From an uncultured Gemmatimonadota bacterium (GTDB lineage: Bacteria; 4572-55): a stretch of DNA of 64,000 bases. Of this stretch, positions 1 to 64,000 are shown piece after piece. The stretch spans positions 6,604 through 70,603 of the forward strand of contig CAYOLL010000002.1 of NCBI GenBank assembly GCA_964404765.1, in the 5' to 3' direction. Positions within the stretch are counted from its first letter, which is position 1; every line of letters begins with the position of its first letter. Below the pieces are notes generated by a model. It did no database searches, was not told the origin of the DNA, and was given only the letters and a program-made list of their open reading frames with translations. The position numbers and the translations under genes are program-made.

Positions 1-1704
1 AGCCCGGTTAATGTCCCGCCTATTGCCGAAGGCGTCCAGTTCCGGCTGCCGATTCAAGTCGCCGATCCGGAAGGCCAGGCCTTCACCGTTCAGGCGCTGA
101 CCCTGCCCACCGGCATGACCTTCAACGCCCAAAGCCGCGAACTGGCCTGGACGCCGCAGAATTATCAGGTTGGCCAGCATCGTGTCAGCCTGTCTGCCGA
201 TGACGGGCAACCGGCGCGTATAGCATCTACGCTGGACTTTACGCTGACGGTGCAAAATACCAACAACCCGCCAACCATCCGTCCACTGAATAATATCTCG
301 GCAGATGAAGGCCAGATCGTGGCTTTTCAGGCGGTTGCCGCCGATTCGGATATGGTTCACGGGGAAACGCTGACCTTTTCCGACAATACCCCCATTTTTG
401 AGATAAACCCGGCCACCGGCCAAGTCAACTTTACCACAACGAATGCCCATAACGGTCAGCACAACATCACCATCACCGTGACCGACAAAGGCGGCTTATT
501 TGCCCAGACCAGCTTTGTTTTAACGGTTAGTAACGTCAATGACCCGCCAAAAATCAGCGGATTTCCAAGCGAAATTCGCTTTAACGAAGATACTGTCTAT
601 AATGCGTTGGACCTGGATGACTATGTGGCCGACCCCGACGATGCCGACGCTGCCTTAACCTGGCAGTCGCCGTCGATTACGCGCCTCACCGTGGCCATTG
701 ATCCGCAAACCCATAACGTAACCATGACCCCGGAGCTTAACTTTAACGGCACCCGCGCCGCCAAATTTATTGTGACTGACCGGGCAGGTGCGCGTGATAG
801 CATCACCGCCGCCATCCGGATTCTACCGGTTAACGATCCGCCAAATGCGTTTAACCTGTTGACACCAGCGAATTTAGCCGTAAAAAATAAGCAGACGGTC
901 ACGCTGGATTGGGAAAACAGCTCGGATCTGGAAAGTGGCGCAGTCACCTACGTGCTGCGCTACGGAGTTAACCCAAGCCTGGCCGGAGCCACAGAAGTCC
1001 CCAACATTTCCGCTTCGACATTTGATGTTAGCCCATTGATCGACCGGACTACCTATTATTGGCAAGTCGCGGCGCAAGACCCCGACGGCGCACAGACTTG
1101 GACATCAATCTGGCAATTCCGGATTGATCTGAGCGTGCCGGTGGATTTGCGCGCCTTTTCGGCTATTGAGCAGCCGGGAAAAGTTCGTTTGGAATGGGAA
1201 GTTAGCCGCAACGAAGGCTTGGTTGGTTTTAATGTCTACCGGCATGAATTACCGGAATTTGCTGCTGCACAACAACTTAACTCCCTGTTAATTATCGGTG
1301 GCCCGCTGTTCGAGTATGAGGACGAAACGGCTCTGGCCGATCAATCGTATCGCTATTGGCTGCAAGCTGTTGAAGCCGACGGGCAGACTACGCTGTTTGG
1401 CCCGGTCAGCGGACGCGCTTTGGCTACGCAAGCCATCCTGTTGGGCAATCGCCCCAACCCGTTCCGTGATCAAACGACAATCGAATTCTATTTGCCGCAG
1501 GCACAGCAGGCTTCCCTGATCGTCTACAATACCGCCGGGCAACTGATTCGTGAACTTGTTAATGGTAATATGCGTGCGGGCCGTCATCAAACGCTGTGGG
1601 ATGGGCGCGATATGAATGGCCAGACGATAAGTTCCGGCGTTTATCTGAGTATTTTGCAATTGGGTTCACGAAAGTATACACAACGACTGCTGTTAGTGCG
1701 TTAG
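1..1704 (+). CDS. 5'-partial cell-surface adhesin-like protein: cadherin/Ig-like repeats, FN3-like region and a T9SS C-terminal sorting domain
   Basis: The reading frame is open from base 1, so the ATG at 115 is internal. The motif 'VNDPP'/'TNNPP' recurs, which is typical of cadherin-like/Ig-like repeats. The C-terminus 'NRPNPFRDQTTIEFYLPQAQQASLIVYNTAGQLIREL...GVYLSILQLGSRKYTQRLLLVR' matches the type IX secretion C-terminal sorting domain. Confidence 0.7.
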   Translation, partial: SPVNVPPIAEGVQFRLPIQVADPEGQAFTVQALTLPTGMTFNAQSRELAWTPQNYQVGQHRVSLSADDGQPARIASTLDFTLTVQNTNNPPTIRPLNNISADEGQIVAFQAVAADSDMVHGETLTFSDNTPIFEINPATGQVNFTTTNAHNGQHNITITVTDKGGLFAQTSFVLTVSNVNDPPKISGFPSEIRFNEDTVYNALDLDDYVADPDDADAALTWQSPSITRLTVAIDPQTHNVTMTPELNFNGTRAAKFIVTDRAGARDSITAAIRILPVNDPPNAFNLLTPANLAVKNKQTVTLDWENSSDLESGAVTYVLRYGVNPSLAGATEVPNISASTFDVSPLIDRTTYYWQVAAQDPDGAQTWTSIWQFRIDLSVPVDLRAFSAIEQPGKVRLEWEVSRNEGLVGFNVYRHELPEFAAAQQLNSLLIIGGPLFEYEDETALADQSYRYWLQAVEADGQTTLFGPVSGRALATQAILLGNRPNPFRDQTTIEFYLPQAQQASLIVYNTAGQLIRELVNGNMRAGRHQTLWDGRDMNGQTISSGVYLSILQLGSRKYTQRLLLVR

Positions 1705-1804
1705 CCAATTTTTTCGCAACTCGTCGAGCCGATTACTGTTACGCTCTTGAAATTACCCTTAACGTTCTTAACGTTACTAAAAGCCAAAAGAAAGGAGTTG
1801 TCCG

Positions 1805-2443
1805 ATGTCTATTATGGAAGCCGAAATTTACGCCTCGCCGGTTACGACGTTGATTCCGCCTAAGCCCGTTGCGTCGGCCAAACCGCTGTCGCTGGAAGAG
1901 CGCACCGATGTGACCATAGATGAATTGGAAGCGAACGATCCAGGTTATCCCTTTGATTTAGTGGATGGAAAGGTGGTGAGAAAAATGGCGGGCTATGAAC
2001 AAAGCAGATTAGTGTCAAAACTCAACCTGTTAATTGGCAAATTCCTGGAACTAAATCCCATTGGCGAGTTGCTTACGCAACTCAATTATCGCCTTTTTCC
2101 TGACAATAAGTTGCAAAGTCGCGCCCCGGATATTTCCTTTGTCCGCAACGAGCGCTTGAGTCTGATAACGCCCGGCTATCCGACGATGGCCCCGGATTTG
2201 GCCATCGAAATTATCTCCCCCAATGATCGCGTCGATGCGGTATTTGACAAAGCCGGTTTGTATGTCGAACGCGGTGTTCAAGAGGTTTGGCTGGTGCTGC
2301 CTCAGGCCCGTCAAATCCTGGTTTACACGCCCGGCGCAATTTCCGGGGTCAAAACCACACTTCAATCCTCAGTACTAGCCGGCTTTGTGCTGAATTTGAA
2401 AGATATTTTCCCGGAACCGCCTCAGGCGCAGCCAGAATCATAA
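1805..2443 (+). CDS. Uma2-family (DUF820) PD-(D/E)xK-like endonuclease
   Basis: Core motif 'PDLAIEIISPNDRVDAVFDKAGLYVERGVQEVWLV' is typical of the Uma2/DUF820 putative restriction-endonuclease-like fold. The gene is about 210 aa and is preceded by the RBS AAAGGAG. Confidence 0.75.
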   Translation: MSIMEAEIYASPVTTLIPPKPVASAKPLSLEERTDVTIDELEANDPGYPFDLVDGKVVRKMAGYEQSRLVSKLNLLIGKFLELNPIGELLTQLNYRLFPDNKLQSRAPDISFVRNERLSLITPGYPTMAPDLAIEIISPNDRVDAVFDKAGLYVERGVQEVWLVLPQARQILVYTPGAISGVKTTLQSSVLAGFVLNLKDIFPEPPQAQPES

Positions 2444-2508
2444 ATTTTTAGCTAAAATTTTTAATGTTTGTGCGATTAAAAATCGCCATAAAGTGAAAAT
2501 GTTTGGGG

Positions 2509-2567
2509 ATGTCGCACGATTCGCCAGTGTCGTCAAATCAAAACCCTGACGCCGGCGAATCGTGCGA
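2509..2567. terminator. Hairpin between convergent genes, a candidate bidirectional terminator
   Basis: Perfect 15-bp inverted repeat gtcgcacgattcgcc...ggcgaatcgtgcgac with a ~29-nt loop. It lies between the 3' ends of the Uma2 gene (+) and the lipoprotein gene (-). Confidence 0.35.
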
Positions 2568-2605
2568 CAATTCGCGATTTATCGTAGCAGGTAAATCCAT
2601 AGAGT

Positions 2606-3442
2606 CTATTCAATGGTGATCTGGGCATCCTCAACCAAAAGATCATACTTATAACCAAAGCCAAAATCTTTATCACGGGCCAAAGAGCCTTTAACCAGAA
2701 CAGTGTCGCCAATTTTCGCCGTTACATTTGTGGTAACAGTCAAATCGTTTGAACCGCTTTGACCGCTGCCATCCTGAACGTGCAGCCAATTTTTACCCAT
2801 CACGCCGGGCGTAAACTTGACAACTTTGCCACGCAAAATAATAAGTTTTCCGGCTAACTGACTCTTATCTGCGTAAACTTCAGCAACAGTTTGACCTCCG
2901 TCGGCCTTCTTAATTTGAGTCAAATCCATATCGCTCGGTTTTTCGGCAACTGTTCGATTCTGGCTCGTGGCCGCATGTCCGGCCGGCATAGCGCTGTCAA
3001 TAGCCGCATGCCCGGCGGGCAAGGCGCCGCCATGACTGCTCATGAGTAAATCTTTTTCGGAATTGGCCATCGGCATTCCATCGGCAACTTTGCGAATTTC
3101 GCCTTCAAAGTAGACCACATCAAATGTGCGATTTAGCGTACTGCTCCGATAGTTGGTCATCGGCATCACTTTGGTCGGCATGTAAACTTTATCGCCGACT
3201 TTTGCCTCAAATTTAGGCGCCGCCGCCCAAACTTTTTCCGCTCCATTGTCAACCAGAACATAAGTGTACTCACCTGCATCCATCATTTCGGCAATTTTAC
3301 CCGTATTTTCTCCCGCTGCTGTTTTGGTACTTTCAGCGGCTATCTTAGTCCGGGTCGCTTCAGTCTGTTGCTGTGAGCAAGAGACCGAGCCAAGAGTTAT
3401 AACAGTAATAATCATTACAAAAATACGAAAAGTTTTCATCAA
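2606..3442 (-). CDS. Lipoprotein with two OB-fold (BOF/YgiW-like) halves separated by a Met/His-rich repeat segment; possibly periplasmic metal-binding
   Basis: Lipoprotein signal peptide 'MMKTFRIFVMIITVITLGSVSCSQ'. Repeats 'MPAGHAAIDSAMPAGHAATS'. The C-terminal half 'GKLIILRGKVVKF...NWLHVQDGSGQS...KIGDTVLVKGSL...EDAQITIE' fits the BOF OB-fold pattern, and the N-terminal half has the same architecture. Confidence 0.45.
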   Translation of the reverse strand: MMKTFRIFVMIITVITLGSVSCSQQQTEATRTKIAAESTKTAAGENTGKIAEMMDAGEYTYVLVDNGAEKVWAAAPKFEAKVGDKVYMPTKVMPMTNYRSSTLNRTFDVVYFEGEIRKVADGMPMANSEKDLLMSSHGGALPAGHAAIDSAMPAGHAATSQNRTVAEKPSDMDLTQIKKADGGQTVAEVYADKSQLAGKLIILRGKVVKFTPGVMGKNWLHVQDGSGQSGSNDLTVTTNVTAKIGDTVLVKGSLARDKDFGFGYKYDLLVEDAQITIE

Positions 3443-3494
3443 ACATCCTCCCTAAAAAAGTTCAAAAGTGTACTAGTCAACAACCTTTCACACA

Positions 3495-3572
3495 CTTGTC
3501 ATGCCGGAATGTTTTATCCGGCATCTTGTTTGCCTGAAAGAAGATTCCGGTTAAAAACATACCGGAATGACA
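3495..3572. repeat. Family-2 double-hairpin MITE-like element, copy 1 (TGTCAT...ATGACA ends)
   Basis: Hairpin atgccggaat-gttttat-ccggcat, then hairpin attccgg-ttaaaaacata-ccggaat, followed by gaca. It is homologous to copies at 34946-35022 and 47360-47432. It sits in the divergent promoter region between the lipoprotein and radical SAM genes. Confidence 0.6.
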
Positions 3573-3757
3573 CCGACAAAAAGTGTTCTAAAAGTCGTTG
3601 ACTAGTACAAAAAAAGTTCAAAAGCAACAAATTCAGTCAAAGTTCGCAAAACGGATTCAACAGTCTTAAAATCAAATATAACTGTTTTTAGCAAAAAGTC
3701 AAAAGCAAAGAAAAAGAAATCTCCCCGCAAAAAGCGGCGAGAAATATAATTAAAGGA

Positions 3758-4825
3758 ATGGGTATGCTGAAAATTCCGCTAAAATTGCTCTACCAGGTTG
3801 CGCAAACCTATCAGTATAAAATTACGACCAAGCGTCTGCTCAATCTGGCCAAAGTCGGATCATCAATGGCGGTTTCGCGATTAACACGCACGCCGTACGT
3901 GTGGGGCTATCCGTGCCTGCTGATGGTTGAACCGACCAATATCTGCAACCTCAAATGCCCCATGTGCCCGTCCGGTAATGGCGAAATGACCCGCACCCGC
4001 GGCAAAATGAACCTCGCCAATTATCGCAGTGTGCTGGACGAACTGGGCGATTATCTGGCGCTGATCCTCTTTTGGAATCAGGGCGAGCCTTTTATCAACA
4101 GCGCGTTTCCGGAAATGATTACCTACGCCAAAAGCAAGGGCATCCCGACCATGACCAGCACCAACGGGCACTACATCCGCACCGACGCCGAAGCGGACGC
4201 CGTGATTCAGTCCGGTTTGGATGAGATTATTGTCTCGCTGGACGGCGCCAATCAGGCTGCCTACGAGCAATATCGGATTGGCGGCAGCTTTCCAAAGGTG
4301 ATGAAAAGCCTTGAGTTGCTGATCGAACGCAAGAAGGCGTTGAATTCGCCCCGCCCGCTCATCACCTTGCAGTTTATTGTCTTTAAGCACAATCAGCAGC
4401 AAATTGATGAAGTGAAGGCGATTGGCAAACGGCTCAACGTGGATCGGATTTCGCTCAAGACGGCGCAGATCTATACTGAAGTCCAGGCCGAGACTTTTTT
4501 GCCGGATGACGAGCAATACCGCCGCTACCGCAAGACCGATCAGGGCCATGAAATGAAGCTAAAGCCGCAAAACTGGTGCAAGGTGATTTGGCACAGCGCT
4601 GTGCTAAATTGGGACGGTCTGGTTGCCCCCTGCTGCTTTGATAAAAACGGCGAGTATGCCTATGGTAACGCTTTTAAGGACGGCAAGAATTTTCGCGAGC
4701 TTTGGACCGGCAGCGAGATTACGGCATTTCGGCAACAAATCCTGACGAACCGCAGCGCCATGCCCATGTGCGGCAACTGCTTTGAAGGCATGACGCAATC
4801 GTACGCGCAGTATATTGAAGTTTAA
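3758..4825 (+). CDS. Radical SAM enzyme with a C-terminal SPASM-type auxiliary-cluster domain
   Basis: CxxxCxxC motif 'CNLKCPMC'. C-terminal Cys-rich segment 'CKVIWHSAVLNWDGLVAPCCFD...MPMCGNCFEG' is typical of SPASM/twitch domains. Confidence 0.8.
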   Translation: MGMLKIPLKLLYQVAQTYQYKITTKRLLNLAKVGSSMAVSRLTRTPYVWGYPCLLMVEPTNICNLKCPMCPSGNGEMTRTRGKMNLANYRSVLDELGDYLALILFWNQGEPFINSAFPEMITYAKSKGIPTMTSTNGHYIRTDAEADAVIQSGLDEIIVSLDGANQAAYEQYRIGGSFPKVMKSLELLIERKKALNSPRPLITLQFIVFKHNQQQIDEVKAIGKRLNVDRISLKTAQIYTEVQAETFLPDDEQYRRYRKTDQGHEMKLKPQNWCKVIWHSAVLNWDGLVAPCCFDKNGEYAYGNAFKDGKNFRELWTGSEITAFRQQILTNRSAMPMCGNCFEGMTQSYAQYIEV

Positions 4826-4854
4826 GCAGGCTAAGACACGCGATCCATAAAACC

Positions 4855-6525
4855 TCACAACATCTCCCGCTCCAACGCCAGATTGGCGGCATCCAGCACC
4901 ACTTCTTCCCGCAGCAGCTTAAGCATCCGCTGAATATCCGTCGCCACGACGCGATCCGTCTCCAAAAAGGTAACATACTCGCGAATTTTTGCATGCACTT
5001 TTTCGACGGCCCGGCCCAGTCGCAGCGGACGGGCTGTGGTCTTTTTGCGGACAATGCGGTCGCCGTAAAATTCTGGCGGATAGTGGTAGCCTTTCAGCCG
5101 GAAATCTAATGCCTGCGCGGCGCACAGCAATTCAATCGCCACAACGGTCTGGGCATTAATCAGGATTTGATAACCGTGCGACGCCGCGGTCAAGCCCATG
5201 CTGACATGATCTTCCTGATCTTCCGACGTGGGAATGGAATCGACGCTGGCGGGATGGGCCAGCACCTTGTTTTCGGCCACCAGCGAGGCTGCCGTATATT
5301 GGGCGATCATGTAGCCGCTGTTGATGCCGCTCTGTTCGACCAAACACGACGGCAGGTTAAAGTTGAGCGTGGCGTCGGTCAAGCGGAAGGTACGCCGCTC
5401 GGACAAGCCGCCGATTTCGGCCAGGGCAATGCCCAGAAAGTCCATGGCCAGCGCAATGGGTTCGCCATGAAAATTCCCGCCGGAAAAAGCCTTGTTCTCG
5501 CGGTCGGCGTCGATAAAAATCAGCGGATTGTCGTTGGCCGAATTTAGTTCGGTCGTGACGATGCGCCGCACAAAATTGAGCGTCTCACGCACGGCTCCCA
5601 GCACTTGCGGCGTGCAGCGGATGGAGTAGGCGTCCTGCACTTTACCGGGAAAAGCGTCCAGCAACTCGCTGCCTTCGGTCAGGGCGCGGATGTTGGCGGC
5701 AGACTGAATCTGACCCTCAAACGGGCGCACCTCGTGGATGCGCGGGTTGAAGGCATCGGTCGCGCCGAGCACGGCCTCGGTCGTCATGGCCGCGGCAATC
5801 TCGCAGGTTTGCAGCAAACAGTAGCCGTCGTAAACGCAAAAAGCGGCCAGAGAAGTCATCGCCTGTGTGCCGTTATTCAGCGCCAGACCTTCCTTTGCCC
5901 CCAGTACCACCCGTTCCAAACCGGCTTCGGCCATCGCTTTCTTGCCGGAAATCAAGGCCCCGTCTTTGGTAATAACCTGGCCGCTTTCACTGTCCAAATC
6001 TTTGGCCGGATCAGGATGCCGGCTCATGACCAAAGCCAGATGCGACAAGGGCGCCAGATCACCGCTGGCCCCGACGGAGCCTTTTTGTGGGATGGCCGGA
6101 TGTATGCCGCGGTTGAGCATTTCCGCCAGGACGCGCACGGTTTCCACCCGCACGCCGGAATAACCCTTCAGCAGCGTATTAATGCGCAGCAAAATCATAG
6201 CCCGCACAATCTCGACTGGAAAATTGTCGCCTACGCCGGCGGCATGGCTGACGATCAGGTTGCGGGAGAGCAGTTCGGCTTGCTGATTGGGGATGGTGAC
6301 GTTGGCCTTGGAGCCAAAGCCGGTGTTCAGGCCGTAGACGATCAGCCGGTCTTCGGCGATCACGCCGTCAACCCAGGCCCGGCATTTTTGAACAGCGGCC
6401 AGCGCATCGGCATCAAGCACGACGACGGCCCGATAACGCGCCACGGCAATAATTTGCTCAATGGTCAGCGATTGACCGTCCAATCGAACTTCGGCAAAAT
6501 GGCGCGGATGGTTATTGTGCGGCAA
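4855..6525 (-). CDS. MIO-dependent aromatic amino acid ammonia-lyase / aminomutase family enzyme (HAL/PAL/TAL family)
   Basis: Ala-Ser-Gly MIO-forming triad in context 'GSVGASGDLAPLSHLAL'. The protein is 556 aa. No hutU/hutI neighbours are present, so histidine specificity is not assumed. Confidence 0.8.
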   Translation of the reverse strand: MPHNNHPRHFAEVRLDGQSLTIEQIIAVARYRAVVVLDADALAAVQKCRAWVDGVIAEDRLIVYGLNTGFGSKANVTIPNQQAELLSRNLIVSHAAGVGDNFPVEIVRAMILLRINTLLKGYSGVRVETVRVLAEMLNRGIHPAIPQKGSVGASGDLAPLSHLALVMSRHPDPAKDLDSESGQVITKDGALISGKKAMAEAGLERVVLGAKEGLALNNGTQAMTSLAAFCVYDGYCLLQTCEIAAAMTTEAVLGATDAFNPRIHEVRPFEGQIQSAANIRALTEGSELLDAFPGKVQDAYSIRCTPQVLGAVRETLNFVRRIVTTELNSANDNPLIFIDADRENKAFSGGNFHGEPIALAMDFLGIALAEIGGLSERRTFRLTDATLNFNLPSCLVEQSGINSGYMIAQYTAASLVAENKVLAHPASVDSIPTSEDQEDHVSMGLTAASHGYQILINAQTVVAIELLCAAQALDFRLKGYHYPPEFYGDRIVRKKTTARPLRLGRAVEKVHAKIREYVTFLETDRVVATDIQRMLKLLREEVVLDAANLALEREML

Positions 6526-6593
6526 AGAAATCTCCAGTTCTTTCCAAAAAGCTCACCTTCGCCACGAAGGCACAAAGACACTAAGGAATACCG

Positions 6594-6743
6594 TTTAAAT
6601 AACTTTGGGTTTTGATATAAATGCTTGGCGCTACGACCCTAAGGGTTTCGCTTTTTAACCCTTAGGGTTTTGGCCTCTGCAGTGAAAACCCTAAGGGTTG
6701 AGGAGCAAACCCTTAGGGTGAGTTTACCCAAAGTTATTAAATT
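6594..6743. repeat. Family-1 MITE-like element, copy 1 (~150 bp, 16-bp terminal inverted repeats, four CCCTAAGGG/CCCTTAGGG palindromes)
   Basis: Terminal inverted repeat tttaaataactttgggt ... acccaaagttattaaa. Internally it alternates ccctaagggtt and cccttagggtt. It is nearly identical to 30892-31040. Confidence 0.7.
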
Positions 6744-7145
6744 GATGATCCTAAGTTTCACGAAGTTCGTCACCTAATTTATGCATCAAGCGTCTTAATG
6801 ATTCTTCGGCTTGAAACGGAGCTTGCGGCGGGTAAAGCCTTCAGGCATAATATTTGTTAAGATGTGTTAGTTAATTCCAGACAGTTTGCCATGTTACATT
6901 GCCGGCCTGAAAATGGCAAGCGAAAACTTCCATTTCAAGGTTGGGAACAAAAATGGCGCTTTCGGTCGCGAGTCATGTTCAGTTTCCGACAAGTTTTCCC
7001 TGTTTTTTTTGCTGGTTGGATTTACGGAATGCAGGCAGGACGGCATTTGCGTTGCCGATGGATAACGGCATGAATATTGCCAATAAGAAGGCTTTACAAA
7101 TCGTGCAGTTTAGCGAATCACCGCTTTTACAGGAAGGAAAACACA

Positions 7146-10100
7146 ATGAAATGCAACTGGAAGCTTGTCATTTGCCTGGCGCTGATGATTTGCCGATCCG
7201 TTTTGGCCGGCGAAACCGGCAAAATTGTCGGCACGGTGACGGATAAATATAGTAAGGAACCGCTCGCGGGCGTCAGCGTCCGAATTGAGGGAACAGATTT
7301 GGGGGCAAAAACCGATCCGAACGGACAGTATTGTATTATGGCCCCAGTCGGGCAATTTAGGACGCGTTTTAGCTCCGTTGGGTATGTGTCGACAGTTATT
7401 AGAGATGTACAACTCTTGCCTGATCAAACGCTCACCCTCAATATGGAGCTACAAGAAGATGTTCTCATTTGCGGCACAAATATATTTGACTTTAGCCAGA
7501 TGCTAAAATCTATCAGCCCGACAAACAGCGCTCAGACGATCTTCGCCTCCGACATTGACCGGCAGCCGATCCGTTCGTTGAGCGACCTGATCGGACGGCA
7601 ACCGGGCGTGACCCGCTACCTGCCGGAAGAAACCGCGTCCGGCCAGCGCGAGCTCATCTTTCGCGGCGGGCGCAGCGCCGAAGTCGATTGGCAGATGGAC
7701 GGTTTTTCCATCACCGATCCGGCCGGCGGCTTGAACTTGCTGTCCGTGCCGTTGGCGGCGATTCGGGCGGCCAACGTGAATCTGGGCGGCTTTGGCGTCG
7801 AAGACGGGCGTTACGCTTCCGGCATCGTCAATCTCATCGGCCACAGCGCCGACGCGGCTTACAATGCCGGTTATCACGCCAACATCGAAACAGCCACGGA
7901 TAACGTCGTCGGCTCAGGCTTTGACGATAACGCTTATCGCCTGACTCTGAGCGGGCCGCTGATTCCCTTTCCCAGCGGGGATGGTCAATCTCAATACCGA
8001 ACACGCCACAATGACAAGTATCGCTTCTTTTTCACCGCCGAGCGCACCTGGCAAGGCGACCGTTCCCCGCGCAGTGGCGTCCCGACCGACCTATTCAAGC
8101 AAGTCAGCGCCGATGAAGTCACCTTGCCCTATTCAACCGAAACCATTCCCGGCTATGGCCGACGCTTTGCCGACGCTTTGGAGCAATTGCAAGACGGTCG
8201 CCTGCCGCATAACGACCGCGATCATTGGGCCTGGTACGGCAAAGTCAACCTGGATTTTTCCCATCGTATTAAGTTGGAATTATCCACCCTCGGCTCGACC
8301 GACCAATGGCAGCGTTATCAACACAAATATGTTTTTAACGCCGAACACACGCCCTATTATGACGACAAGGCTTCGACCTGGAACGCCGCTCTCAACATCA
8401 AATTGAGTGACAAAGCGCATATCGCCTTACGTGGCCAACATTATCAAGCCGAACGCTTTCGGGGCGACGGTGTGCATCGGAAAGATTTGCTGGCTTATGG
8501 CCGCCCGCAAGACTTTTATTTGTTTGATCAAACCGATTTGTTTTATAGCTGGGACGACATTGATGGCGAAACAACGCCGGAAACACGCGAGGTTTACTGG
8601 AATCCGGAATATTGGGGTGAAGATGCGGCGGATTGGGCGCCGGTTTCGTTTATCAGCGACGGCGACGAGGGTTATGTTTATGATGATTATTTGCAATGGA
8701 AATCAACGTTTAACGCGCTGAGTCTGGACGGTGTTTTTCAGATTCACCCCGCTCATGAAATTCGGGCCGGTCTGGATTATCACCGCTATACGGTGCGCTC
8801 TTATCGCTCAATTTTTCCAGCTCATAACGCCGTTCACTTTTTGGATGACCCGGAATTAGCCGAAGAAGATACCGACGCCTATGGCTATCGCTACAATCCG
8901 CGCACGAATCGCCTGGAAGAAGCGGACGATCCGGCCGGTAACGGCTGGGACGGGCCGCGCGAACCCAAAACGACCGCCTTTTACTTTCAAGATAAAATGG
9001 AATACGAGCGCGTGACGCTGACAGCCGGTATCCGTGCGGATGCTTTTGACGCCAACACCTATTGGTTTAAAAACTTGTATTATCCATTGAGAGGTTCTGA
9101 TGACTGTGATTTTGACAGTGAATTTGGCTGTGATTTCGATTGGAGTTGGCAACGTCTGGATCAGGAGGATCTGAAAAAAGTTGCGATGAAAACAAGTATC
9201 AGCCCGCGCTTCAGCATTGACTTTCAAACCGGGGATAACACATATCTCTCTGTTACATATGGCCATTATTATCAATTACCGGCCTTTAACATCCGATACA
9301 ACGGGTTTAAATTTTTAGAGCATCAATTTCTTCGCGGCAGGTATTTTTATCCGTTAAACAATGCGGATTTAAAGCCGGCCAAAACGGAATTTGCGGAACT
9401 GGGGCTGCAGCATCGTTTGAACTTACGGTCAACTGTCGGTCTGCGTATTTTTTCAAAAAACAGTTCAGATGCTCTGGAATATAGCACGACCAATTACAGT
9501 TGGTATACCTTCTTGAAAAACGGCGTATCCGGTCAAACTCAGGGTGTTGATATAACCCTGAGCACAATCTCTAAAAGCGGCCTTTTGGCCACCGCGGTTT
9601 ATGGCTATAGCTACGGGCGTAGTGAAGCTTTGGTAAATGAACTGACGTATGTGATTGCCTGGCATGGCGGGACGTCGCCTAACTCTCTGTTTCCAGCGGA
9701 CTTTGAGCAACGTCACAAACTCTTGCTCAATCTTGATTGGCGCAATCGGAATCAGGATTGGCGCGGATCGTGGCGGGACTTCCGGCGGCAGGCGGGAGTC
9801 AATGCGCTGTTTACAGCCAACAGCGGCACACCCTATACACCCACATATATTTTTAACGAAACCACGTTGGCTAACACCGGCCCCGCCCACCGTGGCGCTC
9901 CGAATTCTCACAGCAAGCCATGGACCTGGCAGATTGACTTGAAAGTCGATTATCGCCTACCATTCCAAGCTTTTGAAGGCAAACTCTACCTAACGATTTT
10001 GAATCTGCTGGATCGCAAAAACGCGGTTGATGCCTACACCGGAACAGGCGATCCGGCTTCAACCGGTTTTTTGCAAACCGAGTACGGCCAATATTACGCC

Positions 10101-10235
10101 AACGACCCTTCTATAGCCAACCCGCACGATTCCTCCGGTCTGACCGGCGTCCAAAAATATCGCCTGGCCGAGCAAGACCCGAATATGTATGACATTCCGC
10201 GCTTGATCCGCGCCGGGCTGGAGCTGCGCTTTTGA
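7146..10235 (+). CDS. TonB-dependent receptor-like outer-membrane protein with an N-terminal carboxypeptidase-regulatory-like domain
   Basis: Signal peptide, then 'GKIVGTVTDKYSKEPLAGVSVRIEG...DPNGQY' (CarbopepD_reg-like), then a plug-like region '...LIFRGGRSAEVDWQMDGFSITDP'. The C-terminal residue is Phe ('GLELRF'), typical of OM beta-barrels. The start was chosen at ATG 7146, which follows the RBS aggaagg, rather than the upstream ORF-track start at 7077. Confidence 0.7.
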   Translation: MKCNWKLVICLALMICRSVLAGETGKIVGTVTDKYSKEPLAGVSVRIEGTDLGAKTDPNGQYCIMAPVGQFRTRFSSVGYVSTVIRDVQLLPDQTLTLNMELQEDVLICGTNIFDFSQMLKSISPTNSAQTIFASDIDRQPIRSLSDLIGRQPGVTRYLPEETASGQRELIFRGGRSAEVDWQMDGFSITDPAGGLNLLSVPLAAIRAANVNLGGFGVEDGRYASGIVNLIGHSADAAYNAGYHANIETATDNVVGSGFDDNAYRLTLSGPLIPFPSGDGQSQYRTRHNDKYRFFFTAERTWQGDRSPRSGVPTDLFKQVSADEVTLPYSTETIPGYGRRFADALEQLQDGRLPHNDRDHWAWYGKVNLDFSHRIKLELSTLGSTDQWQRYQHKYVFNAEHTPYYDDKASTWNAALNIKLSDKAHIALRGQHYQAERFRGDGVHRKDLLAYGRPQDFYLFDQTDLFYSWDDIDGETTPETREVYWNPEYWGEDAADWAPVSFISDGDEGYVYDDYLQWKSTFNALSLDGVFQIHPAHEIRAGLDYHRYTVRSYRSIFPAHNAVHFLDDPELAEEDTDAYGYRYNPRTNRLEEADDPAGNGWDGPREPKTTAFYFQDKMEYERVTLTAGIRADAFDANTYWFKNLYYPLRGSDDCDFDSEFGCDFDWSWQRLDQEDLKKVAMKTSISPRFSIDFQTGDNTYLSVTYGHYYQLPAFNIRYNGFKFLEHQFLRGRYFYPLNNADLKPAKTEFAELGLQHRLNLRSTVGLRIFSKNSSDALEYSTTNYSWYTFLKNGVSGQTQGVDITLSTISKSGLLATAVYGYSYGRSEALVNELTYVIAWHGGTSPNSLFPADFEQRHKLLLNLDWRNRNQDWRGSWRDFRRQAGVNALFTANSGTPYTPTYIFNETTLANTGPAHRGAPNSHSKPWTWQIDLKVDYRLPFQAFEGKLYLTILNLLDRKNAVDAYTGTGDPASTGFLQTEYGQYYANDPSIANPHDSSGLTGVQKYRLAEQDPNMYDIPRLIRAGLELRF

Positions 10236-10270
10236 ATTAAAAGCCCACGCTCTGGACATCCGGCGCAGAC

Positions 10271-11521
10271 TCACGGCGCATCCCGAAACTCTTTTACCAG
10301 CCAGCCGAACACTCCGCACAATGTCGCCAAAATGGAAATCAAGCCAAAGACATACGAAATCGGCATCAGCTCGGCCATGATGCCGGTCAGGGCCACGGAA
10401 ATCGCGGTTAAGCCGTAGACTGCTACCGAGATCATGCTAAAAATCCGCCCTTGCATTTCTTTGGGCACCAGGGTTTGGATCAGCGTGGGCCGCGGCACAA
10501 TAATCAGCGGGATGACAGCGGCGTGAGCAATGATGGTCAAATACATGCCCCAGAACGTATCGACCCACAGCAGCGGCAAAAAAGTAATCCCGTCCAGCAT
10601 AATGCCCCATAGCAGCATGTGGCTGTTGCGGAAGTACTTCCCGTAAAAATTGAGCGCGACGGTGCCGATAATCATGCCGACGGCATAGGCTGTTTCGCCG
10701 TAGGCATACATAACGGCATCCAGATGCAAAACCTCACGAATGAAAATAGGCGGGCCGATAATTGCCGGGCCCATAATAAATAAATTATCGGCGGCGGTTA
10801 TGATCAACAAGCCCCAAATGACCTTGTTTTGCGCGGCATAACGCAACCCGGCCATCACATCGGCAACGGCTGATTTTAGCTCTGTTCGCAGAATCGTCAG
10901 CGTTAGATTGGGTCGTTTTTGCGGGGCGCTTTCGGCGCGGGGCAGCGTAATTTTAAGAATAAACATCAGCGAAACAAAAAATGTCACCGCGTCAAAGGTA
11001 AACAAATGCGTCACGCCAAACAGCGGAATAACCGCCGCCGCCAAAACCGGCCCCAATAAAACCGCGAATTGCCAGGAAGTCTGAATCAAAGAATTGGCCT
11101 GCAACAGTTTATTCTCCGGCGCTAAAAGAGCCACGGCAGTATCACGGGCCGGCATAAAAATCGTATCGAATATCGCCACGCCAAATGTAATTATCGCTAA
11201 AATAAAGCCCGATATTGAACCCGTATAAAATAAAAAAGGGATCGTCAACACCAGTAATCCACGGGCAATATCGGCCAGAATCATTAAACTTCGGCGATTA
11301 AAACGATCGGTCAGCGCGCCGCTCAACAAGCCGAAAAGCAGCACCGGTAAATAGCCGCTCATCGCCACCAGACCCGTTGCCAGCTTGGAGCCGGAAACTT
11401 CCAGCATCAACCACAACAACCCAATCTGGTACACCGAATCACCGGCCTGCGAGATGATTTGGCCACTCCATAAATAGAAGATGTTTCGATTGATAAAAAT
11501 CCGCTTTAGCCAGTTCCGCAT
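10271..11521 (-). CDS. MFS transporter
   Basis: Twelve predicted TM segments with a hydrophobic profile throughout. The N-terminus 'MRNWLKRIFINRNIFYLWSGQIISQAGDSVYQIGLLWL' is typical of MFS_3/EntS-like exporters. The alternative upstream start is 11590. Confidence 0.8.
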   Translation of the reverse strand: MRNWLKRIFINRNIFYLWSGQIISQAGDSVYQIGLLWLMLEVSGSKLATGLVAMSGYLPVLLFGLLSGALTDRFNRRSLMILADIARGLLVLTIPFLFYTGSISGFILAIITFGVAIFDTIFMPARDTAVALLAPENKLLQANSLIQTSWQFAVLLGPVLAAAVIPLFGVTHLFTFDAVTFFVSLMFILKITLPRAESAPQKRPNLTLTILRTELKSAVADVMAGLRYAAQNKVIWGLLIITAADNLFIMGPAIIGPPIFIREVLHLDAVMYAYGETAYAVGMIIGTVALNFYGKYFRNSHMLLWGIMLDGITFLPLLWVDTFWGMYLTIIAHAAVIPLIIVPRPTLIQTLVPKEMQGRIFSMISVAVYGLTAISVALTGIMAELMPISYVFGLISILATLCGVFGWLVKEFRDAP

Positions 11522-11782
11522 GAGTGTCTTCCTTATTTGTTTGCTATTGCTGCGCCGCCATCGTCTTTCGCATAATATGATGTGACCCATTATTCATCAA
11601 GCAAAATTTCCGGACATCCTGTAACCCTTATGAGTGAATCCCGTTTCCGCACCCAAACGGAACTTAATTTTTATCGACGGGGTAAAAAAATTGAAAACTT
11701 TTTGTGAAATATGACAGTTACAAAAATTTTACGTTAAAATTGAATTTAACATCCTGACCCTGCAACTTCAAAAAACATCCCT

Positions 11783-12376
11783 ATGGCCTTTATCCAAAGT
11801 AAGCACGCCAAGTACGCTACCAAAAATCCCATCAGCCGCTTTCTGGTTAAAAATTTTTATGCCACCTTATTTAATCTCGTTACGCCGCTTAAGCTGGACT
11901 CTTTATTGGATGTCGGCTGCGGCGAAGGCATGGCTTTAAAAAGATTAGAACCGCTTCTGGGTCGTGTCCGCTGCCACGCCATTGATCTCGATCCGGCTGA
12001 AGTCTCAGATGCCCGCAAAAATCTGCCCTTCTGCCAGGTTTCAGTTGGCAGCGCCTACCAAATTCCTTTGGCCGACAACGCTGTTGAATGTGTACTTTGC
12101 ACCGAGGTTTTGGAACATCTGGAGCAGCCTGAGCGCGCATTAGCCGAGTTTTATCGTGTCACAAGGCGCTATGCAATTTTAACAGTCCCCCGTGAACCGA
12201 TCTGGCGTATTTTGAATATGGCACGCGGCGCCTATTGGTCCGATTGGGGCAATACGCCCGGCCATCTGAATCACTGGAGTACAACTGCGTTTAAGGATTT
12301 TGCTAAAACGCGTTTTCGGGTGGTGGAGTTCCGAACGCCGCTACCCTGGACGGTGCTGCTTTGTGAAAAGCAATAA
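11783..12376 (+). CDS. Class I SAM-dependent methyltransferase (type 11-like)
   Basis: Motif I 'LDVGCGEG'. Motif 'CVLCTEVLEHLEQPERAL' is typical of Methyltransf_11. Confidence 0.75.
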   Translation: MAFIQSKHAKYATKNPISRFLVKNFYATLFNLVTPLKLDSLLDVGCGEGMALKRLEPLLGRVRCHAIDLDPAEVSDARKNLPFCQVSVGSAYQIPLADNAVECVLCTEVLEHLEQPERALAEFYRVTRRYAILTVPREPIWRILNMARGAYWSDWGNTPGHLNHWSTTAFKDFAKTRFRVVEFRTPLPWTVLLCEKQ

Positions 12377-13274
12377 TTTTGCCATCTGCTTTAACCTGCT
12401 GCTTTATGTCTCGCTGCTATTTCTCGCCTGGCATCTCTATCGTCATGAATATTTGGTTATCCCAAAAATTGTTTCGATTTCGGCTTTGGTATTCTCCGTC
12501 GCGGCGCTGATCTCCGGTTTTTTTCTGACCATTACCATCTGGCAGAAATTTCTTGCTAATGCTGGATTTACCGTGCGCTGGCCGGATTGTCTGGCGGCGC
12601 AGGGTCTGTCGGTCTTTGGCAAGTATATTCCGGGCAAGCTGTGGGTATTAGTAGGCATGACCGGTTATATTGCTCAACAGTACGGATTACCGGCCTCACA
12701 TATCGCCTTAGTCGCTTTGCGCAATCAATTCAGTCAGCTTTGGGTCGGCTTGATCTTAGGAATCGTCGGGTTGATCTGGGCCGGCGGCAATTGGCAATTG
12801 GTTAGCTTAAGCGCCATTCCGCTGGGAATACTGACCGTCGCCCTGTTCAGCCGGACGGCAAACACGATTACAGCTAAATTGCTGCAAAAAATATTGGGCA
12901 AAAACTTGACCATCCCTGTATTTTTATACCGGGATCTGCTGCCGCTGCTACCCTATTTAGTCAGCAATTGGCTGCTGTGGGGGGTTGGCTTCTATTTGCT
13001 GGCCAGCAGCATTTTTGCCACACCCGTTCCGTTGGCAACCGGTCTGGGCTTTGTTATTTCGGCCACGTTAGGTGTTTTGGCGGTCTTTGCGCCCGGCGGG
13101 TTGGGCGTGCGTGAAGGCATCCTGGCCGGATTCCTGATACAGCTTAATTTCACCCCTACGCAGGTTGCGACACTGACCGTCATATCGCGTTTATGGTTTT
13201 TAATCGGCGAAGTCATTATGTTTATACTTGGCGCATTTTTTTCAAAACTGCGTAAAATAGAACACATAACCTGA
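12300..13274 (+). CDS. Flippase-like integral membrane protein (lysylphosphatidylglycerol-synthase TM-region-like, UPF0104)
   Basis: Polytopic membrane protein ending '...GGLGVREGILAGFL', as in LPG_synthase_TM-type proteins. The true start is probably the GTG at 12363, which overlaps the methyltransferase stop. Confidence 0.55.
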   Translation: MLKRVFGWWSSERRYPGRCCFVKSNNFAICFNLLLYVSLLFLAWHLYRHEYLVIPKIVSISALVFSVAALISGFFLTITIWQKFLANAGFTVRWPDCLAAQGLSVFGKYIPGKLWVLVGMTGYIAQQYGLPASHIALVALRNQFSQLWVGLILGIVGLIWAGGNWQLVSLSAIPLGILTVALFSRTANTITAKLLQKILGKNLTIPVFLYRDLLPLLPYLVSNWLLWGVGFYLLASSIFATPVPLATGLGFVISATLGVLAVFAPGGLGVREGILAGFLIQLNFTPTQVATLTVISRLWFLIGEVIMFILGAFFSKLRKIEHIT

Positions 13275-13277
13275 ATT

Positions 13278-13445
13278 CTTCATTAGCCACGAAGTCACCA
13301 ATGCACAAAGAATCACTAAGATTTTAAATTAAAAGATGTTATGACGTTTTTTAGGTGACGAAGATGTCGGCAAAAAATAAATTTTTTGCATGACCTTCGT
13401 GAAACTTAGTGCTTTCGTGTCTTTGTGGCAGGTCTTTGAATTTTT
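13278..13445. repeat. Large imperfect palindromic intergenic element with arms of the form ccacgaag..cacaaaga..cactaag
   Basis: Left arm gccacgaagtcaccaatgcacaaagaatcactaag; right arm cttagtgctttcgtgtctttgtggc. Related arm sequences flank MITE copy 1 at 6560-6589 and 6750-6775. Confidence 0.4.
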
Positions 13446-13462
13446 CAGGATAAAAAGATAGA

Positions 13463-15409
13463 ATGCAAATGAAGCAAATTTTTGCAAATAGCGTGGATAT
13501 TTTTGGCGTAAAACTGCCGGAGACAGTCCTTGCCCTGCTTTTAATAACAATCGTGGCTTTGTCGGCCTATGCCAATAGCTATGACTGTGCTTTTCATTTT
13601 GACGATCTGCCCCATTTAGTTGAAAGCCCCCATTTACACGATTTGAGCCGTGTCAAAGACTGGCTTAGTCATTATCCGACCCGCCCGTTCGGCTTTTTTA
13701 CCTTTGCCGTAAATTATCATTTTCATCAATTAGACTTGTGGGGTTATCATGCGGTGAATGTGGGCATTCATCTCCTGACCGCTTGGCTGGTTTACCTGCT
13801 GGCCGGGCTGCTGCTGACGACGTTTGGTTCACCGCCGCTGCAACCCATGAGCAGTTTTTTCATTCGGTTGCTTGCCGGGCTTATTTTTGTGGCTCACCCG
13901 GTTCAGACTCAGGCTGTAACATATATCATTCAACGCCTGGCTTCCTTAGCTGCGTTTTTTTATGTGGCCAGTTTTGTCTGCTATCTGTTGGGCCGGAAAA
14001 GTGCGTCAAAAGCAGGCTGGTTTCTGCTGGCCTTTATCAGCGGCCTGCTGGGTTTGCTGACCAAAGAAACCCTGGCCACGCTGCCTCTCGTTATTCTGCT
14101 GTATGAGCTCCAGCAAAACCCCAATTGGCGCGCTGTTTTGCTGAGTCGAAAAGCCGCCATCATCGCCGGTTGTTTAAGTCTCCCGGTTATTTTGGTGCTT
14201 AGCCTGTATCCGTTGACCCTGTTTAAAACCATCCCGCCTGTTCAGGGCAACACCTATTCCATTACCACGCTGACCTATTTTCTGACCCAATTCAAAGTGA
14301 TATGGACTTACATCCGCCTGGCATGTTTCCCCATAAATCAAAATATAGATTACGATTATCCGCTTTCAACCGGTTTTTTTGAAGGGCCGACTTTTCTGGC
14401 CTTTCTTGGGCTGATTTTGTTAATTGTGACTGCCGGCAGACTTTTCCAGCGTCATAAAACTCAATCATTCTGTATCTTTTGGTTCTTGATTACTTTAGCC
14501 GTGGAATCCAGCATCATTGCCTTGCCAAATGTCATCTTTGAGCATCGGCTATACTTGCCGATGGCCGGCTTTGCGATTCTGGTGGCATATTCGCTATATG
14601 TGATGCTGGCTCGATTTCATAATACCCGGCTTTACGCGGCTGTTGGGGCAACCCTTATTATCATCTTAAGCGCAGCAACTTATCAGCGCAATCAGGTTTG
14701 GAAAACGGATTTGACGTTATGGGCAGACGCCGCGGAAAAGTCACCCAAAAAAGCGCGCCCGCTGACCAATTTGGGTCTGGCTTTGGAAGAAAGCGGCGAT
14801 TTCCAACGCGCCGAGCAGCTCTACCGCCAGGCATTAGCCATCAACCCAAATTACGATATCGCCCTGAATAATCTCGGAAAAACCCTGCACCAACAAGGTC
14901 AGCTTGATTCCGCTCGCGTTTATTACGAACGCGCTCTGGCAGTTAAGCCAAAATTCATCAACGCGCTGTATAATTTAGGCACACTATGGCAGGCTACGGG
15001 TCATCTGGACCAGGCGGAATCTTTGTACAAGCAGATTTTGGCGTTAAATCCTAACGAAGCCGGCACACTGAATAACTTGGGCAATCTTTGGCGGGAAAAA
15101 GGCGATCCCGGCCAGGCAATCGGCTTTTATCGGCGGGCAATCGTGGCGACATCGGAAATCGCCCTCTTGAATTTGGGAGATACATTTTTTCAGCAAAATG
15201 AATTGGACAGCGCATTCACTTATTACGGCGTCTATCTCGACCGCAATCCGGGCTTTGCCGGACCGCTGTTTATGCTGGCCGACGAATGGCAGAAGCGAGA
15301 CGACAAGCAAAAAGCGTTAAACTGCCTGCAACGCATTTTAATAGCCAATCCCCAACACCCGCAAGCGCTGGAAAAAAAGAGGATGCTCATAACCGGCAAC
15401 GCGCAGTAA
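13463..15409 (+). CDS. Polytopic membrane protein with a C-terminal TPR-repeat domain (TMTC/DUF1736/PMT-like architecture)
   Basis: About 11 TM helices in the N-terminal ~400 aa. Tandem TPR repeats follow, for example 'AEQLYRQALAINPNYDIALNNLGKTLHQQGQLDSARVYYERALAVKP'. Confidence 0.6.
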   Translation: MQMKQIFANSVDIFGVKLPETVLALLLITIVALSAYANSYDCAFHFDDLPHLVESPHLHDLSRVKDWLSHYPTRPFGFFTFAVNYHFHQLDLWGYHAVNVGIHLLTAWLVYLLAGLLLTTFGSPPLQPMSSFFIRLLAGLIFVAHPVQTQAVTYIIQRLASLAAFFYVASFVCYLLGRKSASKAGWFLLAFISGLLGLLTKETLATLPLVILLYELQQNPNWRAVLLSRKAAIIAGCLSLPVILVLSLYPLTLFKTIPPVQGNTYSITTLTYFLTQFKVIWTYIRLACFPINQNIDYDYPLSTGFFEGPTFLAFLGLILLIVTAGRLFQRHKTQSFCIFWFLITLAVESSIIALPNVIFEHRLYLPMAGFAILVAYSLYVMLARFHNTRLYAAVGATLIIILSAATYQRNQVWKTDLTLWADAAEKSPKKARPLTNLGLALEESGDFQRAEQLYRQALAINPNYDIALNNLGKTLHQQGQLDSARVYYERALAVKPKFINALYNLGTLWQATGHLDQAESLYKQILALNPNEAGTLNNLGNLWREKGDPGQAIGFYRRAIVATSEIALLNLGDTFFQQNELDSAFTYYGVYLDRNPGFAGPLFMLADEWQKRDDKQKALNCLQRILIANPQHPQALEKKRMLITGNAQ

Positions 15410-15520
15410 TTGCGTAGCCTGAGCGGGTTAAAAAAAACGGCGCGCCGATAAAGCCCATCAAACGAAAGAGTTATCCGTATAAATCCGTTTCATCCGCGTA
15501 AATCCGTGTTCTATCTTTTC

Positions 15521-15985
15521 TTATTCCGGGCGCAAAGCTTCAATAATTCGCCATTCCTCCGCTGTCACCGGCTGAATAGACAGCCGGCTGCCACGCTGAA
15601 GCAACATCATTTCCTCCAGACCGGCCGTCCGCTTCAACTCCTCGCGAGTAATGTGCGGCTCAAAGCCGCGCACCGGCGTAATATCAACCATATACCAGCG
15701 TGGATTATCCGGCGTACTTTTGGGATCAAAGTAGTGGCTTTCCGGATTCCAGGCGTGATGATCGGGATAGCCGGCCCGAACAACGCGCACAATGCCGGCA
15801 ATACAGGTCGGCTCCGTGCTGCTGTGGTAAAAGAAAACCAGATCATTCAGCTTGACCTGATCGCGCAAAAAGTTGCGCGCCTGATAGTTCCGCACGCCTT
15901 CCCAACCGGCAATTTGCCTGGGCGATTTTAGCAAATCGCTCCATGAAAAAGTGTCCGGTTCCGTTTTAAAAAGCCAATATGTCAT
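15521..15985 (-). CDS. EVE (PUA-like) domain protein
   Basis: 'MTYWLFKTEPDTFSW...GVRNYQARNFLRDQVKLNDLVFFYHS...' matches the EVE/DUF55 family. The start was taken at the internal Met, 15985. Confidence 0.8.
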   Translation of the reverse strand: MTYWLFKTEPDTFSWSDLLKSPRQIAGWEGVRNYQARNFLRDQVKLNDLVFFYHSSTEPTCIAGIVRVVRAGYPDHHAWNPESHYFDPKSTPDNPRWYMVDITPVRGFEPHITREELKRTAGLEEMMLLQRGSRLSIQPVTAEEWRIIEALRPE

Positions 15986-15994
15986 TGTGCAATC

Positions 15995-16058
15995 TCCAGC
16001 GTAAAAAATAAAGTCGGGAAGATCGTCGCCTGTTGGCAATGATAATCTTCCCGACTTT
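15995..16058 (-). terminator. Rho-independent terminator downstream of the response-regulator gene
   Basis: Perfect 14-bp stem aaagtcgggaagat/atcttcccgacttt, followed on the minus strand by a T-rich tract (TTTATTTTTT). Confidence 0.6.
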
Positions 16059-16092
16059 GTTTCGGTAAATGTTTTTTGTTGATGGTTGCGGG

Positions 16093-16491
16093 CTAAAGCG
16101 CTAAAACACGTTTCAAACTCTCAATCACTTTATCTTTTTTAAACGGCTTGATAATGTAACTTTTGGCGCCGGCCTTCATAGCATCGTCAATAATCATATC
16201 ATGGCCCAACGCAGAGCAGATGATCACCCGGGCGGTGGGGTCATAATCCATAATCAGGCGCAAGACTTCTATGCCATCCAACTCCGGCATAATGACATCC
16301 ATCGTCATGACATCCGGACGAAAGCTTTTATATAATTCAAACGCTTGTTGACCTGTCGAGGCTTCGCCCACGACTTCGTACCCGGCTTCGAGGACGATAT
16401 CCTTGATGATTCTGCGCATTAATCGCGCATCATCGGCGATTAATATTCTTGTCGCCACACCAAACGCTCTCTTTTCAAAGGAAAAAGCCAC
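16093..16491 (-). CDS. Single-domain response regulator (CheY-like receiver)
   Basis: Receiver-domain motifs 'ILIADDARLMRR', 'DVMTMDVIMPELDGIEVL' and 'ICSALGH...KAGAKSYIIKPF'. Confidence 0.85.
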   Translation of the reverse strand: MAFSFEKRAFGVATRILIADDARLMRRIIKDIVLEAGYEVVGEASTGQQAFELYKSFRPDVMTMDVIMPELDGIEVLRLIMDYDPTARVIICSALGHDMIIDDAMKAGAKSYIIKPFKKDKVIESLKRVLAL

Positions 16492-16780
16492 AGCGGCTTG
16501 CTACAAGCATAAACAACTTAGAAGTATACCTGATTCATAAAAATTTGCCATAAAATTTTCCACCATCACGGCCCGCTGCTTGAATAATTCATACCGCGGT
16601 AAACCGCAAATGCAGCACAGAATAGCATTCTGTGTTTTCTCCAAGTATGCTCAGATTGCTAATCTGAGCTACAGCATTCTCGCACGCCGCGCAAATGTTT
16701 GGGAGTAATTTTATAAACGCAAGCGACGCACACGGCACATCATGTGTTATGCGTCTTTAGCGTCAATAGCGAAAGGTCTT

Positions 16781-17767
16781 CTACCGATTTTTGAAGGCGC
16801 GATACCAGGCAACGGTTGCCGCCAAATGCTTGTCGATATTTTGATCGGGATCATAGCCCAACAGCCGGCGCGCTTTGTCAATTCTAAAGTGAAAATTCTG
16901 ACCGCCATGCGTCACGCGATAGGTCGTCAACAGCGGCGCGGTTTTGATGCTCAGAATCTTATAAATCGTCTCTAACGTAACTGCCGCGCCATAGCCGACG
17001 GCAAAGGGCACACTCAATTTCGGTTCGCGTAGCCCCATCAGCTTGACGAGCTTGTTCACAATTTCTCGCCAGGTAATGTGAACGCCATCCGTGATAAAAA
17101 AAACTTCGCCTTTGGCGGACTCGCGCTCTGCGGCCAGCATCAAGCCGTGAATCAAGTTGTCGATATAGACCGGGGCCAGTTCGGCATAGCCGCCGGCCAC
17201 GTGGCCCATGTTACCTTTATCCATTTCGGTCAGCATGGGCAGCATCCAGGTGCGATCATGCGGGCCATAGACATCGCCGGGTCGCACGACCGAGAGCCAC
17301 AAGCCCTTCTCCCGGGCAAATCGCACGGCCGCCTGCTCGCCTTCCAGCTTGGAAATCACATACGGAAAATGGGTCGGCAAGGGTTCCATATCCTCCGCTA
17401 CATTGATACGCCCAAAACCCATGACCGCCACAGAACTGACATGTACAACTTTGCGCACACCGGCTTTTTTGGCCGCTTCCAGCACATTCAGCGTACCTTG
17501 TACATTGATCCGGCGAAACAGCTCCAGCGATCCCCAATCGGAGGCCAGCCCGGCCACATGATACACGACTTCGACGCCATTCATCGGCACGCCCAGCGTT
17601 TCCGGCTGGGTAATGTCACCATAGTGCAATTGCAGCGGGATGCCTTTTAAAAACGTCAAATCACTGCTTTGCCGGGCCAAGCCGCGCACATCATGACCGT
17701 CCTGCAACAGCTTTTGGCCCAGTTTGCTGCCGATAAAACCGTTAGCGCCGGTTACCAGTATTTTCAT
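16781..17767 (-). CDS. NAD-dependent epimerase/dehydratase family protein (extended SDR)
   Basis: Rossmann motif 'MKILVTGANGFIGSKLGQKL'. The length of 328 aa fits the SDR_e family, for example HpnA-like sugar epimerases. Confidence 0.85.
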   Translation of the reverse strand: MKILVTGANGFIGSKLGQKLLQDGHDVRGLARQSSDLTFLKGIPLQLHYGDITQPETLGVPMNGVEVVYHVAGLASDWGSLELFRRINVQGTLNVLEAAKKAGVRKVVHVSSVAVMGFGRINVAEDMEPLPTHFPYVISKLEGEQAAVRFAREKGLWLSVVRPGDVYGPHDRTWMLPMLTEMDKGNMGHVAGGYAELAPVYIDNLIHGLMLAAERESAKGEVFFITDGVHITWREIVNKLVKLMGLREPKLSVPFAVGYGAAVTLETIYKILSIKTAPLLTTYRVTHGGQNFHFRIDKARRLLGYDPDQNIDKHLAATVAWYRAFKNR

Positions 17768-17816
17768 TAGTCCAGTCCTTTGTTTACATCTATTCGTTAA
17801 AGGTTAATTTTTGCCG

Positions 17817-17890
17817 AAAAAAACCTTAGGGTCTCATACCAAAACTGAAAATGATTTGCACACAATCGGAGCATAAACCCTAAGGGTCTT
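17817..17890. repeat. Degenerate partial copy of the Family-1 CCCTAAGGG element
   Basis: aaaaaccttagggtctc ... aaaccctaagggtctt. Only two palindromes are present and there are no clear terminal inverted repeats. Confidence 0.4.
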
Positions 17891-17976
17891 AAACGGTGCA
17901 TCTCATTATCAGGTAAGCTATTGCAAGACCCTTATTTTTTCCCGCAGTGTGCAGTTCTTTTTAGCATAACCGTAAA

Positions 17977-18234
17977 GACTGCGCAGCTCTGGCCGGTCAA
18001 ATCAAGGACGAACGCGATCAGAATAAAATCGATCACACGCAGCTTGAGATGATGCGGCAACGGATTATCGTGATCGCCCGCGACTATGAGGACGCCACTA
18101 ACAGCGACACGCTGCGCACCGACCCGATCTTCAAAATGGCGGCCGACCGTACCCCGATCAAAGGCAAGCCCTTAGCCAGTCAACCCACAATCTCCCGCCT
18201 GGAAAACAGCGTCGATAAAGTTGCTAACGGCTGA
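17977..18234 (+). pseudogene. N-terminal fragment of an IS1380-family-like DDE transposase (relic)
   Basis: '...IVIARDYEDATNSDTLRTDPIFKMAADRTPIKGKPLASQPTISRLEN' matches the conserved N-terminal block of IS1380/IS4-type transposases (...YEDLNDHD.LR.DP...LASQPTLSRLEN). The frame stops after ~85 aa, and the MarC gene on the opposite strand occupies the downstream space. Confidence 0.5.
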
Positions 18235-18461
18235 CTGGAGCAGGTATTGGCGGTGTCAGCCACTTCTCTTACCCCTAAGTCCACGCCTGGATCGACGAGC
18301 AGCCGTTGGTTCAATTCGTGACCGGCCTCGGTGACAACAACCGGCTGCGGACATTGGCCAAACCGGTCATCGCGGATGCCGAAAAACGCTATATGAAGAC
18401 AAAGGTCGATGTTTGCCGGCTTCCACACCCTAATTTTTTGAATTTTTTGAGAGGATGCCAA

Positions 18462-19130
18462 TTATTGTGCCTGATGGATGGCCTCGATAAACTTGCCCAA
18501 CATTTCCGGATCGGTCAAAATGTTGGCCACGCCATTAATAATAAACTGCACCCCAACGCATAAGGTCAGAAAGCCCATCATGCGGGTGAGCGCATTCATG
18601 CCGCTGACCCCCATTATTTTAATAACCCGAGTGGACGCTTGCAAAGTCAGCCAGGTCAGCAGCATTACCGTTGCGATGCCGGCAATCAATGCGCTATAGT
18701 CAAACCAGCGCTGCGGCAGCGAAGTCAAGCTCAATACGGCGGCAATAGCGCCCGGGCCGCTCAAAATCGGCATGGTTAGCGGCACAAAGGAAATATCCGG
18801 CTTGGCGATAGATTCATCCACTTCCTCCGGGCTTTGTTTGTGTTTGTGTTCGGCATGGAGCATGTCCAACGCCAGCCGCGCCAGCAGCAAACCGCCGGCA
18901 ATGCGAATTCCGGCCACGGAAATGCCGAAAAAGGTGATGATCAAATTGCCGGCGATTAAAAACAGTACCAGCAAACCGACGCTCATCAAACAGGCTTTGC
19001 TTAATTGACGGGTACGCGTCTGCGGCGTATCGTTAGCGGTCATACCCAGAAAAAGCGGCACCGCGCCCACCGGATCAACAATAGGCAACAAAGTTGTTAT
19101 CGTGACAATGATAAGTTCAGTCCAGCTCAT
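18462..19130 (-). CDS. MarC-family (UPF0056/NAAT) integral membrane protein
   Basis: 'MSWTELIIVTITTLLPIVDPVGAVPLFLGMT...' is the typical MarC N-terminus. About six TM segments. Confidence 0.8.
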   Translation of the reverse strand: MSWTELIIVTITTLLPIVDPVGAVPLFLGMTANDTPQTRTRQLSKACLMSVGLLVLFLIAGNLIITFFGISVAGIRIAGGLLLARLALDMLHAEHKHKQSPEEVDESIAKPDISFVPLTMPILSGPGAIAAVLSLTSLPQRWFDYSALIAGIATVMLLTWLTLQASTRVIKIMGVSGMNALTRMMGFLTLCVGVQFIINGVANILTDPEMLGKFIEAIHQAQ

Positions 19131-19182
19131 TTGTGTTATCTCGGCATTTCTTGGTTTTGGTTAACATGTGTATTTATTAAGA

Positions 19183-20265
19183 TTAAGGAACCGTTTCTAC
19201 CCAAACGCCGTGATCGTTTCGATCTAAATCAATCCAGTGAAAGCCGGCTGCTCTAACTTTTGCCTGCACCTGTTCGATCACGGTCTGTGAAGCGGAAAGG
19301 GCAATGCCTAAATCGCCGCCGCCGGCGCCGGATGGTTTATAAATCGCTCCGGCTTGTTTAACGATCCGCGCTAATTCGAAATGCGGCTTGGAAATAATCG
19401 GCGCACGGCTGTGACGACCCAAATCACTCAAAGTCTGGTGGTAAGTCGCGCAAGCGTCAAAAAAATTTGCCCAGTTATGCTTTTCAAACGCTGCCACGCC
19501 TGTATTGGCCAGCATAATAAGCTGATTCATAATTGTCTGATAAGATTCGGGCTGATCAGCTTTAAATGCATTTATTTTACGCACCATGACGCGGGTGGAC
19601 ATGGAGCGCCCGGACCAAATCGGCAGAATAAAAAGTTTTTCGGATTGTTCCGACACTGGCGGCGGCAAGATAGTCGGCAGTTTATTCAGGCTATGTCGGA
19701 TAATACCGCCAAACACACTGGCGGCAATGTCAATGCCACTGCCCATCTTGCCCTGGGCGCGATGATGAGCCTGCTGGGTCAGGCGGTAAATTTCCGGTTT
19801 TAGTTCCTGATTAACAGGCAGCCCGCCCCAGGCCAGTAAACCGCTGCAAACGGTTGTGGTTAAAGCTGCGCTCGAGCCCAGACCCAATTTAATGTTAAGC
19901 CCGGCATCCAAAAAGGCGGACGTATCCAATTGCATGTGACAGGGCGTTAACTGCCGGTTGATCTTCTTTAAAAAAGATTCGGCGGATTCAACGCCGGCTG
20001 TAAAGAATTTGAGCCGTTGTCGATTGATTTCCGAAACTGAATCGTCATAGCTGAGCCGGCCGGTACCATCCAGCGCAAATCGTGCTGAATCCACCCCAAT
20101 GGCGGGTGAACTGACGCTAAACACCAGGTCGGAACGGATCGTGGCTATCGCAAGCCGGTCAACTGCCATCACCAGCGCAGCCGCGCCTTCCAAAACTGCA
20201 TATTCGCCGAGTAAAATAAGCTTGCCCGGCGCCCGGGCAATAATTTTTGAATTCAATATATCCAC
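19183..20265 (-). CDS. GHMP-family kinase (mevalonate / phosphomevalonate kinase-like)
   Basis: N-terminal 'ARAPGKLILLGEYAVLEGAAAL' and the GHMP ATP-binding motif 'KLGLGSSAALTTTV'. Confidence 0.75.
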   Translation of the reverse strand: MDILNSKIIARAPGKLILLGEYAVLEGAAALVMAVDRLAIATIRSDLVFSVSSPAIGVDSARFALDGTGRLSYDDSVSEINRQRLKFFTAGVESAESFLKKINRQLTPCHMQLDTSAFLDAGLNIKLGLGSSAALTTTVCSGLLAWGGLPVNQELKPEIYRLTQQAHHRAQGKMGSGIDIAASVFGGIIRHSLNKLPTILPPPVSEQSEKLFILPIWSGRSMSTRVMVRKINAFKADQPESYQTIMNQLIMLANTGVAAFEKHNWANFFDACATYHQTLSDLGRHSRAPIISKPHFELARIVKQAGAIYKPSGAGGGDLGIALSASQTVIEQVQAKVRAAGFHWIDLDRNDHGVWVETVP

Positions 20266-20377
20266 CCCGGTAATTAAACGACTTCCGGCTTGACATCCTA
20301 CGGTTAAAAGCTATTTTGACACCGCTATTTAAAATTTGCCCCGCAGAGTCCGTCGCGAAAAAACCGGAAAGGGAAAT

Positions 20378-20791
20378 ATGACCGTCCACGATCTGCCGAC
20401 TTTGAATGCCACGCTCAATACAATCAGCGCTTTTGCTTTAGGAGCGGGTTTTATATTTATCAAACGTGGCCAGCGTGAATATCATCGCCGCGCCATGTTG
20501 GCCGCTTGCATTTGTTCACTGCTCTTTTTGACTTCGTATTTGATTTATCATCAGCAGGTTGGTTCAGTGCCTTACCCGCACCACGATTGGACGCGGCCGC
20601 TTTATTTTGCTATCCTGATCCCCCATGTTATATTGGCCGGAATTATGCTGCCATTTATTTTGGCGCTGCTCTGGCTGGCCTGGCACAATCGGTTTGATCG
20701 GCATAAACGTTTGGCGCGTTGGGTTTTTCCGGGCTGGGTTTTTGTATCAGTATCAGGAATTGCGATTTACTTTATGTTATACCAATTGTAA
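20378..20791 (+). CDS. DUF420-family membrane protein
   Basis: Four TM helices. 'MTVHDLPTLNATLNTISAFALGAGFIFIKRGQREYHRRAMLAACI' fits DUF420. The start was taken at ATG 20378, which follows the RBS ggaaaggg. Confidence 0.7.
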   Translation: MTVHDLPTLNATLNTISAFALGAGFIFIKRGQREYHRRAMLAACICSLLFLTSYLIYHQQVGSVPYPHHDWTRPLYFAILIPHVILAGIMLPFILALLWLAWHNRFDRHKRLARWVFPGWVFVSVSGIAIYFMLYQL

Positions 20792-20808
20792 AACGCGTTG
20801 ATAAGAAA

Positions 20809-22113
20809 TCAGTTCTTCGGCACAAACACCAGCGGATATATAACATCCACATCACCGCCGATAATCGGCTGAAATCGCCAGCGCTTAACGACTTCCAGCA
20901 CGCAGCCTTCCAGTTCCGGCACATTCAGGGAAGATGACGCCGTTTTTGCCTGCTGCACCTTGCCATTCGTCAGAATCGTAAATTCCAATTCAATTTTGCC
21001 CGCCAGATCGCTTTGACGCTTCAGGCTCTGATTAAAACAATAACGAATGCCTTCCATCTGCGACATAATGGCTTTGCGAATCGCGTCCGGAGAGCGGAAA
21101 GCGCTACTGGAACCTTCGCCTGCCACTTCCGACGGCTTATCAAAGGCGATATCGCCGGCCCGCTCCATCTTGATTGACGATGTTTTGTCCGGGACGATGG
21201 GTTTTTTGACCACGTCGCCAAAAGCGCTATCGCCATAGGAGGCAACGGTATAGGTGTTGTCGCCCCACTCGGCATCACCGCCGCCGCCCGGCTGATCCGT
21301 GTTGCCAAAGGCGCTTTCCATTTTATCGGCAAAGCCAAACCCAACGACACTGGCATCGGCGTTTTGGCCAATCTTTAAAGCGCCCAAAACTCCCAAACGG
21401 CTGATATCACGCGGCGCGGAAGGTTGTCCGCCGCTCTTTTTTTCTGCGGGCGTGCCCTTGTCGCCGCTCACGGCATCGCCGGCGGCCGGCGGGGTGTAAA
21501 TGGACGGCGGCGGGCCAATTTCGCTGTATTTGGTGATTTTAATGGTTTTCACCAGCGGCGCTTTTTCCGTAAATAATAAAATGGCGAGAAAAAATCCAAG
21601 TGTAAGCGCTAAATGGAGGGTAACCGAAACGGTTAACCCGCTGAACATGTTTTTGCGATAGATACGTTTAAGTTCGGGCGCGCCATACAAATTTTGGTCA
21701 ACTTCATGCGATTCCGCAGACAGATCAATTTTCGGAGAATAGTACGATTTTGGAAAACGGTAGTCAAAGTCGAAAGTCAGACCGGCCCACTGCAATTGGC
21801 CGTATTGCCCTTCCTTAAGCTGCATGGGGAACGAGCCGTTTTTGGATTGCAAAAAACCGTGCATCTTTAAGCCGGCAAAATCAAAACGAACATCTTCTTT
21901 GACAACTTCGCCGGCGGCCTCTGCAGGAATATTAAGAAAAATATTTTTTCCGGAAGTATTTACCAGCGTGTAGCGTCGGGGGATTTTTGTGCTGATATAA
22001 ACAAAGTCCGCGCCGGATTGGCTACCAACGGACAAGCCTTTATGGTCGACAAAGAAGTTGCGGCGCAATTGATCGCGCTCACTAACTTTAACAAACAGAA
22101 TGGGTTTCGTCAT
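20809..22113 (-). CDS. Membrane-anchored protein with an AgmX/PglI-type C-terminal domain (gliding-motility-associated family)
   Basis: C-terminus 'IRKAIMSQMEGIRYCFNQSLKRQSDLAGKIELEFTILTNGKVQQAKTASSSLNVPELEGCVLEVVKRWRFQPIIGGDVDVIYPLVF' follows the AgmX/PglI C-terminal-domain pattern. A single TM helix sits mid-protein, followed by a Gly/Pro-rich linker. Confidence 0.55.
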   Translation of the reverse strand: MTKPILFVKVSERDQLRRNFFVDHKGLSVGSQSGADFVYISTKIPRRYTLVNTSGKNIFLNIPAEAAGEVVKEDVRFDFAGLKMHGFLQSKNGSFPMQLKEGQYGQLQWAGLTFDFDYRFPKSYYSPKIDLSAESHEVDQNLYGAPELKRIYRKNMFSGLTVSVTLHLALTLGFFLAILLFTEKAPLVKTIKITKYSEIGPPPSIYTPPAAGDAVSGDKGTPAEKKSGGQPSAPRDISRLGVLGALKIGQNADASVVGFGFADKMESAFGNTDQPGGGGDAEWGDNTYTVASYGDSAFGDVVKKPIVPDKTSSIKMERAGDIAFDKPSEVAGEGSSSAFRSPDAIRKAIMSQMEGIRYCFNQSLKRQSDLAGKIELEFTILTNGKVQQAKTASSSLNVPELEGCVLEVVKRWRFQPIIGGDVDVIYPLVFVPKN

Positions 22114-22228
22114 CTTAAAAAATTCATTCGTCCATAGTCACAAGAGTTGATTATTTACAGTATTTAAAAAATTAGCAAAAAGCATACCATGTTGATGCGC
22201 TTACGCCGGGCGTGTTCCGAATGTTCCT

Positions 22229-22408
22229 TCAAGTGGCAGCGTCTTGAGGCACCGGCGCGCCATCGGGCAAAAAGCCGACCACGTTGTCCGGCAGCACTTC
22301 CGGCGAGGAGCGTATGTTCACATTGCCGTCGGCCACAACCCGACCAATGGTGATGGCCTCGGCAGTGGCGGCGGTCAACAGGCACAGCAGCAGGAATAAA
22401 GAGCGCAT
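22229..22408 (-). pseudogene. Truncated paralog of the secreted SH3b-like protein family (59 codons)
   Basis: Encodes 'MRSLFLLLCLLTAATAEAITIGRVVADGNVNIRSSPEVLPDNVVGFLPDGAPVPQDAAT*'. It is about 90% identical at the DNA level to the 5' end of the 23336-24319 gene. It is absent from the ORF track because it is shorter than 60 aa. Confidence 0.55.
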
Positions 22409-22434
22409 GGGTAAATCCTCCGGGGTAAAGGGCG

Positions 22435-22463
22435 AATTTCCAAATCTCGCAGATTTGGAAATT
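22435..22463. promoter_or_regulatory. Perfect 13-3-13 palindrome upstream of SH3b-family copy 1; a candidate operator
   Basis: aatttccaaatct-cgc-agatttggaaatt lies about 27 bp upstream of the ATG on the minus strand. An identical palindrome occurs at 25271-25299. Confidence 0.4.
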
Positions 22464-22535
22464 CTATGGCGTTGAGTGTTATTTGACTGGCAGTGCGGAT
22501 GAATTTCGTGCCCGTCCGGGCGTTATTTGAGGAGG

Positions 22536-22874
22536 CTAAATAATGCGAACCCCGGTTCGTAAAATCTCGTGCACAAAGGGTCGGGTGTCATCAAAATCCG
22601 CTTTGGCAAAGGGATGCGGTTCAATTCGGGTGTCTATTTTTAAGCCAAGTTTCATCAAATGAACTTGCATGTCATAGCGATCCGCCAGTTCATCAAAAAC
22701 AACGGCCAAGTCAATATCGCTGTCTTCATGTGCGCCCCCGCGAGCGTATGAGCCAAACAGATAGGCCCGGCTGATTTTCAACTGCTGGCTTTGCAAAAAT
22801 TCCAGGTAATTGGTTATGATGGCAATAGCCTGACTTTGATCCATACGCGCAACTCCTCGATTCGGGTGACCCAT
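22536..22874 (-). CDS. Minimal nucleotidyltransferase (MNT-type; HEPN/MNT module partner)
   Basis: 'LFGSYARGGAHEDSDIDLAVVF' is the GS...D.D motif of the pol-beta-type nucleotidyltransferase fold. The alternative start is 22844. Confidence 0.8.
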   Translation of the reverse strand: MGHPNRGVARMDQSQAIAIITNYLEFLQSQQLKISRAYLFGSYARGGAHEDSDIDLAVVFDELADRYDMQVHLMKLGLKIDTRIEPHPFAKADFDDTRPFVHEILRTGVRII

Positions 22875-23209
22875 TCAGTGGTAAACTCCGGCGTGCACTT
22901 TTTGTAAAACTCCATCTTTTCCGTATCATAACGGGCATTGATATTGAAAGTGGTGATCACGGCCAATTGCTCCTTTTGTTCGTCGCTGACCGGCAGGTTT
23001 GATTTTTCCGCCAGCCGGGCCAGTTGATGCGTGAACGGCGGGTATAAATCCACCGTTTGCACGTAATATGCTTTGAGCAATTTCTCTATCACCAGATGCC
23101 CGACAAACAAACACCAGTGGTAGTCTTCTTTTTCGTACAAATGGCGCATCGTATTGAAATCCAGATCAGAACTGGCGCTCCAATATGTCACAAGTTCATC
23201 TTTGGTCAT
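22814..23209 (-). CDS. HEPN-domain protein (partner of the adjacent nucleotidyltransferase)
   Basis: '...HWCLFVGHLVIEKLLKAYYV...' is a typical HEPN helix. It is 131 aa and overlaps the MNT gene by 30-60 nt, as expected for a co-translated toxin-antitoxin-like pair. Confidence 0.7.
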   Translation of the reverse strand: MTKDELVTYWSASSDLDFNTMRHLYEKEDYHWCLFVGHLVIEKLLKAYYVQTVDLYPPFTHQLARLAEKSNLPVSDEQKEQLAVITTFNINARYDTEKMEFYKKCTPEFTTEWVTRIEELRVWIKVRLLPS

Positions 23210-23335
23210 TTAAATTCATCTCGGTTTTTGGTTTTGGGCGCAAAGTTTAGCAACGTAATTTCTATTCTACCGACGCTGAGCGTTATCGTCAACAGAAAAT
23301 ACCGCAGCGCCTGCAGCCGGTCAATGCCTTCGGCA

Positions 23336-24319
23336 TTATTTGACAGGCGTTTCGGTGCGGGAGATGCGGACGTATTCGCTGCCGTTGAAATCGTAAGCTT
23401 CATTTATTCGAAGGTATTGATGAGGTTCATCATTGTAAGGGTCATCATCTTCTTTTGCTACGACCTCAATTTCAAGCTCCAAATCTTCATCAAGATTTTT
23501 AAACAACCCACGCCCTCTGTATAAGTATCCCTCACATCCACCATATGTGCGGAAATTTCCACCACATGATTTGTAATCACCATCAATAAAGCGATATACT
23601 CCCCAACTACACCCACTGCAATCATCCCCATCGTCACAATTTTCCAAAATCAACTCTTTTGCAGAATCACCTACCAAATTTCTGGCAGCAATAAAAGCAG
23701 AACGTACTCCATAGCACCCTTCGTCACACGTTCGCGGCGAACCAATAGCTATTCGTTTATATGATGAAGATGTTCCTATTTTATCTAAAATGCACGGCAT
23801 TGAAATATAGCGAGCTGTGTCTGAAGTATCTGAACCGCAACTGATTCCATATTCTACAAAAACTTCGTAATCCTCATCAAAGTCAACATTTACAAGCTTT
23901 AGCGCGTTTATCGATGTATTAGATTGAGAGGTCTCACAATATGGGTTTTTCGCATCGATTTTTTCAGCGGTTTCAATAAGATCGTTATAAGAATAAAATT
24001 CGGTCACTTCGATTAGTTCTAACGAAAAGCCAAATATCCAGTCATTCCCGACCGGGTCGGCACAACTGGGACACTTTTTTCGTCCGGTCAAGTCATACCA
24101 ATAATCCACCACGCCGTCAATCGTATCCGGTTGGGCGGTTTTGTCAAAAATAATCACCGTCGCGCCATCGGGCAAAAAGCCGACCACGTTGTCCGGCCGC
24201 ACTTCCGGCGTGGAACGCACATTTACATTGCCGTCGGCCACGACCCGGCCAACGGTAATGGCTTCGGCGGTGGCGTCAATCAACAGGCAGAGCAGCAGGA
24301 ATAAAGAACGCATGGACAA
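23336..24319 (-). CDS. Secreted Cys-rich protein with an N-terminal bacterial SH3-like domain; the full-length member of the local paralog family
   Basis: Signal peptide 'MSMRSLFLLLCLLIDATAEA'. 'ITVGRVVADGNVNVRSTPEVRPDNVVGFLPDGATVIIF' fits the SH3b pattern. There are about 20 Cys residues downstream and an acidic C-terminal tail. Confidence 0.6.
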   Translation of the reverse strand: MSMRSLFLLLCLLIDATAEAITVGRVVADGNVNVRSTPEVRPDNVVGFLPDGATVIIFDKTAQPDTIDGVVDYWYDLTGRKKCPSCADPVGNDWIFGFSLELIEVTEFYSYNDLIETAEKIDAKNPYCETSQSNTSINALKLVNVDFDEDYEVFVEYGISCGSDTSDTARYISMPCILDKIGTSSSYKRIAIGSPRTCDEGCYGVRSAFIAARNLVGDSAKELILENCDDGDDCSGCSWGVYRFIDGDYKSCGGNFRTYGGCEGYLYRGRGLFKNLDEDLELEIEVVAKEDDDPYNDEPHQYLRINEAYDFNGSEYVRISRTETPVK

Positions 24320-24336
24320 ATCCTCCAGAGTCGGCT

Positions 24337-24711
24337 TTATCGGTTTAGATACGCATAAACGATTTCGTCCAAAATATCTTCCAGCGTCGGCCTGAGGCTC
24401 TCTTCAGTCCCATTGGGCGTGTGTTTGTGATCAGGATAGGTTGAGATTTGCGGAAAATGCGGCGTGTTATCGTAGCGAAAAATCATCTGCTTGTTCTTTG
24501 TCTGATAATGATAGCGATAGGAAACCCGTTCGATTCGTGTATCGAGTTGCACATACTCGGTGACATGCAACTCGCTTTCATCCAAAAAGATAATTTTGCC
24601 CTCAAACAAGCTGTCTTTTTCGGAACGCTTATCTTTTTGAAAATGAACCTGCCGAATAAACGGGTGGCGCAGCGCCAGTTCAATCTCGGCAAAATAATCA
24701 TCCAGCGTCAT
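24337..24711 (-). CDS. Small uncharacterized protein, downstream member of a 4-nt-overlapping two-gene module (toxin-antitoxin-like)
   Basis: 124 aa, His-rich ('RYDNTPHFPQISTYPDHKHTPNG'). It overlaps the upstream 93-aa gene by ATGA. It lies inside the variable paralog island. Confidence 0.5.
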   Translation of the reverse strand: MTLDDYFAEIELALRHPFIRQVHFQKDKRSEKDSLFEGKIIFLDESELHVTEYVQLDTRIERVSYRYHYQTKNKQMIFRYDNTPHFPQISTYPDHKHTPNGTEESLRPTLEDILDEIVYAYLNR

Positions 24712-24989
24712 AGCCGAACCTCGCCCAAACGCTGACAGTCCGCCGTCAGCCGCTGAAAAATTTGGAACTCAATGGCCCAGCGCATGATGTCGGCGTCATC
24801 ACCCATCTCGCCCCGTTGGTAGCGTTGATAAAAATCGGCGGATGAGAGGGCATACTTTCGTTCGTAATGACGCAAATGCTTTTGGGTGGTTTTGAGACTC
24901 GCCTGCAAAAGCTGCGCTTCCCGGTTTAGCGCGCCTTGCACCAAACGCACGGTTTGCGCATCATTCAATTGCAATTGTAAAGCGGGCAT
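24708..24989 (-). CDS. Small uncharacterized protein, upstream member of the two-gene module
   Basis: 93 aa, helical and charged. Its stop overlaps the start of 24337-24711. Confidence 0.5.
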   Translation of the reverse strand: MPALQLQLNDAQTVRLVQGALNREAQLLQASLKTTQKHLRHYERKYALSSADFYQRYQRGEMGDDADIMRWAIEFQIFQRLTADCQRLGEVRL

Positions 24990-25152
24990 TTTTGCTTCCT
25001 TTGAGTTAGCGGTTTTCTTGAATTTTAGCCGTCATTCAAGATAAACAAGTTGCTTTTCTTACCAAACACCTTTTATACGCCATCGGGCAAAAAGCCGACC
25101 ACATTGCCCGGCCGCACTTCCGGCGTGGAGCGCACATTCACATTGCCGTCGG

Positions 25153-25245
25153 CTACCACCCAATGGTTATCGCCTCCGCCCTTCGACTTAGTTCAGGACA
25201 AGCCAGGGCGGTCAACAGGCAGAGCAGCAGGAATACAGAACGCAT
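25153..25245 (-). pseudogene. Disrupted 5' fragment of a third SH3b-family paralog
   Basis: 'MRSVFLLLCLLTALACPELSRRAEAITIGW*'. The signal peptide is conserved, then a ~35-bp insertion/substitution introduces a stop. The same upstream palindrome is present. Confidence 0.5.
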
Positions 25246-25270
25246 GGGCAAATCCTTCGGATACAGGGCG

Positions 25271-25299
25271 AATTTCCAAATCTCGCAGATTTGGAAATT
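25271..25299. promoter_or_regulatory. Second copy of the perfect 13-3-13 palindrome (candidate operator)
   Basis: aatttccaaatct-cgc-agatttggaaatt, identical to 22435-22463. It is followed by a conserved ~25-bp block ttatttgacaggcgattcggtgtgg, also seen at 23336-23360 and 22478-22500. Confidence 0.4.
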
Positions 25300-25411
25300 C
25301 TGTGACGCTTGGGCGTTATTTGACAGGCGATTCGGTGTGGAATATCCAATGTATTCCATGTCGTTAACGTCGTAAAGTTCTTTACGTTGAAAGTGACGCG
25401 GGAGAGCGCCC

Positions 25412-26560
25412 TCAATTTTCCAGGTCCGCTAAGCGACAGATGAATCCCCAGCCGCCGCCAAGTTCGCTGATCGCCAATAGTAAGTCATTGCGTCCCTTTT
25501 TCAATGGCAGATAGACAGCATCGTTTTCCGGGTTGACGATGCCAAGAAAGCCGGGATCACGAAAGCTTTGGGCGCTTCGGCCGCGGTAGAGAATTGTGTC
25601 ATTCAGGAATACGCTCACATCATCGCTATAACCAAGATAGAGCTTTTTCATTTGGTCGCGGTCAGAATTGATCGTGGTTCGCGCATAAACAAGCCGTATC
25701 CCGGGTTGGAGTTCCAGCCGTTTGGAAAAGTCGCTCTGAAAGGAGACTCGCGGATGCGGGGCCTCGCGGTAGCGATAAATGACCACAAGACCGGGCGCTT
25801 CCGCTTCCACATCCTGCCAGGGCATGGTATCCCTTTCGGCGGCAGAAAGCGGGCGTTCCGGGTTACGTGCGAGCGCGTCGTACGAAGGCGACAGACTCCA
25901 CTTCGTCAGTGTGCCGGGTGGCATTGGCGGCAATTGCCGCTCCCAGGTCGCGTCCGGGGTTGGCCGTATCTCAAAATTCGAGAAATAGGTTGCGCCGATC
26001 AGGACAGCCAGCGCCACCTGCCCTTTCTGCAAGCCGCTTTTCAGATCGTTCATCACAAACGCCGGTTTATCCATGTCCTTGACATAAAGCTTTGCCTGCG
26101 CCCCGGTCACCGCCAGCCGCAGGTGAAACCAAACATCTTTAGGAATATCTACCGGGCCGGTAAAGCCAGGCCCATTGTAGAGTTGCCAGTTTAGCCCGGT
26201 GTTGAGCACGGGGGTATATTGCAGGGCGTCGGGCAGGCCGGATTTGTGCTGGCGCAAATACACCCATTCCGTCGTCGCGCCATCGTCGCCAATCCGAAAC
26301 TGGATCCCAAAGAATCCGCGGCTGGCCGGGGTGGCCACGTCCACATCAATAACGCCGTCACGCAGTTCAAAGTCTTTCAATATCGCGGCCCCGCCATTGA
26401 GGAAGAGGCACTTACGACCTTGATACTCAACCGTCTTGGCTTCGCCTTGCAGATCCCAACGCAAGGAGTCGGCAGGAACGGCCAGCGTCGGCAATGACTG
26501 GGAATGGGCTGTGGACGTCGCCAGAAGAACATAACTCCAAAAGATAAGATGTCGAAACAT
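25412..26560 (-). CDS. Secreted protein with a DUF1080-like (3-keto-disaccharide hydrolase / laminin-G-like) N-terminal domain
   Basis: Signal peptide 'MFRHLIFWSYVLLATSTAHS'. 'KDFELRDGVIDVDVATPASRGFFGIQFR' fits the DUF1080 pattern. Confidence 0.45.
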   Translation of the reverse strand: MFRHLIFWSYVLLATSTAHSQSLPTLAVPADSLRWDLQGEAKTVEYQGRKCLFLNGGAAILKDFELRDGVIDVDVATPASRGFFGIQFRIGDDGATTEWVYLRQHKSGLPDALQYTPVLNTGLNWQLYNGPGFTGPVDIPKDVWFHLRLAVTGAQAKLYVKDMDKPAFVMNDLKSGLQKGQVALAVLIGATYFSNFEIRPTPDATWERQLPPMPPGTLTKWSLSPSYDALARNPERPLSAAERDTMPWQDVEAEAPGLVVIYRYREAPHPRVSFQSDFSKRLELQPGIRLVYARTTINSDRDQMKKLYLGYSDDVSVFLNDTILYRGRSAQSFRDPGFLGIVNPENDAVYLPLKKGRNDLLLAISELGGGWGFICRLADLEN

Positions 26561-26650
26561 CGCTTGCCTCCATGTCGGTGGTGGGTTGTAATGGCAGAAT
26601 GAATTTCCAGGTTATCCAGATCCACGCACACCCGCAGTTCGCGCAAAAGT

Positions 26651-26902
26651 TCATGCCGAGAAGGCCGCTTTTCTGACGTGAATATCCGGGTTTTGTCGGT
26701 CGGTGTGCAGCACAAACATTTCCCGCTGCGGCTTTTCGCGGTGCAATTTAGCATAGCCTTTCATGGCTGTTTCGCCATCGGGAAAGGTGTCCACAACGGC
26801 AATCTGCTCCAGCACGCGAAGATCGTTTTCCGTCCGCGCCTGAATCGCTTCGATCAGCAGCCATTGGTGGGGGAATTTTTGCCGGGCGTCTTCCCAGGTC
26901 AT
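26651..26902 (-). CDS. Small hypothetical protein (83 aa)
   Basis: ORF with a plausible start. No recognisable family. Confidence 0.35.
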   Translation of the reverse strand: MTWEDARQKFPHQWLLIEAIQARTENDLRVLEQIAVVDTFPDGETAMKGYAKLHREKPQREMFVLHTDRQNPDIHVRKAAFSA

Positions 26903-27080
26903 GCGTTGTTCTCCTTGTTTGCATCAAGTTGCGATGCCATTACAAAATCCTCTCATGGCACGAAAATGCACTTGCGCAGTTTGCGTTTAGCCGTGTGAAT
27001 CGCCAAAAAGTCGACCTTGATTTTTTTCAGCACAGGCACAACAGCAGGCAAAGCGGCGCATGGACAAACCTTTGGGTGAA

Positions 27081-29477
27081 TTACAGCAAGGCGGCTGTCT
27101 TATCGGCAACAGCGCTTAGCCGGCGCTGCTCCAGATAATTCGGGATACTCAGGCTTGGCAAGTCGGGCCGAAGCTGTGGCGCTGCAAAGGTCAATGCCGG
27201 ATCCGTCGGCGGCAGAAAGCGACCGGTCGCCGCCATTTGTACGGTTTGGTGATTGATTGTTAAAGGGTCTTTTTGCGTGGGCCGGTAGTGGGCTTCAATA
27301 TGCCGATCTTTTTCTAAAATGACTAAATGCTCGTAAATTTGACGGTCCGCTCCCGGCCATCGCAAACGAACAAAAACATGCTCATGCAAGCCGTGGCCTT
27401 CCAACTTTACCGTAACATGGCTATTTTCCTGGGTGAACTCAAATCGAATCTGCTCCTGCCGGCCGATGTTCAAAAGCCCGCCCGCCTTCGTAAAGCGCTC
27501 CGGCAAACGTGGCGCAACCCCAATCTCACGCGTCAGCATATTCGGCTGGATGCCCAAAAAGTCCTGCTGAAAATTGCGCACAAACTCTGCGACCGACCAG
27601 GCCTGCGAATAGGCGCCGGTCAACTGCAACTTGCCATTGGGCTTGGGCAAGGGTTCCACTAACTCGGTTAGCGAGCCGGGCATTCCTGTATTCAGGATTT
27701 GGTCCGCCAAATTTTGGGCTAACGCAAAGGCCAGATTTTCGTAACCAAAACGAACCAAGGCGCTGATGACCGGCCCGGTCAGCCATTGCCAGCACAAACC
27801 ATTGTGATATGCCGCATCAAAATGATAAATTTGACCGTGGTGATAAGGGTGAAATTCATCGTCCTGCGGATCGAGCGAGGCCAAGCCATGGGGATAGGTC
27901 AGGCGCGTTACTACTTGTTTTAAAATGCCGTGCTGGATAGCCGGATCATCAATCAAATCAGCCAACAGCGGCACGGTCAGGGCAAATATCTGGTTAGGCC
28001 GAATCTGTCGGTTTGGCGCATCCGCCGCGGTCAGATGATCGTAAAGAGCGTTGGTTTGCGGATCATAAAACCGAGCCATAAAATTGGCTTTGAGTTCCGC
28101 CGCCATTCCCTGCCAAATGGCCTCTTCCCGACCATGTCCGAGACAATGGGCAATTCTGGCGCTGACCTTAAGCTGGGTGAACCACAGGGCCTGAATTTCG
28201 ACCGCGCGATTGCCGCGCGGCGACCAGGCTTGCTGCCCCTGAATACGCGCATCCATCCAGGTGTCGGCAAGGTCGTGCGTCAAGAAGCCATCCTTATCAA
28301 CGAAATTTGTTTTTGCGCCATCAATCGCCCGTTTGATAATCGGAAACATTTGCTCGGCCAGACGCAGATCGCCTGTGTAGCAAATGTACTCATAAATCTC
28401 GCGAATAAACCAGGGCGTGGCATCCGTGGTATTATAGATGATGTCCGTTGGTGACGCAATCCGGTTTGGGATGCGGCCATTAAGCGGATCGCTTGCATTA
28501 TCTTTTTGATTTTGCGCGAAGTTGCTTATAATTTCCTGCGCAGCCGTAAACTGCCCGGCGACAAGACAAATTCCCGGCAAGGCAATAAAGGTATCACGTC
28601 CCCAGCACTGATGAAACCAGGGCAGACCCGCCCACAGCCCCGGCCCGTTTTGTTGCACCAGCAAATCATTTCCGGAAATCAGACACCATTGCAGCGCCCG
28701 GTCATAATCGCTCAGGTTGGTCGAAAAAGCGGTTTGTGCCAGTAAATTGCTGACCCGATTGGCCCGCGCGGAACGAAAGGCGCTGATGTCCGGCCTGGTA
28801 TCGGCAGCTTCATTCGTCTGGAAAATAAAATCTATTTTGACTTCGCTGACCGTGCCAAAATCCAGCCAACCCAAAATGCCTTTTTGACAAGAAAACTCCG
28901 TTGGCAGCTCCGCCTCACCCGGCGTGCCGGTAACCCATTGCAGCGCCGATCCACAAATATGGATGATCTGGCCGGTTGCCAAATCGGCAAAATGTAGCTC
29001 GTTTTCCGTTGCCGGCTCGATTTTCGGGGCGACGCCTGAATCCAGAAATGCCGGAATAAGCTGCACGGATCGTGGCCGATTCAATTGCAGCCGGACGACA
29101 AAGCCCGCTTTGCCCCGCAAGACCGTGAGCGTTTCCGTATAATCGTCGTACGTCCGCTGCAAACCGTCCGGACTCAATTCAATTGCCGGCGCATCGTGCA
29201 AGACTGAGACGCCATCAACCCGCCAGATAAAATCGATCAGAAAGCGGCGGCCAGCCAGCGTATAGCCGCCGTAAGTTGTGTTATAGCCGGTAGTTTGACC
29301 TTCCCAAAAACCGCCCACACCATCGACAAAGGCGTAGACGCGGGTTGGTTGCTTTTCGAGTCGAAAATTCAACAAATCGGGATGATTAGCGCTCATTGGC
29401 TTCCTATACGGACAAATGCCTGATTCAGTCGCAGAAAAATTCGTCATAAAAACAGGCGAAAGATACGGCAGGGACAT
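27081..29477 (-). CDS. Amylo-alpha-1,6-glucosidase / glycogen-debranching-enzyme-like glycoside hydrolase (GDE_C family)
   Basis: 'GLPWFHQCWGRDTFIALPG' is the hallmark of GDE_C family six-hairpin glycosidases. The protein is 798 aa. glgC lies 3.6 kb away. Confidence 0.75.
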   Translation of the reverse strand: MSLPYLSPVFMTNFSATESGICPYRKPMSANHPDLLNFRLEKQPTRVYAFVDGVGGFWEGQTTGYNTTYGGYTLAGRRFLIDFIWRVDGVSVLHDAPAIELSPDGLQRTYDDYTETLTVLRGKAGFVVRLQLNRPRSVQLIPAFLDSGVAPKIEPATENELHFADLATGQIIHICGSALQWVTGTPGEAELPTEFSCQKGILGWLDFGTVSEVKIDFIFQTNEAADTRPDISAFRSARANRVSNLLAQTAFSTNLSDYDRALQWCLISGNDLLVQQNGPGLWAGLPWFHQCWGRDTFIALPGICLVAGQFTAAQEIISNFAQNQKDNASDPLNGRIPNRIASPTDIIYNTTDATPWFIREIYEYICYTGDLRLAEQMFPIIKRAIDGAKTNFVDKDGFLTHDLADTWMDARIQGQQAWSPRGNRAVEIQALWFTQLKVSARIAHCLGHGREEAIWQGMAAELKANFMARFYDPQTNALYDHLTAADAPNRQIRPNQIFALTVPLLADLIDDPAIQHGILKQVVTRLTYPHGLASLDPQDDEFHPYHHGQIYHFDAAYHNGLCWQWLTGPVISALVRFGYENLAFALAQNLADQILNTGMPGSLTELVEPLPKPNGKLQLTGAYSQAWSVAEFVRNFQQDFLGIQPNMLTREIGVAPRLPERFTKAGGLLNIGRQEQIRFEFTQENSHVTVKLEGHGLHEHVFVRLRWPGADRQIYEHLVILEKDRHIEAHYRPTQKDPLTINHQTVQMAATGRFLPPTDPALTFAAPQLRPDLPSLSIPNYLEQRRLSAVADKTAALL

Positions 29478-29628
29478 GGATCGGGCAAGAGGAAATGGGT
29501 TTGCAAATCGAAAATAAATGCAACAATTGTCAATTTTTTTATGGAATGTGGCTCCTGGCTTAATGTATTATGCTGGCAGTCAACAAGCTGTCTGATCAAA
29601 TTCATTTTTTTTTCAAGGAGATTTTAAA

Positions 29629-30237
29629 ATGCGTCGTTTAATTTTAACTGTTTGCTGGTTTGTTCTCTGGGCAGCCACCGTTCAAGCCGATACTTTTTAT
29701 CTTAAGGACGGAACGGTCATTAAAGGCTGGATCGAAAAGGCTGATGTGGCGACTTATACGATTAAGACCAATTTAGGCGTGGTAACCATTCCGCGTGAAC
29801 AAATCCAGCGCATCGACGTTCAGGCAAATGCCGATAGTCTTAACGCAAATACCGTAACGAATCCGGGCAATATCAATGTCAATGTGCCGGAAAATCTTAA
29901 TGTCAATATGACCCAAACGGATCAGCGGGTGGGCGCAGGCTCGTCGATTATGACGATTGGCGGCGGCGCACTGGGCGTTTGCGCAGGCTTGCTCGTAGGC
30001 GGTTTAATTCTCAGCAATAGTGATGGTAATGACAATGGTGACGTGCTATTGGTGAGTGGCTTAATCGGTTTAGGTGTCGGCGCGATTATTGGCTGGAGCG
30101 CTTCCAAACCGAAGCGCCACAGCTTGCTGGAAGTTGACCGCAACTTCCGCCTGACATTGACCCAGCCGGATGTCCATCTTACACCCCTGCGCAAAGGCGT
30201 TGATGTGGAAATGGCGCTTTTATCCGCCAGTTTTTAA
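29629..30237 (+). CDS. Hypothetical secreted or membrane protein with a Gly-rich C-terminal TM region
   Basis: Signal peptide 'MRRLILTVCWFVLWAATVQA'. The motif 'DTFYLKDGTVIKGWIEK' is followed by a hydrophobic segment 'GGGALGVCAGLLVGGLILS'. Confidence 0.5.
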   Translation: MRRLILTVCWFVLWAATVQADTFYLKDGTVIKGWIEKADVATYTIKTNLGVVTIPREQIQRIDVQANADSLNANTVTNPGNINVNVPENLNVNMTQTDQRVGAGSSIMTIGGGALGVCAGLLVGGLILSNSDGNDNGDVLLVSGLIGLGVGAIIGWSASKPKRHSLLEVDRNFRLTLTQPDVHLTPLRKGVDVEMALLSASF

Positions 30238-30257
30238 CAAGAAAGCAAAAAGTCTAA

Positions 30258-30854
30258 ATGTTGACAGAAGAAAATATTAGCCGTATTTTGTATGACGATC
30301 ATCAGCCGTTAAATTGGTCTGTGGAGTTTGGCGCCGACCAGTCGGTTGAAGTCGAATTGGGTTCGGGTACGGGTCGTTTTATTGTGGATTGTGCTGCCCG
30401 CTTTCCCCGCGTAAATTTTGTTGGAATTGAAAAGAGCGGCAAATGGCTGGGCAAGACCGCCCGACGCGCACTCAGACAGCAGTTGCCAAATATCCGTCTG
30501 TTTCGGACGGATTCCGCGCAATTTTTAAGAGAGAATATTCCACCGGCCAGTGTGCAGAATTTTCATATCCATTTCCCGGACCCCTGGTGGAAAACACGAC
30601 ACTGGAAGCGACGGATATTTCAAACGGATTTTTGCGCCAATTTAAACAAGGGTTTGATCCCGGGCGGGCACGTCCATATTATGACCGATGTTGCCGCTTA
30701 TTTTAAAATTATTGTCGCAATAATGGACGAACATTCCGGCTTAAAGCGGATCGAATTTGTCGATGACCCCGAGCGCATTGTGACCAATTACGAAGAAAAA
30801 GCGCTAAAAACCGGCGGAACAATTTATAAAGTACGGTATTGGAAAGCGTGTTGA
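30258..30854 (+). CDS. trmB: tRNA (guanine46-N7)-methyltransferase
   Basis: 'GSGTGRFIVDCAARFPRVNFVGIE' and the TrmB signature 'FHIHFPDPWWKTRHWKRRIF'. Confidence 0.9.
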   Translation: MLTEENISRILYDDHQPLNWSVEFGADQSVEVELGSGTGRFIVDCAARFPRVNFVGIEKSGKWLGKTARRALRQQLPNIRLFRTDSAQFLRENIPPASVQNFHIHFPDPWWKTRHWKRRIFQTDFCANLNKGLIPGGHVHIMTDVAAYFKIIVAIMDEHSGLKRIEFVDDPERIVTNYEEKALKTGGTIYKVRYWKAC

Positions 30855-30891
30855 TGTTATCCCAATGTCATTAAGTTAAGAAACGTCGATA

Positions 30892-31040
30892 AAATAAGTT
30901 TGGGTTTTGGAGTAAATGCGCCGGATGTGTGACCCTAAGGGTTTTGCTTTTTAACCCTTAGGGTCTCTGGCCTCCTCGGAACACACCCTAAGGGTTGAAG
31001 AGCAAAACCCTTAGGGTGAACTTACCCAAAGTTATTAAAT
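30892..31040. repeat. Family-1 MITE-like element, copy 2
   Basis: aaataagtttgggt ... acccaaagttattaaat, with the same four CCCTAAGGG/CCCTTAGGG palindromes. It is more than 85% identical to 6594-6743. Confidence 0.7.
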
Positions 31041-31165
31041 GGATGGTAAATATTTTCGAGAAGTTTTGTCATTTCAAATTCACGGGTGCGGTTACGGCGA
31101 AGAAATTACGGCGCTAAAAGAGAAAAATATCCGCGACGTTAGACCTCTTCACTTTATAAGGATCG

Positions 31166-31630
31166 GTGATGACAGAAATAATCACGGTACGCTCAGTCGT
31201 TCAAGATGATTTTCCCGCATGGAAAATATTATGGGATGGATATAATGCCTTCTATGGTCGCAAGGGTAAAACGGCGTTACCCCTAGAAACAACTAATGTA
31301 ACCTGGTCTCGCTTTTTTGACACTTATGAGCCAATGTATGCGCTTGTTGCTGTCAGTTCGGGTGAAATTGTAGGTCTGGCGCATTACCTCTTTCATCGTA
31401 GCACAATAAGTATTAACTCCACTTGTTATTTGCAAGATTTATTCACAAGCGAAACGGCGCGTGGAAAAGGAGTTGGTCACGCACTGATTAAGGCTGTTTC
31501 TGAACGTGCTAAAGCAGGTGGTTCAGCGCGTCTCTATTGGCAAACACATGAAACAAATGTGACTGCAATGCAACTATATGATAAAGTTGCTGAAAAATCA
31601 GGGTTTATAGTTTACCGAAAGGCAATTTAA
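31166..31630 (+). CDS. GNAT-family N-acetyltransferase
   Basis: 'ARGKGVGHALIKAV' is the acetyl-CoA-binding motif (R/Q-x-x-G-x-G/A). 154 aa. Confidence 0.8.
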   Translation: MMTEIITVRSVVQDDFPAWKILWDGYNAFYGRKGKTALPLETTNVTWSRFFDTYEPMYALVAVSSGEIVGLAHYLFHRSTISINSTCYLQDLFTSETARGKGVGHALIKAVSERAKAGGSARLYWQTHETNVTAMQLYDKVAEKSGFIVYRKAI

Positions 31631-31790
31631 CCGAGGAGAGTGAAGGGGAATATCCGTTTGAAATCTCTGAAATCTCTATGAAGGCTGGATGCTGATTGAA
31701 AAATCTTGACTTTCCATTAGCAAATATCGAAATTAGATCTTGTAGCTCACGAAGTTGCAAGGTCTAATTCTTTTTCGGAGGTAATAAACC

Positions 31791-32681
31791 ATGAACGAAA
31801 AACGAACATTGGTCAGCTTTGATTGGGCGATCAAAAATATTCTGCAGGATAAAGCCAATTATGATGTGCTGGAAGGCTTTCTCAGCACGCTTTTGGAAAA
31901 AGACATCAAAATCCTTTCTATTATGGAAAGCGAGAGTAATCAAGAACATCAATCCGATAAATTTAATCGGGTGGATTTGGTTGTAGAAGATGAACACGGC
32001 GAAATCTTGATCATTGAAGTGCAAAATGATCGAGAAATCCATTACCTGGAGCGGCTTTTATATGGCAGTTCCAAAACGATTGTGGAACGTATAGAATCGG
32101 GAGAATCATACGAAAATGTGAAAAAGGTTATCTCGATCAACATTCTGTATTTTCTGTTGGGCGATGGCGAGACCGATTATATCTATAGGGGCAAGACTGA
32201 TTTTTATGGATTCAATGATCATAAAAAGCTGGAGTTCCGGCATCGCAAAAAGGATGCGGTTTTAGGCAATGGCATTAAGACGAGTCAGAGCATTTTTCCG
32301 GAATATTATCTGATCGAAGTAGAACGTTTTCATAATCAAATCCGAAAGGACATTGACGAGTGGGTGTATTTCTTTAAGAATTCGGAAATCAAGCCGGAAT
32401 TTAAATCCAAAAATATCCAAAAAGCCAAAGAAAAACTGGATTTGCTAAAGATGACGCCGGAGCAGCGCAAGGCTTATGAGCGGTATAAAGAAAATCGCCG
32501 AAGTGAAAAGGAAGCTATTGATACAGCTAAAGAAGAAGGCCGTGAGGAAAGAGATGTGGAAATCGTTCGTGCATCCTTGAAGGAAGGCTTATCAATTGAG
32601 CAAATTTCTCGAATCACCCATTTAACGATTGCGCAAATAAACAGTATATCGGCGGAAGTCCTCAATTATCGCACGATCTGA
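31791..32681 (+). CDS. Rpn-family recombination-promoting nuclease / putative transposase (PD-(D/E)xK, PDDEXK_2)
   Basis: 'FDWAIKNIL...DKFNRVDLVVEDEHGEILIIEVQNDRE' is the D...E.Q core of YhgA/Rpn-like nucleases. The C-terminal helix is 'LSIEQISRITHLTIAQINSI'. Confidence 0.7.
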   Translation: MNEKRTLVSFDWAIKNILQDKANYDVLEGFLSTLLEKDIKILSIMESESNQEHQSDKFNRVDLVVEDEHGEILIIEVQNDREIHYLERLLYGSSKTIVERIESGESYENVKKVISINILYFLLGDGETDYIYRGKTDFYGFNDHKKLEFRHRKKDAVLGNGIKTSQSIFPEYYLIEVERFHNQIRKDIDEWVYFFKNSEIKPEFKSKNIQKAKEKLDLLKMTPEQRKAYERYKENRRSEKEAIDTAKEEGREERDVEIVRASLKEGLSIEQISRITHLTIAQINSISAEVLNYRTI

Positions 32682-32772
32682 AATTGCCGCTTGACTTTTC
32701 GCGTTAAGTTTTTGATATTAGACCTTGTGACGAATGTTGCAAGGTCTAATTCTTTTGAGGAGATACGAAACA

Positions 32773-32880
32773 ATGAAACATGCTGCCCCATTAAGATATG
32801 ATGTCATCTTCAAAAAGGCATTTGACCGCCGAAAGTCTTTACGCTCCAAAACGTATCGACCTCGAATATTTCAAAGCTAA
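32773..32880 (+). pseudogene. Decayed second copy of an Rpn-family gene (35-codon remnant, then frameshifted)
   Basis: 'MKHAAPLRYDVIFKKAFDRRKS...' is a typical Rpn N-terminus, then stops. It is preceded by the same hairpin-plus-leader ttgcaaggtctaattctttt as the intact copy. Confidence 0.45.
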
Positions 32881-33054
32881 AGCAGGCAAGCATGGTTATC
32901 AAGCGCTGATTAGCGACATTTTGCCACAGAGGCGTTAAAGCCGAAAAAATTCCGAAGTCTCAAGTCTGGGATAATAACGGTTTCTCAAAAAATATTTTAA
33001 AATAAATCCTTATGTATTTACTCATTTAAACTCGTCACATCACGGAGGATCAAC

Positions 33055-34344
33055 ATGCGAAATGTTTTGGCAATTATTCTGGGCGGCGGTCGCGGCACCC
33101 GGCTTTATCCGTTAACAATGCACCGCGCTAAACCGGCAGTTCCTTTGGCCGGCAAATACCGTCTGATCGATATTCCTTTAAGCAACTGCATTAATTCCAA
33201 CATCCAGCGCATTTTTGTCTTAACCCAATTCAACTCGGCTTCACTGAATCGTCACATTGGGACAACTTTTCGATTTTCCAACTTCTCGACCGGTTTTGTG
33301 GAGGTGTTGGCCGCGCAGCAGACTATCGAAAATCCATATTGGTTTCAAGGCACAGCCGATGCCGTGCGCCAGCACCTGCGCGAAATAGCGCACCATAACG
33401 CCACCGAGCACCTGATTTTGGCCGGCGATCATCTGTATCGCATGGATTATTCACAATTTGTGCAGCACCATCGTGACACCAACGCCGACATTACCATTGC
33501 CGTGCGGCCGATGGATGAGGCTAATGCTTCCAGCTTCGGCATCATGAAGATTGACGACCGCGGGCGAATTGTGGCCTTTAAAGAAAAGCCGGAAGGTGAA
33601 GAACTCCGTCAAATGCAAGTGGACACACGTGTCCTCGGCCTTGATGAGGCGAGCGCTCAGCTGTCGCCTTATATTGCGTCCATGGGAATTTATGTCTTCA
33701 AGCCAAAAGTCTTGATCGACTTGTTGACTACAACGCCACAACATACGGATTTTGGCAAAGAAATTCTGCCCGGGGCGATTGAGAATTTAAACGTGCAAGC
33801 CTATATGTTTAATGGCTATTGGGAAGACATCGGCACAGTGGAATCCTTCTACAAATCCAACCTGGCGTTGATTAAGCAGCCCAACCCGCCGTTTAGTTTT
33901 TATGACGCCAAAGCGCCGATTTATACGCGTCCGCTGTTTTTACCGCCAAATAAAATTCAGGATTGCCATATTACAGAATCCATGATTAGCGAAGGTTGCA
34001 TTATCAAGGATGCCAAGATTAATGGCTCAATTATCGGCGTGCGTTCGCGCATCGAATCCGGCGCAATTATCGACTGCTCGATGCTGATGGGCGCCGACCA
34101 TTATCAATCACTCGAAGAGCGCGAAGCCGACATTGCCGCCGGCATTCCCCCTATTGGTATCGGCAAAGGTTCGGAGATTCGCAAGGCCATCATCGACAAA
34201 AATACGCGTATTGGCCAAAACGTAAAGATCATCAACAAAGACAACAAGCAGGAAGATCGCCAGGAAAAATACGGCTACTGCATTAGCGGCGGCATTGTCC
34301 TGACGGTTAAAGGCGCCACAATTCCTGATAATACTGTGATTTAG
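33055..34344 (+). CDS. glgC: Glucose-1-phosphate adenylyltransferase
   Basis: '[61 protein letters not shown]' is the canonical GlgC N-terminus. The C-terminal left-handed beta-helix region is present. Confidence 0.9.
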
Positions 34345-34370
34345 CTAGCCCGAAAATTGTCTGTAAACAA

Positions 34371-34414
34371 AAAGCCCTTCGGTTTTTCTCAATAACCGAA
34401 GGGCTTTCTTTTTT
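34371..34414 (+). terminator. Rho-independent terminator of glgC
   Basis: Stem aaagcccttcggtt / aaccgaagggcttt, followed by TCTTTTTT. Confidence 0.7.
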
Positions 34415-34575
34415 CAGCAGCCTTAACGTCTTATTGTGAAAGGAGATATGCTGATTTTAGGTTGCTTTTAGTCAGGACTTGGAAGGTTAGAGTACAATCC
34501 GCATTCCCAAATTTTATTTGGGAATGCGTTCGCAAGCGAAAGTGGATATTTGATTAAGGATGCTTGAGATGGCTT

Positions 34576-34734
34576 CTACACCGTCTGTTGGCTGATTTCC
34601 CGACCGCATTGATAGCAATAGGGCGTGCCGACGCTGGCAAACAGCAGCCGCAGATAATCGTCAATCTCCATCACCGTGCCGACCGCGCCCGGTGTCAAGT
34701 CCCGCTTTTCAAAGCCGACCAACTCGCTAATCGA
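34576..34734 (-). pseudogene. Internal fragment of excinuclease ABC subunit A (uvrA relic)
   Basis: '[37 protein letters not shown]' matches the UvrA block '[30 protein letters not shown]'. Only ~50 aa are similar. It stops immediately after, and the upstream frame is unrelated. Confidence 0.65.
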
Positions 34735-34945
34735 ATGATGACCCGCTGGAAATACCGGCAATTGCTGCTGGCACATAGCTTGCCTCCACCGCAAAAAGGG
34801 ATCAGTTCAGTTTCACGCTTGCAAATACCCGCTGAAAGATATATCTTTCCGTAACCGTTTGGCTATCCTTTTGTTGCACGAATTTATCGTAATTGCTCAG
34901 CAATTCCCGCTTTCTTTAAAAACAGGCTTTAAAGCCACCAAAACT

Positions 34946-35022
34946 GTCATTCCCGCATACTTTTAGCGGGAATCTTGCTACAAATTCGGCTAAGATTCCG
35001 GCTAAAAACGTGCCGGAATGAC
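34946..35022. repeat. Family-2 double-hairpin element, copy 2
   Basis: tgtcattcccgc-atactttta-gcgggaat ... attccgg-ctaaaaacgtg-ccggaatgaca. Confidence 0.6.
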
Positions 35023-35052
35023 ATCTTTGGGGAGATCGCGGGAATTGCTGGT

Positions 35053-35160
35053 AATTGCTCAAAAAGTGGTGGTAAACCTAACCTTGCGAAGGCTTCAGTG
35101 CACGATTTCACAAGTTTTGCAGTAAAGCCTTCGCAAGGTTACCCACGCTTTTTGAGCAAT
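35053..35160. repeat. Family-3 nested palindromic element, copy A
   Basis: Outer arms attgctcaaaaag / ctttttgagcaat. Inner arms aaccttgcgaaggctt / aagccttcgcaaggtt, with a ~37-nt centre. Confidence 0.5.
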
Positions 35161-35357
35161 TACAATTTATCCTGGACGACGGATCAGGTGATCTGAAGTT
35201 AGCATAATCCCCATTTTTTGAAATAGACCAAAACTATCCTCTCCATAAATAAATTTGGATTTAACAAATGCATAAGGATCGCGTCCCTTAAACGAAATCA
35301 ATGCCAGGCTCTGGGGACGGGACAACCACAAGCGAGGGCTGAGGAAATTTATGGGTA

Positions 35358-38300
35358 ATGAAAAAATTCATTTTTTTAACATTGGCGGTGTTGGGTTGTG
35401 CCCAAATCACATTTGGGCAGTCTTCGATTCCCGCGCTTTCCAATGATCGTGTTTATGGCGGCGACGCAGTTAGTTCGGCAAAATTACAAGCTTTTATTAT
35501 TCATTATGAGCTGACCCATGTTAGCCCGGCCCGTTTTTTTGTCGTTTATGCTGCCGATACGGGCGGCAGTCTGCCCGCGTACACCTCCCGTTTAATCAAG
35601 ACCTGGCAGTATGACCGCCGTTTTGACAGGAACGAGCATATTATCTTAGTCTTCGCCCCAAAACAGCATGACTTTTATATCCATTTTGGCGATTCCTGGC
35701 AACACTGCTTTGACCTTGATAATGACTTGGCTCAACTGCAAGTTTTACTGAATGCCACCTACAAAACATCCCCGCAGGAAATCATCCGGATTCTCGACCA
35801 ATGGATGCAGACACATATCCGGCAGCGCCGCGAATTTGTAGCGCGGGGCGCCGCGCGGTTGCAAAAGATTAAAGCGCTTATTGCGGAAAAACAAGCTCAG
35901 CATCTTGTTTTTAGCCCACCGGAAGGCTATGCCATAGCCATCAGACGTTTTCAACAGATAGCCGGCGATTGCAATTGCAACCGCGTACAAGCCGCATTCA
36001 ACGCCCTCAATATTGCCTTAAACGATACCGAAGACGCCATCCGCGCAGCCGCTCAACAGCAGGCTGAGGCCAGGCTTAGTCTGGCCCATGCCAACGCCAT
36101 ATTTGGGCAGTTAGGCAAAACGTTCCTGGCTATTCCCGATTCTATTGCCGAACCGGCGCGAATTAAGAATGCTTATGCCGAAGTCGAATCGTTGCTGATT
36201 TTAGCGACCGACGAGTTGCCGACCCATTATGCCCAAAGCAATGAGCACAGTGTTTCCGCTTCCAATCTGGCCAATGTGCTTATTTTCCGCATCGAGCGCG
36301 CGCAAAAAATGCGCATGGCGGCTTATACGCTGAGCATTAAAATTAATGATCGTCTGGAAAATTTTGCGAATATGGATGCGCATAATCCGGTCAATATCAC
36401 TTTTGATCGCAAGCGCCTGGCAGCGTTACAGGATACTGTTAAAATGCTCATGGCAATACAAGCCGGTCAAGCCGAAGAATTTGTGCATAAAGGCACTAAC
36501 ATCTTAGAGCAATTGGATGAATTAAATAGCGCTACGTTAAAAGATCGAACCATCGCGACTTTGCATAATTATGGCGATCTTTTGACGATTGCTTTTTTTA
36601 TTGGGGTGATGTCAGTTTTATTTTCCTACACTATGTTTTACCATTATAAACGCCATGAATATATTGAGATTATCCTTAACGAGAAAAAATATGCCTGGGA
36701 GCGTTTTCAAGAGCACGCGCGATCTATTATCGATTTGCTGAACACGGGTTTTGGCAAGCTGATCCCAGCTCCGAATGGCCAGTTGCAAGTGCGTTTTTCA
36801 GGCCAATCCTATACACAATATAAAAAAGCGCTTTCGCAGATTAACAGCATTTATAGTCAACAGCATTTTGCCGAGCAAAACTTGACCGCCGTTCAAGCTT
36901 TTTTATCCCAAATGTCGCCCTGGAGACCTAATCTGGTCCAAGATGCCGTGGACTATTTAAAGGGTCAAAAAATAATCCCGGAAGATGCGGATTTTGATAC
37001 TTTTACTAAAAAAGTGAACACGGGCGATTTATCGTTGGCGCTGGTACAGATTGATCGCTTGATTATCAATCTTGACGATTATTATGAATCGGCTGCCAGC
37101 ATTCTGGAGCAAATCCGGGAGGCTCAGGAGCGGGTTCGACTGGAAGCGGCCAATGGTCAGGTTTTTGTCAGCCGGGTGCGTGACCTTCTGGCAGAACATC
37201 AAGCGGCCAATAATCTCCAGCCGTTTTATCAAAATCGTTTTGCAGAGCTTAAAGTTGATCTCAACAAGGTGCTTGCTCTGGAAAAAACAGATCCAATCGC
37301 TGCCGTACATGCCTTTGAAGGAATTACGGTTATGTTAAAAAGTTTAGTGGAAAATCTAACCCAGATTCCGGACTTTTTGGCAGAAAGTCAGTCCCTGACT
37401 GGCTGGCTGGATGATTTTAATCAGACGATCAGCCAATTGCGCGATTCCGGGTTACGTTTGCGAGAAGACGGCGGCCCGGAACCGTGCGTTGAAAGCGCCC
37501 GCGCTTTGTTGCACGAAGGCCAATACAACTTAAGCCAGGGTCGAATTACACAGGCAAAATCGGTATTTGATAGCGCCCGCAAATTATTGGAAGAGGCCAA
37601 CGCGCAAATTTCTAAGACAATTGAAATCAAAGATGTTGTAGCGCATCAAATTGCTGAGCTAAAAGCGCTTAACGAGCGGTTATACGATGAGATAGCCGAC
37701 ACGATGATCTCACTGGCAGATATGCGCAAAAGCTTTAAACAAGAAGCCTTTAGTCTGGAAAACGATCATGTGGATGAGTCGGTTCTGATTCTAAATAAGT
37801 GCGGCAATCTGCTGATTGAGGCGGAAATGTACATTCAGCCGTTTATGCAAAAATTTTTAGCGGCTTGGAAATTAGTGACCGAAGTTGAACAAATGCAGCA
37901 CGGTGTCCGGCATCTGTTAGTCCAGGTCAAAAAGCGACGCGCAACGCTTTACGATTTGCGGCGCGAAACACAAGCGCAATACGAAAGTTTAACGGATTTC
38001 TATACCCGTGTTGTTAATTTTGTGCGAAAGCATCACACCGATTTGCCGGCGGATTTCAGTGAGTTTTTGAGTATTATCGGTACAGATTGCGCCGATTTGC
38101 AACGGCGCTTCGAAGTCGAGCAGATTGATTGGGAAGATTTTAAAATTAATATTGGCGAGCTGGAAAAAGCGATTCTGTTTGTCTTTGAGCTGGCTTCGCA
38201 AAATGAGCAAAGCCGGATTTCGTATAAACTGCATCTGCAATCCGCGATGCTGACGATTCAGGAAGTGGAGGCGCTTTTTGCTGTCGAAGTAACGATGCCG

Positions 38301-38909
38301 CCCCTGGTGGCGCAGGAAATGTATACCTGCGCCAAGGCGCTGCTGGAAGTTGTCAATGAGTTGGGTCATCAGCAGTGTGCCGAATGGCCCGAGCAAATCT
38401 TATTGCTCGACTTGATTGACGAATTAGGAGACAGGGCCAAAAGCTGTGCGCTCAGGCCGCTTTCCTTAGATGAGCAGGTCGGGGAAACGCTGCAAGTGCT
38501 GGAGCAACCGGAAAATAAGCGTCAGCTCGAAAAAGCTAAGACAGATCGCGTCAATAAAATGCTGGCCGACCATATTGAAGAGCAGTATCGATCCGAGCAT
38601 TTTCAGGACGCAATTCAATCCAGCTTTCGCTTGCTCCTGACTGCTTATAAAGAAGAGTGTCTCAAGCGGATTGAATATAAAAAGACGATGCGCAAAAACG
38701 CTTTTGACGAATTGACCAATACTCGCAAGGCAACTCTGGCCAGGGCCAAAGCCGAGCGCACCGGCAGTTGGATTCGTCAAGCACGGGAACGGGCCTGGTA
38801 TTTGATGCCGCCCTCGTTTTTAACCACCGAAACAATCGTGCCGGTTCAGGTTGAAGAAGATAGCGATTTTATGGAGGCCACCGGCACAAGCGGCCTCCAT
38901 TTAGTCTGA
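35358..38909 (+). CDS. Large (1183 aa) signal-peptide protein with an N-terminal TPM (TLP18.3/Psb32/MOLO-1)-like domain, one TM helix and a ~750-aa helical / coiled-coil region
   Basis: Signal peptide 'MKKFIFLTLAVLGCAQITFGQ'. TPM-like block 'FFVVYAADTGGSLPAYTSRLIKTWQYDRRFDRNEHIILVFAPKQHDFYIHFGDSW'. TM helix 'LLTIAFFIGVMSVLFSYTMFYHY'. The rest is long and Glu/Leu/Gln-rich with no catalytic motif recognised. Confidence 0.55.
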   Translation: MKKFIFLTLAVLGCAQITFGQSSIPALSNDRVYGGDAVSSAKLQAFIIHYELTHVSPARFFVVYAADTGGSLPAYTSRLIKTWQYDRRFDRNEHIILVFAPKQHDFYIHFGDSWQHCFDLDNDLAQLQVLLNATYKTSPQEIIRILDQWMQTHIRQRREFVARGAARLQKIKALIAEKQAQHLVFSPPEGYAIAIRRFQQIAGDCNCNRVQAAFNALNIALNDTEDAIRAAAQQQAEARLSLAHANAIFGQLGKTFLAIPDSIAEPARIKNAYAEVESLLILATDELPTHYAQSNEHSVSASNLANVLIFRIERAQKMRMAAYTLSIKINDRLENFANMDAHNPVNITFDRKRLAALQDTVKMLMAIQAGQAEEFVHKGTNILEQLDELNSATLKDRTIATLHNYGDLLTIAFFIGVMSVLFSYTMFYHYKRHEYIEIILNEKKYAWERFQEHARSIIDLLNTGFGKLIPAPNGQLQVRFSGQSYTQYKKALSQINSIYSQQHFAEQNLTAVQAFLSQMSPWRPNLVQDAVDYLKGQKIIPEDADFDTFTKKVNTGDLSLALVQIDRLIINLDDYYESAASILEQIREAQERVRLEAANGQVFVSRVRDLLAEHQAANNLQPFYQNRFAELKVDLNKVLALEKTDPIAAVHAFEGITVMLKSLVENLTQIPDFLAESQSLTGWLDDFNQTISQLRDSGLRLREDGGPEPCVESARALLHEGQYNLSQGRITQAKSVFDSARKLLEEANAQISKTIEIKDVVAHQIAELKALNERLYDEIADTMISLADMRKSFKQEAFSLENDHVDESVLILNKCGNLLIEAEMYIQPFMQKFLAAWKLVTEVEQMQHGVRHLLVQVKKRRATLYDLRRETQAQYESLTDFYTRVVNFVRKHHTDLPADFSEFLSIIGTDCADLQRRFEVEQIDWEDFKINIGELEKAILFVFELASQNEQSRISYKLHLQSAMLTIQEVEALFAVEVTMPPLVAQEMYTCAKALLEVVNELGHQQCAEWPEQILLLDLIDELGDRAKSCALRPLSLDEQVGETLQVLEQPENKRQLEKAKTDRVNKMLADHIEEQYRSEHFQDAIQSSFRLLLTAYKEECLKRIEYKKTMRKNAFDELTNTRKATLARAKAERTGSWIRQARERAWYLMPPSFLTTETIVPVQVEEDSDFMEATGTSGLHLV

Positions 38910-38922
38910 AGCCGAATTTATG

Positions 38923-39023
38923 GTGTGATAAAGTCCCGGCTTAACCTTGCGAAGGCTTTATTTTGTTGGATCGGAATCGAGCAGCCAAGCCTTCGCAAGG
39001 TTATTTTTCCGACTTTGTCACAC
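38923..39023. repeat. Family-3 nested palindromic element, copy B, between convergent genes
   Basis: Outer arms gtgtgataaagtc / gactttgtcacac. Inner arms ttaaccttgcgaaggcttt / aagccttcgcaaggtta. Confidence 0.5.
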
Positions 39024-39054
39024 GTTCCTATAATACAAAGCCAATCGTTATGAT

Positions 39055-40107
39055 TTAATAGCCGGCGCCATCCAGCGAAAGAATGTATTCGGTTAGCAAC
39101 ATGACGGCGTTTTCCAAATCGATCAGGCTGACCACTTCGGTAGAGGTGTGCATGTAGCGACAGGGAATGCCGATAATGTTGACCGATGCGCCCTTGCCCC
39201 GCTCGGACATGGGGTCGGCATCCGTATGGGTGCGGCCAAAATCCAGATCAATTTGATAAGGAATGCCCTTGGCCTTCGCCGTTTTTTCCAGGCCGTTAAA
39301 CAGTTTTTCGCTAGAACGCACGCCGCGTTGAATGCTGGGCCCGCGGCCGCATTTAACATCCCCGTATTGATTTTTGCTAATGGTCGGGGTGTTGGTATCG
39401 TGGGTGACATCAATCGCAATGCCTATATCCGGCCGTAGCTTGCCCACCAGCGGCGCAATGCCCCACACGCCAGTCTCTTCTTGTACGCCGGCCACGCTGA
39501 TTACCGAGACTTTCAGCTCATCTTTGCGCGCAGCCAGACGGCGCAAGGTTTCCGCCGCCACATAGCAGCCGGTGCGGTTGTCAAAGTTGCGGGCTACAGC
39601 CAAGCCGTTGGCCAGTTCTTTAAAACCGCCACCCCAAACAATCGGGTCGCCAATGCGAACGCGCTTTTCCGTTTCTTCGCGATTATTGGAACCAATGTCA
39701 ATCCATAGTTCGTGCAGCTTGGGCGGCTTATCATTGGTGCGATCCAATAGGTGGAATGCTTTTTTGCTGATGACGCCGGGCACAACGCCGTTGGGGGTAA
39801 TGATCTCGATATGCTGGGAAAGCAGTACGGCCACATCCACGCCGCCAATGGCGCCGACATAAATAAATCCATTATCATCAATATAGTTGACCATCAATCC
39901 AACTTCGTCGGCATGGCCGGAAATCATCACTTTAAAGGGTTTGTCCGGATGCAGAATGGCATAGCGGTCGCCATGGCTCATGACCTGCACCGGGGTGACA
40001 AATTGCGCGACATAATCCGCCCAGACTTGCAAAACCGGTTCTTCATAGCCGGCCGGGCCGGATGTTTCCAATAGTTTCATTAAAAAGGCTCGTGAACGTT
40101 CTTCCAT
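39055..40107 (-). CDS. M42-family metallo-aminopeptidase (glutamyl aminopeptidase / FrvX-like)
   Basis: 'SGHADEVGLMVNYIDDNGFIYVGAIGG' and the overall M42 fold pattern. 350 aa. Confidence 0.85.
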   Translation of the reverse strand: MEERSRAFLMKLLETSGPAGYEEPVLQVWADYVAQFVTPVQVMSHGDRYAILHPDKPFKVMISGHADEVGLMVNYIDDNGFIYVGAIGGVDVAVLLSQHIEIITPNGVVPGVISKKAFHLLDRTNDKPPKLHELWIDIGSNNREETEKRVRIGDPIVWGGGFKELANGLAVARNFDNRTGCYVAAETLRRLAARKDELKVSVISVAGVQEETGVWGIAPLVGKLRPDIGIAIDVTHDTNTPTISKNQYGDVKCGRGPSIQRGVRSSEKLFNGLEKTAKAKGIPYQIDLDFGRTHTDADPMSERGKGASVNIIGIPCRYMHTSTEVVSLIDLENAVMLLTEYILSLDGAGY

Positions 40108-40238
40108 CGGGTTTTCCTTTCAGTTTGGAAAAAGTATTCTTACAGGTATTTGCCGTAGAGTCACAGCAATCAGCAATCACAGAGCATAATCATTTCTGCT
40201 AAAAATTGTCGCTGGGGTTCTGAGGCAAAACAGGGACG

Positions 40239-42506
40239 TTATTTCATCAAAATCATCGACTTACGGGCGGTAAAACCGTCCGCAGTTTGTAGCTCATAAA
40301 AATATAATCCGCTGGCGACAACCGTATCCGAATTGCTCCGCCCGTCCCAGTAGATTTCCTGCCAACCGGCAGGTCGTTGCTCATCCAAGAGCGTCCTGAC
40401 CCATCGGCCACTAGCATCATAAATTTGCAGCTTGACATGACCGCTGTTCTGCAGCGCAAAACTAAGCATCGTTGCAGGATTAAAGGGATTCGGATAATTT
40501 TGTCCCAGCGCGTTGAAGCGAGCATCTGTACCAGGTTCAACGGCCACCGGTTGCTCGATGACGACCGGCAGATACGGACTCCAGAGGCTGGGTTGAAATT
40601 CGGCGTCACGACCGCGCGCCTGATAGTAATAATGCCCGTTCGGACGGTCTGGAGTTGAATAGGATGATGCGATCAAATTTTTGGCTATAATTTCGTCACG
40701 CTCGAATTGCATGACAGGTTTGATATCATCAAAATAAAATCCTTCACCTTCTACGCGGTCATCCGTCACATAACGAAACCGGATAAATAGCGCTTGACCC
40801 GCGTACGCCGACAGATCAAAATCGCCCTCAATCCAGCCGTCGGAAGCGCCGGTGATGCCGTGTCCCAAATTTTTGCGGTTTGGATCCTGTGTGGTGGTGA
40901 TATTGCCCGGAATGTTCGTAAAGTTAAGCCCGTCCGTGGAAATTGAGACATAAGCATAATCATACGCGCTTTCGGTTTCATACCAGGTTTTAAAGGTCAG
41001 ATGGGCTCCGGCTTCAACAAAAATCGGGCGAATGGCTGTTAAACGGGAATCCGCCCGTGACGAGCGGCCGGAGTAGTAACTTTTTTGGTTGCTAAAGGCC
41101 CGCGCGAGGGATGGCACAAAACCTTGATAAAGCCAGGGTATGTTACCTTCCGCACTGTCTGTAATTTGTTGGGCGTTGTACAGTTCCCGAACTTCATAGC
41201 TCACGGCCGGATTGGCCGGATCGGGACGCGGGGTCGTCCAGGACAGGTGAAAGCGGTTCCAACTGTCAAAGATGGCTTCCGGCCGGTCAGGTTGGCCGGG
41301 TGGATCGACGCCGCCCGGATTGCTGGAAAATAGCGCGGCTTTGATGTTAATGGGACGCGTGTCGGCTAATAATTGCGGGATGGCCGATTCTGACGGTAAA
41401 AATTCCGTGCCGACTTCCGGTGTAAATGACAGAATTTTGTTTTTGGTGATTTGATCGCCATAAAACCAATCATCCGAGTCGCCGTTAGTCTCATAAATGG
41501 TTCCGGAGGTCACATTGCCCTGCACGTAGCCGTTTTCAGCGACAAAAGCCTGGCCCAATTTGACAAAAGTTGCATGATCGGGGGTGTTTTGGGCGGCATA
41601 GCCCCAGGGATATAAGACCAGACGGCCATAGCTGTGATAGTTGATAGCAATGACAAATTTTCGATTTCGGGCAAAGTTCCGGATGGCCTGGTTTTCCGGC
41701 TCGGAAAATGCCGCAGGCCCGCGGTAGGTTTCCGCGGACATATTCGGATTGGAACCGACGTTGTTATAGCCCCAATTGTAGCCGTAATTCCGATTCAAAT
41801 CAACGCCATCGTATTGAAGATCAAAGATACCGCTGGCATTATTATCGCGAACATTTTTGCGCCAATAGTTGTAGGTGGTTGCCACGACATTATGACCGTC
41901 CGGGTTCAGCATGGGCACAACCCACACTTCCCGTTGATTTACAATAAAGGCCGACGTGTCGTTGACGGCATAGTTTTCCGTCAAAAATTTGATGAAATCC
42001 AAAGGGATTTCCGCCGTAATAATCTCCCGGCTGTGGTGGACGCCGATAATTAGCAGCTCCGGCTCATCCTCGTCCACAGCGGCGTTGTCGGATATTTTCA
42101 TGGCCCAGATGTCGCGATTTTGCCAGGTTTTGCCGATACTTTGCAGCAGGGTGATGTCCGGGAATGCCGTATGAATGGCCCGCAGTTCATCTTCTACTTC
42201 CTGAAAAGTATGATACTGACCCAGATCGCCGCGTTGGCTGACAGCACGGCTTATATAAGCGTCCATGTCGCTTTGCCGGATTTCCATAGACCAATCGGCC
42301 AGCTCCCGCCGGCCCAACTGCTCAGTCGGCACAAAGTAATCCCCATAATCATGAGGCAGACGGCACATCGCCGATTCGTAACCCAGCGCTTGCAAGTCAT
42401 CCGGCTGATGGCTCGCGTCAAAGTAGAAACGTACCAACGCTGTTTCTGCGTTCAAAAGCTGCGCCGAAAACAAAATGCTTATGGCAATCATCGTTTTTAA
42501 TTTCAT
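40239..42506 (-). CDS. Secreted M14-family zinc carboxypeptidase with a T9SS C-terminal sorting domain
   Basis: Signal peptide. M14 zinc motif context 'IGVHHSREIIT' and '...NPDGHN'. C-terminus 'GQNYPNPFNPATMLSFALQNSGHVKLQIYDASGRWVRTL...GLYFYELQTADGFTARKSMILMK' is the T9SS CTD. Confidence 0.8.
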   Translation of the reverse strand: MKLKTMIAISILFSAQLLNAETALVRFYFDASHQPDDLQALGYESAMCRLPHDYGDYFVPTEQLGRRELADWSMEIRQSDMDAYISRAVSQRGDLGQYHTFQEVEDELRAIHTAFPDITLLQSIGKTWQNRDIWAMKISDNAAVDEDEPELLIIGVHHSREIITAEIPLDFIKFLTENYAVNDTSAFIVNQREVWVVPMLNPDGHNVVATTYNYWRKNVRDNNASGIFDLQYDGVDLNRNYGYNWGYNNVGSNPNMSAETYRGPAAFSEPENQAIRNFARNRKFVIAINYHSYGRLVLYPWGYAAQNTPDHATFVKLGQAFVAENGYVQGNVTSGTIYETNGDSDDWFYGDQITKNKILSFTPEVGTEFLPSESAIPQLLADTRPINIKAALFSSNPGGVDPPGQPDRPEAIFDSWNRFHLSWTTPRPDPANPAVSYEVRELYNAQQITDSAEGNIPWLYQGFVPSLARAFSNQKSYYSGRSSRADSRLTAIRPIFVEAGAHLTFKTWYETESAYDYAYVSISTDGLNFTNIPGNITTTQDPNRKNLGHGITGASDGWIEGDFDLSAYAGQALFIRFRYVTDDRVEGEGFYFDDIKPVMQFERDEIIAKNLIASSYSTPDRPNGHYYYQARGRDAEFQPSLWSPYLPVVIEQPVAVEPGTDARFNALGQNYPNPFNPATMLSFALQNSGHVKLQIYDASGRWVRTLLDEQRPAGWQEIYWDGRSNSDTVVASGLYFYELQTADGFTARKSMILMK

Positions 42507-42576
42507 ATAGCAATCCTCATTTTGGAAGTGACCAAAGCCTTTCCAAGCGACAAATTTGGCATGTTATCACATAACT

Positions 42577-42704
42577 TTGCAATAACAGTTGGTTAACCTT
42601 GCAAAGGTTCCCGCTTGTAAGTTTGTAAAAGCCATGAAAATATTAGCGTTCGTCGCAAGTTTAACCATCGCAAGGTTTGGTTTTACCAACACTTTTTGAG
42701 CAAT
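42577..42704. repeat. Family-3-like palindromic element, copy C (more diverged)
   Basis: ttaaccttgcaaaggtt ... aaccatcgcaaggttt ... ctttttgagcaat. Confidence 0.35.
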
Positions 42705-42711
42705 GACGTTA

Positions 42712-43557
42712 TCACGACTTAATTTCGATTTTCATACTGATATCCAATGCGGTCACGGAATGCGTTAAGGCGCCGATAGAGATGAAATCCACGCCGGTAC
42801 GCGCCACCGCCCGCGCATTGTAGAGATTGATCCCGCCTGAAGCTTCCAACGGAATTCGTCCGCCAGACAAACCGACCGCTTCGGTCATTAGCTCGATTGG
42901 CATGTTATCCAGCATAATGCGATCTACATCCTGTACCAGGGCTTGTTGAACCTCGGCCAGGGTGCGGGTTTCCACTTCAACGGCATATTTCCGGCCATAT
43001 TGTTTTCGGGCCCGCCGCACGGCTTCGGCAATACTGCCGGCGACATCAATATGGTTGTCTTTAATGAGAATCATATCGTAAAGACCGAGCCGATGGTTGA
43101 CGCCGCCGCCGACATAAACGGCATACTTGTCTAAAGTGCGTTGGCCCGGCGCGGTTTTGCGCGTGTCCGTAATTTTGGCGGACGTGCCTTTTACGGCGTC
43201 TACATATTTAGCGGTTAAGGTGGCGATGCCGGACATGCGCTGCAAGAAATTGAGCGCCAGACGCTCGCCGGTCAACAATGTCAGGGCGGAGCCTTGCACT
43301 ACTGCCAGAGAATCTCCTTTTTTTACAGGCATGCCTTCTTCAACGGTCATGTTAAACGAGATTTCCGGGTCAATTTCCAGAAAGACCATGCAGGCTACCG
43401 GTAATCCGGCAATGACGCCATCGCTTTTTGCAATGATTTTGGCTTTGGCCTGACGCTCCGCCGGAATGACGGCCTGCGTCGTTTTGTCACCATCGCCCAC
43501 ATCTTCTTTTAAGCCGAGCCGAACAATTTGGCGAATGGCTTCCTGATTTAGCAGCAT
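42712..43557 (-). CDS. nadC: Nicotinate-nucleotide pyrophosphorylase [carboxylating] (quinolinate phosphoribosyltransferase)
   Basis: '...GAVGLSGGRIPLEASGGINLYNARAVARTGVDFISIGALTHS' and the N-terminal region are typical of NadC. 281 aa. Confidence 0.9.
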   Translation of the reverse strand: MLLNQEAIRQIVRLGLKEDVGDGDKTTQAVIPAERQAKAKIIAKSDGVIAGLPVACMVFLEIDPEISFNMTVEEGMPVKKGDSLAVVQGSALTLLTGERLALNFLQRMSGIATLTAKYVDAVKGTSAKITDTRKTAPGQRTLDKYAVYVGGGVNHRLGLYDMILIKDNHIDVAGSIAEAVRRARKQYGRKYAVEVETRTLAEVQQALVQDVDRIMLDNMPIELMTEAVGLSGGRIPLEASGGINLYNARAVARTGVDFISIGALTHSVTALDISMKIEIKS

Positions 43558-43597
43558 GTACTCCCCCGTTATTGTTGATGATGCAGGCTGAAGGTTG

Positions 43598-44176
43598 TTA
43601 GATTATTGGCTGGGCTACCGCAATTTGCGGACGAATATAGCTTGGCCCAAAGCACATCGGCTGATAGCTTTTGTCCACGCCGCTTTCGGTGTAGAGCGGC
43701 GTCCAACCGGACATATCTTTAAACAGGCGAATGGCCCGAATCTCGCGCTCGGCGCATAGATCGAACCAATGGCGCGTACCTTTTGGCACGCGAATCAGAT
43801 CGCCGGCCTCTACTTCGATGGCAATGACCGGATTATTCTCCGGATGAATATGAAATAGGCCGCGGCCTTGAATGATAAAGCGCACTTCGTCATCGTCGTG
43901 CCAGTGCTCCCGGCTAAAACGGGCCAGCATGGTTTCCAATCCGGGTGTCGCCGGATTGACATTGATAATGTCGGCGGTGACATAATTGCCGCGCACTTTC
44001 AGCTTGTCAATTTCTTCCGAATAAGCCGCCAGAATTTCCTCGTTTGGCGCATCGGCGGCGACCGGATGCGACGATTGCCAGCGCTCGTAATCAATGCCGA
44101 TTTTGGCTAAGTACGCTGTCACATCGGTCTGATCGGTCAGCGTTCTATTCTCTTCGGGTATTCTTACTATGGCCAT
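43598..44176 (-). CDS. mtnD: Acireductone dioxygenase (cupin; methionine salvage)
   Basis: '[21 protein letters not shown]...[24 protein letters not shown]' is the cupin His/Glu motif of ARD/MtnD. Confidence 0.75.
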
Positions 44177-44270
44177 CTTTTCTCCTTTACGTGAAGAATT
44201 GCAACGTTATTTTAGCTCTTCAGATATGTTTGTGACGGTTAAGCCGTGAGGGTTTACACCCGCATGAACT

Positions 44271-44948
44271 TTAAAGTTTGTTCGATGAGCCGCTATTATG
44301 GCGCTGTCCCAGAACTTCAAACAAAAATTCAAATGTTTCAACATGGCGGCGGGCCTCGGCCACATTCCGACCCCAGGTATACAAGCCGTGCCGTCGTAAT
44401 AAAAAGCCGTGCGCGTTGGGATTGTCGGATAACATCCGCTCAACGATTTGGCCCAGTGCGTTCATTTCCTGAGCATTTTCGATAATCGGCAGCCATTCGC
44501 GATGGGTATGGGTATGCACCCCGGCCAGACCCTTCAACATTTCATAGCCTTCGATGCTCAGCCCGCCTTGATCACCATGCAGATCCGACAGAATGGTGCC
44601 CCAGACCGAGTGTGTATGCAGAATCGCCCCGGCATCGCGCTGCCGCAAAATAGCTAAATGCAGCTTGGTCTCGTCAGATGGACGGCCTGCTCCGGCTAAG
44701 ACCTGTTCAGCGCCATCAATGTGCAGAATATGTTCGGGCGTCAACGCGCCTTTGTCGGCTCCGGAAACCGTGATAGCCAATTGCAGCGGTTCGCGCTGCA
44801 AAACCGCGCTATAGTTTCCACTCGTGCCGAGCGCCCAGCCGCGCCGGTGAAAATCTTGTCCGATAAGAATAATTTGATGCGCTAAATCTAAAAACAACGT
44901 GCGCTCCTTATTTGTTATTAATGAAGGATAAACTTCTACCCAATTCAT
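44271..44948 (-). CDS. mtnB: Class II aldolase/adducin-family protein, probably methylthioribulose-1-phosphate dehydratase
   Basis: 'GWALGTSGNYSAVL...ITVSGADKGALT...HTHSVWGTIL' is the class II aldolase fold. It lies next to mtnD. The start was taken at the internal Met (MNWVEV...), and the ORF-track start 45068 adds a doubtful 40-aa leader. Confidence 0.7.
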   Translation of the reverse strand: MNWVEVYPSLITNKERTLFLDLAHQIILIGQDFHRRGWALGTSGNYSAVLQREPLQLAITVSGADKGALTPEHILHIDGAEQVLAGAGRPSDETKLHLAILRQRDAGAILHTHSVWGTILSDLHGDQGGLSIEGYEMLKGLAGVHTHTHREWLPIIENAQEMNALGQIVERMLSDNPNAHGFLLRRHGLYTWGRNVAEARRHVETFEFLFEVLGQRHNSGSSNKL

Positions 44949-45316
44949 TGAAATCAGTTTCAGGCAACTTCTATTACAAAAAACATTACGCGCGACTGAA
45001 ATGCAAGCTATCTGCGCATAGTTTGCCAAATAATTTCGGCATTTTTCAAAAAGCGTCATAATTTTCAAAAAATGTCAGACAGACCATCCGGCATTTTCGA
45101 TTGTTGAACCGGCGACACTTTTTGCTTGAATGTTCTGCCCGGATAGTGTAGTTTTGGCCTTTACACTGTGAAATTCGGTAACTACTCACCTTCACCACAG
45201 AAATACACGGAGAATATACGCTTGCGCACAGGATTTGACTTACTTCCGTGTAAATCCGTGACCTTCAGTGGTGATACCCGAGTAATTACAAAATTTGGAT
45301 ACTGTCTCCACAAACT

Positions 45317-46075
45317 ATGAGGGTTTTTATGGATCGCGAATACTTTTACCAAATGATTCAGGGCGAAGGCAAATTCGACTATGAGCTTTACCTCAACACG
45401 CCTCGACTTCTGACCTGCCAGAAAGAGTTTAAAGATTTTTGTAATCCGGACGAATTACAGTTTCAGGTTGTCCATCAATCGGAAGAATTATGGATGAAGC
45501 TGCTGGCCTACACGCTGCTGGATATTGACGACTATTTGCAAGCCGCTAACACCAACCGGGTTCTGACCTTGTTTGCGCGGGTTTACAAAATCCAACGTCT
45601 GATGACAGACCAATTGGCCCTTCTGGAAACCATGTCGCCCAAGGAATATCAGGAAATTCGGCTGCAACTCGGTAATGGCAGCGGTCAGGAATCGCCGGGC
45701 TTCCGCACGCTGCGCAAGATGTACAAACCTTTGTGGGATTCTTACAAAGCCACCTATCTCGATGCCCGCGGCCTGACGATTGAAAAAATCTACGACTCGG
45801 AGTACAAGCATGACGACGCCTACGTCATTGCTGAGGCTTTGTTTGAATTTGACCTGCAATTTCACAACTTCTTATACCATCACATCAAATTAATTCATCG
45901 CAGCATTGGCCTGCACGCCAAATCGCTTAAAGGGCGCTCGGTGGATATTCTTAACCAGGGGTTGCAAACCCAATTTTTTCCGGAATTGTGGGCCATTCGC
46001 AGTGAAATGACCGATCGCTGGGGCGCGCAATACGGTGTTAAACGGGAGTCACTTAGCCATGCCCAGCCCAATTGA
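45317..46075 (+). CDS. kynA: Tryptophan 2,3-dioxygenase
   Basis: 'YELYLNTPRLLTCQKEF...PDELQFQVVHQSEELWMKLL' follows the TDO pattern (Y..YL.LdkLL..Q...pdE..F.v.HQ..ELWfK). Confidence 0.8.
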   Translation: MRVFMDREYFYQMIQGEGKFDYELYLNTPRLLTCQKEFKDFCNPDELQFQVVHQSEELWMKLLAYTLLDIDDYLQAANTNRVLTLFARVYKIQRLMTDQLALLETMSPKEYQEIRLQLGNGSGQESPGFRTLRKMYKPLWDSYKATYLDARGLTIEKIYDSEYKHDDAYVIAEALFEFDLQFHNFLYHHIKLIHRSIGLHAKSLKGRSVDILNQGLQTQFFPELWAIRSEMTDRWGAQYGVKRESLSHAQPN

Positions 46076-47243
46076 ATCCATGCGTGAACAATTTCGTGTC
46101 CCGGACGGCATTTATCTGCTAAACCATTCCGTCGGCTGCCAGCCACACCGGACAACTGCTGCATTGGAAAATTATCAGCGCTTGTGGGCGGAAAAAGGCG
46201 GCGAAGCCTGGGGCGATTGGCTGACTTTAGTGGACGATTTTCGGCAGGCTTTGGCCGGATTGCTGGGCACACGTCCGGAAGCCATTTGTCCGCAAACCAA
46301 TATTTCATCGGCCTTGACCAAGATTTTAGCGGCGTTGCCGTCGCGGAAAAGTCGGACAAAAATCCTTTTGTCGGAGTTGGATTTCCCGTCCATGGGTTTT
46401 GTGTGCGATCAGTTCCGGGTGGCGGGTTATGAGCCGGTATTTTTGCCGGGCGAGCAAGGGCGGCTGCCTCTGGCACAATGGGCGGAGGCTTTGCGGGACG
46501 ATGTGCAGATTGTTCTTATCACCCACGTTTTGTCGGAAAGTAATTACCGCTGTCCGGTGGCGGATATTTGTCGCCTGGCCCGTGAGCGCGATATTTTTTC
46601 CGTAGTGGACGTGGCTCAGTCTATTGGCGTTGTGCCGATTGATATGGGCGAATGGCCGGCGGATTTCGTTATCGGCTCTTGTGTCAAGTGGCTGTGCGGT
46701 GGGCCTGGCGCTGGTTTTTTGTGGGTTGATTTAACCCGAATTGGGGAGTTTAAACCAATTGATGTGGGCTGGTTTTCTCACCAAAACCCCTTTGAATTTG
46801 ATATTCGACATTTTGAGTACAGCGCTGATGCGCGGCGTTTTTGGGGTGGTACGCCGTCGGTGCTGCCCTATGTGACAGCGGCCGCCGGTATTGCGGAATT
46901 GTCGCAAATCGGCCTGGCAGCTATCTCCACCCACAATCGGCGGTTAACCGATCACTTGACGCAAAGCGCTCTGGCCTGCGGTTTGACGGTTAACTCGCCG
47001 CATCAAGCGGACGAGCGCGGAGGCAGCGTCGTCATTGAGTTCTCGGATCGCAGTAAAGCCGCCGCCATATTCCGCGAAGCCGGCATTCGCGTGGATCAGC
47101 GTCCCAAATTCGGCTTCCGCTTCTCGCCGCATATCTACAATTCACTGGCCGAAATTGAGCAGGTTTGTGAGCAGCTTGGTCGGTTCAAGAATTGTCATTA
47201 TGCCAACATGCATTCAAAACAAAGGCATGTCTCCGGCACTTGA
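46059..47243 (+). CDS. kynU: Kynureninase (class V PLP-dependent aminotransferase fold)
   Basis: Class V fold and length ~395 aa. It overlaps or abuts the kynA stop. Alternative starts in the same frame are ATG 46080 and ATG 46035. Confidence 0.65.
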   Translation: MPSPIESMREQFRVPDGIYLLNHSVGCQPHRTTAALENYQRLWAEKGGEAWGDWLTLVDDFRQALAGLLGTRPEAICPQTNISSALTKILAALPSRKSRTKILLSELDFPSMGFVCDQFRVAGYEPVFLPGEQGRLPLAQWAEALRDDVQIVLITHVLSESNYRCPVADICRLARERDIFSVVDVAQSIGVVPIDMGEWPADFVIGSCVKWLCGGPGAGFLWVDLTRIGEFKPIDVGWFSHQNPFEFDIRHFEYSADARRFWGGTPSVLPYVTAAAGIAELSQIGLAAISTHNRRLTDHLTQSALACGLTVNSPHQADERGGSVVIEFSDRSKAAAIFREAGIRVDQRPKFGFRFSPHIYNSLAEIEQVCEQLGRFKNCHYANMHSKQRHVSGT

Positions 47244-47359
47244 AGCTCGGCAAACTTCCGAATTGGCACACTGCTTAAGTGCCGGGGACATTACCGTATT
47301 TTGTGTATTTCGTGGTGAATATACTTTTAACGGGCACAATCTTTCATTATTAGGGCATG

Positions 47360-47432
47360 TCATTTCGGCGCGTTTTTAGCCGGAATCTTCTTACAGACAA
47401 ACAAGATGCCGGATAAAAACATTCCGGCATGA
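47360..47432. repeat. Family-2 double-hairpin element, copy 3
   Basis: tgtcatttcggc-gcgttttta-gccggaat ... atgccgg-ataaaaacatt-ccggcatgaca. Stem positions covary relative to copies 1 and 2. Confidence 0.6.
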
Positions 47433-47788
47433 CAGTGAACTTGAAAATGAAATAATGTGGCCGTTGTCCGTATAATTCAGGTAGAAAGAGTTGGAGTCGG
47501 ATTTTGACGCTTTCGACGGCTTTTTCTGCCAAAGATAACTTCCTTGCCAGGCTACCGATTTTTTACCGCAGTTTTTTTCGTTTAAGCGCGTAAAAGTAGA
47601 TTGACAAGTAGAGGTTTTGGGGGTAATTTGCGCGCTGGATTTTTGTACGACGACGGCTTAGTTTTTTGCAACATGGGAAATTTGGTCAGATTTTAATACC
47701 GGCAATATAGCATTTAAAGACATAGAACCCCCATTTTAACCTGAATTATGCATCATCATAAACAATTCAGGCTAAAGGAAATGATGAC

Positions 47789-48652
47789 ATGGCCTGGTTT
47801 AGCAAACCGAAATTCGGCGGGATCGCCACCAACAAGAAAAAAAGCGATATTCCAGAAAATTTATGGGCGAAGTGTGAGCAATGCCACGAAATTTTGTACC
47901 GCCCTGAATTGGAGCGCAATCTATCGGTCTGTATGCATTGCAGTTTCCATTTTCGTATTGGACATCGCAAGTACGTGGAATTGTTGCTGGATGAAAACTC
48001 GTTTGAAGAAAAATACGGCAATATCCGTTCAACAGACCCGCTGGACTTTCCCGATTACAAAAAAAAGCTAAAAAAAGGTGAGGAAATTTCCGGCATTCCG
48101 GAAGCCATCGTTGTCGGCATGGGTTCGATCAACGGGATTCTGATTGCGGCCGGCTTTTCCGATTTTGGCTTTATGGCGGGTAGTATGGGTTCGGCGTTTG
48201 GTGAACGATTGTATCGCATCATTATGGATGCCGCGGAAAGAAAACTGCCCGTTGTGATTATTTCTGCCTCGGGCGGTGGCGCCCGGATGCAGGAAGGCAT
48301 ACTTTCACTGATGCAAATGGCTAAAGTCAGCGCCGCGCTGGACCGCCTGAGCAAAGCCCGTCAGCCGTACATCTCGGTTTTGACCCATCCGACGATGGGC
48401 GGTGTGATGGCCAGCTTTTCCTCGGTCGGCGATGTGATTTTGGCTGAACCCGGCGCATTGCTGGGTTTTGCCGGGCCGCGCGTAATTCAGGAGACCATCG
48501 GTCAGGATTTGCCGGAAGGGTTTCAGCGCTCGGAATTTCAATTAGCGCACGGCATGATTGACACCGTTGTATCCCGCAAAGATTTAAAATCAACCATTAC
48601 AATGATATTGAACCATTTGCTGAAACTCCCACCGCGAGGTAATCTCCAATGA
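47789..48652 (+). CDS. accD: Acetyl-CoA carboxylase carboxyltransferase subunit beta
   Basis: N-terminal zinc ribbon 'CEQCHEILYRPELERNLSVCMHCSFHFRI'. Carboxyltransferase core 'GGARMQEG'. Confidence 0.9.
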   Translation: MAWFSKPKFGGIATNKKKSDIPENLWAKCEQCHEILYRPELERNLSVCMHCSFHFRIGHRKYVELLLDENSFEEKYGNIRSTDPLDFPDYKKKLKKGEEISGIPEAIVVGMGSINGILIAAGFSDFGFMAGSMGSAFGERLYRIIMDAAERKLPVVIISASGGGARMQEGILSLMQMAKVSAALDRLSKARQPYISVLTHPTMGGVMASFSSVGDVILAEPGALLGFAGPRVIQETIGQDLPEGFQRSEFQLAHGMIDTVVSRKDLKSTITMILNHLLKLPPRGNLQ

Positions 48653-49854
48653 AAATCCGATTGTCCGACCGTGTCAACACGGTGCCGCCGTCAGAAACGA
48701 TGGCCATTACCAACAAAGCTAAAGCCATGCGTAAGCAAGGGTTAGACGTGATTATGATGAGCGCCGGCGAGCCGGATTTTGACACGCCGGAGCATATTAA
48801 AGAAGCGGCGCGCCAGGCGATGGCCAAAGGCTACACCAAATATACGCCTTCTTATGGTATCCCGGAGCTGCGCCAGGCGATCTGCGATAAATTCAAGAAA
48901 GATAACAACTTAATCTTTAAGCCGGAAGAAACGATTGTCAACAGCGGGGCCAAACAATCCATCTACAACCTGATCATGACGCTGATCAATCCCGGCGATG
49001 ACGTTATCGTGCCTGCGCCGTATTGGGTCAGCTATACCTCGATGGTCATGCTGGCCGGCGGCCATTCGGTCATCGTCAATTCCGATATTCACTCGGATTT
49101 TAAAATCACTCCGGCGCAATTGGCAGCGGCGATTACGCCCAAAACCAAGCTGATGATTTTCTGCAGCCCCAGCAATCCAACCGGCAGCGTCTACACGCGT
49201 GATGAAATCAAAGCGCTGGCGGACGTATTGCTAAAACATCCGCATGTTTACGTGATTTCCGACGAAATCTATGAATGCATTGTTTATGACGACCATCGGC
49301 ATTTTAGCATGTTGGAAATTGCGCCGGATTTGCGGGAACGCTTTATCCTGTGCAACGGCGTATCCAAATCCTGGTCCATGACCGGCTGGCGTATTGGTTA
49401 TGCCGCCGCGCCGGTGGAAATCATCGAAGGCATGAATAAGATTCAAAGCCAGAGCACATCGCATCCCGATTCAATTGCCCAATGGGCCGCCGTGACCGCC
49501 ATGACCGGTCCAACCGACGAACAGCAAAAAATGGTGCGCGCTTTTCAAGAGCGGCGCAATTACATCGTCGAGCGAATGCGCGGCATGGACGGCTGGCAAA
49601 TTAACAAGCCGCAGGGGGCGTTTTATGTCTTCCCCAGCGTAGAAAAGCTGCTGGGCCGGACAACGGTAAAAGGCCAGAAGATCGCCACCTCCAACGACTT
49701 AAACGACTATTTGCTGGATGAACACCTGGTGGCCGGCGTACCGGGCGAAGCGTTTGGCGCGGATGGTTATATTCGTTTCTCCTATGCCACGTCCATGGAA
49801 AACATCCAAAAGGCGCTGGATCGTATTGAAAAGGCGACCGCCGCTTTGCGTTAA
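48649..49854 (+). CDS. Class I/II PLP-dependent aminotransferase (aspartate aminotransferase-like)
   Basis: '...NPTGSVYTRDEI...' and the PLP-lysine context 'GVSKSWSMTGWRIGYAAAP'. It is translationally coupled to accD by the overlap ATGA. Confidence 0.85.
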   Translation: MKIRLSDRVNTVPPSETMAITNKAKAMRKQGLDVIMMSAGEPDFDTPEHIKEAARQAMAKGYTKYTPSYGIPELRQAICDKFKKDNNLIFKPEETIVNSGAKQSIYNLIMTLINPGDDVIVPAPYWVSYTSMVMLAGGHSVIVNSDIHSDFKITPAQLAAAITPKTKLMIFCSPSNPTGSVYTRDEIKALADVLLKHPHVYVISDEIYECIVYDDHRHFSMLEIAPDLRERFILCNGVSKSWSMTGWRIGYAAAPVEIIEGMNKIQSQSTSHPDSIAQWAAVTAMTGPTDEQQKMVRAFQERRNYIVERMRGMDGWQINKPQGAFYVFPSVEKLLGRTTVKGQKIATSNDLNDYLLDEHLVAGVPGEAFGADGYIRFSYATSMENIQKALDRIEKATAALR

Positions 49855-50072
49855 GCGTATCAATCCGCCAGGCAAGATTGACCTGCGCGTTATACTTTCT
49901 TCATTATTCACCAACTAAAGAAGGTAGCTTATGCCGGAAAAGAAAATCAAAAAGCGAAAGCAAATAGCACGGTGGTAACTGAAGGTTTTGAGCAGATCGA
50001 TGCCTACTTTAAAGCGATTGGTTTTGACCCGCAGAAAATAGCTCTTAAAAGTGATTTGGATGACTTCAATCA

Positions 50073-52019
50073 TCAATCGGTCTGATCTGTCCTGGGACTA
50101 TTCAGGCCGAAAGCGCGCCAATCCTGCATTGCGCCGGAGGACATCATATCGTGCGCGAGTTTGCGTAATTCATCGGCATCTAACTTAGGTAACTGCTGGA
50201 TAATGCTTTTGTCGGCATTTATCTCCGGATATTGGCGGGGGTTGGCGGCGATACGCCGAACCAGTTCGGTAAACACCTGGCGATTAGCTTGCCCGTGGGC
50301 GGTTTTTGCGCCAATGTCCGGCGTCATTAATTCCGACAGGGTCAAAAAAGGGAATTCGCTATGGTAGATTTCACTGAGCTTGGCGCGCATTTCCAACAAC
50401 GGCGCAGCCGTCAAGTCCGTAAAGATGCGGTCAATGGCGTGCTGGCCCTCATGCTGAAAAACGCCGGCCACCGTGAGTTTTTGGCTAAGCTGCTTGACAA
50501 ATTCAAAATGCCGCTCGGTTTCATCTGCAAACTGCCGTTTTGTCTCGACGTTCCAAATCTCCAACTCCTTGAATCGCAATGTGTTTTGCAACTGTCGCGA
50601 ATAAAAAATATCAGCCGGCATTTTCGAGGTAGCAATTTCAATTTCGTGGGCTTCCTGTTCAACGCGCTGCCGCGAAATCGGATCTGCCATAATCCACCAG
50701 TCGCGCACAGCCCGCAAGCTATACGGCGGACGCACCTGATAAACCGTGTAAATATCTTCGGGACTACTGATGCCCCCATGTTGGGTTTGATATTGCCAGG
50801 CCCAACTGCCGAAGCCATTGCTGACCATATAATCCAGATAAATGGCCCGCACTTTTGCTTCGCGCCCCCATAGCTTTACCTGCCGCGTTTCGTCTGCTAC
50901 AATGTGACCAAAGTGACAATCATACACGCCGTCGGTAAAGCCGAGCATAAGCACGCCTTTATATTCGGCGCGAATTTTAGTCGTGAACCGCTGAAAGTAC
51001 AGTTCATCAAAACGATAGGGCGGCTGGCCTAAGTCCGGGAATAGACGGGCAGCTTGAACCAACACATCCCAAACCTCGCGCTGAAACAAATGATCGTTGC
51101 CTTTCCCATTGACGATCCGAAAATAGTGGGCATCGGCAATCGCCTTCATATTGTCCATAAACTGGATGTATAGCTGCAAACGGCTCCATTGTTGACGGAC
51201 TTTGAGTGCCCGGGGGTCTTGTTGAATCGCTTTTTCCAGTACCAGGCGGGCTTCGCGAAAGAGCATCAGGCGTGTGTAAACGTCCGCCAACTGCAGATAG
51301 ACCGAAACGTTTTCCGGATCAAGTTCGACCGCGCGGATGGCGCTGCTAAGCGCTTCATATTGGTCGGCCAAAAATGCCGGGGCCATGGCCGGATCAAGCT
51401 GCATCTGGTCAAGCTGCCAGATTTGGAGCGCGTGGCGATAGGCGCCGGTTTGCACCAACAGTTCGTGCAGCAGTCGATTGGCCGGATAATAGTAAGGTTC
51501 GCGGGCGATGACGGCGGCTTCCAAAGTTTCAATGGCGGCATCGATTTGGCGGGCCTCGGCCTGCGCCCGGGCTAAGTGGAAAGTATATTCGTAGGAGAAA
51601 GGCGGCTTAAGCAGGATGGCTTGTTGAAAGTGGGCGATGGCTGCGGTAAAATCTTTTTGCTCCTGGTAGATTTGGCCAAGCAGCAAATGGTTTTCCGGAT
51701 TGTCTTTATCGAGATGCAGCGCGCGGCGGGCATAATCTAAGGCCGTATCGTAATCCCGGCGGTAATAGGCGTAAAAATTAGCCAGCTTATGGCAGCTTAC
51801 GCCGTCTTTGGGGGAAATCCGCAATGCCCGCTGCAACTGGCCGATGGCCTCGTCAATTTGGTGACGATAGTAGGCGACGTCGGCCTGATAATGATGATAG
51901 CTCAACGACTTCTTTTGACCATGCAGAGTCAAACAGCCGGCGGTGTATATCCATAAAATCAGAATGAAAACGATATGTTTAAATCGACTGTGCTTTTTCA
52001 AGAAAGTTGACCATATCAC
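50073..52019 (-). CDS. TPR-repeat protein with an uncharacterized ~330-aa C-terminal domain
   Basis: N-terminal signal/TM segment, then multiple TPR-like repeats, for example 'AIAHFQQAILLKPPFSYEYTFHLARAQAEARQIDAAIE'. The C-terminal half was not recognised. Confidence 0.5.
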   Translation of the reverse strand: MIWSTFLKKHSRFKHIVFILILWIYTAGCLTLHGQKKSLSYHHYQADVAYYRHQIDEAIGQLQRALRISPKDGVSCHKLANFYAYYRRDYDTALDYARRALHLDKDNPENHLLLGQIYQEQKDFTAAIAHFQQAILLKPPFSYEYTFHLARAQAEARQIDAAIETLEAAVIAREPYYYPANRLLHELLVQTGAYRHALQIWQLDQMQLDPAMAPAFLADQYEALSSAIRAVELDPENVSVYLQLADVYTRLMLFREARLVLEKAIQQDPRALKVRQQWSRLQLYIQFMDNMKAIADAHYFRIVNGKGNDHLFQREVWDVLVQAARLFPDLGQPPYRFDELYFQRFTTKIRAEYKGVLMLGFTDGVYDCHFGHIVADETRQVKLWGREAKVRAIYLDYMVSNGFGSWAWQYQTQHGGISSPEDIYTVYQVRPPYSLRAVRDWWIMADPISRQRVEQEAHEIEIATSKMPADIFYSRQLQNTLRFKELEIWNVETKRQFADETERHFEFVKQLSQKLTVAGVFQHEGQHAIDRIFTDLTAAPLLEMRAKLSEIYHSEFPFLTLSELMTPDIGAKTAHGQANRQVFTELVRRIAANPRQYPEINADKSIIQQLPKLDADELRKLAHDMMSSGAMQDWRAFGLNSPRTDQTD

Positions 52020-52103
52020 GCTATTCAGTAAAGTCTAAAAATAGAACACGGATGACACGGAAAGCGCACGGATTTACACGGATAAAGCTTTTTTAACGTT
52101 AAT

Positions 52104-52421
52104 TCATGCGGGGCACAAAGCGGCGTGATTTCGGTTTCCCAACCATTTTTTGAGTGAGGTTGAACTCTCGCCCGAACGCCGTCCGGCCAGAATTCCGGCA
52201 ACAGTCAAATCCTCGTCCAAATCCGGCCAATGAATGTACGCACCGTCGCCGATGATCCGATAATTGTCGCGCTCTTGCGGTGTGCCGTGCCATAAGCGCG
52301 GATACCACATCAATGGCGCAATGATCGTCCGACCGTCGGTCAAGTCGATTTGCAATGCGTCATCGCTGATCTGAACTTGCCGGGCGTGCGCGTCTTGGAT
52401 TTCATTGATTAAAGAACTCAT
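52104..52421 (-). CDS. DUF2442-family protein
   Basis: 'ISDDALQIDLTDGRTIIAPLMWYPRLWHGTPQERDNYRIIGDGAYIHWPDLDEDLTVAGIL' is the DUF2442 signature. Confidence 0.75.
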   Translation of the reverse strand: MSSLINEIQDAHARQVQISDDALQIDLTDGRTIIAPLMWYPRLWHGTPQERDNYRIIGDGAYIHWPDLDEDLTVAGILAGRRSGESSTSLKKWLGNRNHAALCPA

Positions 52422-52645
52422 CCCACTTCTCCAGAAAATTTTCCTGATGCTCTTCGATCAAGCGGGCGATTTTATTCAGTTCATTCCGGCTAAAACCACC
52501 CGCATTTTGCAGCACAATTGGATCAAGCCAGAATTTTGCCACCCTATTTTCTATTTTCGCGTTGGACGTGAATGTGGGCCGGTTCGCCTTTATCCAATGC
52601 GACAAAGAAAAAGCGATACGGCCCAAGTTTCATCACGGTTGGCAT
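52402..52645 (-). pseudogene. DUF4160-family gene interrupted by a frameshift in an A-rich tract
   Basis: Frame A reads 'MPTVMKLGPYRFFFVALDKGEPAHIHVQRENRK*', which is the DUF4160 N-terminus with its His motif. Frame B continues '...ENRVAKFWLDPIVLQNAGGFSRNELNKIARLIEEHQENFLEKWDEFF'. The frames switch within gcgaaaatagaaaatagg. Confidence 0.6.
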
Positions 52646-52716
52646 TGCTCAATCCTTAAACTTAAAGCCATCAAATCCACAAAGTTCAACTTTGCAACAT
52701 TTCCTGATACCTTCAA

Positions 52717-53190
52717 TCAATTGAGGTTACCTTTTGGCAGCGTTTTGGAAAAATGGTCGTCCAACTTATCCAAAACGGCCAATCCTTTTGTTCGAGAGCC
52801 TTTTGCCGCTAAAGCACGGAATCGAACTTCCGCGACGTGCGCCTTTAACATTGTCGGTGAAACGTCTACGCCGGTGGCTTCGGCCCAGACTAAAGCTTCC
52901 AGTTCGCGGGCTTCGTCGTTGGCCATCTGGCGATAAGCCGCTTCGAGATTGAGGTCTATGGGCGAATCCGGGGTGACAAACGATTTTGTTTTCAAGCCTA
53001 AGGCATCCGCCAATTCCGGGTTTTGACGAACATCTTCGTCCAGAAGGATGTAACGCGCCACGGCTAAACGGTCTTTCTTCGGCAGGGCGCAAAACACCCG
53101 GTAAAAGGCTTCAGCCGTGTTCGTTGTTGCAACCTTCCGTACAGGTTTTTTACGACTTAGCAGTATTGGTGATGCGGATGATTGATTCAT
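52717..53190 (-). CDS. Hypothetical protein (157 aa)
   Basis: ORF with a plausible start and no recognised family. It lies between aceE and the DUF4160/DUF2442 pair on the same strand. Confidence 0.4.
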   Translation of the reverse strand: MNQSSASPILLSRKKPVRKVATTNTAEAFYRVFCALPKKDRLAVARYILLDEDVRQNPELADALGLKTKSFVTPDSPIDLNLEAAYRQMANDEARELEALVWAEATGVDVSPTMLKAHVAEVRFRALAAKGSRTKGLAVLDKLDDHFSKTLPKGNLN

Positions 53191-53228
53191 AGAAAGTCTT
53201 CCTTAAAATTGAGTTCACAAACAATAAC

Positions 53229-55910
53229 CTATACCAACGGCGGATACGGCTTCTCCCCATCCACGCCCAACTCCGCCATTGCCGCGGCGGCGGCGGAACG
53301 CTCCATTTTCCCTTGCGCGGCCAATGTCGACAGGGTAGCGGCCACAATATGCTTGGCGTCCACCTCAAAAAAGTCGCGCAGAGCCTCGCGGGTTTCGCTG
53401 CGGCCAAAGCCGTCGGTGCCCAGCGAAGTCAGCGGGGCGGGCAGCCACTTGGCGATCATATCCGGCAAGGCTTTGACATAGTCGGATGCGGCGACGTACA
53501 CGCCGTCAACACCGGACAGCGTCTTTTGCAGCCAGGATTGGCGCGCCGGCTGATCGGGATGGAGCAAATTCCAGCGCTCGGTTTCGTCGGCATTGCGATA
53601 GAGTTCCTTGTAGCTGGTCACGCTCCAGACGGTCGCCGCTACGCCGTATTTTTCTTCCAGAATTTGCTGGGCCTTCAACACTTCGTTCATAATGGCGCCG
53701 CTGCCGAACAAGTTGGCTTTTGGTCCGTTTGGACGAACGGACTCTCTGTATTTATACAGGCCGCGCAGTACGCCTTCTTCGCAGCCTTTGAGCGCAGTTG
53801 GCTGCACATAATCTTCATTCATCACCGTAATATAATAGAAGATGTTTTCCTGCTTCTCAAACATGCGATAAATGCCATCGCGGATAATCAGCGTCAGTTC
53901 AAAGCCGAAGGCGGGATCGTAGCATAGCATGTTCGGCACGGGATGGCCGAGCAAGTGGCTGTGGCCGTCTTCGTGCTGCAGGCCTTCGCCGTTCAACGTC
54001 GTGCGGCCGGACGTGCCGCCCAGCAAAAAGCCACGGGCGCAGCAATCGCCGGCGGCCCAAACCAAATCGCCAATGCGCTGTAAACCAAACATGGAGTAGA
54101 AGATATAGAACGGCATCATGCTGATCCCGTATGTCGAATAGGCCGTGCCTGCGGCAATAAATGATGACAGCGAGCCGGCTTCGGTAATGCCTTCTTCCAA
54201 AATCTGGCCGTCGGTGGCTTCTTTGTAATAGAGCAAGGTATCGGCGTCCACCGGCTCGTAGGTCTGGCCGACGTGCGAGTAAATGCCGCATTGCCGGAAC
54301 AGCGATTCCATACCAAAGGTGCGGGCTTCGTCGGGCACAATCGGCACGATAAACTTGCCGAGTTCTTTGTCCTTCAACAACTTGGCCAAAATCCGCACAA
54401 AAACCATAGTGGTGGAGACTTCGCGGTTGCCGCTGCCGTCCAAAAACTCCTGGAAGACTTCGATTGGCGGTGTTTTGTGCGGTTCGGCAATCGCAATACG
54501 ACTTGGCACATAACCGCCCAGTTGCTTGCGGCGTTCGCGGATATATTGAATTTCCGGACTGTTATCTGCCGGCTTATAAAAAGGTGCGGCGGCAATCTGT
54601 TCATCAGAGATTGGAATGCTGAAGCGGGTGCGGAACTCGCGCATTTCATCTTCGTTCAGCTTCTTTTGTTGATGGGTGATGTTTTTGCCTTCGCCGGCTT
54701 CGCCCATGCCGTAGCCTTTGATGGTGCGGGCCAGGATAACAGTGGGGCTGCCGACGTTGTCGATGGCCGCTTTGTAAGCAGCGTACACTTTTTCGGGATC
54801 GTGTCCGCCGTAACGCAGCTTGCGCAGTTGTGAATCGGACAGATGCTCGACCAGTTTGAGCAAGCGCGGGTCGGCGCCAAAAAAGTGCTTGCGAATAAAA
54901 TCGCCGTCCGACACAATGTATTTTTGAAACCAGCCGTCAACCAATTCTTCCATACGCTTGACCAGTAAACCGCCATCTTCTTTTTCCAGAATTTCGTCCC
55001 AATCATCGCCCCACAAGACTTTAATGACATTCCAGCCGGAGCCGCGGAAGGTAGCTTCCAACTCCTGAATAATCTTGCCGTTACCGCGCACAGGGCCGTC
55101 CAGACGCTGCAAGTTGCAGTTGATGACAAAGACGAGGTTGTCCAATTTCTCACGCGAGGCTAAGCCAATGGAACCCAATGCCTCAGGCTCATCCGTTTCG
55201 CCGTCACCCAGGTAAGCAAAAACTTTTTCGCCATTTTTTTGCTTCAGACCGCGATCTTCCAGGTAGCGCATAAAACGGGCCTGATATATTGCCTGCAACG
55301 GCCCAAGACCCATTGACACGGTTGGAAATTGCCAAAAATTCGGCATCAGCCAGGGATGCGGATAGGATGACAAACCACCACCTTCCGCCAGTTCGCGCCG
55401 GAAATTGAGCAGTTGATGCTCGGTTATCCGGCCTTCCAAAAAGGCGCGGGCATATATGCCGGGTGAGGCATGGCCCTGAAAGTAGACCAGATCACCATGA
55501 TAGTTTTCGCTGCGACCGCGGAAAATATGGTTAAAAGCGACTTCGTAGAGCGTGGCCGCCGAGGCGTAGGTGGAGATATGGCCGCCGATACCAGGCGTGC
55601 GTTTGTTACCGCCCACGACCATGGCCATGGCGTTCCAGCGCAGGATGCTTTTAATCCGGCGTTCGGTTTCGCGATTGCCGGGGAATGACGGTTGCTTATT
55701 CCGCGGAATTGTATTAATAAACGGCGTGTTGGCTGTAAAGGGAATTTCTACGCCGGCTTGTCGGGCATGGATATTCAGATCACGCAGCAAAGTGTTGACG
55801 CGCTCTGGCCCTTTATAGGACAACACATAGTCCAGCGAGTCCAGCCACTCGCGGGTTTCCAATTCTTCTTCGTTGGTAATGTCCTGATAATCGCGTGGGG
55901 TGTCGTTCAT
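53229..55910 (-). CDS. aceE: Pyruvate dehydrogenase E1 component, homodimeric type
   Basis: About 890 aa. 'GGHISTYASAATLYEVAFNHIFRG' and 'DGETDEPE' regions are canonical AceE. The start was taken at MNDTPRDYQD (55910), and the ORF-track start 55979 adds 23 aa. Confidence 0.9.
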   Translation of the reverse strand: MNDTPRDYQDITNEEELETREWLDSLDYVLSYKGPERVNTLLRDLNIHARQAGVEIPFTANTPFINTIPRNKQPSFPGNRETERRIKSILRWNAMAMVVGGNKRTPGIGGHISTYASAATLYEVAFNHIFRGRSENYHGDLVYFQGHASPGIYARAFLEGRITEHQLLNFRRELAEGGGLSSYPHPWLMPNFWQFPTVSMGLGPLQAIYQARFMRYLEDRGLKQKNGEKVFAYLGDGETDEPEALGSIGLASREKLDNLVFVINCNLQRLDGPVRGNGKIIQELEATFRGSGWNVIKVLWGDDWDEILEKEDGGLLVKRMEELVDGWFQKYIVSDGDFIRKHFFGADPRLLKLVEHLSDSQLRKLRYGGHDPEKVYAAYKAAIDNVGSPTVILARTIKGYGMGEAGEGKNITHQQKKLNEDEMREFRTRFSIPISDEQIAAAPFYKPADNSPEIQYIRERRKQLGGYVPSRIAIAEPHKTPPIEVFQEFLDGSGNREVSTTMVFVRILAKLLKDKELGKFIVPIVPDEARTFGMESLFRQCGIYSHVGQTYEPVDADTLLYYKEATDGQILEEGITEAGSLSSFIAAGTAYSTYGISMMPFYIFYSMFGLQRIGDLVWAAGDCCARGFLLGGTSGRTTLNGEGLQHEDGHSHLLGHPVPNMLCYDPAFGFELTLIIRDGIYRMFEKQENIFYYITVMNEDYVQPTALKGCEEGVLRGLYKYRESVRPNGPKANLFGSGAIMNEVLKAQQILEEKYGVAATVWSVTSYKELYRNADETERWNLLHPDQPARQSWLQKTLSGVDGVYVAASDYVKALPDMIAKWLPAPLTSLGTDGFGRSETREALRDFFEVDAKHIVAATLSTLAAQGKMERSAAAAAMAELGVDGEKPYPPLV

Positions 55911-56037
55911 AGCCTTCATCCTTTTCGGTAATGAGTGAGGAAATAACATTGCGCGTGAAGCAAGCGTAATTCTCAGCACATCTTAAGTAAGAATAATACG
56001 CGGCACGCTCGTTCACGTCCGATTATGTATGTTGAAA

Positions 56038-59000
56038 TTATTGCAGTAGCTTTTCCAGAGCCGCATTAACTTCCGCGGCTTGCTTCCGGGTCAGACGCTC
56101 CAGTTTTAAAATTTGGCTTATCTCGTGCCGGATACGTTGTTGATGCTCGGTGTAGGCGGCGCAAACCTGCCGGGTATGTGCTTCCGTTTGCGGGACGGGC
56201 ACCGGCCCGATTACGTGGCGCAACAGTACGATTTTCAAATACTCCGCTTCGCCGGCGGATTCACATTCCAGCCGATGGCCGTTGATGACCAAAACGGCTT
56301 TGTCAAAAAAGTATTCTATGCGCGGCGTTTCAATTTCGCGAATGTCCGGCAGGATGCGGGTTTTGACCGGCCAATCGGCATGAATAAAATCATCCGGAAA
56401 ACGGCGGCGCGGCTCGATTTTTTCCAGCTCGCTTAAAACATGGGCCGCAAAGGTGTCGGCGTTGAAATTTTCGACCCGTTTGCTTTTCTTGGACGTGACC
56501 GATTGCGGCTTGACATGCACCCGCTCGTAAACCAGGCGGCAAACTTCCCAATAGATTTCTTTGCATTCTTGCTCAGTCAAACCCAAGGCGTCGAAAATGA
56601 CATCGTCCAATTGTTTACGATCCGGCAACGGCTGTGGATCGGGCAAGGGTTTGGTTTTGTCGGCAAAGGCGGCTTTGGGCAGGCCGCATTCATGAAAGAT
56701 AGACTCTATTGGGCGCTTTGACAACTTTCTGATGGCTGATTTGAGCGTCTTTATTTGGTCGTTGCTAAATGCTTTGGGATTGGGGATCATAAGTTTGGCA
56801 ACTTCGTATGCCTCTGCTTTGAGTAAACCGCCACCAAAATTCACGCGACCTAATGAATTGAAGATGAGTTGAAAAACCGAACTGTTCGTCAACGCCAATA
56901 GCACACTAGAATCCGACTTGGCGTGTATTTCGTAAAAATTATTACTAAAGTATAATCCACCAGGCGTATAGTAAAAACGTACTATTTCATTGATTGCAAA
57001 ATTGCAGTTTATTTTTGCCGCTTTTCTTTTGCCAAGATCATACCACTTTTTTCTTGCGCTGCATGTTGGGCGCAAATGAAGATTTCTTGCTTCGCCCTCT
57101 TCAATGTATCGCAGAATATTTAACCCGAGTAATTCTTCTTTCGTTTTATGGCACATCAACAATTTATATTTCAACTCGGCTGGATAGATTAAAAGCAGAC
57201 TGCTTTCACGGGCATTTTTCACTGCCGGAACAAGAAACTCGTCTTCAATACCCCATGCCTTGGCGACGTCATCAGCAAGAAAGAAAAAATCATTATCACC
57301 GGTCTTGATCCCAAATCGCACATTTGCAACTGACCCAAGCGGTACCAACAAGTCCTTTTTTCCGGCTATTTCCAAAACTTTAAAGTAAATATCCGGCGCT
57401 CGCAGATATTTACTCCCCCATTTGCTGCCAGCGTAAGTCTGACCATGCATTCCTTCCTCGTACAATTTCTTTTGCTGAACCAGCACAACGCGAATCTGGT
57501 CATCCTCATAGAAAGAATGGCGCTGTTCGATCCGTTGTATCAACCGATCCACATCCTGCCAGCGCAGATCGTCTTCTTTATGGGGCGGGCAGTTTGGAAT
57601 CAAATCCTCAAAACGTGTCTTTAGGCTCACAAACCTGACGGTATTTTCATCACGCTCTTTTTGGTCGCGGCAGCGTTCGATAATTGTAATCACGCTATTG
57701 ACATCGGCGGCGGCAAAATCCCGTTCCGCAGGCGAAGCGATAATGGCAATGATTTTAAAATGTTGACACAGATAATGTTGCAACGACGCGCCATAACGCA
57801 CATCCAGCCAGCTATTGGATGTAATGTAGCCCAGTCGTCCGCCTTCTTTTAAAAAAGCGGCGCTGTGCAGAAAGAAGTAAACATAGATATCGGCCTGCTT
57901 GTTGATGGCCGTATTGACGCCCCATTCCATATTCAGGGTCGCGGCTAATTTTTCCTTATCGTCAATCAATTCCTGCCGGATGTAGGGCGGGTTGCCGACC
58001 GTGGCGTCAAATTCGGGAATAGCGACTTCGACGGTATCCTTGCCGGAAATATCTTCGAAGCGATACTTGATGCCGGTATGCTTGCGAACCTGAAAGAATC
58101 CGTTTTTGGGCATGATGTCAAAAGCGTCGCAATTTTGGATATAGGGAAAATTCTCTTTTTCGGATAGGTCAAGCATAGCCAAGTTCATCATGGCCAGATG
58201 GGACGGGAATTTGGCAATATCACAGCCCCAAAGTTGTTCTAACAATTGCTTATGCGAGCAGCTTTGACCAGCCAGATATTTTAAACGCGAATAACTGCGG
58301 ACTAAAAACGTTCCCGCCCCGCAGCTCCAATCCGAAATAATGGCCTCCGCTTTGGTGACGCAAAAACCGACAATCAAATCCACCCGATTAGCCGGCGTGA
58401 AGTATTGGCCCATTTCATGCCGGTCAGTTTCAGGAATCAGGCTCTCATAGACTCGGCCCAGAATCTCATAATTCAGGCCGGCAAAGTTGTAATTGTTCAG
58501 GTCTTTGATAAAGCGGGTCAGTTGCTCCACCGCATCGTCGGGGATACGCGCTTCGTCAAACACGGTCGCGGCGAAGATCGGCTGGTAGTCAATTTGCTTG
58601 ACCTTGTCAAAGTGCTGATTCAAATCGTGCTGAAGCTGCCGCCCGGTTTTGACGTTGACCGCAATGGGACCCAGTACATCCGGATAGTGGTTGCGGACGA
58701 CGTTATAAAAGACGACCTTGTTGATGATCTGAAACACGGCCAGTCGGGCGATTTTGAAGTAAAATTCGTAGGACACATGCTCCGAACCTATCCGGTTTTC
58801 GATGGCGCTGTTCCAGCCTTGGGCGCTCACCCATCTCACCAGCTTTGCGTAGAAACCTTTGTCGGTTTCGCTCGTAATTTTGAGCGCCGAGGCAAATACC
58901 GGCGTATTGATGTCCACCAAAAAAAGCAGCTTGTAGACAAAAAAATCATCAATGGGTACGCCAATAAAACGCGCCGGCTCGCTCAGGATATGATGAAATG

Positions 59001-59466
59001 TCGTAAGGAATTTTTCTAAAAAACTACGGATTTTGGCCCAATTTTCCTCGTTATCCAGCCGATCCAGGTCGTTGTCCGGTAACAGGACGATATTGCGCCA
59101 GATCATCTTTTGGCGCTGCATCAGCGGCACATTGGATTCGTGGGTTTTCCATAGAATAAAGTCGCGCACGTTCCAGGTGGCAAAGTAATCCACGGCCAGC
59201 GCATTGGCTTTCATCAGCGCGTTGTTGACGGTTTCCAGATCCGTGGCGTCATATTTGGGCTGCTTGGTCTCGAAGGAAAGCGCAAACTTTTGCCGTTGTT
59301 TATCCGCCCACAGCAAGCCGTCCAGAAACACGCTTTGCCCGCCGACTTTAAGCGAATGTTCGGCCTCGGCCTCTTCAAAAGATTGAAATAGTTCCGGCGC
59401 TCCGCGGATGATGGAATTCATCATCTCTATAATTTTATAGCGGAAAGTATGTTCGGTGAGTTTCAT
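56038..59466 (-). CDS. Fused PD-(D/E)xK nuclease / N6-adenine DNA methyltransferase / target-recognition-domain protein (Type IIG/IIL-like restriction-modification enzyme, MmeI-like architecture); an orphan BREX PglX-like methyltransferase is the alternative
   Basis: N-terminal 'FLDGLLWAD...ALSFETKQ' is a D...ExK motif. Helical spacer 'YEILGRVYESLI'. Methyltransferase motif X/I 'MGQYFTP...DWSCGAGTFL'. Motif IV 'VGNPPYIRQ'. TRD-type motif 'RFGIKTGDNDFFFL'. 1142 aa. No separate methyltransferase, S or R genes are adjacent. Confidence 0.65.
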   Translation of the reverse strand: MKLTEHTFRYKIIEMMNSIIRGAPELFQSFEEAEAEHSLKVGGQSVFLDGLLWADKQRQKFALSFETKQPKYDATDLETVNNALMKANALAVDYFATWNVRDFILWKTHESNVPLMQRQKMIWRNIVLLPDNDLDRLDNEENWAKIRSFLEKFLTTFHHILSEPARFIGVPIDDFFVYKLLFLVDINTPVFASALKITSETDKGFYAKLVRWVSAQGWNSAIENRIGSEHVSYEFYFKIARLAVFQIINKVVFYNVVRNHYPDVLGPIAVNVKTGRQLQHDLNQHFDKVKQIDYQPIFAATVFDEARIPDDAVEQLTRFIKDLNNYNFAGLNYEILGRVYESLIPETDRHEMGQYFTPANRVDLIVGFCVTKAEAIISDWSCGAGTFLVRSYSRLKYLAGQSCSHKQLLEQLWGCDIAKFPSHLAMMNLAMLDLSEKENFPYIQNCDAFDIMPKNGFFQVRKHTGIKYRFEDISGKDTVEVAIPEFDATVGNPPYIRQELIDDKEKLAATLNMEWGVNTAINKQADIYVYFFLHSAAFLKEGGRLGYITSNSWLDVRYGASLQHYLCQHFKIIAIIASPAERDFAAADVNSVITIIERCRDQKERDENTVRFVSLKTRFEDLIPNCPPHKEDDLRWQDVDRLIQRIEQRHSFYEDDQIRVVLVQQKKLYEEGMHGQTYAGSKWGSKYLRAPDIYFKVLEIAGKKDLLVPLGSVANVRFGIKTGDNDFFFLADDVAKAWGIEDEFLVPAVKNARESSLLLIYPAELKYKLLMCHKTKEELLGLNILRYIEEGEARNLHLRPTCSARKKWYDLGKRKAAKINCNFAINEIVRFYYTPGGLYFSNNFYEIHAKSDSSVLLALTNSSVFQLIFNSLGRVNFGGGLLKAEAYEVAKLMIPNPKAFSNDQIKTLKSAIRKLSKRPIESIFHECGLPKAAFADKTKPLPDPQPLPDRKQLDDVIFDALGLTEQECKEIYWEVCRLVYERVHVKPQSVTSKKSKRVENFNADTFAAHVLSELEKIEPRRRFPDDFIHADWPVKTRILPDIREIETPRIEYFFDKAVLVINGHRLECESAGEAEYLKIVLLRHVIGPVPVPQTEAHTRQVCAAYTEHQQRIRHEISQILKLERLTRKQAAEVNAALEKLLQ

Positions 59467-59736
59467 TTACTTAACCGGTTGCGCGAAAAGCTTTAAAATT
59501 GGAAAACGGATTAACGTGGATTCGACGGATGCACACGAATTTTTAATTTTTGCTTTTTTAATCCGTAATCCGCGAAAATCTGCTAAATTCGTGAAAATCC
59601 GTGTTCCAATCTTTATATCGTGACAGTAGTGCTGTTCGGCATAAGTTTGTGTGAACTCAAACCTGACGGGTTTTGGAAACCCGTCAGGTTTTGATCGTCG
59701 AAAAAGTTCACACGAACTTACGCCGCCTTGCAGTAG

Positions 59737-62700
59737 TTATTGAAGATCAATCAACGCAACAACATCCTGAATATCCACCATACCGTCGTCGTTAATATCG
59801 AACACCGCTTCATATTCCCAATCTTCCAGAATGGCGTCGGTCAGGATGCCGATATCGTCCGCGTCAATTTCGCCGTTGCCGTTGATGTCGCCCGTCATGA
59901 GCCCGTCCAGTGTTTGAAAAGACGCTTCGGCCAGACACACTTGCGTCTCTTTAAGATCGGTGACGCACAGTTGGTAAAAGTAGGTTTGATCAGGCATCAA
60001 GTTATGCAAGTTACCAATATGCGAAGTCGCCGGCGTTGTTAGCTCAGCCGCCATTGGATAAATGCCGCTCTGCATGCCATAATGAATTATAGCTGTGGTC
60101 AGCTTGTCCGTTGAAAAAGAGATTCTCGCGGTGGTTGCGGTGATATTGGAAACCGCTACATTGCTGACTACCGGGGCGGGTTCGTCGTTATCTTCAATGG
60201 TCAATTCAAATTGGGCAGGCGTACCAAGCTTGGCGCTGTTACCACCGGATAGATTTTGGAGTGAAAAAGTAATCGCCTCCACATTTTCGATGGTGCTATC
60301 ATCGGTGATATTCAAAGATACCGTTTGTAGTATCGCGCCACCCGCGGCAAAAGTTAGCCTTTTCGTGCTGAAGTTCCCCACATCCTCAGCCGATCCGGCA
60401 GTTAAGGCCACATCAATTTGGGTTGGGCCGCTAATGGATGGCGCGGTTATCAGTACTTCCAGGGTGTAACTGCCATCGCCCTCTTTAACCGTGGCATTGG
60501 CCGCGGCAAATTGCACGGTTGTGCGATCCAAAATCGTGAGTTGAAATTGCGCTTGCGTACCGATTTTGGCATTACTGCCGCCGGTGACATTCTGCAAGGT
60601 GAAAGTCAGGGATTCGCTGACTTCGGCCAGGGCATCTTCGGTGATCGTCAACGTCACGGTTTGCGTAGCGGCGCTGCCGGCGGGAAAGGTTAGGGTTTGT
60701 GTCGCAAAGTTGTTCACATCCGCCGCCGTTCCGGATGTCAGGGCAAGCTGCACGGTGGTGGCGCTGCCGGAAGCCGGGGCCGTCACGCTCACGCTCAATT
60801 GATAGCTGCCGCCTTCGATGACCGTGGCATTGGCCGCGGCAAACTGCACCGTCGTGCGATCCAAAATCGTCAGTTGAAATTGCGCTTGCGTACCGATTTT
60901 GGCATTGCTGCCGCCGGTGACATTTTGCAAGGTGAAGGTCAAGATTTCGCTGACTTCGGCCAGGGCATCTTCGGTGACCGTCAGCGTCACGGTTTGCGTG
61001 GCGGCGCTGCCGGCGGGAAAGGTCAGCGTTTGTGTCGCAAAGTTGTTCACATCCGCCGCAGTTCCGGATGTCAGGGCAAGCTGCACGGTGGTGGCGCTGC
61101 CGGAAGCCGGGGCGGTCACGCTCACCACTAATTGATAGCTGCCGCCTTCGATGACCGTGGCATTGGCCGCGGCAAACTGCACCGTCGTGCGATCCAAAAT
61201 CGTCAGTTGAAATTGCGCTTGCGTACCGATTTTGGCATTGCTGCCGCCGGTGACATTTTGCAAGGTGAAGGTCAAGATTTCGCTGACTTCGGCCAGGGCA
61301 TCTTCGGTGACCGTCAGCGTCACGGTTTGCGTGGCGGCGCTGCCGGCGGGAAAGGTCAGCGTTTGTGTCGCAAAGTTGTTCACATCCGCCGCAGTTCCGG
61401 ATGTCAGGGCAAGCTGCACGGTGGTGGCGCTGCCGGAAGCCGGGGCGGTCACGCTCACCGCTAATTGATAGCTGCCGCCTTCGATGACGGTGGCATTGGC
61501 CGCGGCAAACTGCACGGTCGTGCGATCCAAAATCGTGAGTTGAAATTGAGTGCGGACGCCCAACACCGGCGTATTGCCACCGGAAACATTCTGCAAGGTA
61601 AAAGTCAACGTTTCGTTGCTCTCGCTGACATTATCATCCGTCACGGTGATTAAGACCTTTTGGGCAGTAGCGCTGCCGGCCGGAAAAGTCACCGTCTGGG
61701 TCGCGTAATTATTGATATCTGCCGCAGTTCCGCCGGTTAAAGCAACTTGTACGGTTGTGGCTTGCGCGCCCGGATTAATCAGGCTTATTTCAAGTTCGTA
61801 GGTATTGCCTTCGATTACCGTCGCCGTCGCGGTGGCGAACTGCACTTCCGTGCTCGGCGGGGCATTGCTCCAGATTCGGTTGACCCATTCCGGGTGGTCG
61901 ATAAAGGGGTTGCGGTTGTGCTGAAGTTCGGCCACCCGCTCGTTGCGACGCATTTCCAGGGCATCGACCGGGTCGGCCTGATGCCAGGCCAGCAGAGTGG
62001 ATACGACCCCCAATTTGTTGGTGATATTATTCGGATCATGGTTTGTATCAATCAATTCCAGATTGTACGGGTCCTTGCCGCCGCTGCCTTCGTAACGCGC
62101 GTCCATATAAAAAATCATGCGTGCTACGTTGCCTTTATCCTGTGGACGTGGTTCAAACGAGTTGGCGTCGGCAAAGCAGCCGGTGGCAAAGCCGTCGCTA
62201 TCGCTATAGGGCGTACCGCCGTTATCAAAATCCATGCTGCCGCGCTTACTGTTGACCGTTACATCCGCCGGCCGTAAATGATGCAAATCAATATAGCCAG
62301 GCTCTTTATCATCAATGCCGATGCCATTGGGCCACACGTGTTCGCGGTTCCAGTTATCTGCACCCGTACCTTGTAGTGATTTGGCGCGGGATCGTCCGTC
62401 ATAAATCAAAATAACATTGTTGGGATTAGCGGGATCTTCGTCCGCATATTTGAGGCCGTCCCAGACTCCGTCATAGTTTGTGACGGCGTCTTCAAAATAG
62501 GTATCACGCAGCAAAGCATTCAAAATGCTTTTTAACTCCGGGCCGGTTTGATTGTTGATACCGGCATAGTAATCGCCGCTGCCGAAGGTGCGGGCATTGG
62601 CGGTGATGCCTGCGGAATAGGTGTCGCTATTTTTTGACCAAATCTTATAATAGTATAGGGTGGCTTCATTCCGACCGGTATGATTAAAATCGGCCAGACT

Positions 62701-64000
62701 GCCGACAGCCAGCACCGTAGCGGTACCGATGGGTTGGCCGGCTGTGTATGATCCGCTCGGTGTGCCAAAACTATTACTGGTATTAAACGCCAGCAGAATC
62801 TGATCATTAGCCACGTTGCGTGTCCAGACCAGATGAATTTCCGAAGCGCCGGTCGGGGTGGCGGTAAAATTGGTCGGATCAATCACGCCGCTTGAGCTTT
62901 TGATGGCGACTTCATCGACCTGCCAATTTCGGGCGGCGTTGGAGCCTGTGCCGCTGGACTGATAGTGAAACGCCAGCGCGACCTGTGAACTGGAGGCAAA
63001 AGCGGCTAAGCTGATGTCGCCGGAACTCGTCCAGGTTTGGTCCTGCGTCGGGTTCAGGAAATTGAGCGTTGTCCAGGAAGCGGATGCCGGATTGCCACCG
63101 ACAGTATAGTTAGTAGAAATCTTAAGCGCTAACCCGTTGATGGTATCGGTAAAGCGCACCCACTCCCAAAATTCCAGCACGGGATTGGTATAGCCGGTCA
63201 AATTAATGGTCGGGATCAAGAGCCAATCTTCGCTGGCAACATCGCCGCCAAAACCGCTGCAGGCCATGTAGCTGCCGCTGCCGTTGGCTCCGCCGCCCGT
63301 TGTGGCAATCGTCCAGTTGCGGTTGCTGGCCACGTTGTAAGTGTCCCAACTCCCGGAAGCGGATTCAAAGCTTTCCAGACCGGTAAAAGCCGGAATACCG
63401 GGCGTGACGGCGGAAGTTGTCGGGACGCTTCCGTCGGTTTTGTAGGCGATGTTGGCGCCGCTATTGGTATATGGGAAGATTTTAAAAGTGTAAGTGACCG
63501 TGGGACTCAGGTTTTCAAAAAAGAAAGATTGGACGCCGGGGTTGACATTGACAGCGGCGCTGCCGTCACCTAATTGATTATCATTGGTCACAGCGACGCC
63601 GTTCGTAGGGTTAGAAATAGCGCCGGCGCCGGCATTGCTGGCTTTGATCAAATAACCGTCCGGCGCGGCGCGAGTGGCGTCCGTCCAAATCACCGTGATT
63701 CGTCGCGGACTATTGGCGGTGGCGGTAAAGCCGGAGACATGATTACTTGGCGCATTTTTGAGCGTCGTCGCGTTGGCGTTCACGCCGCTGGAATATGTAT
63801 TGCCGCTGTTGTATGACCAAGCTTTATAATGATAGGTTGTGTTTTCGGCCCGCCCGCTATGAAGAACGCTGGTGTTGCTGCCGGCTACTATCACCTGGCC
63901 GCCGCCGGAAATCGTCTGACCCAGTGTATAGCCGCCGGTGGGTGTGCCAAAAGTCTGGCTGGTATTAAAAGCCACCAGCACGCTGTTATTATCGTTGTTA
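59737..64000 (-). CDS. Giant secreted multidomain nuclease, 5'-partial (continues beyond the window). Domain order: repeated beta-rich modules, MAM/LTD-like domain, Endonuclease-I-family domain, five Calx-beta repeats, FN3 and a C-terminal dockerin
   Basis: Endonuclease I motifs 'NREHVWP', 'SKRGSMDF', 'ARMIFYMDARY', 'NRNPFIDHPEW'. Five ~111-aa Calx-beta-like repeats ('TTVQFAAANATVIEGGSYQL...TFTLQNVTGGSNAKIGTQAQFQLTILDR'). FN3 ('PAPVVSNVAVSNITATTARISF...'). Dockerin-type Ca-binding repeats 'DINGNGEIDADD...DINDDGMVDIQD' lie at the extreme C-terminus. The frame is open to base 64000. Confidence 0.75.
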   Translation of the reverse strand, partial: NNDNNSVLVAFNTSQTFGTPTGGYTLGQTISGGGQVIVAGSNTSVLHSGRAENTTYHYKAWSYNSGNTYSSGVNANATTLKNAPSNHVSGFTATANSPRRITVIWTDATRAAPDGYLIKASNAGAGAISNPTNGVAVTNDNQLGDGSAAVNVNPGVQSFFFENLSPTVTYTFKIFPYTNSGANIAYKTDGSVPTTSAVTPGIPAFTGLESFESASGSWDTYNVASNRNWTIATTGGGANGSGSYMACSGFGGDVASEDWLLIPTINLTGYTNPVLEFWEWVRFTDTINGLALKISTNYTVGGNPASASWTTLNFLNPTQDQTWTSSGDISLAAFASSSQVALAFHYQSSGTGSNAARNWQVDEVAIKSSSGVIDPTNFTATPTGASEIHLVWTRNVANDQILLAFNTSNSFGTPSGSYTAGQPIGTATVLAVGSLADFNHTGRNEATLYYYKIWSKNSDTYSAGITANARTFGSGDYYAGINNQTGPELKSILNALLRDTYFEDAVTNYDGVWDGLKYADEDPANPNNVILIYDGRSRAKSLQGTGADNWNREHVWPNGIGIDDKEPGYIDLHHLRPADVTVNSKRGSMDFDNGGTPYSDSDGFATGCFADANSFEPRPQDKGNVARMIFYMDARYEGSGGKDPYNLELIDTNHDPNNITNKLGVVSTLLAWHQADPVDALEMRRNERVAELQHNRNPFIDHPEWVNRIWSNAPPSTEVQFATATATVIEGNTYELEISLINPGAQATTVQVALTGGTAADINNYATQTVTFPAGSATAQKVLITVTDDNVSESNETLTFTLQNVSGGNTPVLGVRTQFQLTILDRTTVQFAAANATVIEGGSYQLAVSVTAPASGSATTVQLALTSGTAADVNNFATQTLTFPAGSAATQTVTLTVTEDALAEVSEILTFTLQNVTGGSNAKIGTQAQFQLTILDRTTVQFAAANATVIEGGSYQLVVSVTAPASGSATTVQLALTSGTAADVNNFATQTLTFPAGSAATQTVTLTVTEDALAEVSEILTFTLQNVTGGSNAKIGTQAQFQLTILDRTTVQFAAANATVIEGGSYQLSVSVTAPASGSATTVQLALTSGTAADVNNFATQTLTFPAGSAATQTVTLTITEDALAEVSESLTFTLQNVTGGSNAKIGTQAQFQLTILDRTTVQFAAANATVKEGDGSYTLEVLITAPSISGPTQIDVALTAGSAEDVGNFSTKRLTFAAGGAILQTVSLNITDDSTIENVEAITFSLQNLSGGNSAKLGTPAQFELTIEDNDEPAPVVSNVAVSNITATTARISFSTDKLTTAIIHYGMQSGIYPMAAELTTPATSHIGNLHNLMPDQTYFYQLCVTDLKETQVCLAEASFQTLDGLMTGDINGNGEIDADDIGILTDAILEDWEYEAVFDINDDGMVDIQDVVALIDLQ
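60480..61800. repeat. Tandem 333-bp coding repeats (four units, the central two nearly identical) encoding the Calx-beta modules
   Basis: For example, the 150-bp block gaccgtcagcgtcacggtttgcgtggcggcgctgccggcgggaaaggtcagcgtttgtgtcgc... recurs at 60980 and 61313. Period is 333 bp. Confidence 0.8.

Follow-up and report, generated by a model that had tools for sequence, protein, structure and literature searches.

The closest described counterpart of the repeats analysed here is the SRM/NTS family of hairpin motifs with its nuclease SsnA (Chenal et al., Nat Commun 2025, PMC11893778). These motifs are hairpin palindromes oriented by conserved non-palindromic flanks (GTC on the 5' side, C on the 3' side): the tag reads HGTC, the stem opens with AT (W-Y), and the palindrome is followed by a C. 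They are intergenic, often clustered, and flank small GIY-YIG genes as inverted repeats. These features recur in the repeats described below, the flanking of GIY-YIG genes in members of the superfamily from other genomes. The differences concern the loop, which is a 4-nt GMAV in NTS and a 9-nt T-rich AYGYTTTTA here, the tail (CYRG/CCA in NTS, CTT here), and a DG-x-ILPLP C-terminal extension on the nuclease clade associated with the 9-nt-loop modules. The binding and cutting of tagged single-stranded DNA (ssDNA) by Ssn are known from the Neisseria and Wolbachia homologues (Chenal 2025, PMC11893778).

A second related group is that of the CGTC-tagged REPs (Di Nocera et al., BMC Genomics 2013, PMC3733652), which include Neisseria dRS3 and Rickettsia RPE-4/RPE-6. 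Shared with the present repeats are an unpaired CGTC/TGTC tag (the published variants are CGTC, or TGTC/CCTC), stems of 8-9 bp whose first two positions are AT, a 3-nt unpaired tail, the lack of an associated transposase, and a predominance of inverted dimers that can fold into a larger hairpin and sometimes lie inside other palindromes. The described families have loops of 4-5 nt and mostly CCA tails, whereas the loops here are 8-9 nt and the tail is CTT. However, the 4-5-nt loop defines families CGTC-1 to CGTC-4 and not the superfamily, and exceptions with other loop lengths were noted (PMC3733652). A further difference is that Elusimicrobiota, Omnitrophota, Ignavibacteriota, Calditrichota and Planctomycetota lie beyond the five phyla that the study lists for CGTC repeats.

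REPINs and RAYTs (Bertels & Rainey 2011; Nunvar 2010) also combine two inverted REP hairpins, a short spacer and long-hairpin potential in ssDNA with an enzyme that acts on ssDNA and is encoded by a single-copy gene with these repeats on either side. They differ in having a GTAG tag and a Y1 HUH transposase with covalent intermediates, in place of TGTC and a hydrolytic GIY-YIG enzyme. The subterminal hairpins of IS200/IS605 elements are likewise imperfect, read in ssDNA with strand specificity, and cleaved shortly 5' of the hairpin. Unlike these elements, the repeats here come with no TnpA or TnpB, consist of the same module inverted instead of distinct left and right ends, and have no evident insertion-site tetranucleotide.

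We analysed three such elements in a 64-kb stretch of DNA (the window). Each is an inverted pair of repeats that probably belong to the CGTC/TGTC-tagged REP superfamily, the counterpart of the Ssn-related motif (SRM, NTS-like), and are probably read by Ssn. The long-loop form, with a 9-nt T-rich loop and CTT tail, is a new subfamily of an already described system. An odd covarying double hairpin would thus find its place in the Ssn system of ssDNA nucleases and hairpin motifs, which was not characterised until 2025. The system itself would gain little-studied phyla and a long-loop subfamily whose partner is a nuclease clade with a tail. In genome annotation, doublets of this kind are better masked as SRM/CGTC-type REPs than called sRNAs or regulatory sites; in the search for enzymes, a further pairing of motif and nuclease could bring new specificity to the ssDNA-cutting toolkit.

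Architecture of the three elements

The three copies named in the original prediction exist, with true bounds within 1-2 nt of those predicted (Table 1). As it also held, all are intergenic and two lie upstream of large genes; copy 1 is situated between divergent genes. Each element (~78 bp) comprises two modules of ~32 nt in inverted orientation, with the tags facing outward, the tails inward, and 13-15 nt between them. The order within a module is TGTC, an 8-bp stem beginning AT, an 8-9-nt T-rich loop, an 8-bp return stem, and CTT. Tag and tail are present in 6/6 modules, and all six stems have AT...AT at their ends. The loop, of moderately conserved consensus AYGYTTTTA, is 8 nt long in module 1L and 9 nt in the other five. 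The prediction of a double hairpin was right in that every copy contains two hairpins, but hairpins 1 and 2 turned out to be one module on opposite strands, and the proposed 7-bp stem with 11-nt loop has to be replaced by the dimensions just given. The motifs GTTTTTA and TAAAAAC are reverse complements of one another, that is, opposite-strand views of one loop.

Table 1. Features of the three elements and of the surroundings of doublet 1. Positions are counted from the first nucleotide of the window.
Feature	Position	Strand	Sequence	Remarks
Element 1	3497-3572
Module 1L	3497..3527	+	TGTC-ATGCCGGA-ATGTTTTA-TCCGGCAT-CTT	arm type A; 31 nt; 8-nt loop; stem 8/8 Watson-Crick; 39.9 bits, module outside covariance-model training set
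Spacer of doublet 1	3528..3540		GTTTGCCTGAAAG	13 nt; collinear with spacer of reversed copy 3
Module 1R	3541..3572	-	TGTC-ATTCCGGT-ATGTTTTTA-ACCGGAAT-CTT	arm type B; exact SRM match; 49.9 bits
Element 2	34945-35023
Module 2L	34945..34976	+	TGTC-ATTCCCGC-ATACTTTTA-GCGGGAAT-CTT	exact SRM match; 51.6 bits
Spacer of doublet 2	34977..34991		GCTACAAATTCGGCT	15 nt
Module 2R	34992..35023	-	TGTC-ATTCCGGC-ACGTTTTTA-GCCGGAAT-CTT	50.9 bits
Element 3	47358-47434
Module 3L	47358..47389	+	TGTC-ATTTCGGC-GCGTTTTTA-GCCGGAAT-CTT	arm type B; one T.G pair; exact SRM match; 47.3 bits
Spacer of doublet 3	47390..47402			13 nt; reverse complement matches doublet 1 spacer
Module 3R	47403..47434	-	TGTC-ATGCCGGA-ATGTTTTTA-TCCGGCAT-CTT	arm type A; 49.8 bits
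Outer inverted repeat around doublet 1	3469..3609			29 nt; 3469-3497 / 3581-3609; 83% complementary
Direct repeat bracketing the outer inverted repeat	3454-3468 and 3610-3624		AAAAAAGTTCAAAAG	15 nt

The pattern TGTCATNNCNGN{8,16}CNGNNATCTT matched six times in the window, arranged as three inverted pairs, and had no match in any of 100 dinucleotide-preserving shuffles of the window (0 expected). The covariance-model search proposed with the original prediction, run on the window with filters off, recovered exactly the six modules (39.9-51.6 bits), all of them in the three copies, and nothing else above 12.1 bits. In the same model, the non-palindromic flanks set the orientation of a module, with 40-52 bits on the tagged strand versus ~10 bits on the other.

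Read in reverse, copy 3 corresponds to copy 1, spacer included (inverted match of 61 nt at 89%). Relative to the genes downstream of them, these two copies of one element point in opposite directions. The predicted minimum-energy ssDNA fold of a whole element is not a pair of small hairpins but a single long one (-18 to -24 kcal/mol, z -4.6 to -7.6). The description of the elements as MITE-like fits loosely, by virtue of the 32-nt inverted arms; target-site duplication was absent at the borders of the three copies (..acact/ccgac.., ..aaaac/tcttt.., ..gggca/gtgaa..).

Stem pairing and match to the SRM sequence

Covariation, as claimed in the original prediction, was confirmed. In the six window modules, 47/48 stem pairs within arms are Watson-Crick and one is T.G, while the same positions compared from arm to arm pair in only 37/48 cases. 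Among 54 distinct 32-mers from many phyla, taken from loci that are not phylogenetically independent, 95.4% of cells pair versus 80.4% in shuffles and double changes occur in 60 cells versus 19.1±3.3 in shuffles. When the register is slid, pairing is 25-51%. The compensatory stem changes are genuine. The particular G:C/T:A compensation reported between copies 1 and 3 was not, because copy 3 is copy 1 reversed and the comparison therefore set two non-equivalent arm types of one element against each other.

The published SRM sequence HGTCWYN(0-2)YYVSBRHN(0-5)WNVSBRGN(0-2)RNCYNB matched exactly in 3/6 modules, with 0.18 matches expected per shuffled window. Inspection by hand placed the misfit of module 2R solely at the last base and that of module 1L solely at stem position 8; module 3R, which misses the regular expression, shares its stem with 1L. 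Mutagenesis in Neisseria mapped two determinants (Chenal 2025, PMC11893778), a C right after the palindrome for binding and the 3 nt before the palindrome for cleavage, and both are invariant in 6/6 modules.

Distribution of the modules and co-localisation with ssn genes

A scan of genome contigs yielded more than 101 blocks, in Bacteroidota, Ignavibacteriota, Omnitrophota, Elusimicrobiota, Planctomycetota, Calditrichota and Gammaproteobacteria. Module 2L is 91-97% identical to modules of Deferribacteres, Chitinivibrionales and Ignavibacteriales MAGs, and module 3R is 100% identical to modules on Elusimicrobium sp. RUG13843 contigs (L048, L098). Since the pattern used for the contig scan prescribed the tag, the tail, TTTT and two of the stem pairs, the conservation of these positions in the blocks and in the 32-mers above is partly by construction. 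Most blocks have perfect stems at the positions that the pattern left free. Among 462 modules across loci, the tag was TGTC in 323 and CGTC in 108, and the tail was CTT in 156 and CCA in 156. Neighbouring modules were inverted in 128/156 pairs, most commonly with tags outward and gaps of 13-17 nt. The genes adjoining modules are unrelated housekeeping genes from many phyla.

The protein that co-localises with the repeat superfamily is a GIY-YIG nuclease of ~95-110 aa, Ssn. In one locus (L015) the gene is flanked exactly by inverted modules, and likewise in two others (L070, L066). This link to GIY-YIG was reached independently of Chenal 2025. In a reciprocal test on 80 metagenome loci selected by GIY-YIG (Ssn) protein homology alone, oriented modules lay beside the gene in 60/80 and on both sides in 38/80 (counterpart figures, 71% and 42%; Chenal 2025, PMC11893778). 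Controls gave 2.4%, 1.2% and 0%, with modules on both sides in 0/1461 segments. Ssn homologues on viral contigs had modules near the gene in 20/26 cases. Among loci that are likewise not phylogenetically independent, 9-nt-loop modules flank 7/7 of the DGEILPLP-tailed clade versus 11/66 of the short clade (Fisher p = 8e-5), and the C-terminal DG-x-ILPLP extension marks the Ssn clade associated with them. The cognate nuclease of the window's elements would be a putative member of this clade encoded elsewhere in the genome. SRM-ssn-SRM cassettes occur among the cas genes of two unrelated CRISPR-Cas loci and in a restriction-modification island.

Alternative explanations and proposed mode of action

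A rather unlikely alternative is that the doublets are orphaned or decaying, relics of a past Ssn/SRM expansion whose nuclease is gone, with no function beyond that of recombination or secondary-structure hot spots. Consistent with this, tblastn detected no ssn homologue in the 64-kb window, just six modules are present in it, 19% of SRM-rich genomes are without an Ssn homologue (Chenal 2025, PMC11893778), and the CGTC families have been proposed to be possibly nearing extinction (Di Nocera 2013, PMC3733652). However, the stems are near-intact and tag and tail are invariant, which argues for recent spread or ongoing constraint, and the identity of arm 3R to the Elusimicrobium MAG modules also speaks against decay.

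The original prediction further considered a small RNA or an attenuator. More generally, the elements could be transcribed structured RNA, acting as sRNA, 5'-UTR attenuator, mRNA-stabilising hairpin, or terminator for the neighbouring genes. An RNA structure, too, would be expected to covary and to keep its loop partly conserved, two copies are upstream of large genes, and E. coli REPs can serve as 3'-UTR elements. Nevertheless, we consider this quite improbable. Rfam 15 gave 0 matches at or above the gathering threshold over the whole window, promoter-like sites were at background, and only 1/6 modules (1L, marginally) resembled a terminator, the T run being inside the loop and not after the stem. 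Copies 1 and 3 face opposite ways relative to their downstream genes, and on the tagged strand G.T mismatches do not exceed A.C mismatches (36 vs 44). The same module is found on the flanks of ssn genes in dozens of unrelated settings, and SsnA does not bind RNA (Chenal 2025, PMC11893778).

Of the REP/RAYT or IS200/IS605 substrate originally put forward, the REP kind of hairpin is supported and the assignment to RAYT or IS is not. A tyrosine transposase that reads ssDNA hairpins would here copy or move the doublet, as a REPIN moved by a RAYT (Y1 HUH transposase) or as IS200/IS605 ends. The inverted REP-doublet architecture, the long-hairpin fold and the intergenic dispersal do resemble REPINs, and RAYTs are single-copy, so that absence from 64 kb weighs little. 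We still judge such a transposase to be very improbable. The tag here reads TGTC, and GTAG is absent next to the stems. A crude test for a Yxx-NP/HUH signature in six-frame translations of the window and 101 related loci found none, and Y1_Tnp was not among the best-represented 25 families of either of two sets (231 ORFs adjoining modules), from which a single hit could escape. Moreover, in none of the species that Di Nocera 2013 (PMC3733652) examined did CGTC repeats flank a tyrosine transposase, and the gene that these repeats do flank is another one, the GIY-YIG gene ssn.

A dsDNA operator with each palindromic arm a binding site for a dimeric regulator, a thought invited by intergenic palindromes and the position of copy 1 between divergent genes, is barely credible, since dsDNA half-site reading needs no compensatory changes between halves, yet such changes are pervasive, the module is oriented by its non-palindromic flanks (51 bits on one strand vs ~10 on the other), and the neighbours are unrelated housekeeping genes in many phyla.

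Most plausibly, then, the repeats are dispersed, structure-constrained REP-kind hairpins that serve as ssDNA substrates of a dedicated enzyme, and their likely role, by analogy with the characterised homologues, is that of strand-specific binding and cleavage sites for Ssn. When DNA becomes single-stranded, in replication, repair, or as incoming transforming or conjugative DNA, each module would fold into the 8-bp hairpin, which is backed here by covariation, and expose an unpaired 5' TGTC and 3' C. The small single-domain Ssn would then bind hairpin and flanks on the tagged strand only, and cut a few nucleotides 5' of the tag; for modules of this subfamily, we infer both steps from the homologues. 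Since such a protein reads the flanks and depends on a stem, the inner stem would drift by compensatory changes, whereas the tag, the two opening stem pairs (AT) and the C that follows the stem would be held constant; this would produce the covarying pattern noticed originally.

A doublet would offer one cleavable site per strand, with predicted cuts just outside the element. Its geometry corresponds to that of the SRM-ssn-SRM cassettes of other genomes, but with 13-15 nt in place of the gene, and the doublets are possibly gene-less, MITE-like derivatives or partners of such cassettes. A hydrolytic GIY-YIG nuclease alone cannot account for repeat multiplication. One tentative and, in our view, doubtful reading joins several of these points: the 9-nt-loop, CTT-tailed modules would be a specificity class of their own in the Ssn system, read by the clade whose DG-x-ILPLP extension contacts the enlarged, semi-conserved T-rich loop, the cassette would be currently mobile with the doublets as its MITEs, and the cassettes between cas genes and in the restriction-modification island would be recent insertions. 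If true, this would be the first REP-type family propagated through a GIY-YIG nuclease. For Neisseria SsnA, loop identity is dispensable (Chenal 2025, PMC11893778).

Doublet 1 lies within a larger palindrome (Table 1), and nesting of CGTC dimers within palindromes has been described (Di Nocera 2013, PMC3733652). The outer inverted repeat may be part of the element, or an older palindrome that received doublet 1.

Doublet anatomy and stem covariation

Each of the three double-hairpin repeats in the window (doublets, or copies, 1 to 3) consists of a single module of about 32 nt that is present twice, in inverted orientation. The module reads TGTC, an 8-bp stem that always begins with AT, a loop of 8-9 nt (ATGTTTTTA, ACGTTTTTA, ATACTTTTA or GCGTTTTTA), the return stem, and CTT. 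The spacers between the two modules, or arms, are 13, 15 and 13 nt long in doublets 1, 2 and 3. The original prediction of three copies was borne out. The module pattern matched six times in the window and never in 100 dinucleotide-preserving shuffles. A covariance-model search, suggested along with that prediction and run on the window with filters off, recovered only the six modules (39.9-51.6 bits; next best 12.1 bits). The two hairpins described for each copy both exist, but they are not distinct: they are one module on opposite strands.

All three doublets are heterodimers. Copies 1 and 3 share the arm types A (ATGCCGGA) and B (ATTCCGGY), and copy 3 is copy 1 in reverse, collinear across the spacer too. 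The G:C versus T:A contrast previously noted between these copies is therefore a contrast between arm types A and B, although the covariation itself is genuine. Within arms, 47 of 48 stem pairs are Watson-Crick and the other is T.G, whereas the same positions pair arm-to-arm in 37 of 48 cases, indicating that inter-arm differences are compensated inside the arm. The predicted optimum for the whole element as free single-stranded DNA is one long arm-to-arm hairpin (-18 to -24 kcal/mol, z -4.6 to -7.6), so the double-hairpin fold is not the predicted minimum free energy structure of the free strand. The case for the small hairpin therefore draws on covariation and the heterodimer make-up of the arms instead of folding energy, and these observations point to it as the conserved unit.

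A scan of 185,579 species genomes for the module pattern, with the source genome outside the part covered, returned at least 101 blocks, and in most matches the four stem positions left free by the pattern were perfectly paired. The matches listed came from Bacteroidota, Ignavibacteriota, Omnitrophota, Elusimicrobiota, Planctomycetota, Calditrichota, Deferribacteres and Gammaproteobacteria. The pattern fixed tag, tail, TTTT and two stem pairs, leaving the four free pairs as the evidence. In 54 distinct 32-mers from the matches, with chance matches kept in, 95.4% of cells were paired (80.4% in shuffles; 25-51% in slid registers), and 60 cells had changes on both sides compared with 19.1±3.3 in shuffles. 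The covariation is real, and modules of the window type are oriented hairpins under structural constraint.

Modules of the three doublets and other repeats in the window
Feature	Position	Strand	Remarks
Module 1L	3497-3527	+	module-pattern match
Module 1R	3541-3572	-	module-pattern match
Module 2L	34945-34976	+	module-pattern match
Module 2R	34992-35023	-	module-pattern match
Module 3L	47358-47389	+	module-pattern match
Module 3R	47403-47434	-	module-pattern match
29-nt inverted repeat	3469-3497, 3581-3609		83% complementary; doublet 1 central
15-nt direct repeat AAAAAAGTTCAAAAG	3454-3468, 3610-3624		brackets the 29-nt inverted repeat
Inverted 13-mers CAGCAATTCCCGC / GCGGGAATTGCTG	34898-34910, 35038-35050		enclose doublet 2
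Nested palindrome, ~113 nt	35051-35163		arms 35051-35075/35139-35163 and 35079-35102/35118-35141; 28 nt downstream of doublet 2
ACCCTAAGGGT-palindrome family	6636-6767, 30932-31065		33-nt arms, 91-94% complementary
Four tandem 333-nt repeats	60477-61775		within 1414-aa ORF 59737-63981 (-); 93%, 93%, 68% identity to first
Three related gene starts/upstream regions	about 22250-22500, 24155-24331, 25078-25335		common 84-177-nt repeats
Perfect palindrome GAATTTCCAAATCTCGCAGATTTGGAAATTC	22434-22464, 25270-25300

Association of modules with ssn genes

Inspection of ORFs lying between two modules provided the lead to a partner gene. At one scan locus, L015, a GIY-YIG gene of about 108 aa is flanked exactly by inverted modules (TGTC-hairpin-CTT, gene, AAG-hairpin-GACA), a geometry identical to that of a window doublet, with the gene in place of the spacer. 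Two further homologues, at the module-selected loci L070 and L066, also adjoin modules. In the reciprocal test, 80 metagenomic loci were chosen solely for homology to the L015 protein. A correctly oriented module was found beside the gene in 60 loci (75%), and modules on both sides in 38 (47.5%), compared with 2.4%, 1.2% and 0% in 1461 control segments from the same loci. Viral-contig homologues had modules near the gene in 20 of 26 cases. The predominant flanking form was the classical CGTC.ATTCCCGC.GAAG.GCGGGAAT.CCA. NCBIfam contains no model for these proteins, and a PDB search gave only weak matches to UPF0213 and UvrC.

The link between repeat and gene has already been published (Chenal et al., 2025; PMC11893778). 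The proteins constitute the Ssn family (cd10448) of single-domain GIY-YIG nucleases. They bind a hairpin repeat, called NTS (Neisseria Transformation Sequence) in Neisseria and SRM (Ssn-related motif) generally, as single-stranded DNA only and on the tagged strand only, and cleave slightly 5' of the motif, at a distance of a few nucleotides. An SRM lies near 71% of ssn genes and flanks 42% on both sides (PMC11893778); the corresponding figures in the reciprocal test were 75% and 47.5%. Binding depends most on the C directly after the palindrome, and cleavage on the three bases before it (PMC11893778). None of these bases varies among the six window modules. Three of the six match the degenerate SRM sequence of Chenal et al. 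exactly (0.18 expected per shuffled window), and two of the other three, checked by hand, deviate at one position apiece. In N. meningitidis, SsnA reduces transformation by NTS-bearing DNA; the same authors remarked on the IS-like NTS-ssnA-NTS architecture and suggested domestication (PMC11893778).

At L129, L142 and L177, the 3' end of the ssn ORF runs into the downstream module, and the C-termini GFPLSRE, GFPFSWE and GFPPSRE are translated ATTCCC..GGGAAT. Among 231 ORFs near modules, Pfam families were mainly those of housekeeping genes, judged from the 25 best-matched families per set, behind which single matches may hide; N_methyl occurred in 9. Modules adjoin type IV pilin-like genes (N_methyl, weak ComP_DUS matches) in Elusimicrobia MAGs (L039 4155-4919; L043 490-1453; L098 3497-5827). 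Given the action of Neisseria SsnA on transforming DNA, this adjacency is of note, but it may be background, these phyla being rich in such genes.

A long-loop subfamily of CGTC-tagged repeats

The CGTC-tagged REPs have stems of 8-9 bp that are "almost invariably" AT-initial, a 3-nt tail, and a tag "changed to TGTC ... in many repeats"; inverted dimers prevail, at times lying within palindromes, and a dedicated transposase is apparently lacking (Di Nocera et al., 2013; PMC3733652). The window modules match this superfamily in tag, stem, 3-nt tail and inverted dimers, and differ in loop (9 nt, range 8-9, versus 4-5 nt) and tail (CTT versus CCA). Across all loci, neighbouring modules had tags outward in 77 cases, inward in 51 and direct in 28, with commonest gaps of 13-17 nt, like the window spacers. 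Modules with 100% identity to arm A of the window occur in Elusimicrobium sp. RUG13843.

A C-terminal DG-x-ILPLP extension is present in the homologues most similar to the L015 protein (tailed clade). Flanking modules had 9-nt loops at 7 of 7 tailed-clade loci (L015, L103, L182, L183, L184/185, L186, L187/188), whereas any loop of at least 7 nt occurred at only 11 of 66 loci of the other, short clade (Fisher p = 8e-5, for interrelated loci chosen post hoc). The long-loop form is non-random. One tailed-clade genome, GCA_016928255.1, is also the source of the pattern-selected loci L083, L090 and L093, whose modules have the ATGTTTTTA loop and CTT tail. In other genomes, modules of the window type are physically associated with one particular clade of Ssn genes. 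Both the repeat class to which the doublets belong and its partner enzyme have been described before; within that class the doublets form a probably new subfamily, characterised by the long loop, the CTT tail and the tailed Ssn clade, and set apart from the described CGTC families by loop and tail. This subfamily occurs in phyla new for the system.

Several SRM-ssn-SRM cassettes lie inside defence loci. That of L015 (2147-2540) is located between cas2 and a CRISPR array in a locus with cas1 and cas2, which we read as type II; that of L184 (2455-2850; same in L185) is between cas7 and cas4 in a locus with Csd1, Cas7, Cas4, Cas1 and Cas2, which we read as type I-C; and that of L186 (2411-2944) has a helicase/PLD gene on one side and methyltransferase genes on the other. 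These placements suggest that the cassettes are mobile or favour such islands. In Aliiglaciecola and Psychromonas (L064 2091-2973; L100 3328-4110; L082 6041-7406), modules form same-orientation arrays rather than inverted doublets, with a period of ~145-190 nt and a larger repeat unit.

Predicted role of the doublets; other repeats in the window

We predict that the window modules serve as sites for an Ssn of the tailed clade whose gene lies outside the window in the source genome. Each strand of a doublet would carry one site and be cut outside the element, and the doublets would be gene-less counterparts of the SRM-ssn-SRM cassettes. Being a hydrolytic nuclease rather than a transposase, such an enzyme would not by itself account for the multiplication of the repeats. 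The doublets could also be orphan relics, as no ssn gene was found in the 64-kb window, but their intact stems speak against long decay. An RNA element or terminator, including the small RNA and attenuator first considered, is not supported: an Rfam search of the window gave no match, promoter and terminator scans gave nothing consistent, the same element occurs in opposite orientations, and mismatches were not in G.T excess (36 G.T versus 44 A.C, no strand signal in either direction). The RAYT or IS200/IS605 candidate is not supported either: the tag is the wrong one, the literature is negative (Di Nocera et al., 2013), and a crude motif regex found no Y1/RAYT/IS200 signature in six-frame translations of the window and 101 related loci. 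A double-stranded DNA operator predicts neither compensation nor strand orientation.

The repeats around doublet 1 (3454-3624) could be a composite element, or reflect insertion into a pre-existing palindrome. The core of the 13-mers around doublet 2, ATTCCCGC/GCGGGAAT, is SRM stem sequence without the GTC tag. The ~113-nt palindrome, with partial copies at 42677-42707 and 38975-39013, is a palindromic repeat family different from the doublets. In the ACCCTAAGGGT-palindrome family, ~130 nt are conserved between both copies. The 333-nt tandem repeats encode a repeated ~111-aa protein domain, and the 22250-25335 region may contain paralogous genes with a common operator. The GlgC of the source genome is only 65-70% identical to its nearest proteins, some of them named cyanobacterial or Cloacimonetes.

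Follow-up and report, generated by a model that had tools for sequence, protein, structure and literature searches.

Paired intergenic hairpin elements in a 64-kb bacterial DNA segment as probable REP doublets of the RAYT-mobilized type

The 64-kb stretch of DNA analyzed here (the window) carries two copies of one intergenic, non-coding element of ∼150 to 165 bp (Table 1), which raises the question of what kind of repeat this is and by what means it came to occupy two sites. The initial annotation described a classic MITE. In our best reading, the elements instead add to a type of bacterial repeat that is already known: they are doublets (BIME/REPIN-like) of REPs (repetitive extragenic palindromes) that are probably mobilized in trans by a RAYT (REP-associated tyrosine transposase).

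The relationship of the two copies, as annotated, was borne out by a strict local alignment, which pairs positions 6597-6747 with 30892-31045, and by a mean column identity of 86% in the MAFFT alignment. The surroundings of the copies are unrelated, which excludes a segmental duplication and agrees with the proposed independent insertions. Copy 1 is located between two divergent gene starts, those of an aromatic amino acid lyase (4855-6525, minus strand) and a SusC-like TonB receptor (7077-10235, plus strand; both assigned with Pfam). Copy 2 begins 38 nt past the stop codon of a gene for a TrmB-like methyltransferase (30258-30854, plus strand) and is followed by a GNAT gene (31166-31630, plus strand). 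The conservation is uneven: the hairpin arms and terminal repeats are identical at 73 of 75 positions and the remainder at 58 of 84 (Fisher P = 1.4e-6). All four 12-nt arms are the same in both copies, spacer identity is down to about 69%, and the terminal inverted repeats, with 25 of 26 positions identical, match the arms in conservation. Identical arms next to diverged spacers indicate that the sequence is constrained or was templated recently and has not decayed freely. Past the terminal repeats the similarity fades without a sharp stop (10 of 13 and 14 of 18 matches immediately outside), so that the exact ends of the element are uncertain. Only two full copies are visible in the 64 kb, too few to establish a copy number or mobility.

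The basic building block is a short hairpin. The motif CCCTWAGGG is found at 9 sites in the window, compared to 0.27 expected, a count that none of 100 shuffles reached; the previously noticed regular arrangement, four sites per copy, was recovered with spacings of 22/30/21 and 22/31/22 nt. The 9-mers CCCTAAGGG and CCCTTAGGG, annotated as perfect palindromes, are not palindromic in this sense, since they are of odd length and are reverse complements of each other; they represent the two arms of hairpins with the design ACCCTAAGGGTT-loop-AACCCTTAGGGT. Each element contains two such hairpins of 32 to 33 nt, with a 12-bp stem and an 8- to 9-nt loop, in inverted orientation and 19 to 20 nt apart, and the loop of hairpin 1 is nearly the reverse complement of that of hairpin 2. 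In copy 2, the hairpins form 33-nt arms that are 94% complementary and 20 nt apart; the inverted-repeat search also returned a further pair (I16) of 28 nt with 82% complementarity. The hairpin pair is enclosed by an inverted repeat, AATAACTTTGGGT/ACCCAAAGTTATT; the terminal repeats are thus present as annotated, although with a length of 13 rather than 16 bp (perfect in copy 1, 12 of 13 in copy 2), and this word does not occur in the window outside the two copies. The minimum free energy fold of the plus strand of copy 1 is a single long hairpin of -76.7 kcal/mol (z -9.1), which none of 200 shuffles equaled; the minus strand folds at -66.2 kcal/mol, and G-U pairs account for the advantage of about 10 kcal/mol that the plus-strand RNA has in stability. 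Two alternative shapes, a pair of small hairpins or one long hairpin, are predicted for the unit when it is single stranded, be it DNA or RNA.

Table 1. Coordinates of the elements, their parts, and related sites in the window
Feature	Position	Strand	Basis or context
Copy 1, well-conserved core	6594..6747	.	Alignment to copy 2; fold; Pfam gene context
Copy 1 left terminal inverted repeat, AATAACTTTGGGT	6598..6610	+	Pairs with 6726-6738
Copy 1 putative REP hairpin 1, ACCCTAAGGGTT-tcgcttttt-AACCCTTAGGGT	6636..6668	+	Inverted-repeat search
Copy 1 putative REP hairpin 2 (inverted), ACCCTAAGGGTT-gaggagca-AACCCTTAGGGT	6688..6719	+	Inverted-repeat search
Copy 1 right terminal inverted repeat, ACCCAAAGTTATT, TTAC just before	6726..6738	+	
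Copy 2	30889..31045	.	Alignment to copy 1; gene context
Copy 2 left terminal inverted repeat, AATAAGTTTGGGT, one mismatch	30893..30905	+	
Copy 2 putative REP hairpin 1	30932..30964	+	33 nt, 94% complementary to 30985-31017
Copy 2 putative REP hairpin 2 (inverted)	30985..31017	+	Inverted-repeat search
Copy 2 right terminal inverted repeat, ACCCAAAGTTATT	31024..31036	+	
Two isolated arm-like sites, AAACCTTAGGGTC and AACCCTAAGGGTC, 55 nt apart	17821..17888	.	
Single hairpin, ACC-N5-GGT design, AAACCTGACGGGTTT-tgg-AAACCCGTCAGGTTT	59659..59691	.	46 nt downstream of 1414-aa ORF
Copy 1 left flank, like an arm of repeat 13278-13445; final CTAAG at 6581-6585	6553..6585	.	
Copy 1 right flank, colinear with repeat 13278-13445 (minus orientation); initial CTAAG at 6751-6755	6751..6782	.	

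Altogether, the window contains four 32- to 33-nt hairpins in two intergenic elements, plus a sibling hairpin and a pair of isolated arms. The isolated arms had been listed as a partial copy at 17817-17890, a description that does not hold: apart from the arm-like sites themselves (17821-17833, with one mismatch, and 17876-17888), only GGAGCA is common with the element, and the terminal repeat was not found there. The two sites are a REP-like pair, either degenerate or with a long loop, and not a truncated 150-bp element; similar long-loop pairs are seen in two of the public loci described below (L015 and L069). The sibling hairpin at 59659 has its own relative, GACCTGACAGGTTT, which adjoins a CCCTAAGGG hairpin in another locus (L003). 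The suggestion that copy 1 sits inside another repeat fared better. Since its flanks resemble the palindromic element at 13278-13445, with a similarity score that none of 300 shuffles reached, nesting of copy 1 is plausible.

A scan of public genomes revealed the same hairpin in at least 114 loci, the majority from Chloroflexota and others from Bacteroidota, Desulfobacterales, Verrucomicrobiota, Lentisphaerota, and a MAG labeled Cloacimonetes; several Chloroflexota MAGs have at least 7 to 10 loci each among the matches listed. By crude ORF calls, 107 of the 124 instances listed are intergenic, 9 fall within an ORF, and 8 are at a locus edge, and the median distance to the nearest stop codon among these is 15 nt. 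One locus (L093) contains a doublet like those in the window. The related hairpins always keep the complementarity between arms and often lose the dyad symmetry within an arm (stems CCCGAAGGG, CCCCAAGGG, and CCCAAAGGG), which weakens the earlier suggestion of binding sites for a dimeric protein. The complete 150-bp composite had no matches in two metagenome scans, none of the 121 fetched loci contains the terminal-repeat word, and the combination of an arm with the terminal repeat had no hit in metagenome contigs.

The link to RAYT comes from the genes next to these hairpins. In 7 of the at least 114 loci, each from a different genome, the hairpin adjoins an ORF for a RAYT-like Y1 protein, and in five of these seven (L051, L052, L057, L068, and L113) it is found on both sides of the gene. 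The other two are degraded: L048 is a RAYT fragment with the hairpin on one side only and L058 is a stop-interrupted copy with an internal hairpin only. Apart from these, the Chloroflexota RAYT-like loci have the hairpin on both sides and mostly also in frame inside the gene. In L057, which has the loop motif TTGCTTTTT in common with the window hairpin, the loops on the two sides of the gene, gtagttt and aaactac, are reverse complements. Three further RAYT loci, retrieved by protein rather than by hairpin (L117, L118, and L119/L120), each have a hairpin just upstream, inside, and just downstream of the ORF, with stems that vary by lineage and are fully compensated (CCCTAAGGG, CCCTAAAGG, and CCTTTAGGG). 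Translated in frame, the in-ORF hairpins give DPKGFLKPLGS or PRVSETLGV. The only NCBIfam match of these proteins is “REP-associated tyrosine transposase,” with E values down to 3e-13 and scores of 28 to 50 bits, which are below the curated cut-off of 80; their only PDB match is 4ER8 (TnpA_REP), and many homologues have been named “REP element-mobilizing transposase RayT” by JGI. The association is seen only in loci with Chloroflexota titles or in MAGs without a name, whereas the window comes from a lineage distant from Chloroflexota (the best named TrmB match, 51% identical, is in a Cloacimonetes-labeled MAG).

These features can be compared with those of the REPINs (as defined in PMC3337134) and BIMEs of Pseudomonas and Enterobacteria, which are mobilized by RAYT (TnpA_REP). 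Like these, the window element consists of two inverted short palindromic REPs with a short spacer, is extragenic, and can fold into one long hairpin; as in a REPtron, a single-copy RAYT-like gene has the identical hairpin on either side, but this is the case in other genomes, the cognate RAYT not being seen within the 64 kb of the window. Other differences are in the details. The stem is perfect over 12 to 15 bp, whereas the REPIN/BIME palindromes are imperfect; the additional conserved 13-bp inverted repeat that encloses the doublet is not a feature of described REPINs; and the present stem sequence is shared by several phyla, in contrast to the lineage specificity and vertical inheritance described for REPINs. 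The hairpins of canonical REPs are defined by having the guide tetranucleotide GT[AG]G as their 5′ foot (PMC6006769 and PMC3733652). There is no conserved GTAG or GTGG at this position in the window or Chloroflexota hairpins, in which ACCC is preceded by CTACG (copy 1), GTGTG (copy 2), or (N)AG in variable context (Chloroflexota).

Among the RAYTs themselves, the flanking and in-frame hairpins match what has been published on subclass 2.4 of Quentin et al. (2018; described in PMC6006769), which corresponds to Group 4 of Bertels et al. (2017). The similarity includes partner proteins of about 200 aa, the NHFH HUH motif, the hairpin in frame inside the gene, and a taxonomic spread that takes in Chloroflexi-type lineages and Bacteroidetes. 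However, the aligned partner proteins do not match the YIxNNP tyrosine motif of this subclass, their YIH[RQ]NP being nearer the YIH[QN]NP of subclass 2.6; instead of a recognizable conserved W-Q pair, the alignment has EHPF/EQPF; and there is no “double foot” GT[AG]G...C[TC]AC. The ends of the IS200/IS605 family, with a tetranucleotide target such as TTAC and subterminal hairpins that a Y1/HUH enzyme recognizes in single-stranded form, are also similar, except that the window element has neither a transposase gene nor a defined left-end/right-end asymmetry. As an anecdotal observation, a TTAC immediately precedes, on the 5′ side, the REPs in L057 and the right terminal repeat of copies 1 and 2.

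The main competitor is the MITE of the initial annotation, in which an IS would have been reduced by deletion and a DDE transposase, recognizing the 13-bp terminal inverted repeats, would move the remainder as double-stranded DNA; the REP-like hairpins would be passenger sequence or a former insertion site. We regard this as unlikely, albeit the strongest of the alternatives, and it retains some weight because the terminal repeats equal the arms in conservation and there is one possible 5-bp duplication. The size and the intergenic non-coding position also fit, as they do for the Correia elements of Neisseria, Nezha of cyanobacteria, and RUP/BOX, which are likewise about 150 bp, bear terminal inverted repeats, can form a long hairpin, and are nested in other repeats. 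The search for target-site duplications gave a divided result. Compared with the uninterrupted repeat 13278-13445, copy 1 looks like an insertion with CTAAG duplicated on either side, but CTAAG belongs to the arms of the host repeat, so that the duplication may be inherited, and the equivalent boundaries of copy 2, one of only two copies, have none (TTAAG on the left and AATAT on the right). Unlike in the Correia-type elements, a consistent duplication is not apparent from these two copies, and the expected autonomous IS with matching terminal repeats was not found in the window, the fetched loci, or public metagenomes. The interior consists of inverted RAYT-type REP hairpins and not of a deleted IS, and a MITE leaves the exact match to the hairpins flanking RAYT genes elsewhere unexplained.

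It is also conceivable, but improbable, that the element is a functional structure of the host (an RNA 3′ stabilizer, a terminator, a small RNA, or an array of DNA sites for a nucleoid or regulatory protein) that was duplicated for its usefulness rather than by mobility. The very stable plus-strand fold is in line with such a role, as are the positions of the hairpin in other genomes, mostly directly after stop codons, and of copy 2 and the 59659 hairpin closely downstream of genes. Nevertheless, copy 1 is not at a 3′ end, the elements have no convincing promoter or U-tract terminator, and Rfam 15 gave no matches in the window at gathering thresholds, a permissive search yielding only sub-threshold microRNA-precursor noise; the frequent loss of dyad symmetry argues against dimeric sites. 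Secondary roles of this sort are known for REPs (PMC3733652), and such a function is compatible with a REP origin rather than an alternative to it. Least probable of all is a chance resemblance or decayed relic, in which the stem is shared with RAYT-linked REPs through convergence or ancient transfer and both copies are immobile leftovers of a long-lost RAYT: this is consistent with there being only two full copies of about 86% identity, with the lack of the composite in the public metagenomes scanned, and with the lack of a RAYT in the window, but the identical arms argue against free decay and the exact 24-nt stem match and common loop motif with L057 make convergence unlikely.

Thus, the elements are probably REP doublets, and a mechanism can be proposed for their spread. 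The hairpin would be the recognition structure of a RAYT (TnpA_REP, an HUH/Y1 enzyme), which would bind it on single-stranded DNA and then cleave and rejoin the strand, allowing the doublets to spread in trans to new intergenic sites. Because no RAYT-like ORF is found in the 64-kb window, we infer the role of this enzyme rather than observe it. The mobile unit would be the 150-bp element and not the single hairpin, the terminal repeats would be part of the RAYT process, and the source genome would encode, or would once have encoded, such a RAYT.

Both copies of the element are intergenic (see the table), and a strict local alignment joins positions 6597-6747 to 30892-31045, with a mean column identity of 86% in the MAFFT alignment. 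The repetition reported in the initial annotation is real and nonrandom: the window contains 9 instances of CCCTWAGGG versus 0.27 expected, a number that no shuffle reached, with 4 instances in each copy and 1 at position 17878. Searching the window for the 13-mer arm with up to 2 mismatches returns exactly ten sites, 4 per copy and 2 more at 17821 and 17876, and the terminal word AATAACTTTGGGTTTTG is confined to the two copies. The 9-mers CCCTAAGGG and CCCTTAGGG, previously described as perfect palindromes, are in fact odd in length and reverse complements of each other, and they form the paired arms of hairpins. The arm also includes CCTNAGG, presumably a restriction site, a reading that is superfluous for explaining these data.

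Each copy contains hairpin 1, ACCCTAAGGGTT-(t)cgcttttt-AACCCTTAGGGT, a spacer of 19 to 20 nt, and hairpin 2, ACCCTAAGGGTT-ga(g/a)gagca(a)-AACCCTTAGGGT, whose loop is approximately the reverse complement of the loop of hairpin 1, so that hairpin 2 is inverted relative to hairpin 1. An inverted-repeat search recovers this pair as 33-nt arms that are 94% complementary and 20 nt apart, and a 13-bp inverted repeat, AATAACTTTGGGT / ACCCAAAGTTATT, encloses it. The whole unit is predicted to fold on the plus strand into one long hairpin (-76.7 kcal/mol, z -9.1; -66.2 kcal/mol for the minus strand). The two copies agree at 73 of 75 positions in the arms and terminal repeats versus 58 of 84 in the loops and spacers (Fisher p 1.4e-6), which marks the arms and terminal repeats as the constrained parts.

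Coordinates of the element, other repeats, and associated features in the window and in loci from public genomes
Feature	Source	Coordinates	Remarks
Element, copy 1	Window	6594-6747	Between divergent aromatic amino acid lyase and SusC-like TonB-dependent receptor genes
Element, copy 2	Window	30889-31045	38 nt past the end of a TrmB-like methyltransferase gene; upstream of a GNAT gene
TTAC directly 5' of right terminal repeat	Window	6722-6725, 31020-31023	Both copies
PD-(D/E)XK "transposase" ORF	Window	31791-32681	PF12784; ~750 bp downstream of copy 2
Repeated upstream region and start of PF12784 ORF	Window	31754-31795, 32736-32777	42 nt, 982 bp apart, 86% identity
Sibling hairpin, ACC-N5-GGT design	Window	59659-59691	One such hairpin in the window
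Third repeat family	Window	3512-3572, 34992-35024, 47357-47434	Three sites, both orientations
Fourth set, intergenic inverted repeats	Window	35051-35163, 38942-39013, 42677-42707	Includes 17-bp stems TAACCTTGCGAAGGCTT / AAGCCTTCGCAAGGTTA on either side of a 1183-aa ORF (35358-38909)
Reiterated words AAATCCGTG / CACGGATTT	Window	15470-15515, 52060-52095, 59565-59606	One copy ~50 nt from the 59659 hairpin
Three paralogous gene ends	Window	22250-22471, 24155-24331, 25078-25307	About 85-93% DNA identity
Identical 14-bp-stem hairpin GAATTTCCAAATCTcgcAGATTTGGAAATTC	Window	22434-22464, 25270-25300	After two of the three paralogous gene ends
Four tandem 333-bp (111-aa) repeats	Window	60477-61775	68-93% identical; within a 1414-aa ORF (59737-63981)
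In-ORF hairpins	L051	4765-4798	
	L117	1730-1762	
	L118	1727-1759	
	L119	1739-1771	
	L068, L052, L058		
Restriction-modification neighbors	L051	767-3826	
	L117	1-113	
	L118	1-1469, 2206-3639	
	L119/L120	1-715	
Tandem hairpin arrays	L068	4755-5084	By the RAYT gene; 85-bp period
	L052	5201-5339	By the RAYT gene; 85-bp period
TTAC directly 5' of nearly all REP hairpins	L057	4380-5600	
Hairpins in contigs classed as viral	L116	4506-6974	IMG/VR; 65% GC; four copies in 2.5 kb, no RAYT
	L115	1279-1308	

The flanks of the two copies show no significant likeness, the observed scores being matched in 121 and 43 of 300 shuffles, and a larger segmental duplication can thus be rejected. The view that copy 1 is nested in another palindromic repeat holds: its flanks (6553-6585 and 6751-6782) resemble the repeat at 13278-13445 with a score reached in none of 300 shuffles and are colinear with it in the minus orientation. 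In this host family, the arms follow the pattern GCCACGAAG..CACAAAGA..CACTAAG and the interior holds a GTGACGAAG / CTTCGTGAAAC hairpin; copy 1 is embedded in one of its relatives. Target-site duplications, which the initial annotation proposed to look for, have a candidate at copy 1 only. There, CTAAG is found on either side (6581-6585 and 6751-6755) and could be a 5-bp target duplication; the same CTAAG also belongs to the arms of the host repeat, and the equivalent boundaries of copy 2, with TTAAG to the left and AATAT to the right, carry no duplication. Immediately beyond the terminal repeats, the copies still match at 10 of 13 and 14 of 18 positions; with two copies to compare, either the real unit extends somewhat beyond the core, to about 165-190 bp, or the two insertions went into similar sequence. 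The PD-(D/E)XK "transposase" ORF downstream of copy 2 was considered as a partner and rejected, as nothing was found to connect it with the hairpins. L121, the contig of the nearest relative (TrmB 55% identical; upstream gene kept at 49% identity, downstream gene different), lacks the hairpin, but its distance is too great for it to be read as an empty site.

The supposed partial copy at 17817-17890 does not hold up as such: it consists of two arm-like sites 55 nt apart, lacks the terminal repeat, and outside the arms has only GGAGCA in common with the element. It is closer to the long-loop arm pairs of Ca. Leptovillus (loci L015 and L069) than to a truncated 150-bp element. Among the other repeats of the window, the third family includes the hairpin TTCCGG-N-AAAAAC-N-CCGGAA (AAGATTCCGGTTAAAAACATACCGGAATGACA), and the 333-bp repeats of the 1414-aa ORF probably encode a surface-protein domain in repeated form.

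When one genome per species was scanned for the exact pattern ACCCTAAGGGTT-N6-12-AACCCTTAGGGT, the same hairpin turned up in at least 114 loci. Among the matches listed, the majority come from Chloroflexota metagenome-assembled genomes (MAGs) that contribute many loci apiece (BJ8, CHL1, Ca. Leptovillus affinis, and AMR_MDS_5888); others come from Bacteroidota, including Bernardetia sp. OM2101 (the complete genome of an isolate, with four loci) and Perlabentimonas gracilis, from Desulfobacterales, a "delta proteobacterium," Oleiharenicola (Verrucomicrobiota), and Ca. Spyradenecus (Lentisphaerota), and from "Ca. Cloacimonetes bacterium 4572_55." The exact REP stem (A/G)ACCCTAAGGGTTT is common to genomes labeled Chloroflexota, Bacteroidota, Desulfobacterales, Verrucomicrobiota, Lentisphaerota, the Cloacimonetes-labeled MAG, and the deep-branching lineage of the window. 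Outside the window, the unit consists of one perfect hairpin, (A/G)GACCCTAAGGGTTT-loop of 3-6-AAACCCTTAGGGTC(T). By crude ORF calling, 107 of the 124 instances listed are intergenic, 9 are within a called ORF, and 8 are at the edge of a locus; the distance to the closest stop codon has a median of 15 nt. Two contigs classed as viral, which may be prophage or misclassified host DNA, also bear the hairpin (see the table).

The main hairpin is adjoined by siblings that follow the same ACC-N5-GGT design and whose stems are compensated (CGAAG, CCAAG, CAAAG, CTAAA, and TGACA). Arm-to-arm complementarity is kept in all relatives and the dyad symmetry within each arm is not, which argues for a hairpin, as judged from the sequences, rather than for a duplex site bound by a dimeric protein, the alternative offered earlier. 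A literature search for CCCTAAGGG returned only irrelevant MLPA primer sequences.

In locus L051, the hairpins enclose an ORF with the motifs MSKPEPLHYDTFYHIYNRGNN...LLPNHFHF...YIHRNPQHH. Among the matches listed, tblastn and profile searches place its homologs beside the hairpin in seven loci that come from seven different genomes. The gene is flanked by hairpins on both sides in 5 of these 7 (L051, L052, L057, L068, and L113), with loops that in L057 are reverse complements of each other; a gene fragment in L048 has a hairpin on one side only, and the sole hairpin of a stop-interrupted copy in L058 is internal. Three further loci that were fetched via the protein and not via the hairpin (L117, L118, and L119/L120) each have one hairpin just upstream of the ORF, one within it, and one just downstream, with stems that vary by lineage and are fully compensated. 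The sole NCBIfam match of the partner proteins is NF047646, "REP-associated tyrosine transposase" (RAYT), with E values down to 3e-13 and scores below the curated cutoff, and their sole PDB match is 4ER8, TnpA_REP, in which LPEHMH aligns with LPNHFH and YIYINPVKHG with YIHRNPQKHG. Homologs of the family number at least 7,995, and JGI labels many of them "REP element-mobilizing transposase RayT."

Each of the RAYT-like ORFs listed for this feature in the table carries one in-frame REP hairpin at a constant place after the HUH motif; depending on the frame, it translates as DPKGFLKPLGS or PRVSETLGV, and its stem varies along with those of the flanking REPs. This agrees with the account of RAYT subclass 2.4 by Quentin et al. 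2018. RAYTs of the subclass discussed there have been described from Cyanobacteria, Bacteroidetes, and scattered other phyla, including Caldilineae (PMC6006769; PMC5581495). The partner proteins differ from subclass 2.4 in their tyrosine motif, YIH[RQ]NP, and have no evident W-Q pair, so their subclass is not firmly assigned.

In all 4 contexts in which neighbors were examined, the RAYT-like gene directly adjoins restriction-modification genes: it is next to an Eco57I/MmeI-like type IIG enzyme or sits between HsdS and HsdM. This may reflect conserved synteny or a preference for defense islands. The tandem arrays by the RAYT genes of L068 and L052 alternate CCCTAAGGG and CCCCAAGGG hairpins; the L068 array is not a CRISPR array, since its "spacers" are a second conserved hairpin. 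The TTAC found next to the hairpins of L057 and in both window copies is the target tetranucleotide of IS608.

The better-supported identity of the window element, judging from sequence comparison, is a REP/BIME/REPIN-type element of a RAYT system. Two inverted REP hairpins with a short spacer are what defines a BIME or REPIN (PMC3337134; background of PMC6006769), and this is the structure seen here. Together with a similar doublet in L093 and the loop motif TTGCTTTTT, common to the window hairpin and the RAYT-flanking hairpins of L057, it points to a REP doublet that a RAYT would spread in trans via single-stranded DNA.

The initial annotation had called the element a miniature inverted-repeat transposable element (MITE). 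That reading is partly right, as the element is small, nonautonomous, and nested; a conventional MITE now seems quite unlikely but stays a live rival for several reasons. The window hairpins lack the GT[AG]G foot of canonical REPs, and the element has conserved 13-bp terminal repeats, which REPINs do not. Profile searches of six-frame ORFs found no RAYT in the 64-kb window or in the non-Chloroflexota loci, and the lineage of the window is distant from Chloroflexota (51% identity with the best named TrmB relative). Finally, the 150-bp composite had no hits in two metagenome scans, and its terminal-repeat word is absent from all fetched loci. It is also possible that the element is mainly structural or regulatory, a role compatible with a REP origin; consensus scans gave no convincing promoter or terminator. 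A known RNA family can be dismissed, as no Rfam family matched at gathering thresholds and a permissive search yielded only microRNA-like noise.

REPIN-RAYT systems are currently pictured as strictly vertically inherited and lineage specific and, to our knowledge, their study has been almost confined to Proteobacteria. A common stem in several phyla would be unusual for such systems if due to transfer. Unless it reflects a binning artifact or convergence, a REP-RAYT system, or its hairpin alone, might have spread between phyla and been built into new composites, such as a doublet bracketed by terminal repeats; we regard this as doubtful. In a stronger version, the 13-bp terminal repeats would mark a second mobilization system, of a new kind, that captured REPs. 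If true, interphylum spread would contradict the strictly vertical picture.

As a REP-type repeat, the element is a further case of a known kind, and the understanding of the mechanism is unchanged by the present results. For annotation and masking, such repeats should be treated as REP-type elements rather than as MITEs or regulatory palindromes. As a probe, the hairpin is handy for finding the cognate RAYT and useful for asking whether REP-RAYT systems cross phylum boundaries. It connects the element with a family of hairpins that abounds in Chloroflexota and also occurs in several further phyla and, on the REP-type identity, would extend REP-RAYT logic to a lineage that is uncultivated and remote from Proteobacteria.

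Follow-up and report, generated by a model that had tools for sequence, protein, structure and literature searches.

In the 64-kb window (the whole stretch of DNA that was analysed), the start of a secreted-protein gene, consisting of the RBS, signal peptide, and SH3b-like N-terminus, is present in three minus-strand copies (A, B, and C) with a pairwise identity of 77–88% (E 1e-36 to 1e-60). Copies A and B are 87.8% identical over 172 nt without gaps (E 3e-57), copies B and C are 77% identical (E 5e-36), and a 33-nt start motif has three occurrences versus 0 expected. An earlier note on this DNA had held these 5′ ends to be homologous, and their identity lies above the limit of 70% that it had set for homology.

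Copy A (repeat 22250–22421; whole feature 22229–22421) includes the truncated but intact 59-codon ORF that had been recognized at 22229–22408. This ORF is listed as a protein in public data (P0010), and copy A is located 115 nt upstream of a TonB_C/AgmX-type gene (20809–22113). Copy B (24155–24326) is the start of the sole intact gene. Copy C (25078–25256) is frameshifted and truncated after FLPDG, and differs from the other copies in a 21-nt segment and a 4-nt deletion. The segment encodes LACPELSRRAEA, the signal-peptide variant of the homologue P0002, and therefore does not represent damage, whereas the 4-nt deletion causes the frameshift and a stop at 25153. The disruption of this copy had been seen correctly, but its extent had been given as 25153–25245. 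The truncation point of copy A is 8 nt beyond that of copy C, and a scan places a terminator-like hairpin and T-run just upstream of both breakpoints.

A possible fourth copy, D (27032–27073, minus strand), consists of a degenerate RBS, an ATG, and the beginning of a signal peptide. It begins 6 nt past the stop of an upstream gene for a 798-aa amylo-alpha-1,6-glucosidase and is the top non-self match in the 64 kb, on the right strand, of an nhmmer profile of the three copies (E 0.0018; blastn E 0.27). Based on these sequence matches, a fourth gene start is plausible but not proven, and the count of at least four copies in the earlier note is reduced to three and a marginal one.

Comparison of copies A and B gives a dS of 0.32 and a dN of 0.068 (dN/dS ~0.2), which indicates that most of the divergence arose while both were under purifying selection; judged by their sequences, the copies are old. 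The proposed tandem duplication followed by decay is thus retained in the form of a decayed array, but not as recent neutral decay.

The Intact Gene and Its Family

The only intact paralog (copy B; P0001, 325 aa) is located at 23336–24326 on the minus strand and encodes a signal peptide, the SH3b-like N-terminus, and an all-beta C-terminal domain of ~230 aa. This gene had been described as full length at 23336–24319; it is intact, but the true start codon is the ATG at 24313, with the RBS at 24321–24326, rather than the TTG at 24319. Searches of Pfam, NCBIfam, PADLOC, and PHROG found no domain in B. SH3_3 (PF08239) stays below its cut-off of 27 bits, with 18.1 bits against B and 20.2 bits against P0002 (E 0.003 and 7e-4). 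Weak phmmer matches to the multi-SH3b-like repeat proteins P0011 and P0012 (E 1e-8 to 1e-9) support an SH3b-like fold. The description of the C-terminal region as Cys-rich applies to B, which has 13 Cys in the whole protein, but not to its homologues, which have 3–9 Cys at unconserved positions. The suggested resemblance to polymorphic-toxin or orphan-module loci is not supported, as B has no detectable toxin or delivery domain and all that is left of the other genes is 5′ ends and brief stretches of 3′ tail.

B has one close homologue, and its family comprises four full-length members among billions of proteins. B and P0002 are 97% identical over the first ~58 residues of the mature protein and 78% identical over the final 23, versus 30% between these parts, and the GC3 of B is host-like at the ends (0.6–0.7) and ~0.28 in the centre. 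B is therefore a recombinant mosaic in which host-like ends surround a low-GC, highly divergent centre. Given the foreign composition of this centre, the gene body was probably replaced at least once, through crossovers located in the conserved ends. The combination of near-identical termini with an anciently divergent core suggests that recombination takes place in the conserved ends of this rare secreted-protein family. Downstream of B, consensus scans alone place a terminator-like hairpin (23301–23317) and, before the HEPN gene, a promoter-like site (TTGACG-17-TAGAAT; 23264–23292), both on the minus strand.

Inserted Cassettes

Three inserts are present at the locus, all with minus-strand genes. 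In the first, tumA (24708–24989; antitoxin, 93 aa) is immediately upstream of tumE (24337–24711; toxin, 124 aa) in the same operon, with a 4-nt overlap. The tumE product contains the TumE (DUF6516) domain (PF20126, 7.3e-24; 84 bits versus a gathering score of 23.4 bits) and matches PADLOC PDC-M44B (9.5e-23), and the tumA product matches NCBIfam TumA (5.2e-12) and PADLOC PDC-M44A (9e-13). The overlapping two-gene module at 24337–24989, previously described as toxin–antitoxin (TA)-like, is thus identified as TumA/TumE; the TumE–TumA family has been validated by experiment as TA modules that target translation (PMC10584680). Both proteins miss the NCBIfam equivalog scores (TumE, 76.8 bits versus 90; TumA, 45.8 bits versus 100) and, from their sequences, are classed as divergent family members, not equivalogs. 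TumE shares ~33% identity with genes on Nostoc plasmids that are annotated as TumE. Including its 88-nt leader, the cassette spans ~24332–25077 (~746 nt), ends ~5–10 nt past the tumE stop, and is flanked by truncated copy C and the RBS of B. B now starts 23 nt past the tumE stop, and its native upstream junction is lost.

An independent Logan contig is 100% identical in 1167 nt running through tumA, tumE, and B, reproducing both the tumE–B junction and the joint between the GC-rich and AT-rich parts of B. This match argues against an assembly artefact in which variants of one locus from different strains were chained one after another through a shared repeat. Variable loci are prone to mis-joins, and the sequence is evidently metagenome-assembled, its proteins being known from only one 94-kb NCBI contig. 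However, the copies differ at many positions, as true paralogs would, and the longest exact matches between them (25–37 nt) are below or near the smallest k-mers of metagenome assemblers, so that an artefact is highly improbable.

The second insert contains genes for a HEPN-domain protein (22814–23209; 131 aa; PF05168, 2e-15) and an MNT-type nucleotidyltransferase (22536–22874; 112 aa; PF18765, 5.7e-14; PF01909, 1.1e-12; PADLOC PDC-S09, 1.8e-14), which overlap at 22814–22874 and correspond to the HEPN/MNT pair noted earlier at 22536–23209. This insert is ~795 nt long, ends just past the MNT stop, and is flanked by the 3′ end of B and another 3′ remnant. NCBIfam MntA scores 49.9 bits versus a 60-bit cut-off, and the HEPN protein has no NCBIfam match. 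When the translation is read directly, the catalytic Rx4-6H RNase motif is absent from the HEPN protein, with no His 4–6 residues after R94 (NARYDTEKM; ...NINARYDTEKMEFYKK...), and the module may therefore not be an active toxin.

The third insert contains an 83-aa gene (26651–26902) and a gene for a 382-aa secreted protein (25412–26560), bounded on one side by D, the possible 5′ remnant, and on the other by a 3′ remnant. The 83-aa protein is similar to component A of the phage-defence candidate PDC-M08 (PADLOC PDLC04400, 5.5e-29), and has no match in Pfam, NCBIfam, or PHROG; no M08B partner was found in the neighbouring ORFs. A homologue search with the 382-aa protein found 4716 homologues, of which the best 120 are ~78–83% identical; these are encoded at ordinary chromosomal sites where the 83-aa gene is missing. 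The only domain match is weak (3-keto-disaccharide hydrolase, E 0.05). Because there are thousands of homologues at about 80% identity, versus a maximum of 40–41% for the adjacent TonB-like gene (no relative above 41%), the 382-aa gene is probably horizontally acquired cargo. Defence-type matches at the locus are limited to PADLOC "candidate" families (PDC-M08A, PDC-M44, and PDC-S09/M05A), with one candidate incomplete, and PADLOC found no validated anti-phage defence system there.

Junction Units and 3′ Remnants

Two junction units survive, in each of which the 3′ end of one gene is followed by a perfect 31-nt palindrome and then by the 5′ end of the next gene. They indicate a former head-to-tail array of paralogs, now decayed, as had been proposed. 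Units A (22258–22491) and C (25078–25328) align end to end (79.7% identity over 256 nt including indels; E 6e-60). The palindrome, GAATTTCCAAATCT-GCG-AGATTTGGAAATTC, has 14-bp perfect arms and a 3-nt loop, and is present at 25270–25300 and 22434–22464 only, versus 0 expected, in agreement with the intergenic palindrome of the earlier note. The two copies are identical at 31 of 31 positions while the flanking non-coding bases differ, an outcome with a chance of ~2% at 88% identity, and the junction RNA is predicted to fold at −30.8 kcal/mol (z = −3.7). The copy at 25270–25300 is located 24 nt upstream of the copy C start codon and ~13 nt upstream of its RBS. The former spacing between genes was ~14 nt, the 31-nt perfect hairpin, and ~12 nt, followed by the next RBS, which leaves no room for a promoter between consecutive array genes.

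The 3′ end of a lost paralog is retained at 25308–25384 (minus strand), with a 1-nt frameshift, and translates roughly as ...YDVNDMEY...PVK*. It is 75–76% identical over 77–79 nt to the 3′ end of B (23328–23406; E 3e-7; nhmmer E 3e-24), so that the stretch of the previous gene within the repeat, previously put at ~25 bp, is real and longer. Motif search and alignment place two short 3′-end remnants at 22472–22533 (minus strand), each with (G/C)TCAAATAAC; the motif GTCAAATAAYRC has five occurrences versus 1.25 expected, and four of the five are at this locus. One remnant (22520–22531) directly follows the MNT stop, and the other (22472–22491) is part of junction unit A, inside the 256-nt alignment; on their own, they are weak (nhmmer E 0.69).

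The end-to-end alignment of the two units, their fully shared palindrome, and truncations no more than 8 nt apart would be consistent with one composite event, in which a ~2.8-kb segment (tumAE, B, and HEPN/MNT) was inserted or segmentally duplicated, possibly via Campbell-type recombination of a circular intermediate, and is bounded by two copies of an already truncated ~240-nt unit (3′ remnant, palindrome, and truncated 5′ end). Such an event is quite unlikely, as the informative sites in the shared coding part are near-equal (AC|B, 10; BC|A, 9; AB|C, 13), which places the copies as roughly equidistant mosaics and argues against A and C being sisters. In addition, the P0002-type signal-peptide segment of copy C is absent from copy A, the divergence is old, and the ORFs scanned in and near the segment include no recombinase or replication gene.

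Formation of the Locus

The best explanation, and a moderately probable one, is that the locus is a decayed head-to-tail array of lineage-restricted secreted-protein paralogs that has become a sink for addictive cassettes. By sequence, each of the three inserts appears to occupy the place of a lost gene body, with its edges abutting paralog remnants. The cassettes had been described as sitting exactly at the junctions between paralog units; they do lie at breaks between remnants, but in deleted bodies rather than merely between units. The surroundings, which are counted in favour of the array, also suggest rearrangement: in relatives L005–L007, the TonB-like gene comes after Rrf2–ExbB–ExbD–ExbD, none of which is found in the 64-kb window, even though the DUF420 neighbour has been kept (64% identity).

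Both the sequence of events and the replacement of gene bodies by inserts are reconstructed from one sequence. The array would once have held at least three, and probably four to five, paralogous genes; these probably shared a transcript in which the hairpin served as an RNA element between cistrons. Cassettes may have come in through horizontal transfer, by recombination that was either illegitimate or anchored on homology, with resident paralog DNA deleted each time, and would persist because TA modules are addictive. If the flanking direct repeats recombined, the resulting deletion would take out a TA module and would be selected against, and in this way TA modules could also preserve the repeats and B; B and tumAE are probably transcribed together. 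Plasticity of TA insertion sites and decay of TA loci have both been documented (PMC7167474), and TA loci are described as stabilizing chromosomal arrays against deletion (Szekeres, 2007, as cited in PMC7167474).

Independent deletions do not predict that copies A and C would both end after FLPDG-A, no more than 8 nt apart; breakpoints this close require either that the two copies descend from one already truncated copy or that breakage has a hotspot here. Other weak points of the array reading are that remnant D and the remnants at 22472–22533 are individually weak, that the HEPN protein is without Rx4-6H, and that no partner of the 83-aa gene was found.

Breaks at nearly one position would also fit the hypervariable island of the earlier note, read as an active islet in which the conserved gene ends and the palindrome are homology flanks and strains exchange TA/defence cassettes and divergent gene bodies by homologous recombination. 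The surviving parts are the conserved parts of the family, the centre of B was probably replaced at least once, and three different defence/TA-type inserts and one probably horizontally transferred gene are present within 5 kb. However, a simple swap predicts one 5′ and one 3′ flank, whereas tumAE has a 5′ end on either side and HEPN/MNT a 3′ end on either side. Flanks that are 12–23% different are a poor substrate for frequent homologous exchange, and in L008 a distant member of the family is encoded by a plain single-copy gene that has no repeats around it. An active islet is therefore rather unlikely, and ongoing cassette exchange is not required by the evidence. In searches for other genomes with this locus, a genome scan gave one unrelated weak match, and metagenome and viral scans were empty.

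It is doubtful that the conserved gene ends and the strictly conserved palindrome constitute an integrase-free capture scaffold, i.e., a reusable landing pad for TA/defence cassettes and divergent bodies of the secreted protein, in which incoming DNA would use a conserved gene end, 5′ or 3′, as its anchor and replace the paralog body. If true, this would provide a rare nucleotide-level view of TA entry into chromosomes, because sister copies allow the sequence before insertion to be inferred; the field regards this entry step as unexplained (PMC7167474). Population turnover at the junctions, if later shown, would bear on how TA modules move.

Comparison with Known Systems

As a decayed array, the locus is a real but fairly ordinary patch of genome plasticity, and a clean, well-delimited case of a known process in which selfish TA cassettes colonize, and then preserve, a decaying repeat-rich region of the chromosome. 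Comparable systems are plastic or decaying chromosomal TA loci such as ccdO157 in the intergenic region of E. coli folA–apaH and parDE in relA–mazG (PMC7167474). Shared features are compact two-gene cassettes with their own leader that lie in chromosomal gaps, independent of neighbour function, adjoining decaying genes, and a spot that has accepted several different elements. Unlike those loci, the recipient here is a tandem paralog array with junctions readable to a few bases, and the inserts replace gene bodies rather than occupying intergenic spacers.

The interleaving of TA modules with direct repeats is similar to that of TA cassettes in (super)integrons, which are described as guarding against extensive deletion between the repeated sites (Szekeres et al., 2007, via PMC7167474); by analogy, repeat-mediated TA loss is plausibly counter-selected here, stabilizing the array. 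An integron cassette array is not supported: the ORFs scanned in and around the locus include no integrase (IntI tyrosine recombinase), and attC sites are imperfect palindromes with RYYYAAC/GTTRRRY cores bounding each cassette, whereas the palindrome here is perfect and without attC R″/R′ cores. The repeats are gene ends, and no cassette is palindrome-bounded on both sides.

As in CDI (cdiA-CT/cdiI) and Rhs orphan modules, fragments of the parental gene have the same orientation as the full-length gene, with two-gene modules between them. CDI/Rhs orphans, however, keep the variable C-terminal toxin and an immunity gene, whereas the fragments here are conserved N-terminal and 3′-terminal ends, so that the N-terminal remnants have no variable payload; the interleaved pairs are classical cytoplasmic TA modules, unlike CDI/Rhs. 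Their domain content and overlapping two-gene architecture are those of HEPN-MNT (type VII, HepT/MntA) and TumE–TumA. Unlike in HepT/MntA, the HEPN protein is PF05168-type, encoded first in the operon, and without Rx4-6H; both pairs score below NCBIfam equivalog cut-offs.

Since the surviving paralog copies provide an internal pre-insertion reference, the limits of the two TA cassettes can be set to within ~10 nt: each has a leader of ~90–120 nt and ends 0–10 nt past its last stop codon.

Structure of the Array and Its Junction Unit

All features of the array lie on the minus strand in the 22113–27081 region. A 798-aa amylo-alpha-1,6-glucosidase gene (Pfam GDE_C, 4e-75), whose stop is at 27081, borders them on one side, and a 434-aa TonB_C/AgmX-type gene, whose start is at 22113, on the other; the remaining genes of the window are mostly housekeeping genes. 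The only intact paralog is gene B (24326–23336, RBS to stop), whose 5′ end recurs in copy C (25256–25078) and in copy A, a 59-codon ORF (22421–22229). A and B share 87.8% identity across 172 ungapped nt (E 3e-57), the A and C units share 79.7% across 256 alignment columns (E 6e-60), and B and C share 77% (E 5e-36). An earlier note counted at least four such 5′ ends: these three are significant, and the fourth, the possible start remnant D (27073–27032, minus strand), has the right strand and position but is marginal (blastn E 0.27; nhmmer profile E 0.0018). An extra partial copy at 22175–22225 falls short of significance (E 1.1). The 33-nt start motif and a 31-nt palindrome are both far more frequent than in shuffled sequence (0 expected), and neither has a further occurrence in the 64-kb window outside the locus.

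The sequence upstream of C (25384–25308, minus strand) aligns with the final ~79 nt of gene B (E 3e-7) and, with one frameshift, translates into a recognisable ...YD.N..EY...PVK* tail; it is the 3′-end remnant of a lost paralog. The earlier note had already seen the end of a previous gene, ~25 bp, in the repeat unit. Two further short 3′-end remnants lie at 22533–22472 (minus strand). The order within the unit is 3′ end, 14 nt, hairpin, 12 nt, RBS, and next 5′ end. The repeat unit is thus the junction of two head-to-tail genes, and the surviving units are direct evidence of the former tandem array, since decayed, that the note described.

The palindrome is perfect and is identical at 31 of 31 positions in its two occurrences (25300–25270, upstream of C, and 22464–22434) while the adjoining non-coding bases differ, which indicates constraint. 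Because it is located only ~12 nt from the RBS and has no U-tract, it is inferred to be an intercistronic RNA hairpin. Folding of the junction RNA gave z = −2.9 and −3.7, and no structured RNA in 22000–27200 matched Rfam.

Exact matches between copies reach 37 nt at most, and an independently assembled Logan contig (run SRR8670878) matches the sequence at 100% identity across 1167 nt that cover tumA, tumE, and B, including the joint between GC-rich and AT-rich sequence inside B. An assembly artefact is therefore unlikely, and misassembly is given very little credence. The reading that we consider probable is a decayed, once polycistronic paralog array that came to be a sink for addictive cassettes arriving by horizontal transfer.

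Boundaries of the Inserts

The existence of intact sister copies makes the limits of the cassettes readable. Homology of C to A and B ends at 25078, after ...CCCGATGGCG, and homology of B to A and C restarts at ~24326–24331, 5–10 nt past the tumE stop, which defines an insert of ~746 nt that consists of tumA–tumE (24989–24337, minus strand) with an 88-nt leader. The insert containing the HEPN and MNT genes (23209–22536, minus strand) starts ~9 nt past the stop of B and ends a few nt from the MNT stop, where a second (C)TCAAATAACGCCC 3′-end motif appears. A terminator-like hairpin and then a promoter-like site (23317–23264, minus strand) lie between B and the HEPN gene. Each insert sits at the expected place of a paralog body, with or without the junction, indicating that resident DNA was replaced and that the inserts did not simply enter a spacer.

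In the ORFs scanned, no integrase or transposase accompanies the inserts, nor do inverted repeats or attC-like cores. The active cassette-exchange islet proposed in the earlier note appears unlikely; a landing pad on which TA cassettes arrive with no integrase involved is more doubtful still. Integron, DGR, and shufflon readings were rejected: all repeats are direct, and the ORFs scanned contain no recombinase or reverse transcriptase. An integron would also differ in having IntI and attC. The closest likeness is to plastic sites of TA insertion in chromosomes and to arrays stabilised by TA modules.

In the decayed-array reading, the cassettes would have replaced paralog bodies, and TA addiction would disfavour the repeat-mediated deletion that would collapse the array; this suggestion draws on the documented stabilisation of chromosomal arrays by TA loci (reviewed in PMC7167474). 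B begins 23 nt behind tumE and its native junction is lost, so that it probably shares the transcript of tumAE for its expression.

A terminator-like hairpin with a T-run (CGGCCGG.CAA.GTGGTCG GCTTTTTGCC) is located inside the conserved 5′ coding region (24181–24199 and 25096–25114, minus strand, with an equivalent in copy A). It ends 18 nt (C) and 26 nt (A equivalent) upstream of the truncation points, and may either be a hotspot for breakpoints or act as a premature terminator. The truncation points of A and C, just downstream of it, are at most 8 nt apart; this coincidence is the main observation not predicted by the decayed-array model.

Cassettes and Probably Acquired Genes

Both two-gene modules recognised in the earlier note are borne out. 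HEPN (PF05168, 2e-15) and MNT (PF18765/PF01909) form an overlapping gene pair in which the HEPN gene comes first. Direct reading of the HEPN protein (22814–23209, minus strand) shows NARYDTEKM and no canonical Rx4-6H RNase motif, so the pair may be non-catalytic or atypical, and the HEPN protein is predicted not to be toxic. The other overlapping pair is TumA/TumE (TumE, Pfam 84 bits against a cut-off of 23.4; TumA, NCBIfam 5e-12), from a family of TA systems that experiments have shown to target translation (PMC10584680). Both pairs score under the NCBIfam equivalog cut-offs. A plasmid or phage origin was rejected: TumE relatives on cyanobacterial plasmids are only ~33% identical, and the HEPN protein has no plasmid relatives.

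The 83-aa gene (26902–26651, minus strand) matches the PADLOC candidate PDC-M08A (5.5e-29), and no partner gene is detectable. Since matches are to PADLOC candidate families only, the locus is not a validated defence island. Neither the HEPN protein nor the 83-aa protein nor fragment A gave a result in exact look-ups.

The 382-aa secreted protein (gene at 26560–25412, minus strand) has 4716 homologues across many metagenomes, the best 120 being ~78–83% identical, whereas the adjacent TonB-like gene reaches at most 40–41%; horizontal acquisition would be the simplest reading. The homologues occupy ordinary chromosomal settings elsewhere. The protein has no Pfam family and only a weak 3-keto-disaccharide hydrolase/DUF1080-like match (E 0.05); its family is unusually conserved and uncharacterised.

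Age and Mosaicism of the B Family

A and B differ by 11.5 synonymous and 7.5 non-synonymous changes (dS 0.32, dN 0.068), so that most of their divergence accrued under purifying selection, which makes them long-lived functional paralogs or alleles and not fresh duplicates. A, B, and C are roughly equidistant and their similarity alternates in patches, a pattern consistent with old divergence plus gene conversion. That one composite segment was inserted, with a duplicated truncated unit at either end, seems improbable.

B is a compositional mosaic: its GC3 is 0.70 in codons 1–60, 0.15–0.40 in codons 101–300, and 0.60 in codons 301–320 (window genes, 0.50–0.64). Relative to P0002, its closest homologue, identity is 97% in residues 16–73, 30% in residues 74–300, and 78% in residues 301–323, and the centre of B is at least as far from P0002 as from the more distant members P0009 and P0014. 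Together with the P0002-type signal-peptide variant in copy C, this suggests that recombination in the conserved ends has shuffled divergent cores at least once. Antigenic variation was rejected: the silent copies hold conserved parts only and have no diversity to donate. Likewise, the resemblance to polymorphic-toxin or orphan-module loci drawn in the earlier note does not hold, as the fragments are conserved ends only and B shows no toxin domain.

Only four full-length members (P0001, which is B, P0002, P0009, and P0014) and fragment A came out of a search of 5.8 billion clustered proteins and an exhaustive HMMER run through 1.84 billion representatives. B belongs to no family of Pfam, NCBIfam, PADLOC, or PHROGs, the PDB contains no sequence relative, and AF2 models are poor (pLDDT 40 and 53). 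Its N-terminus is SH3b-like, under the Pfam threshold, from which one may guess that B is periplasmic or secreted and cell-wall-associated. B has many cysteines, as remarked on previously for its C-terminal region, but they are not conserved across the family. The P0014 locus, in an AT-rich genome, has one gene and no repeats (L008, 3704–7380); 2 kb downstream of P0014 there are a TumA/TumE pair, a gene for a Por_Secre_tail protein, and a carbonic-anhydrase ORF that is short (117 aa). This was rejected as a related arrangement: its TumE is only 24% identical to that of the window, and the proximity is probably coincidental.

Flanks and Neighboring Genes

No related locus was recovered: the genome-contig scan gave one unrelated alphaproteobacterial SH3-like match, and metagenome and viral scans were empty. 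The nearest relatives of the TonB-like flank are 37–41% identical and not syntenic. In the nearest relatives (L005, 6185–10932), the TonB_C/AgmX-type gene is located downstream of DUF420 and comes after Rrf2-ExbB-ExbD-ExbD, which are on the same strand. The window retains, at 20336–22113, DUF420 with 64% identity and the TonB-like gene with 40%; the latter is inverted relative to DUF420, and no Rrf2, ExbB, or ExbD gene occurs anywhere in the 64 kb. The islet thus falls at the breakpoint of a rearrangement.

Near the locus a single recombination-related gene was seen (31791–32681, plus strand). Located ~4.7 kb away from the islet, it encodes a PD-(D/E)XK 'transposase' family protein of the Rpn/YhgA-like recombination-promoting nuclease type (PF12784, 1e-26). 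A response-regulator gene is adjoined by one for an EVE-domain protein (15521–16039, minus strand; 2.7e-53); EVE-domain proteins read modified bases, and this gene has no relation to the array. DUF2442 proteins are frequent components of two-gene TA-like pairs, so the gene for a small DUF2442 protein (52104–52421, minus strand; 7.7e-19) may be another addiction-type module in the window.
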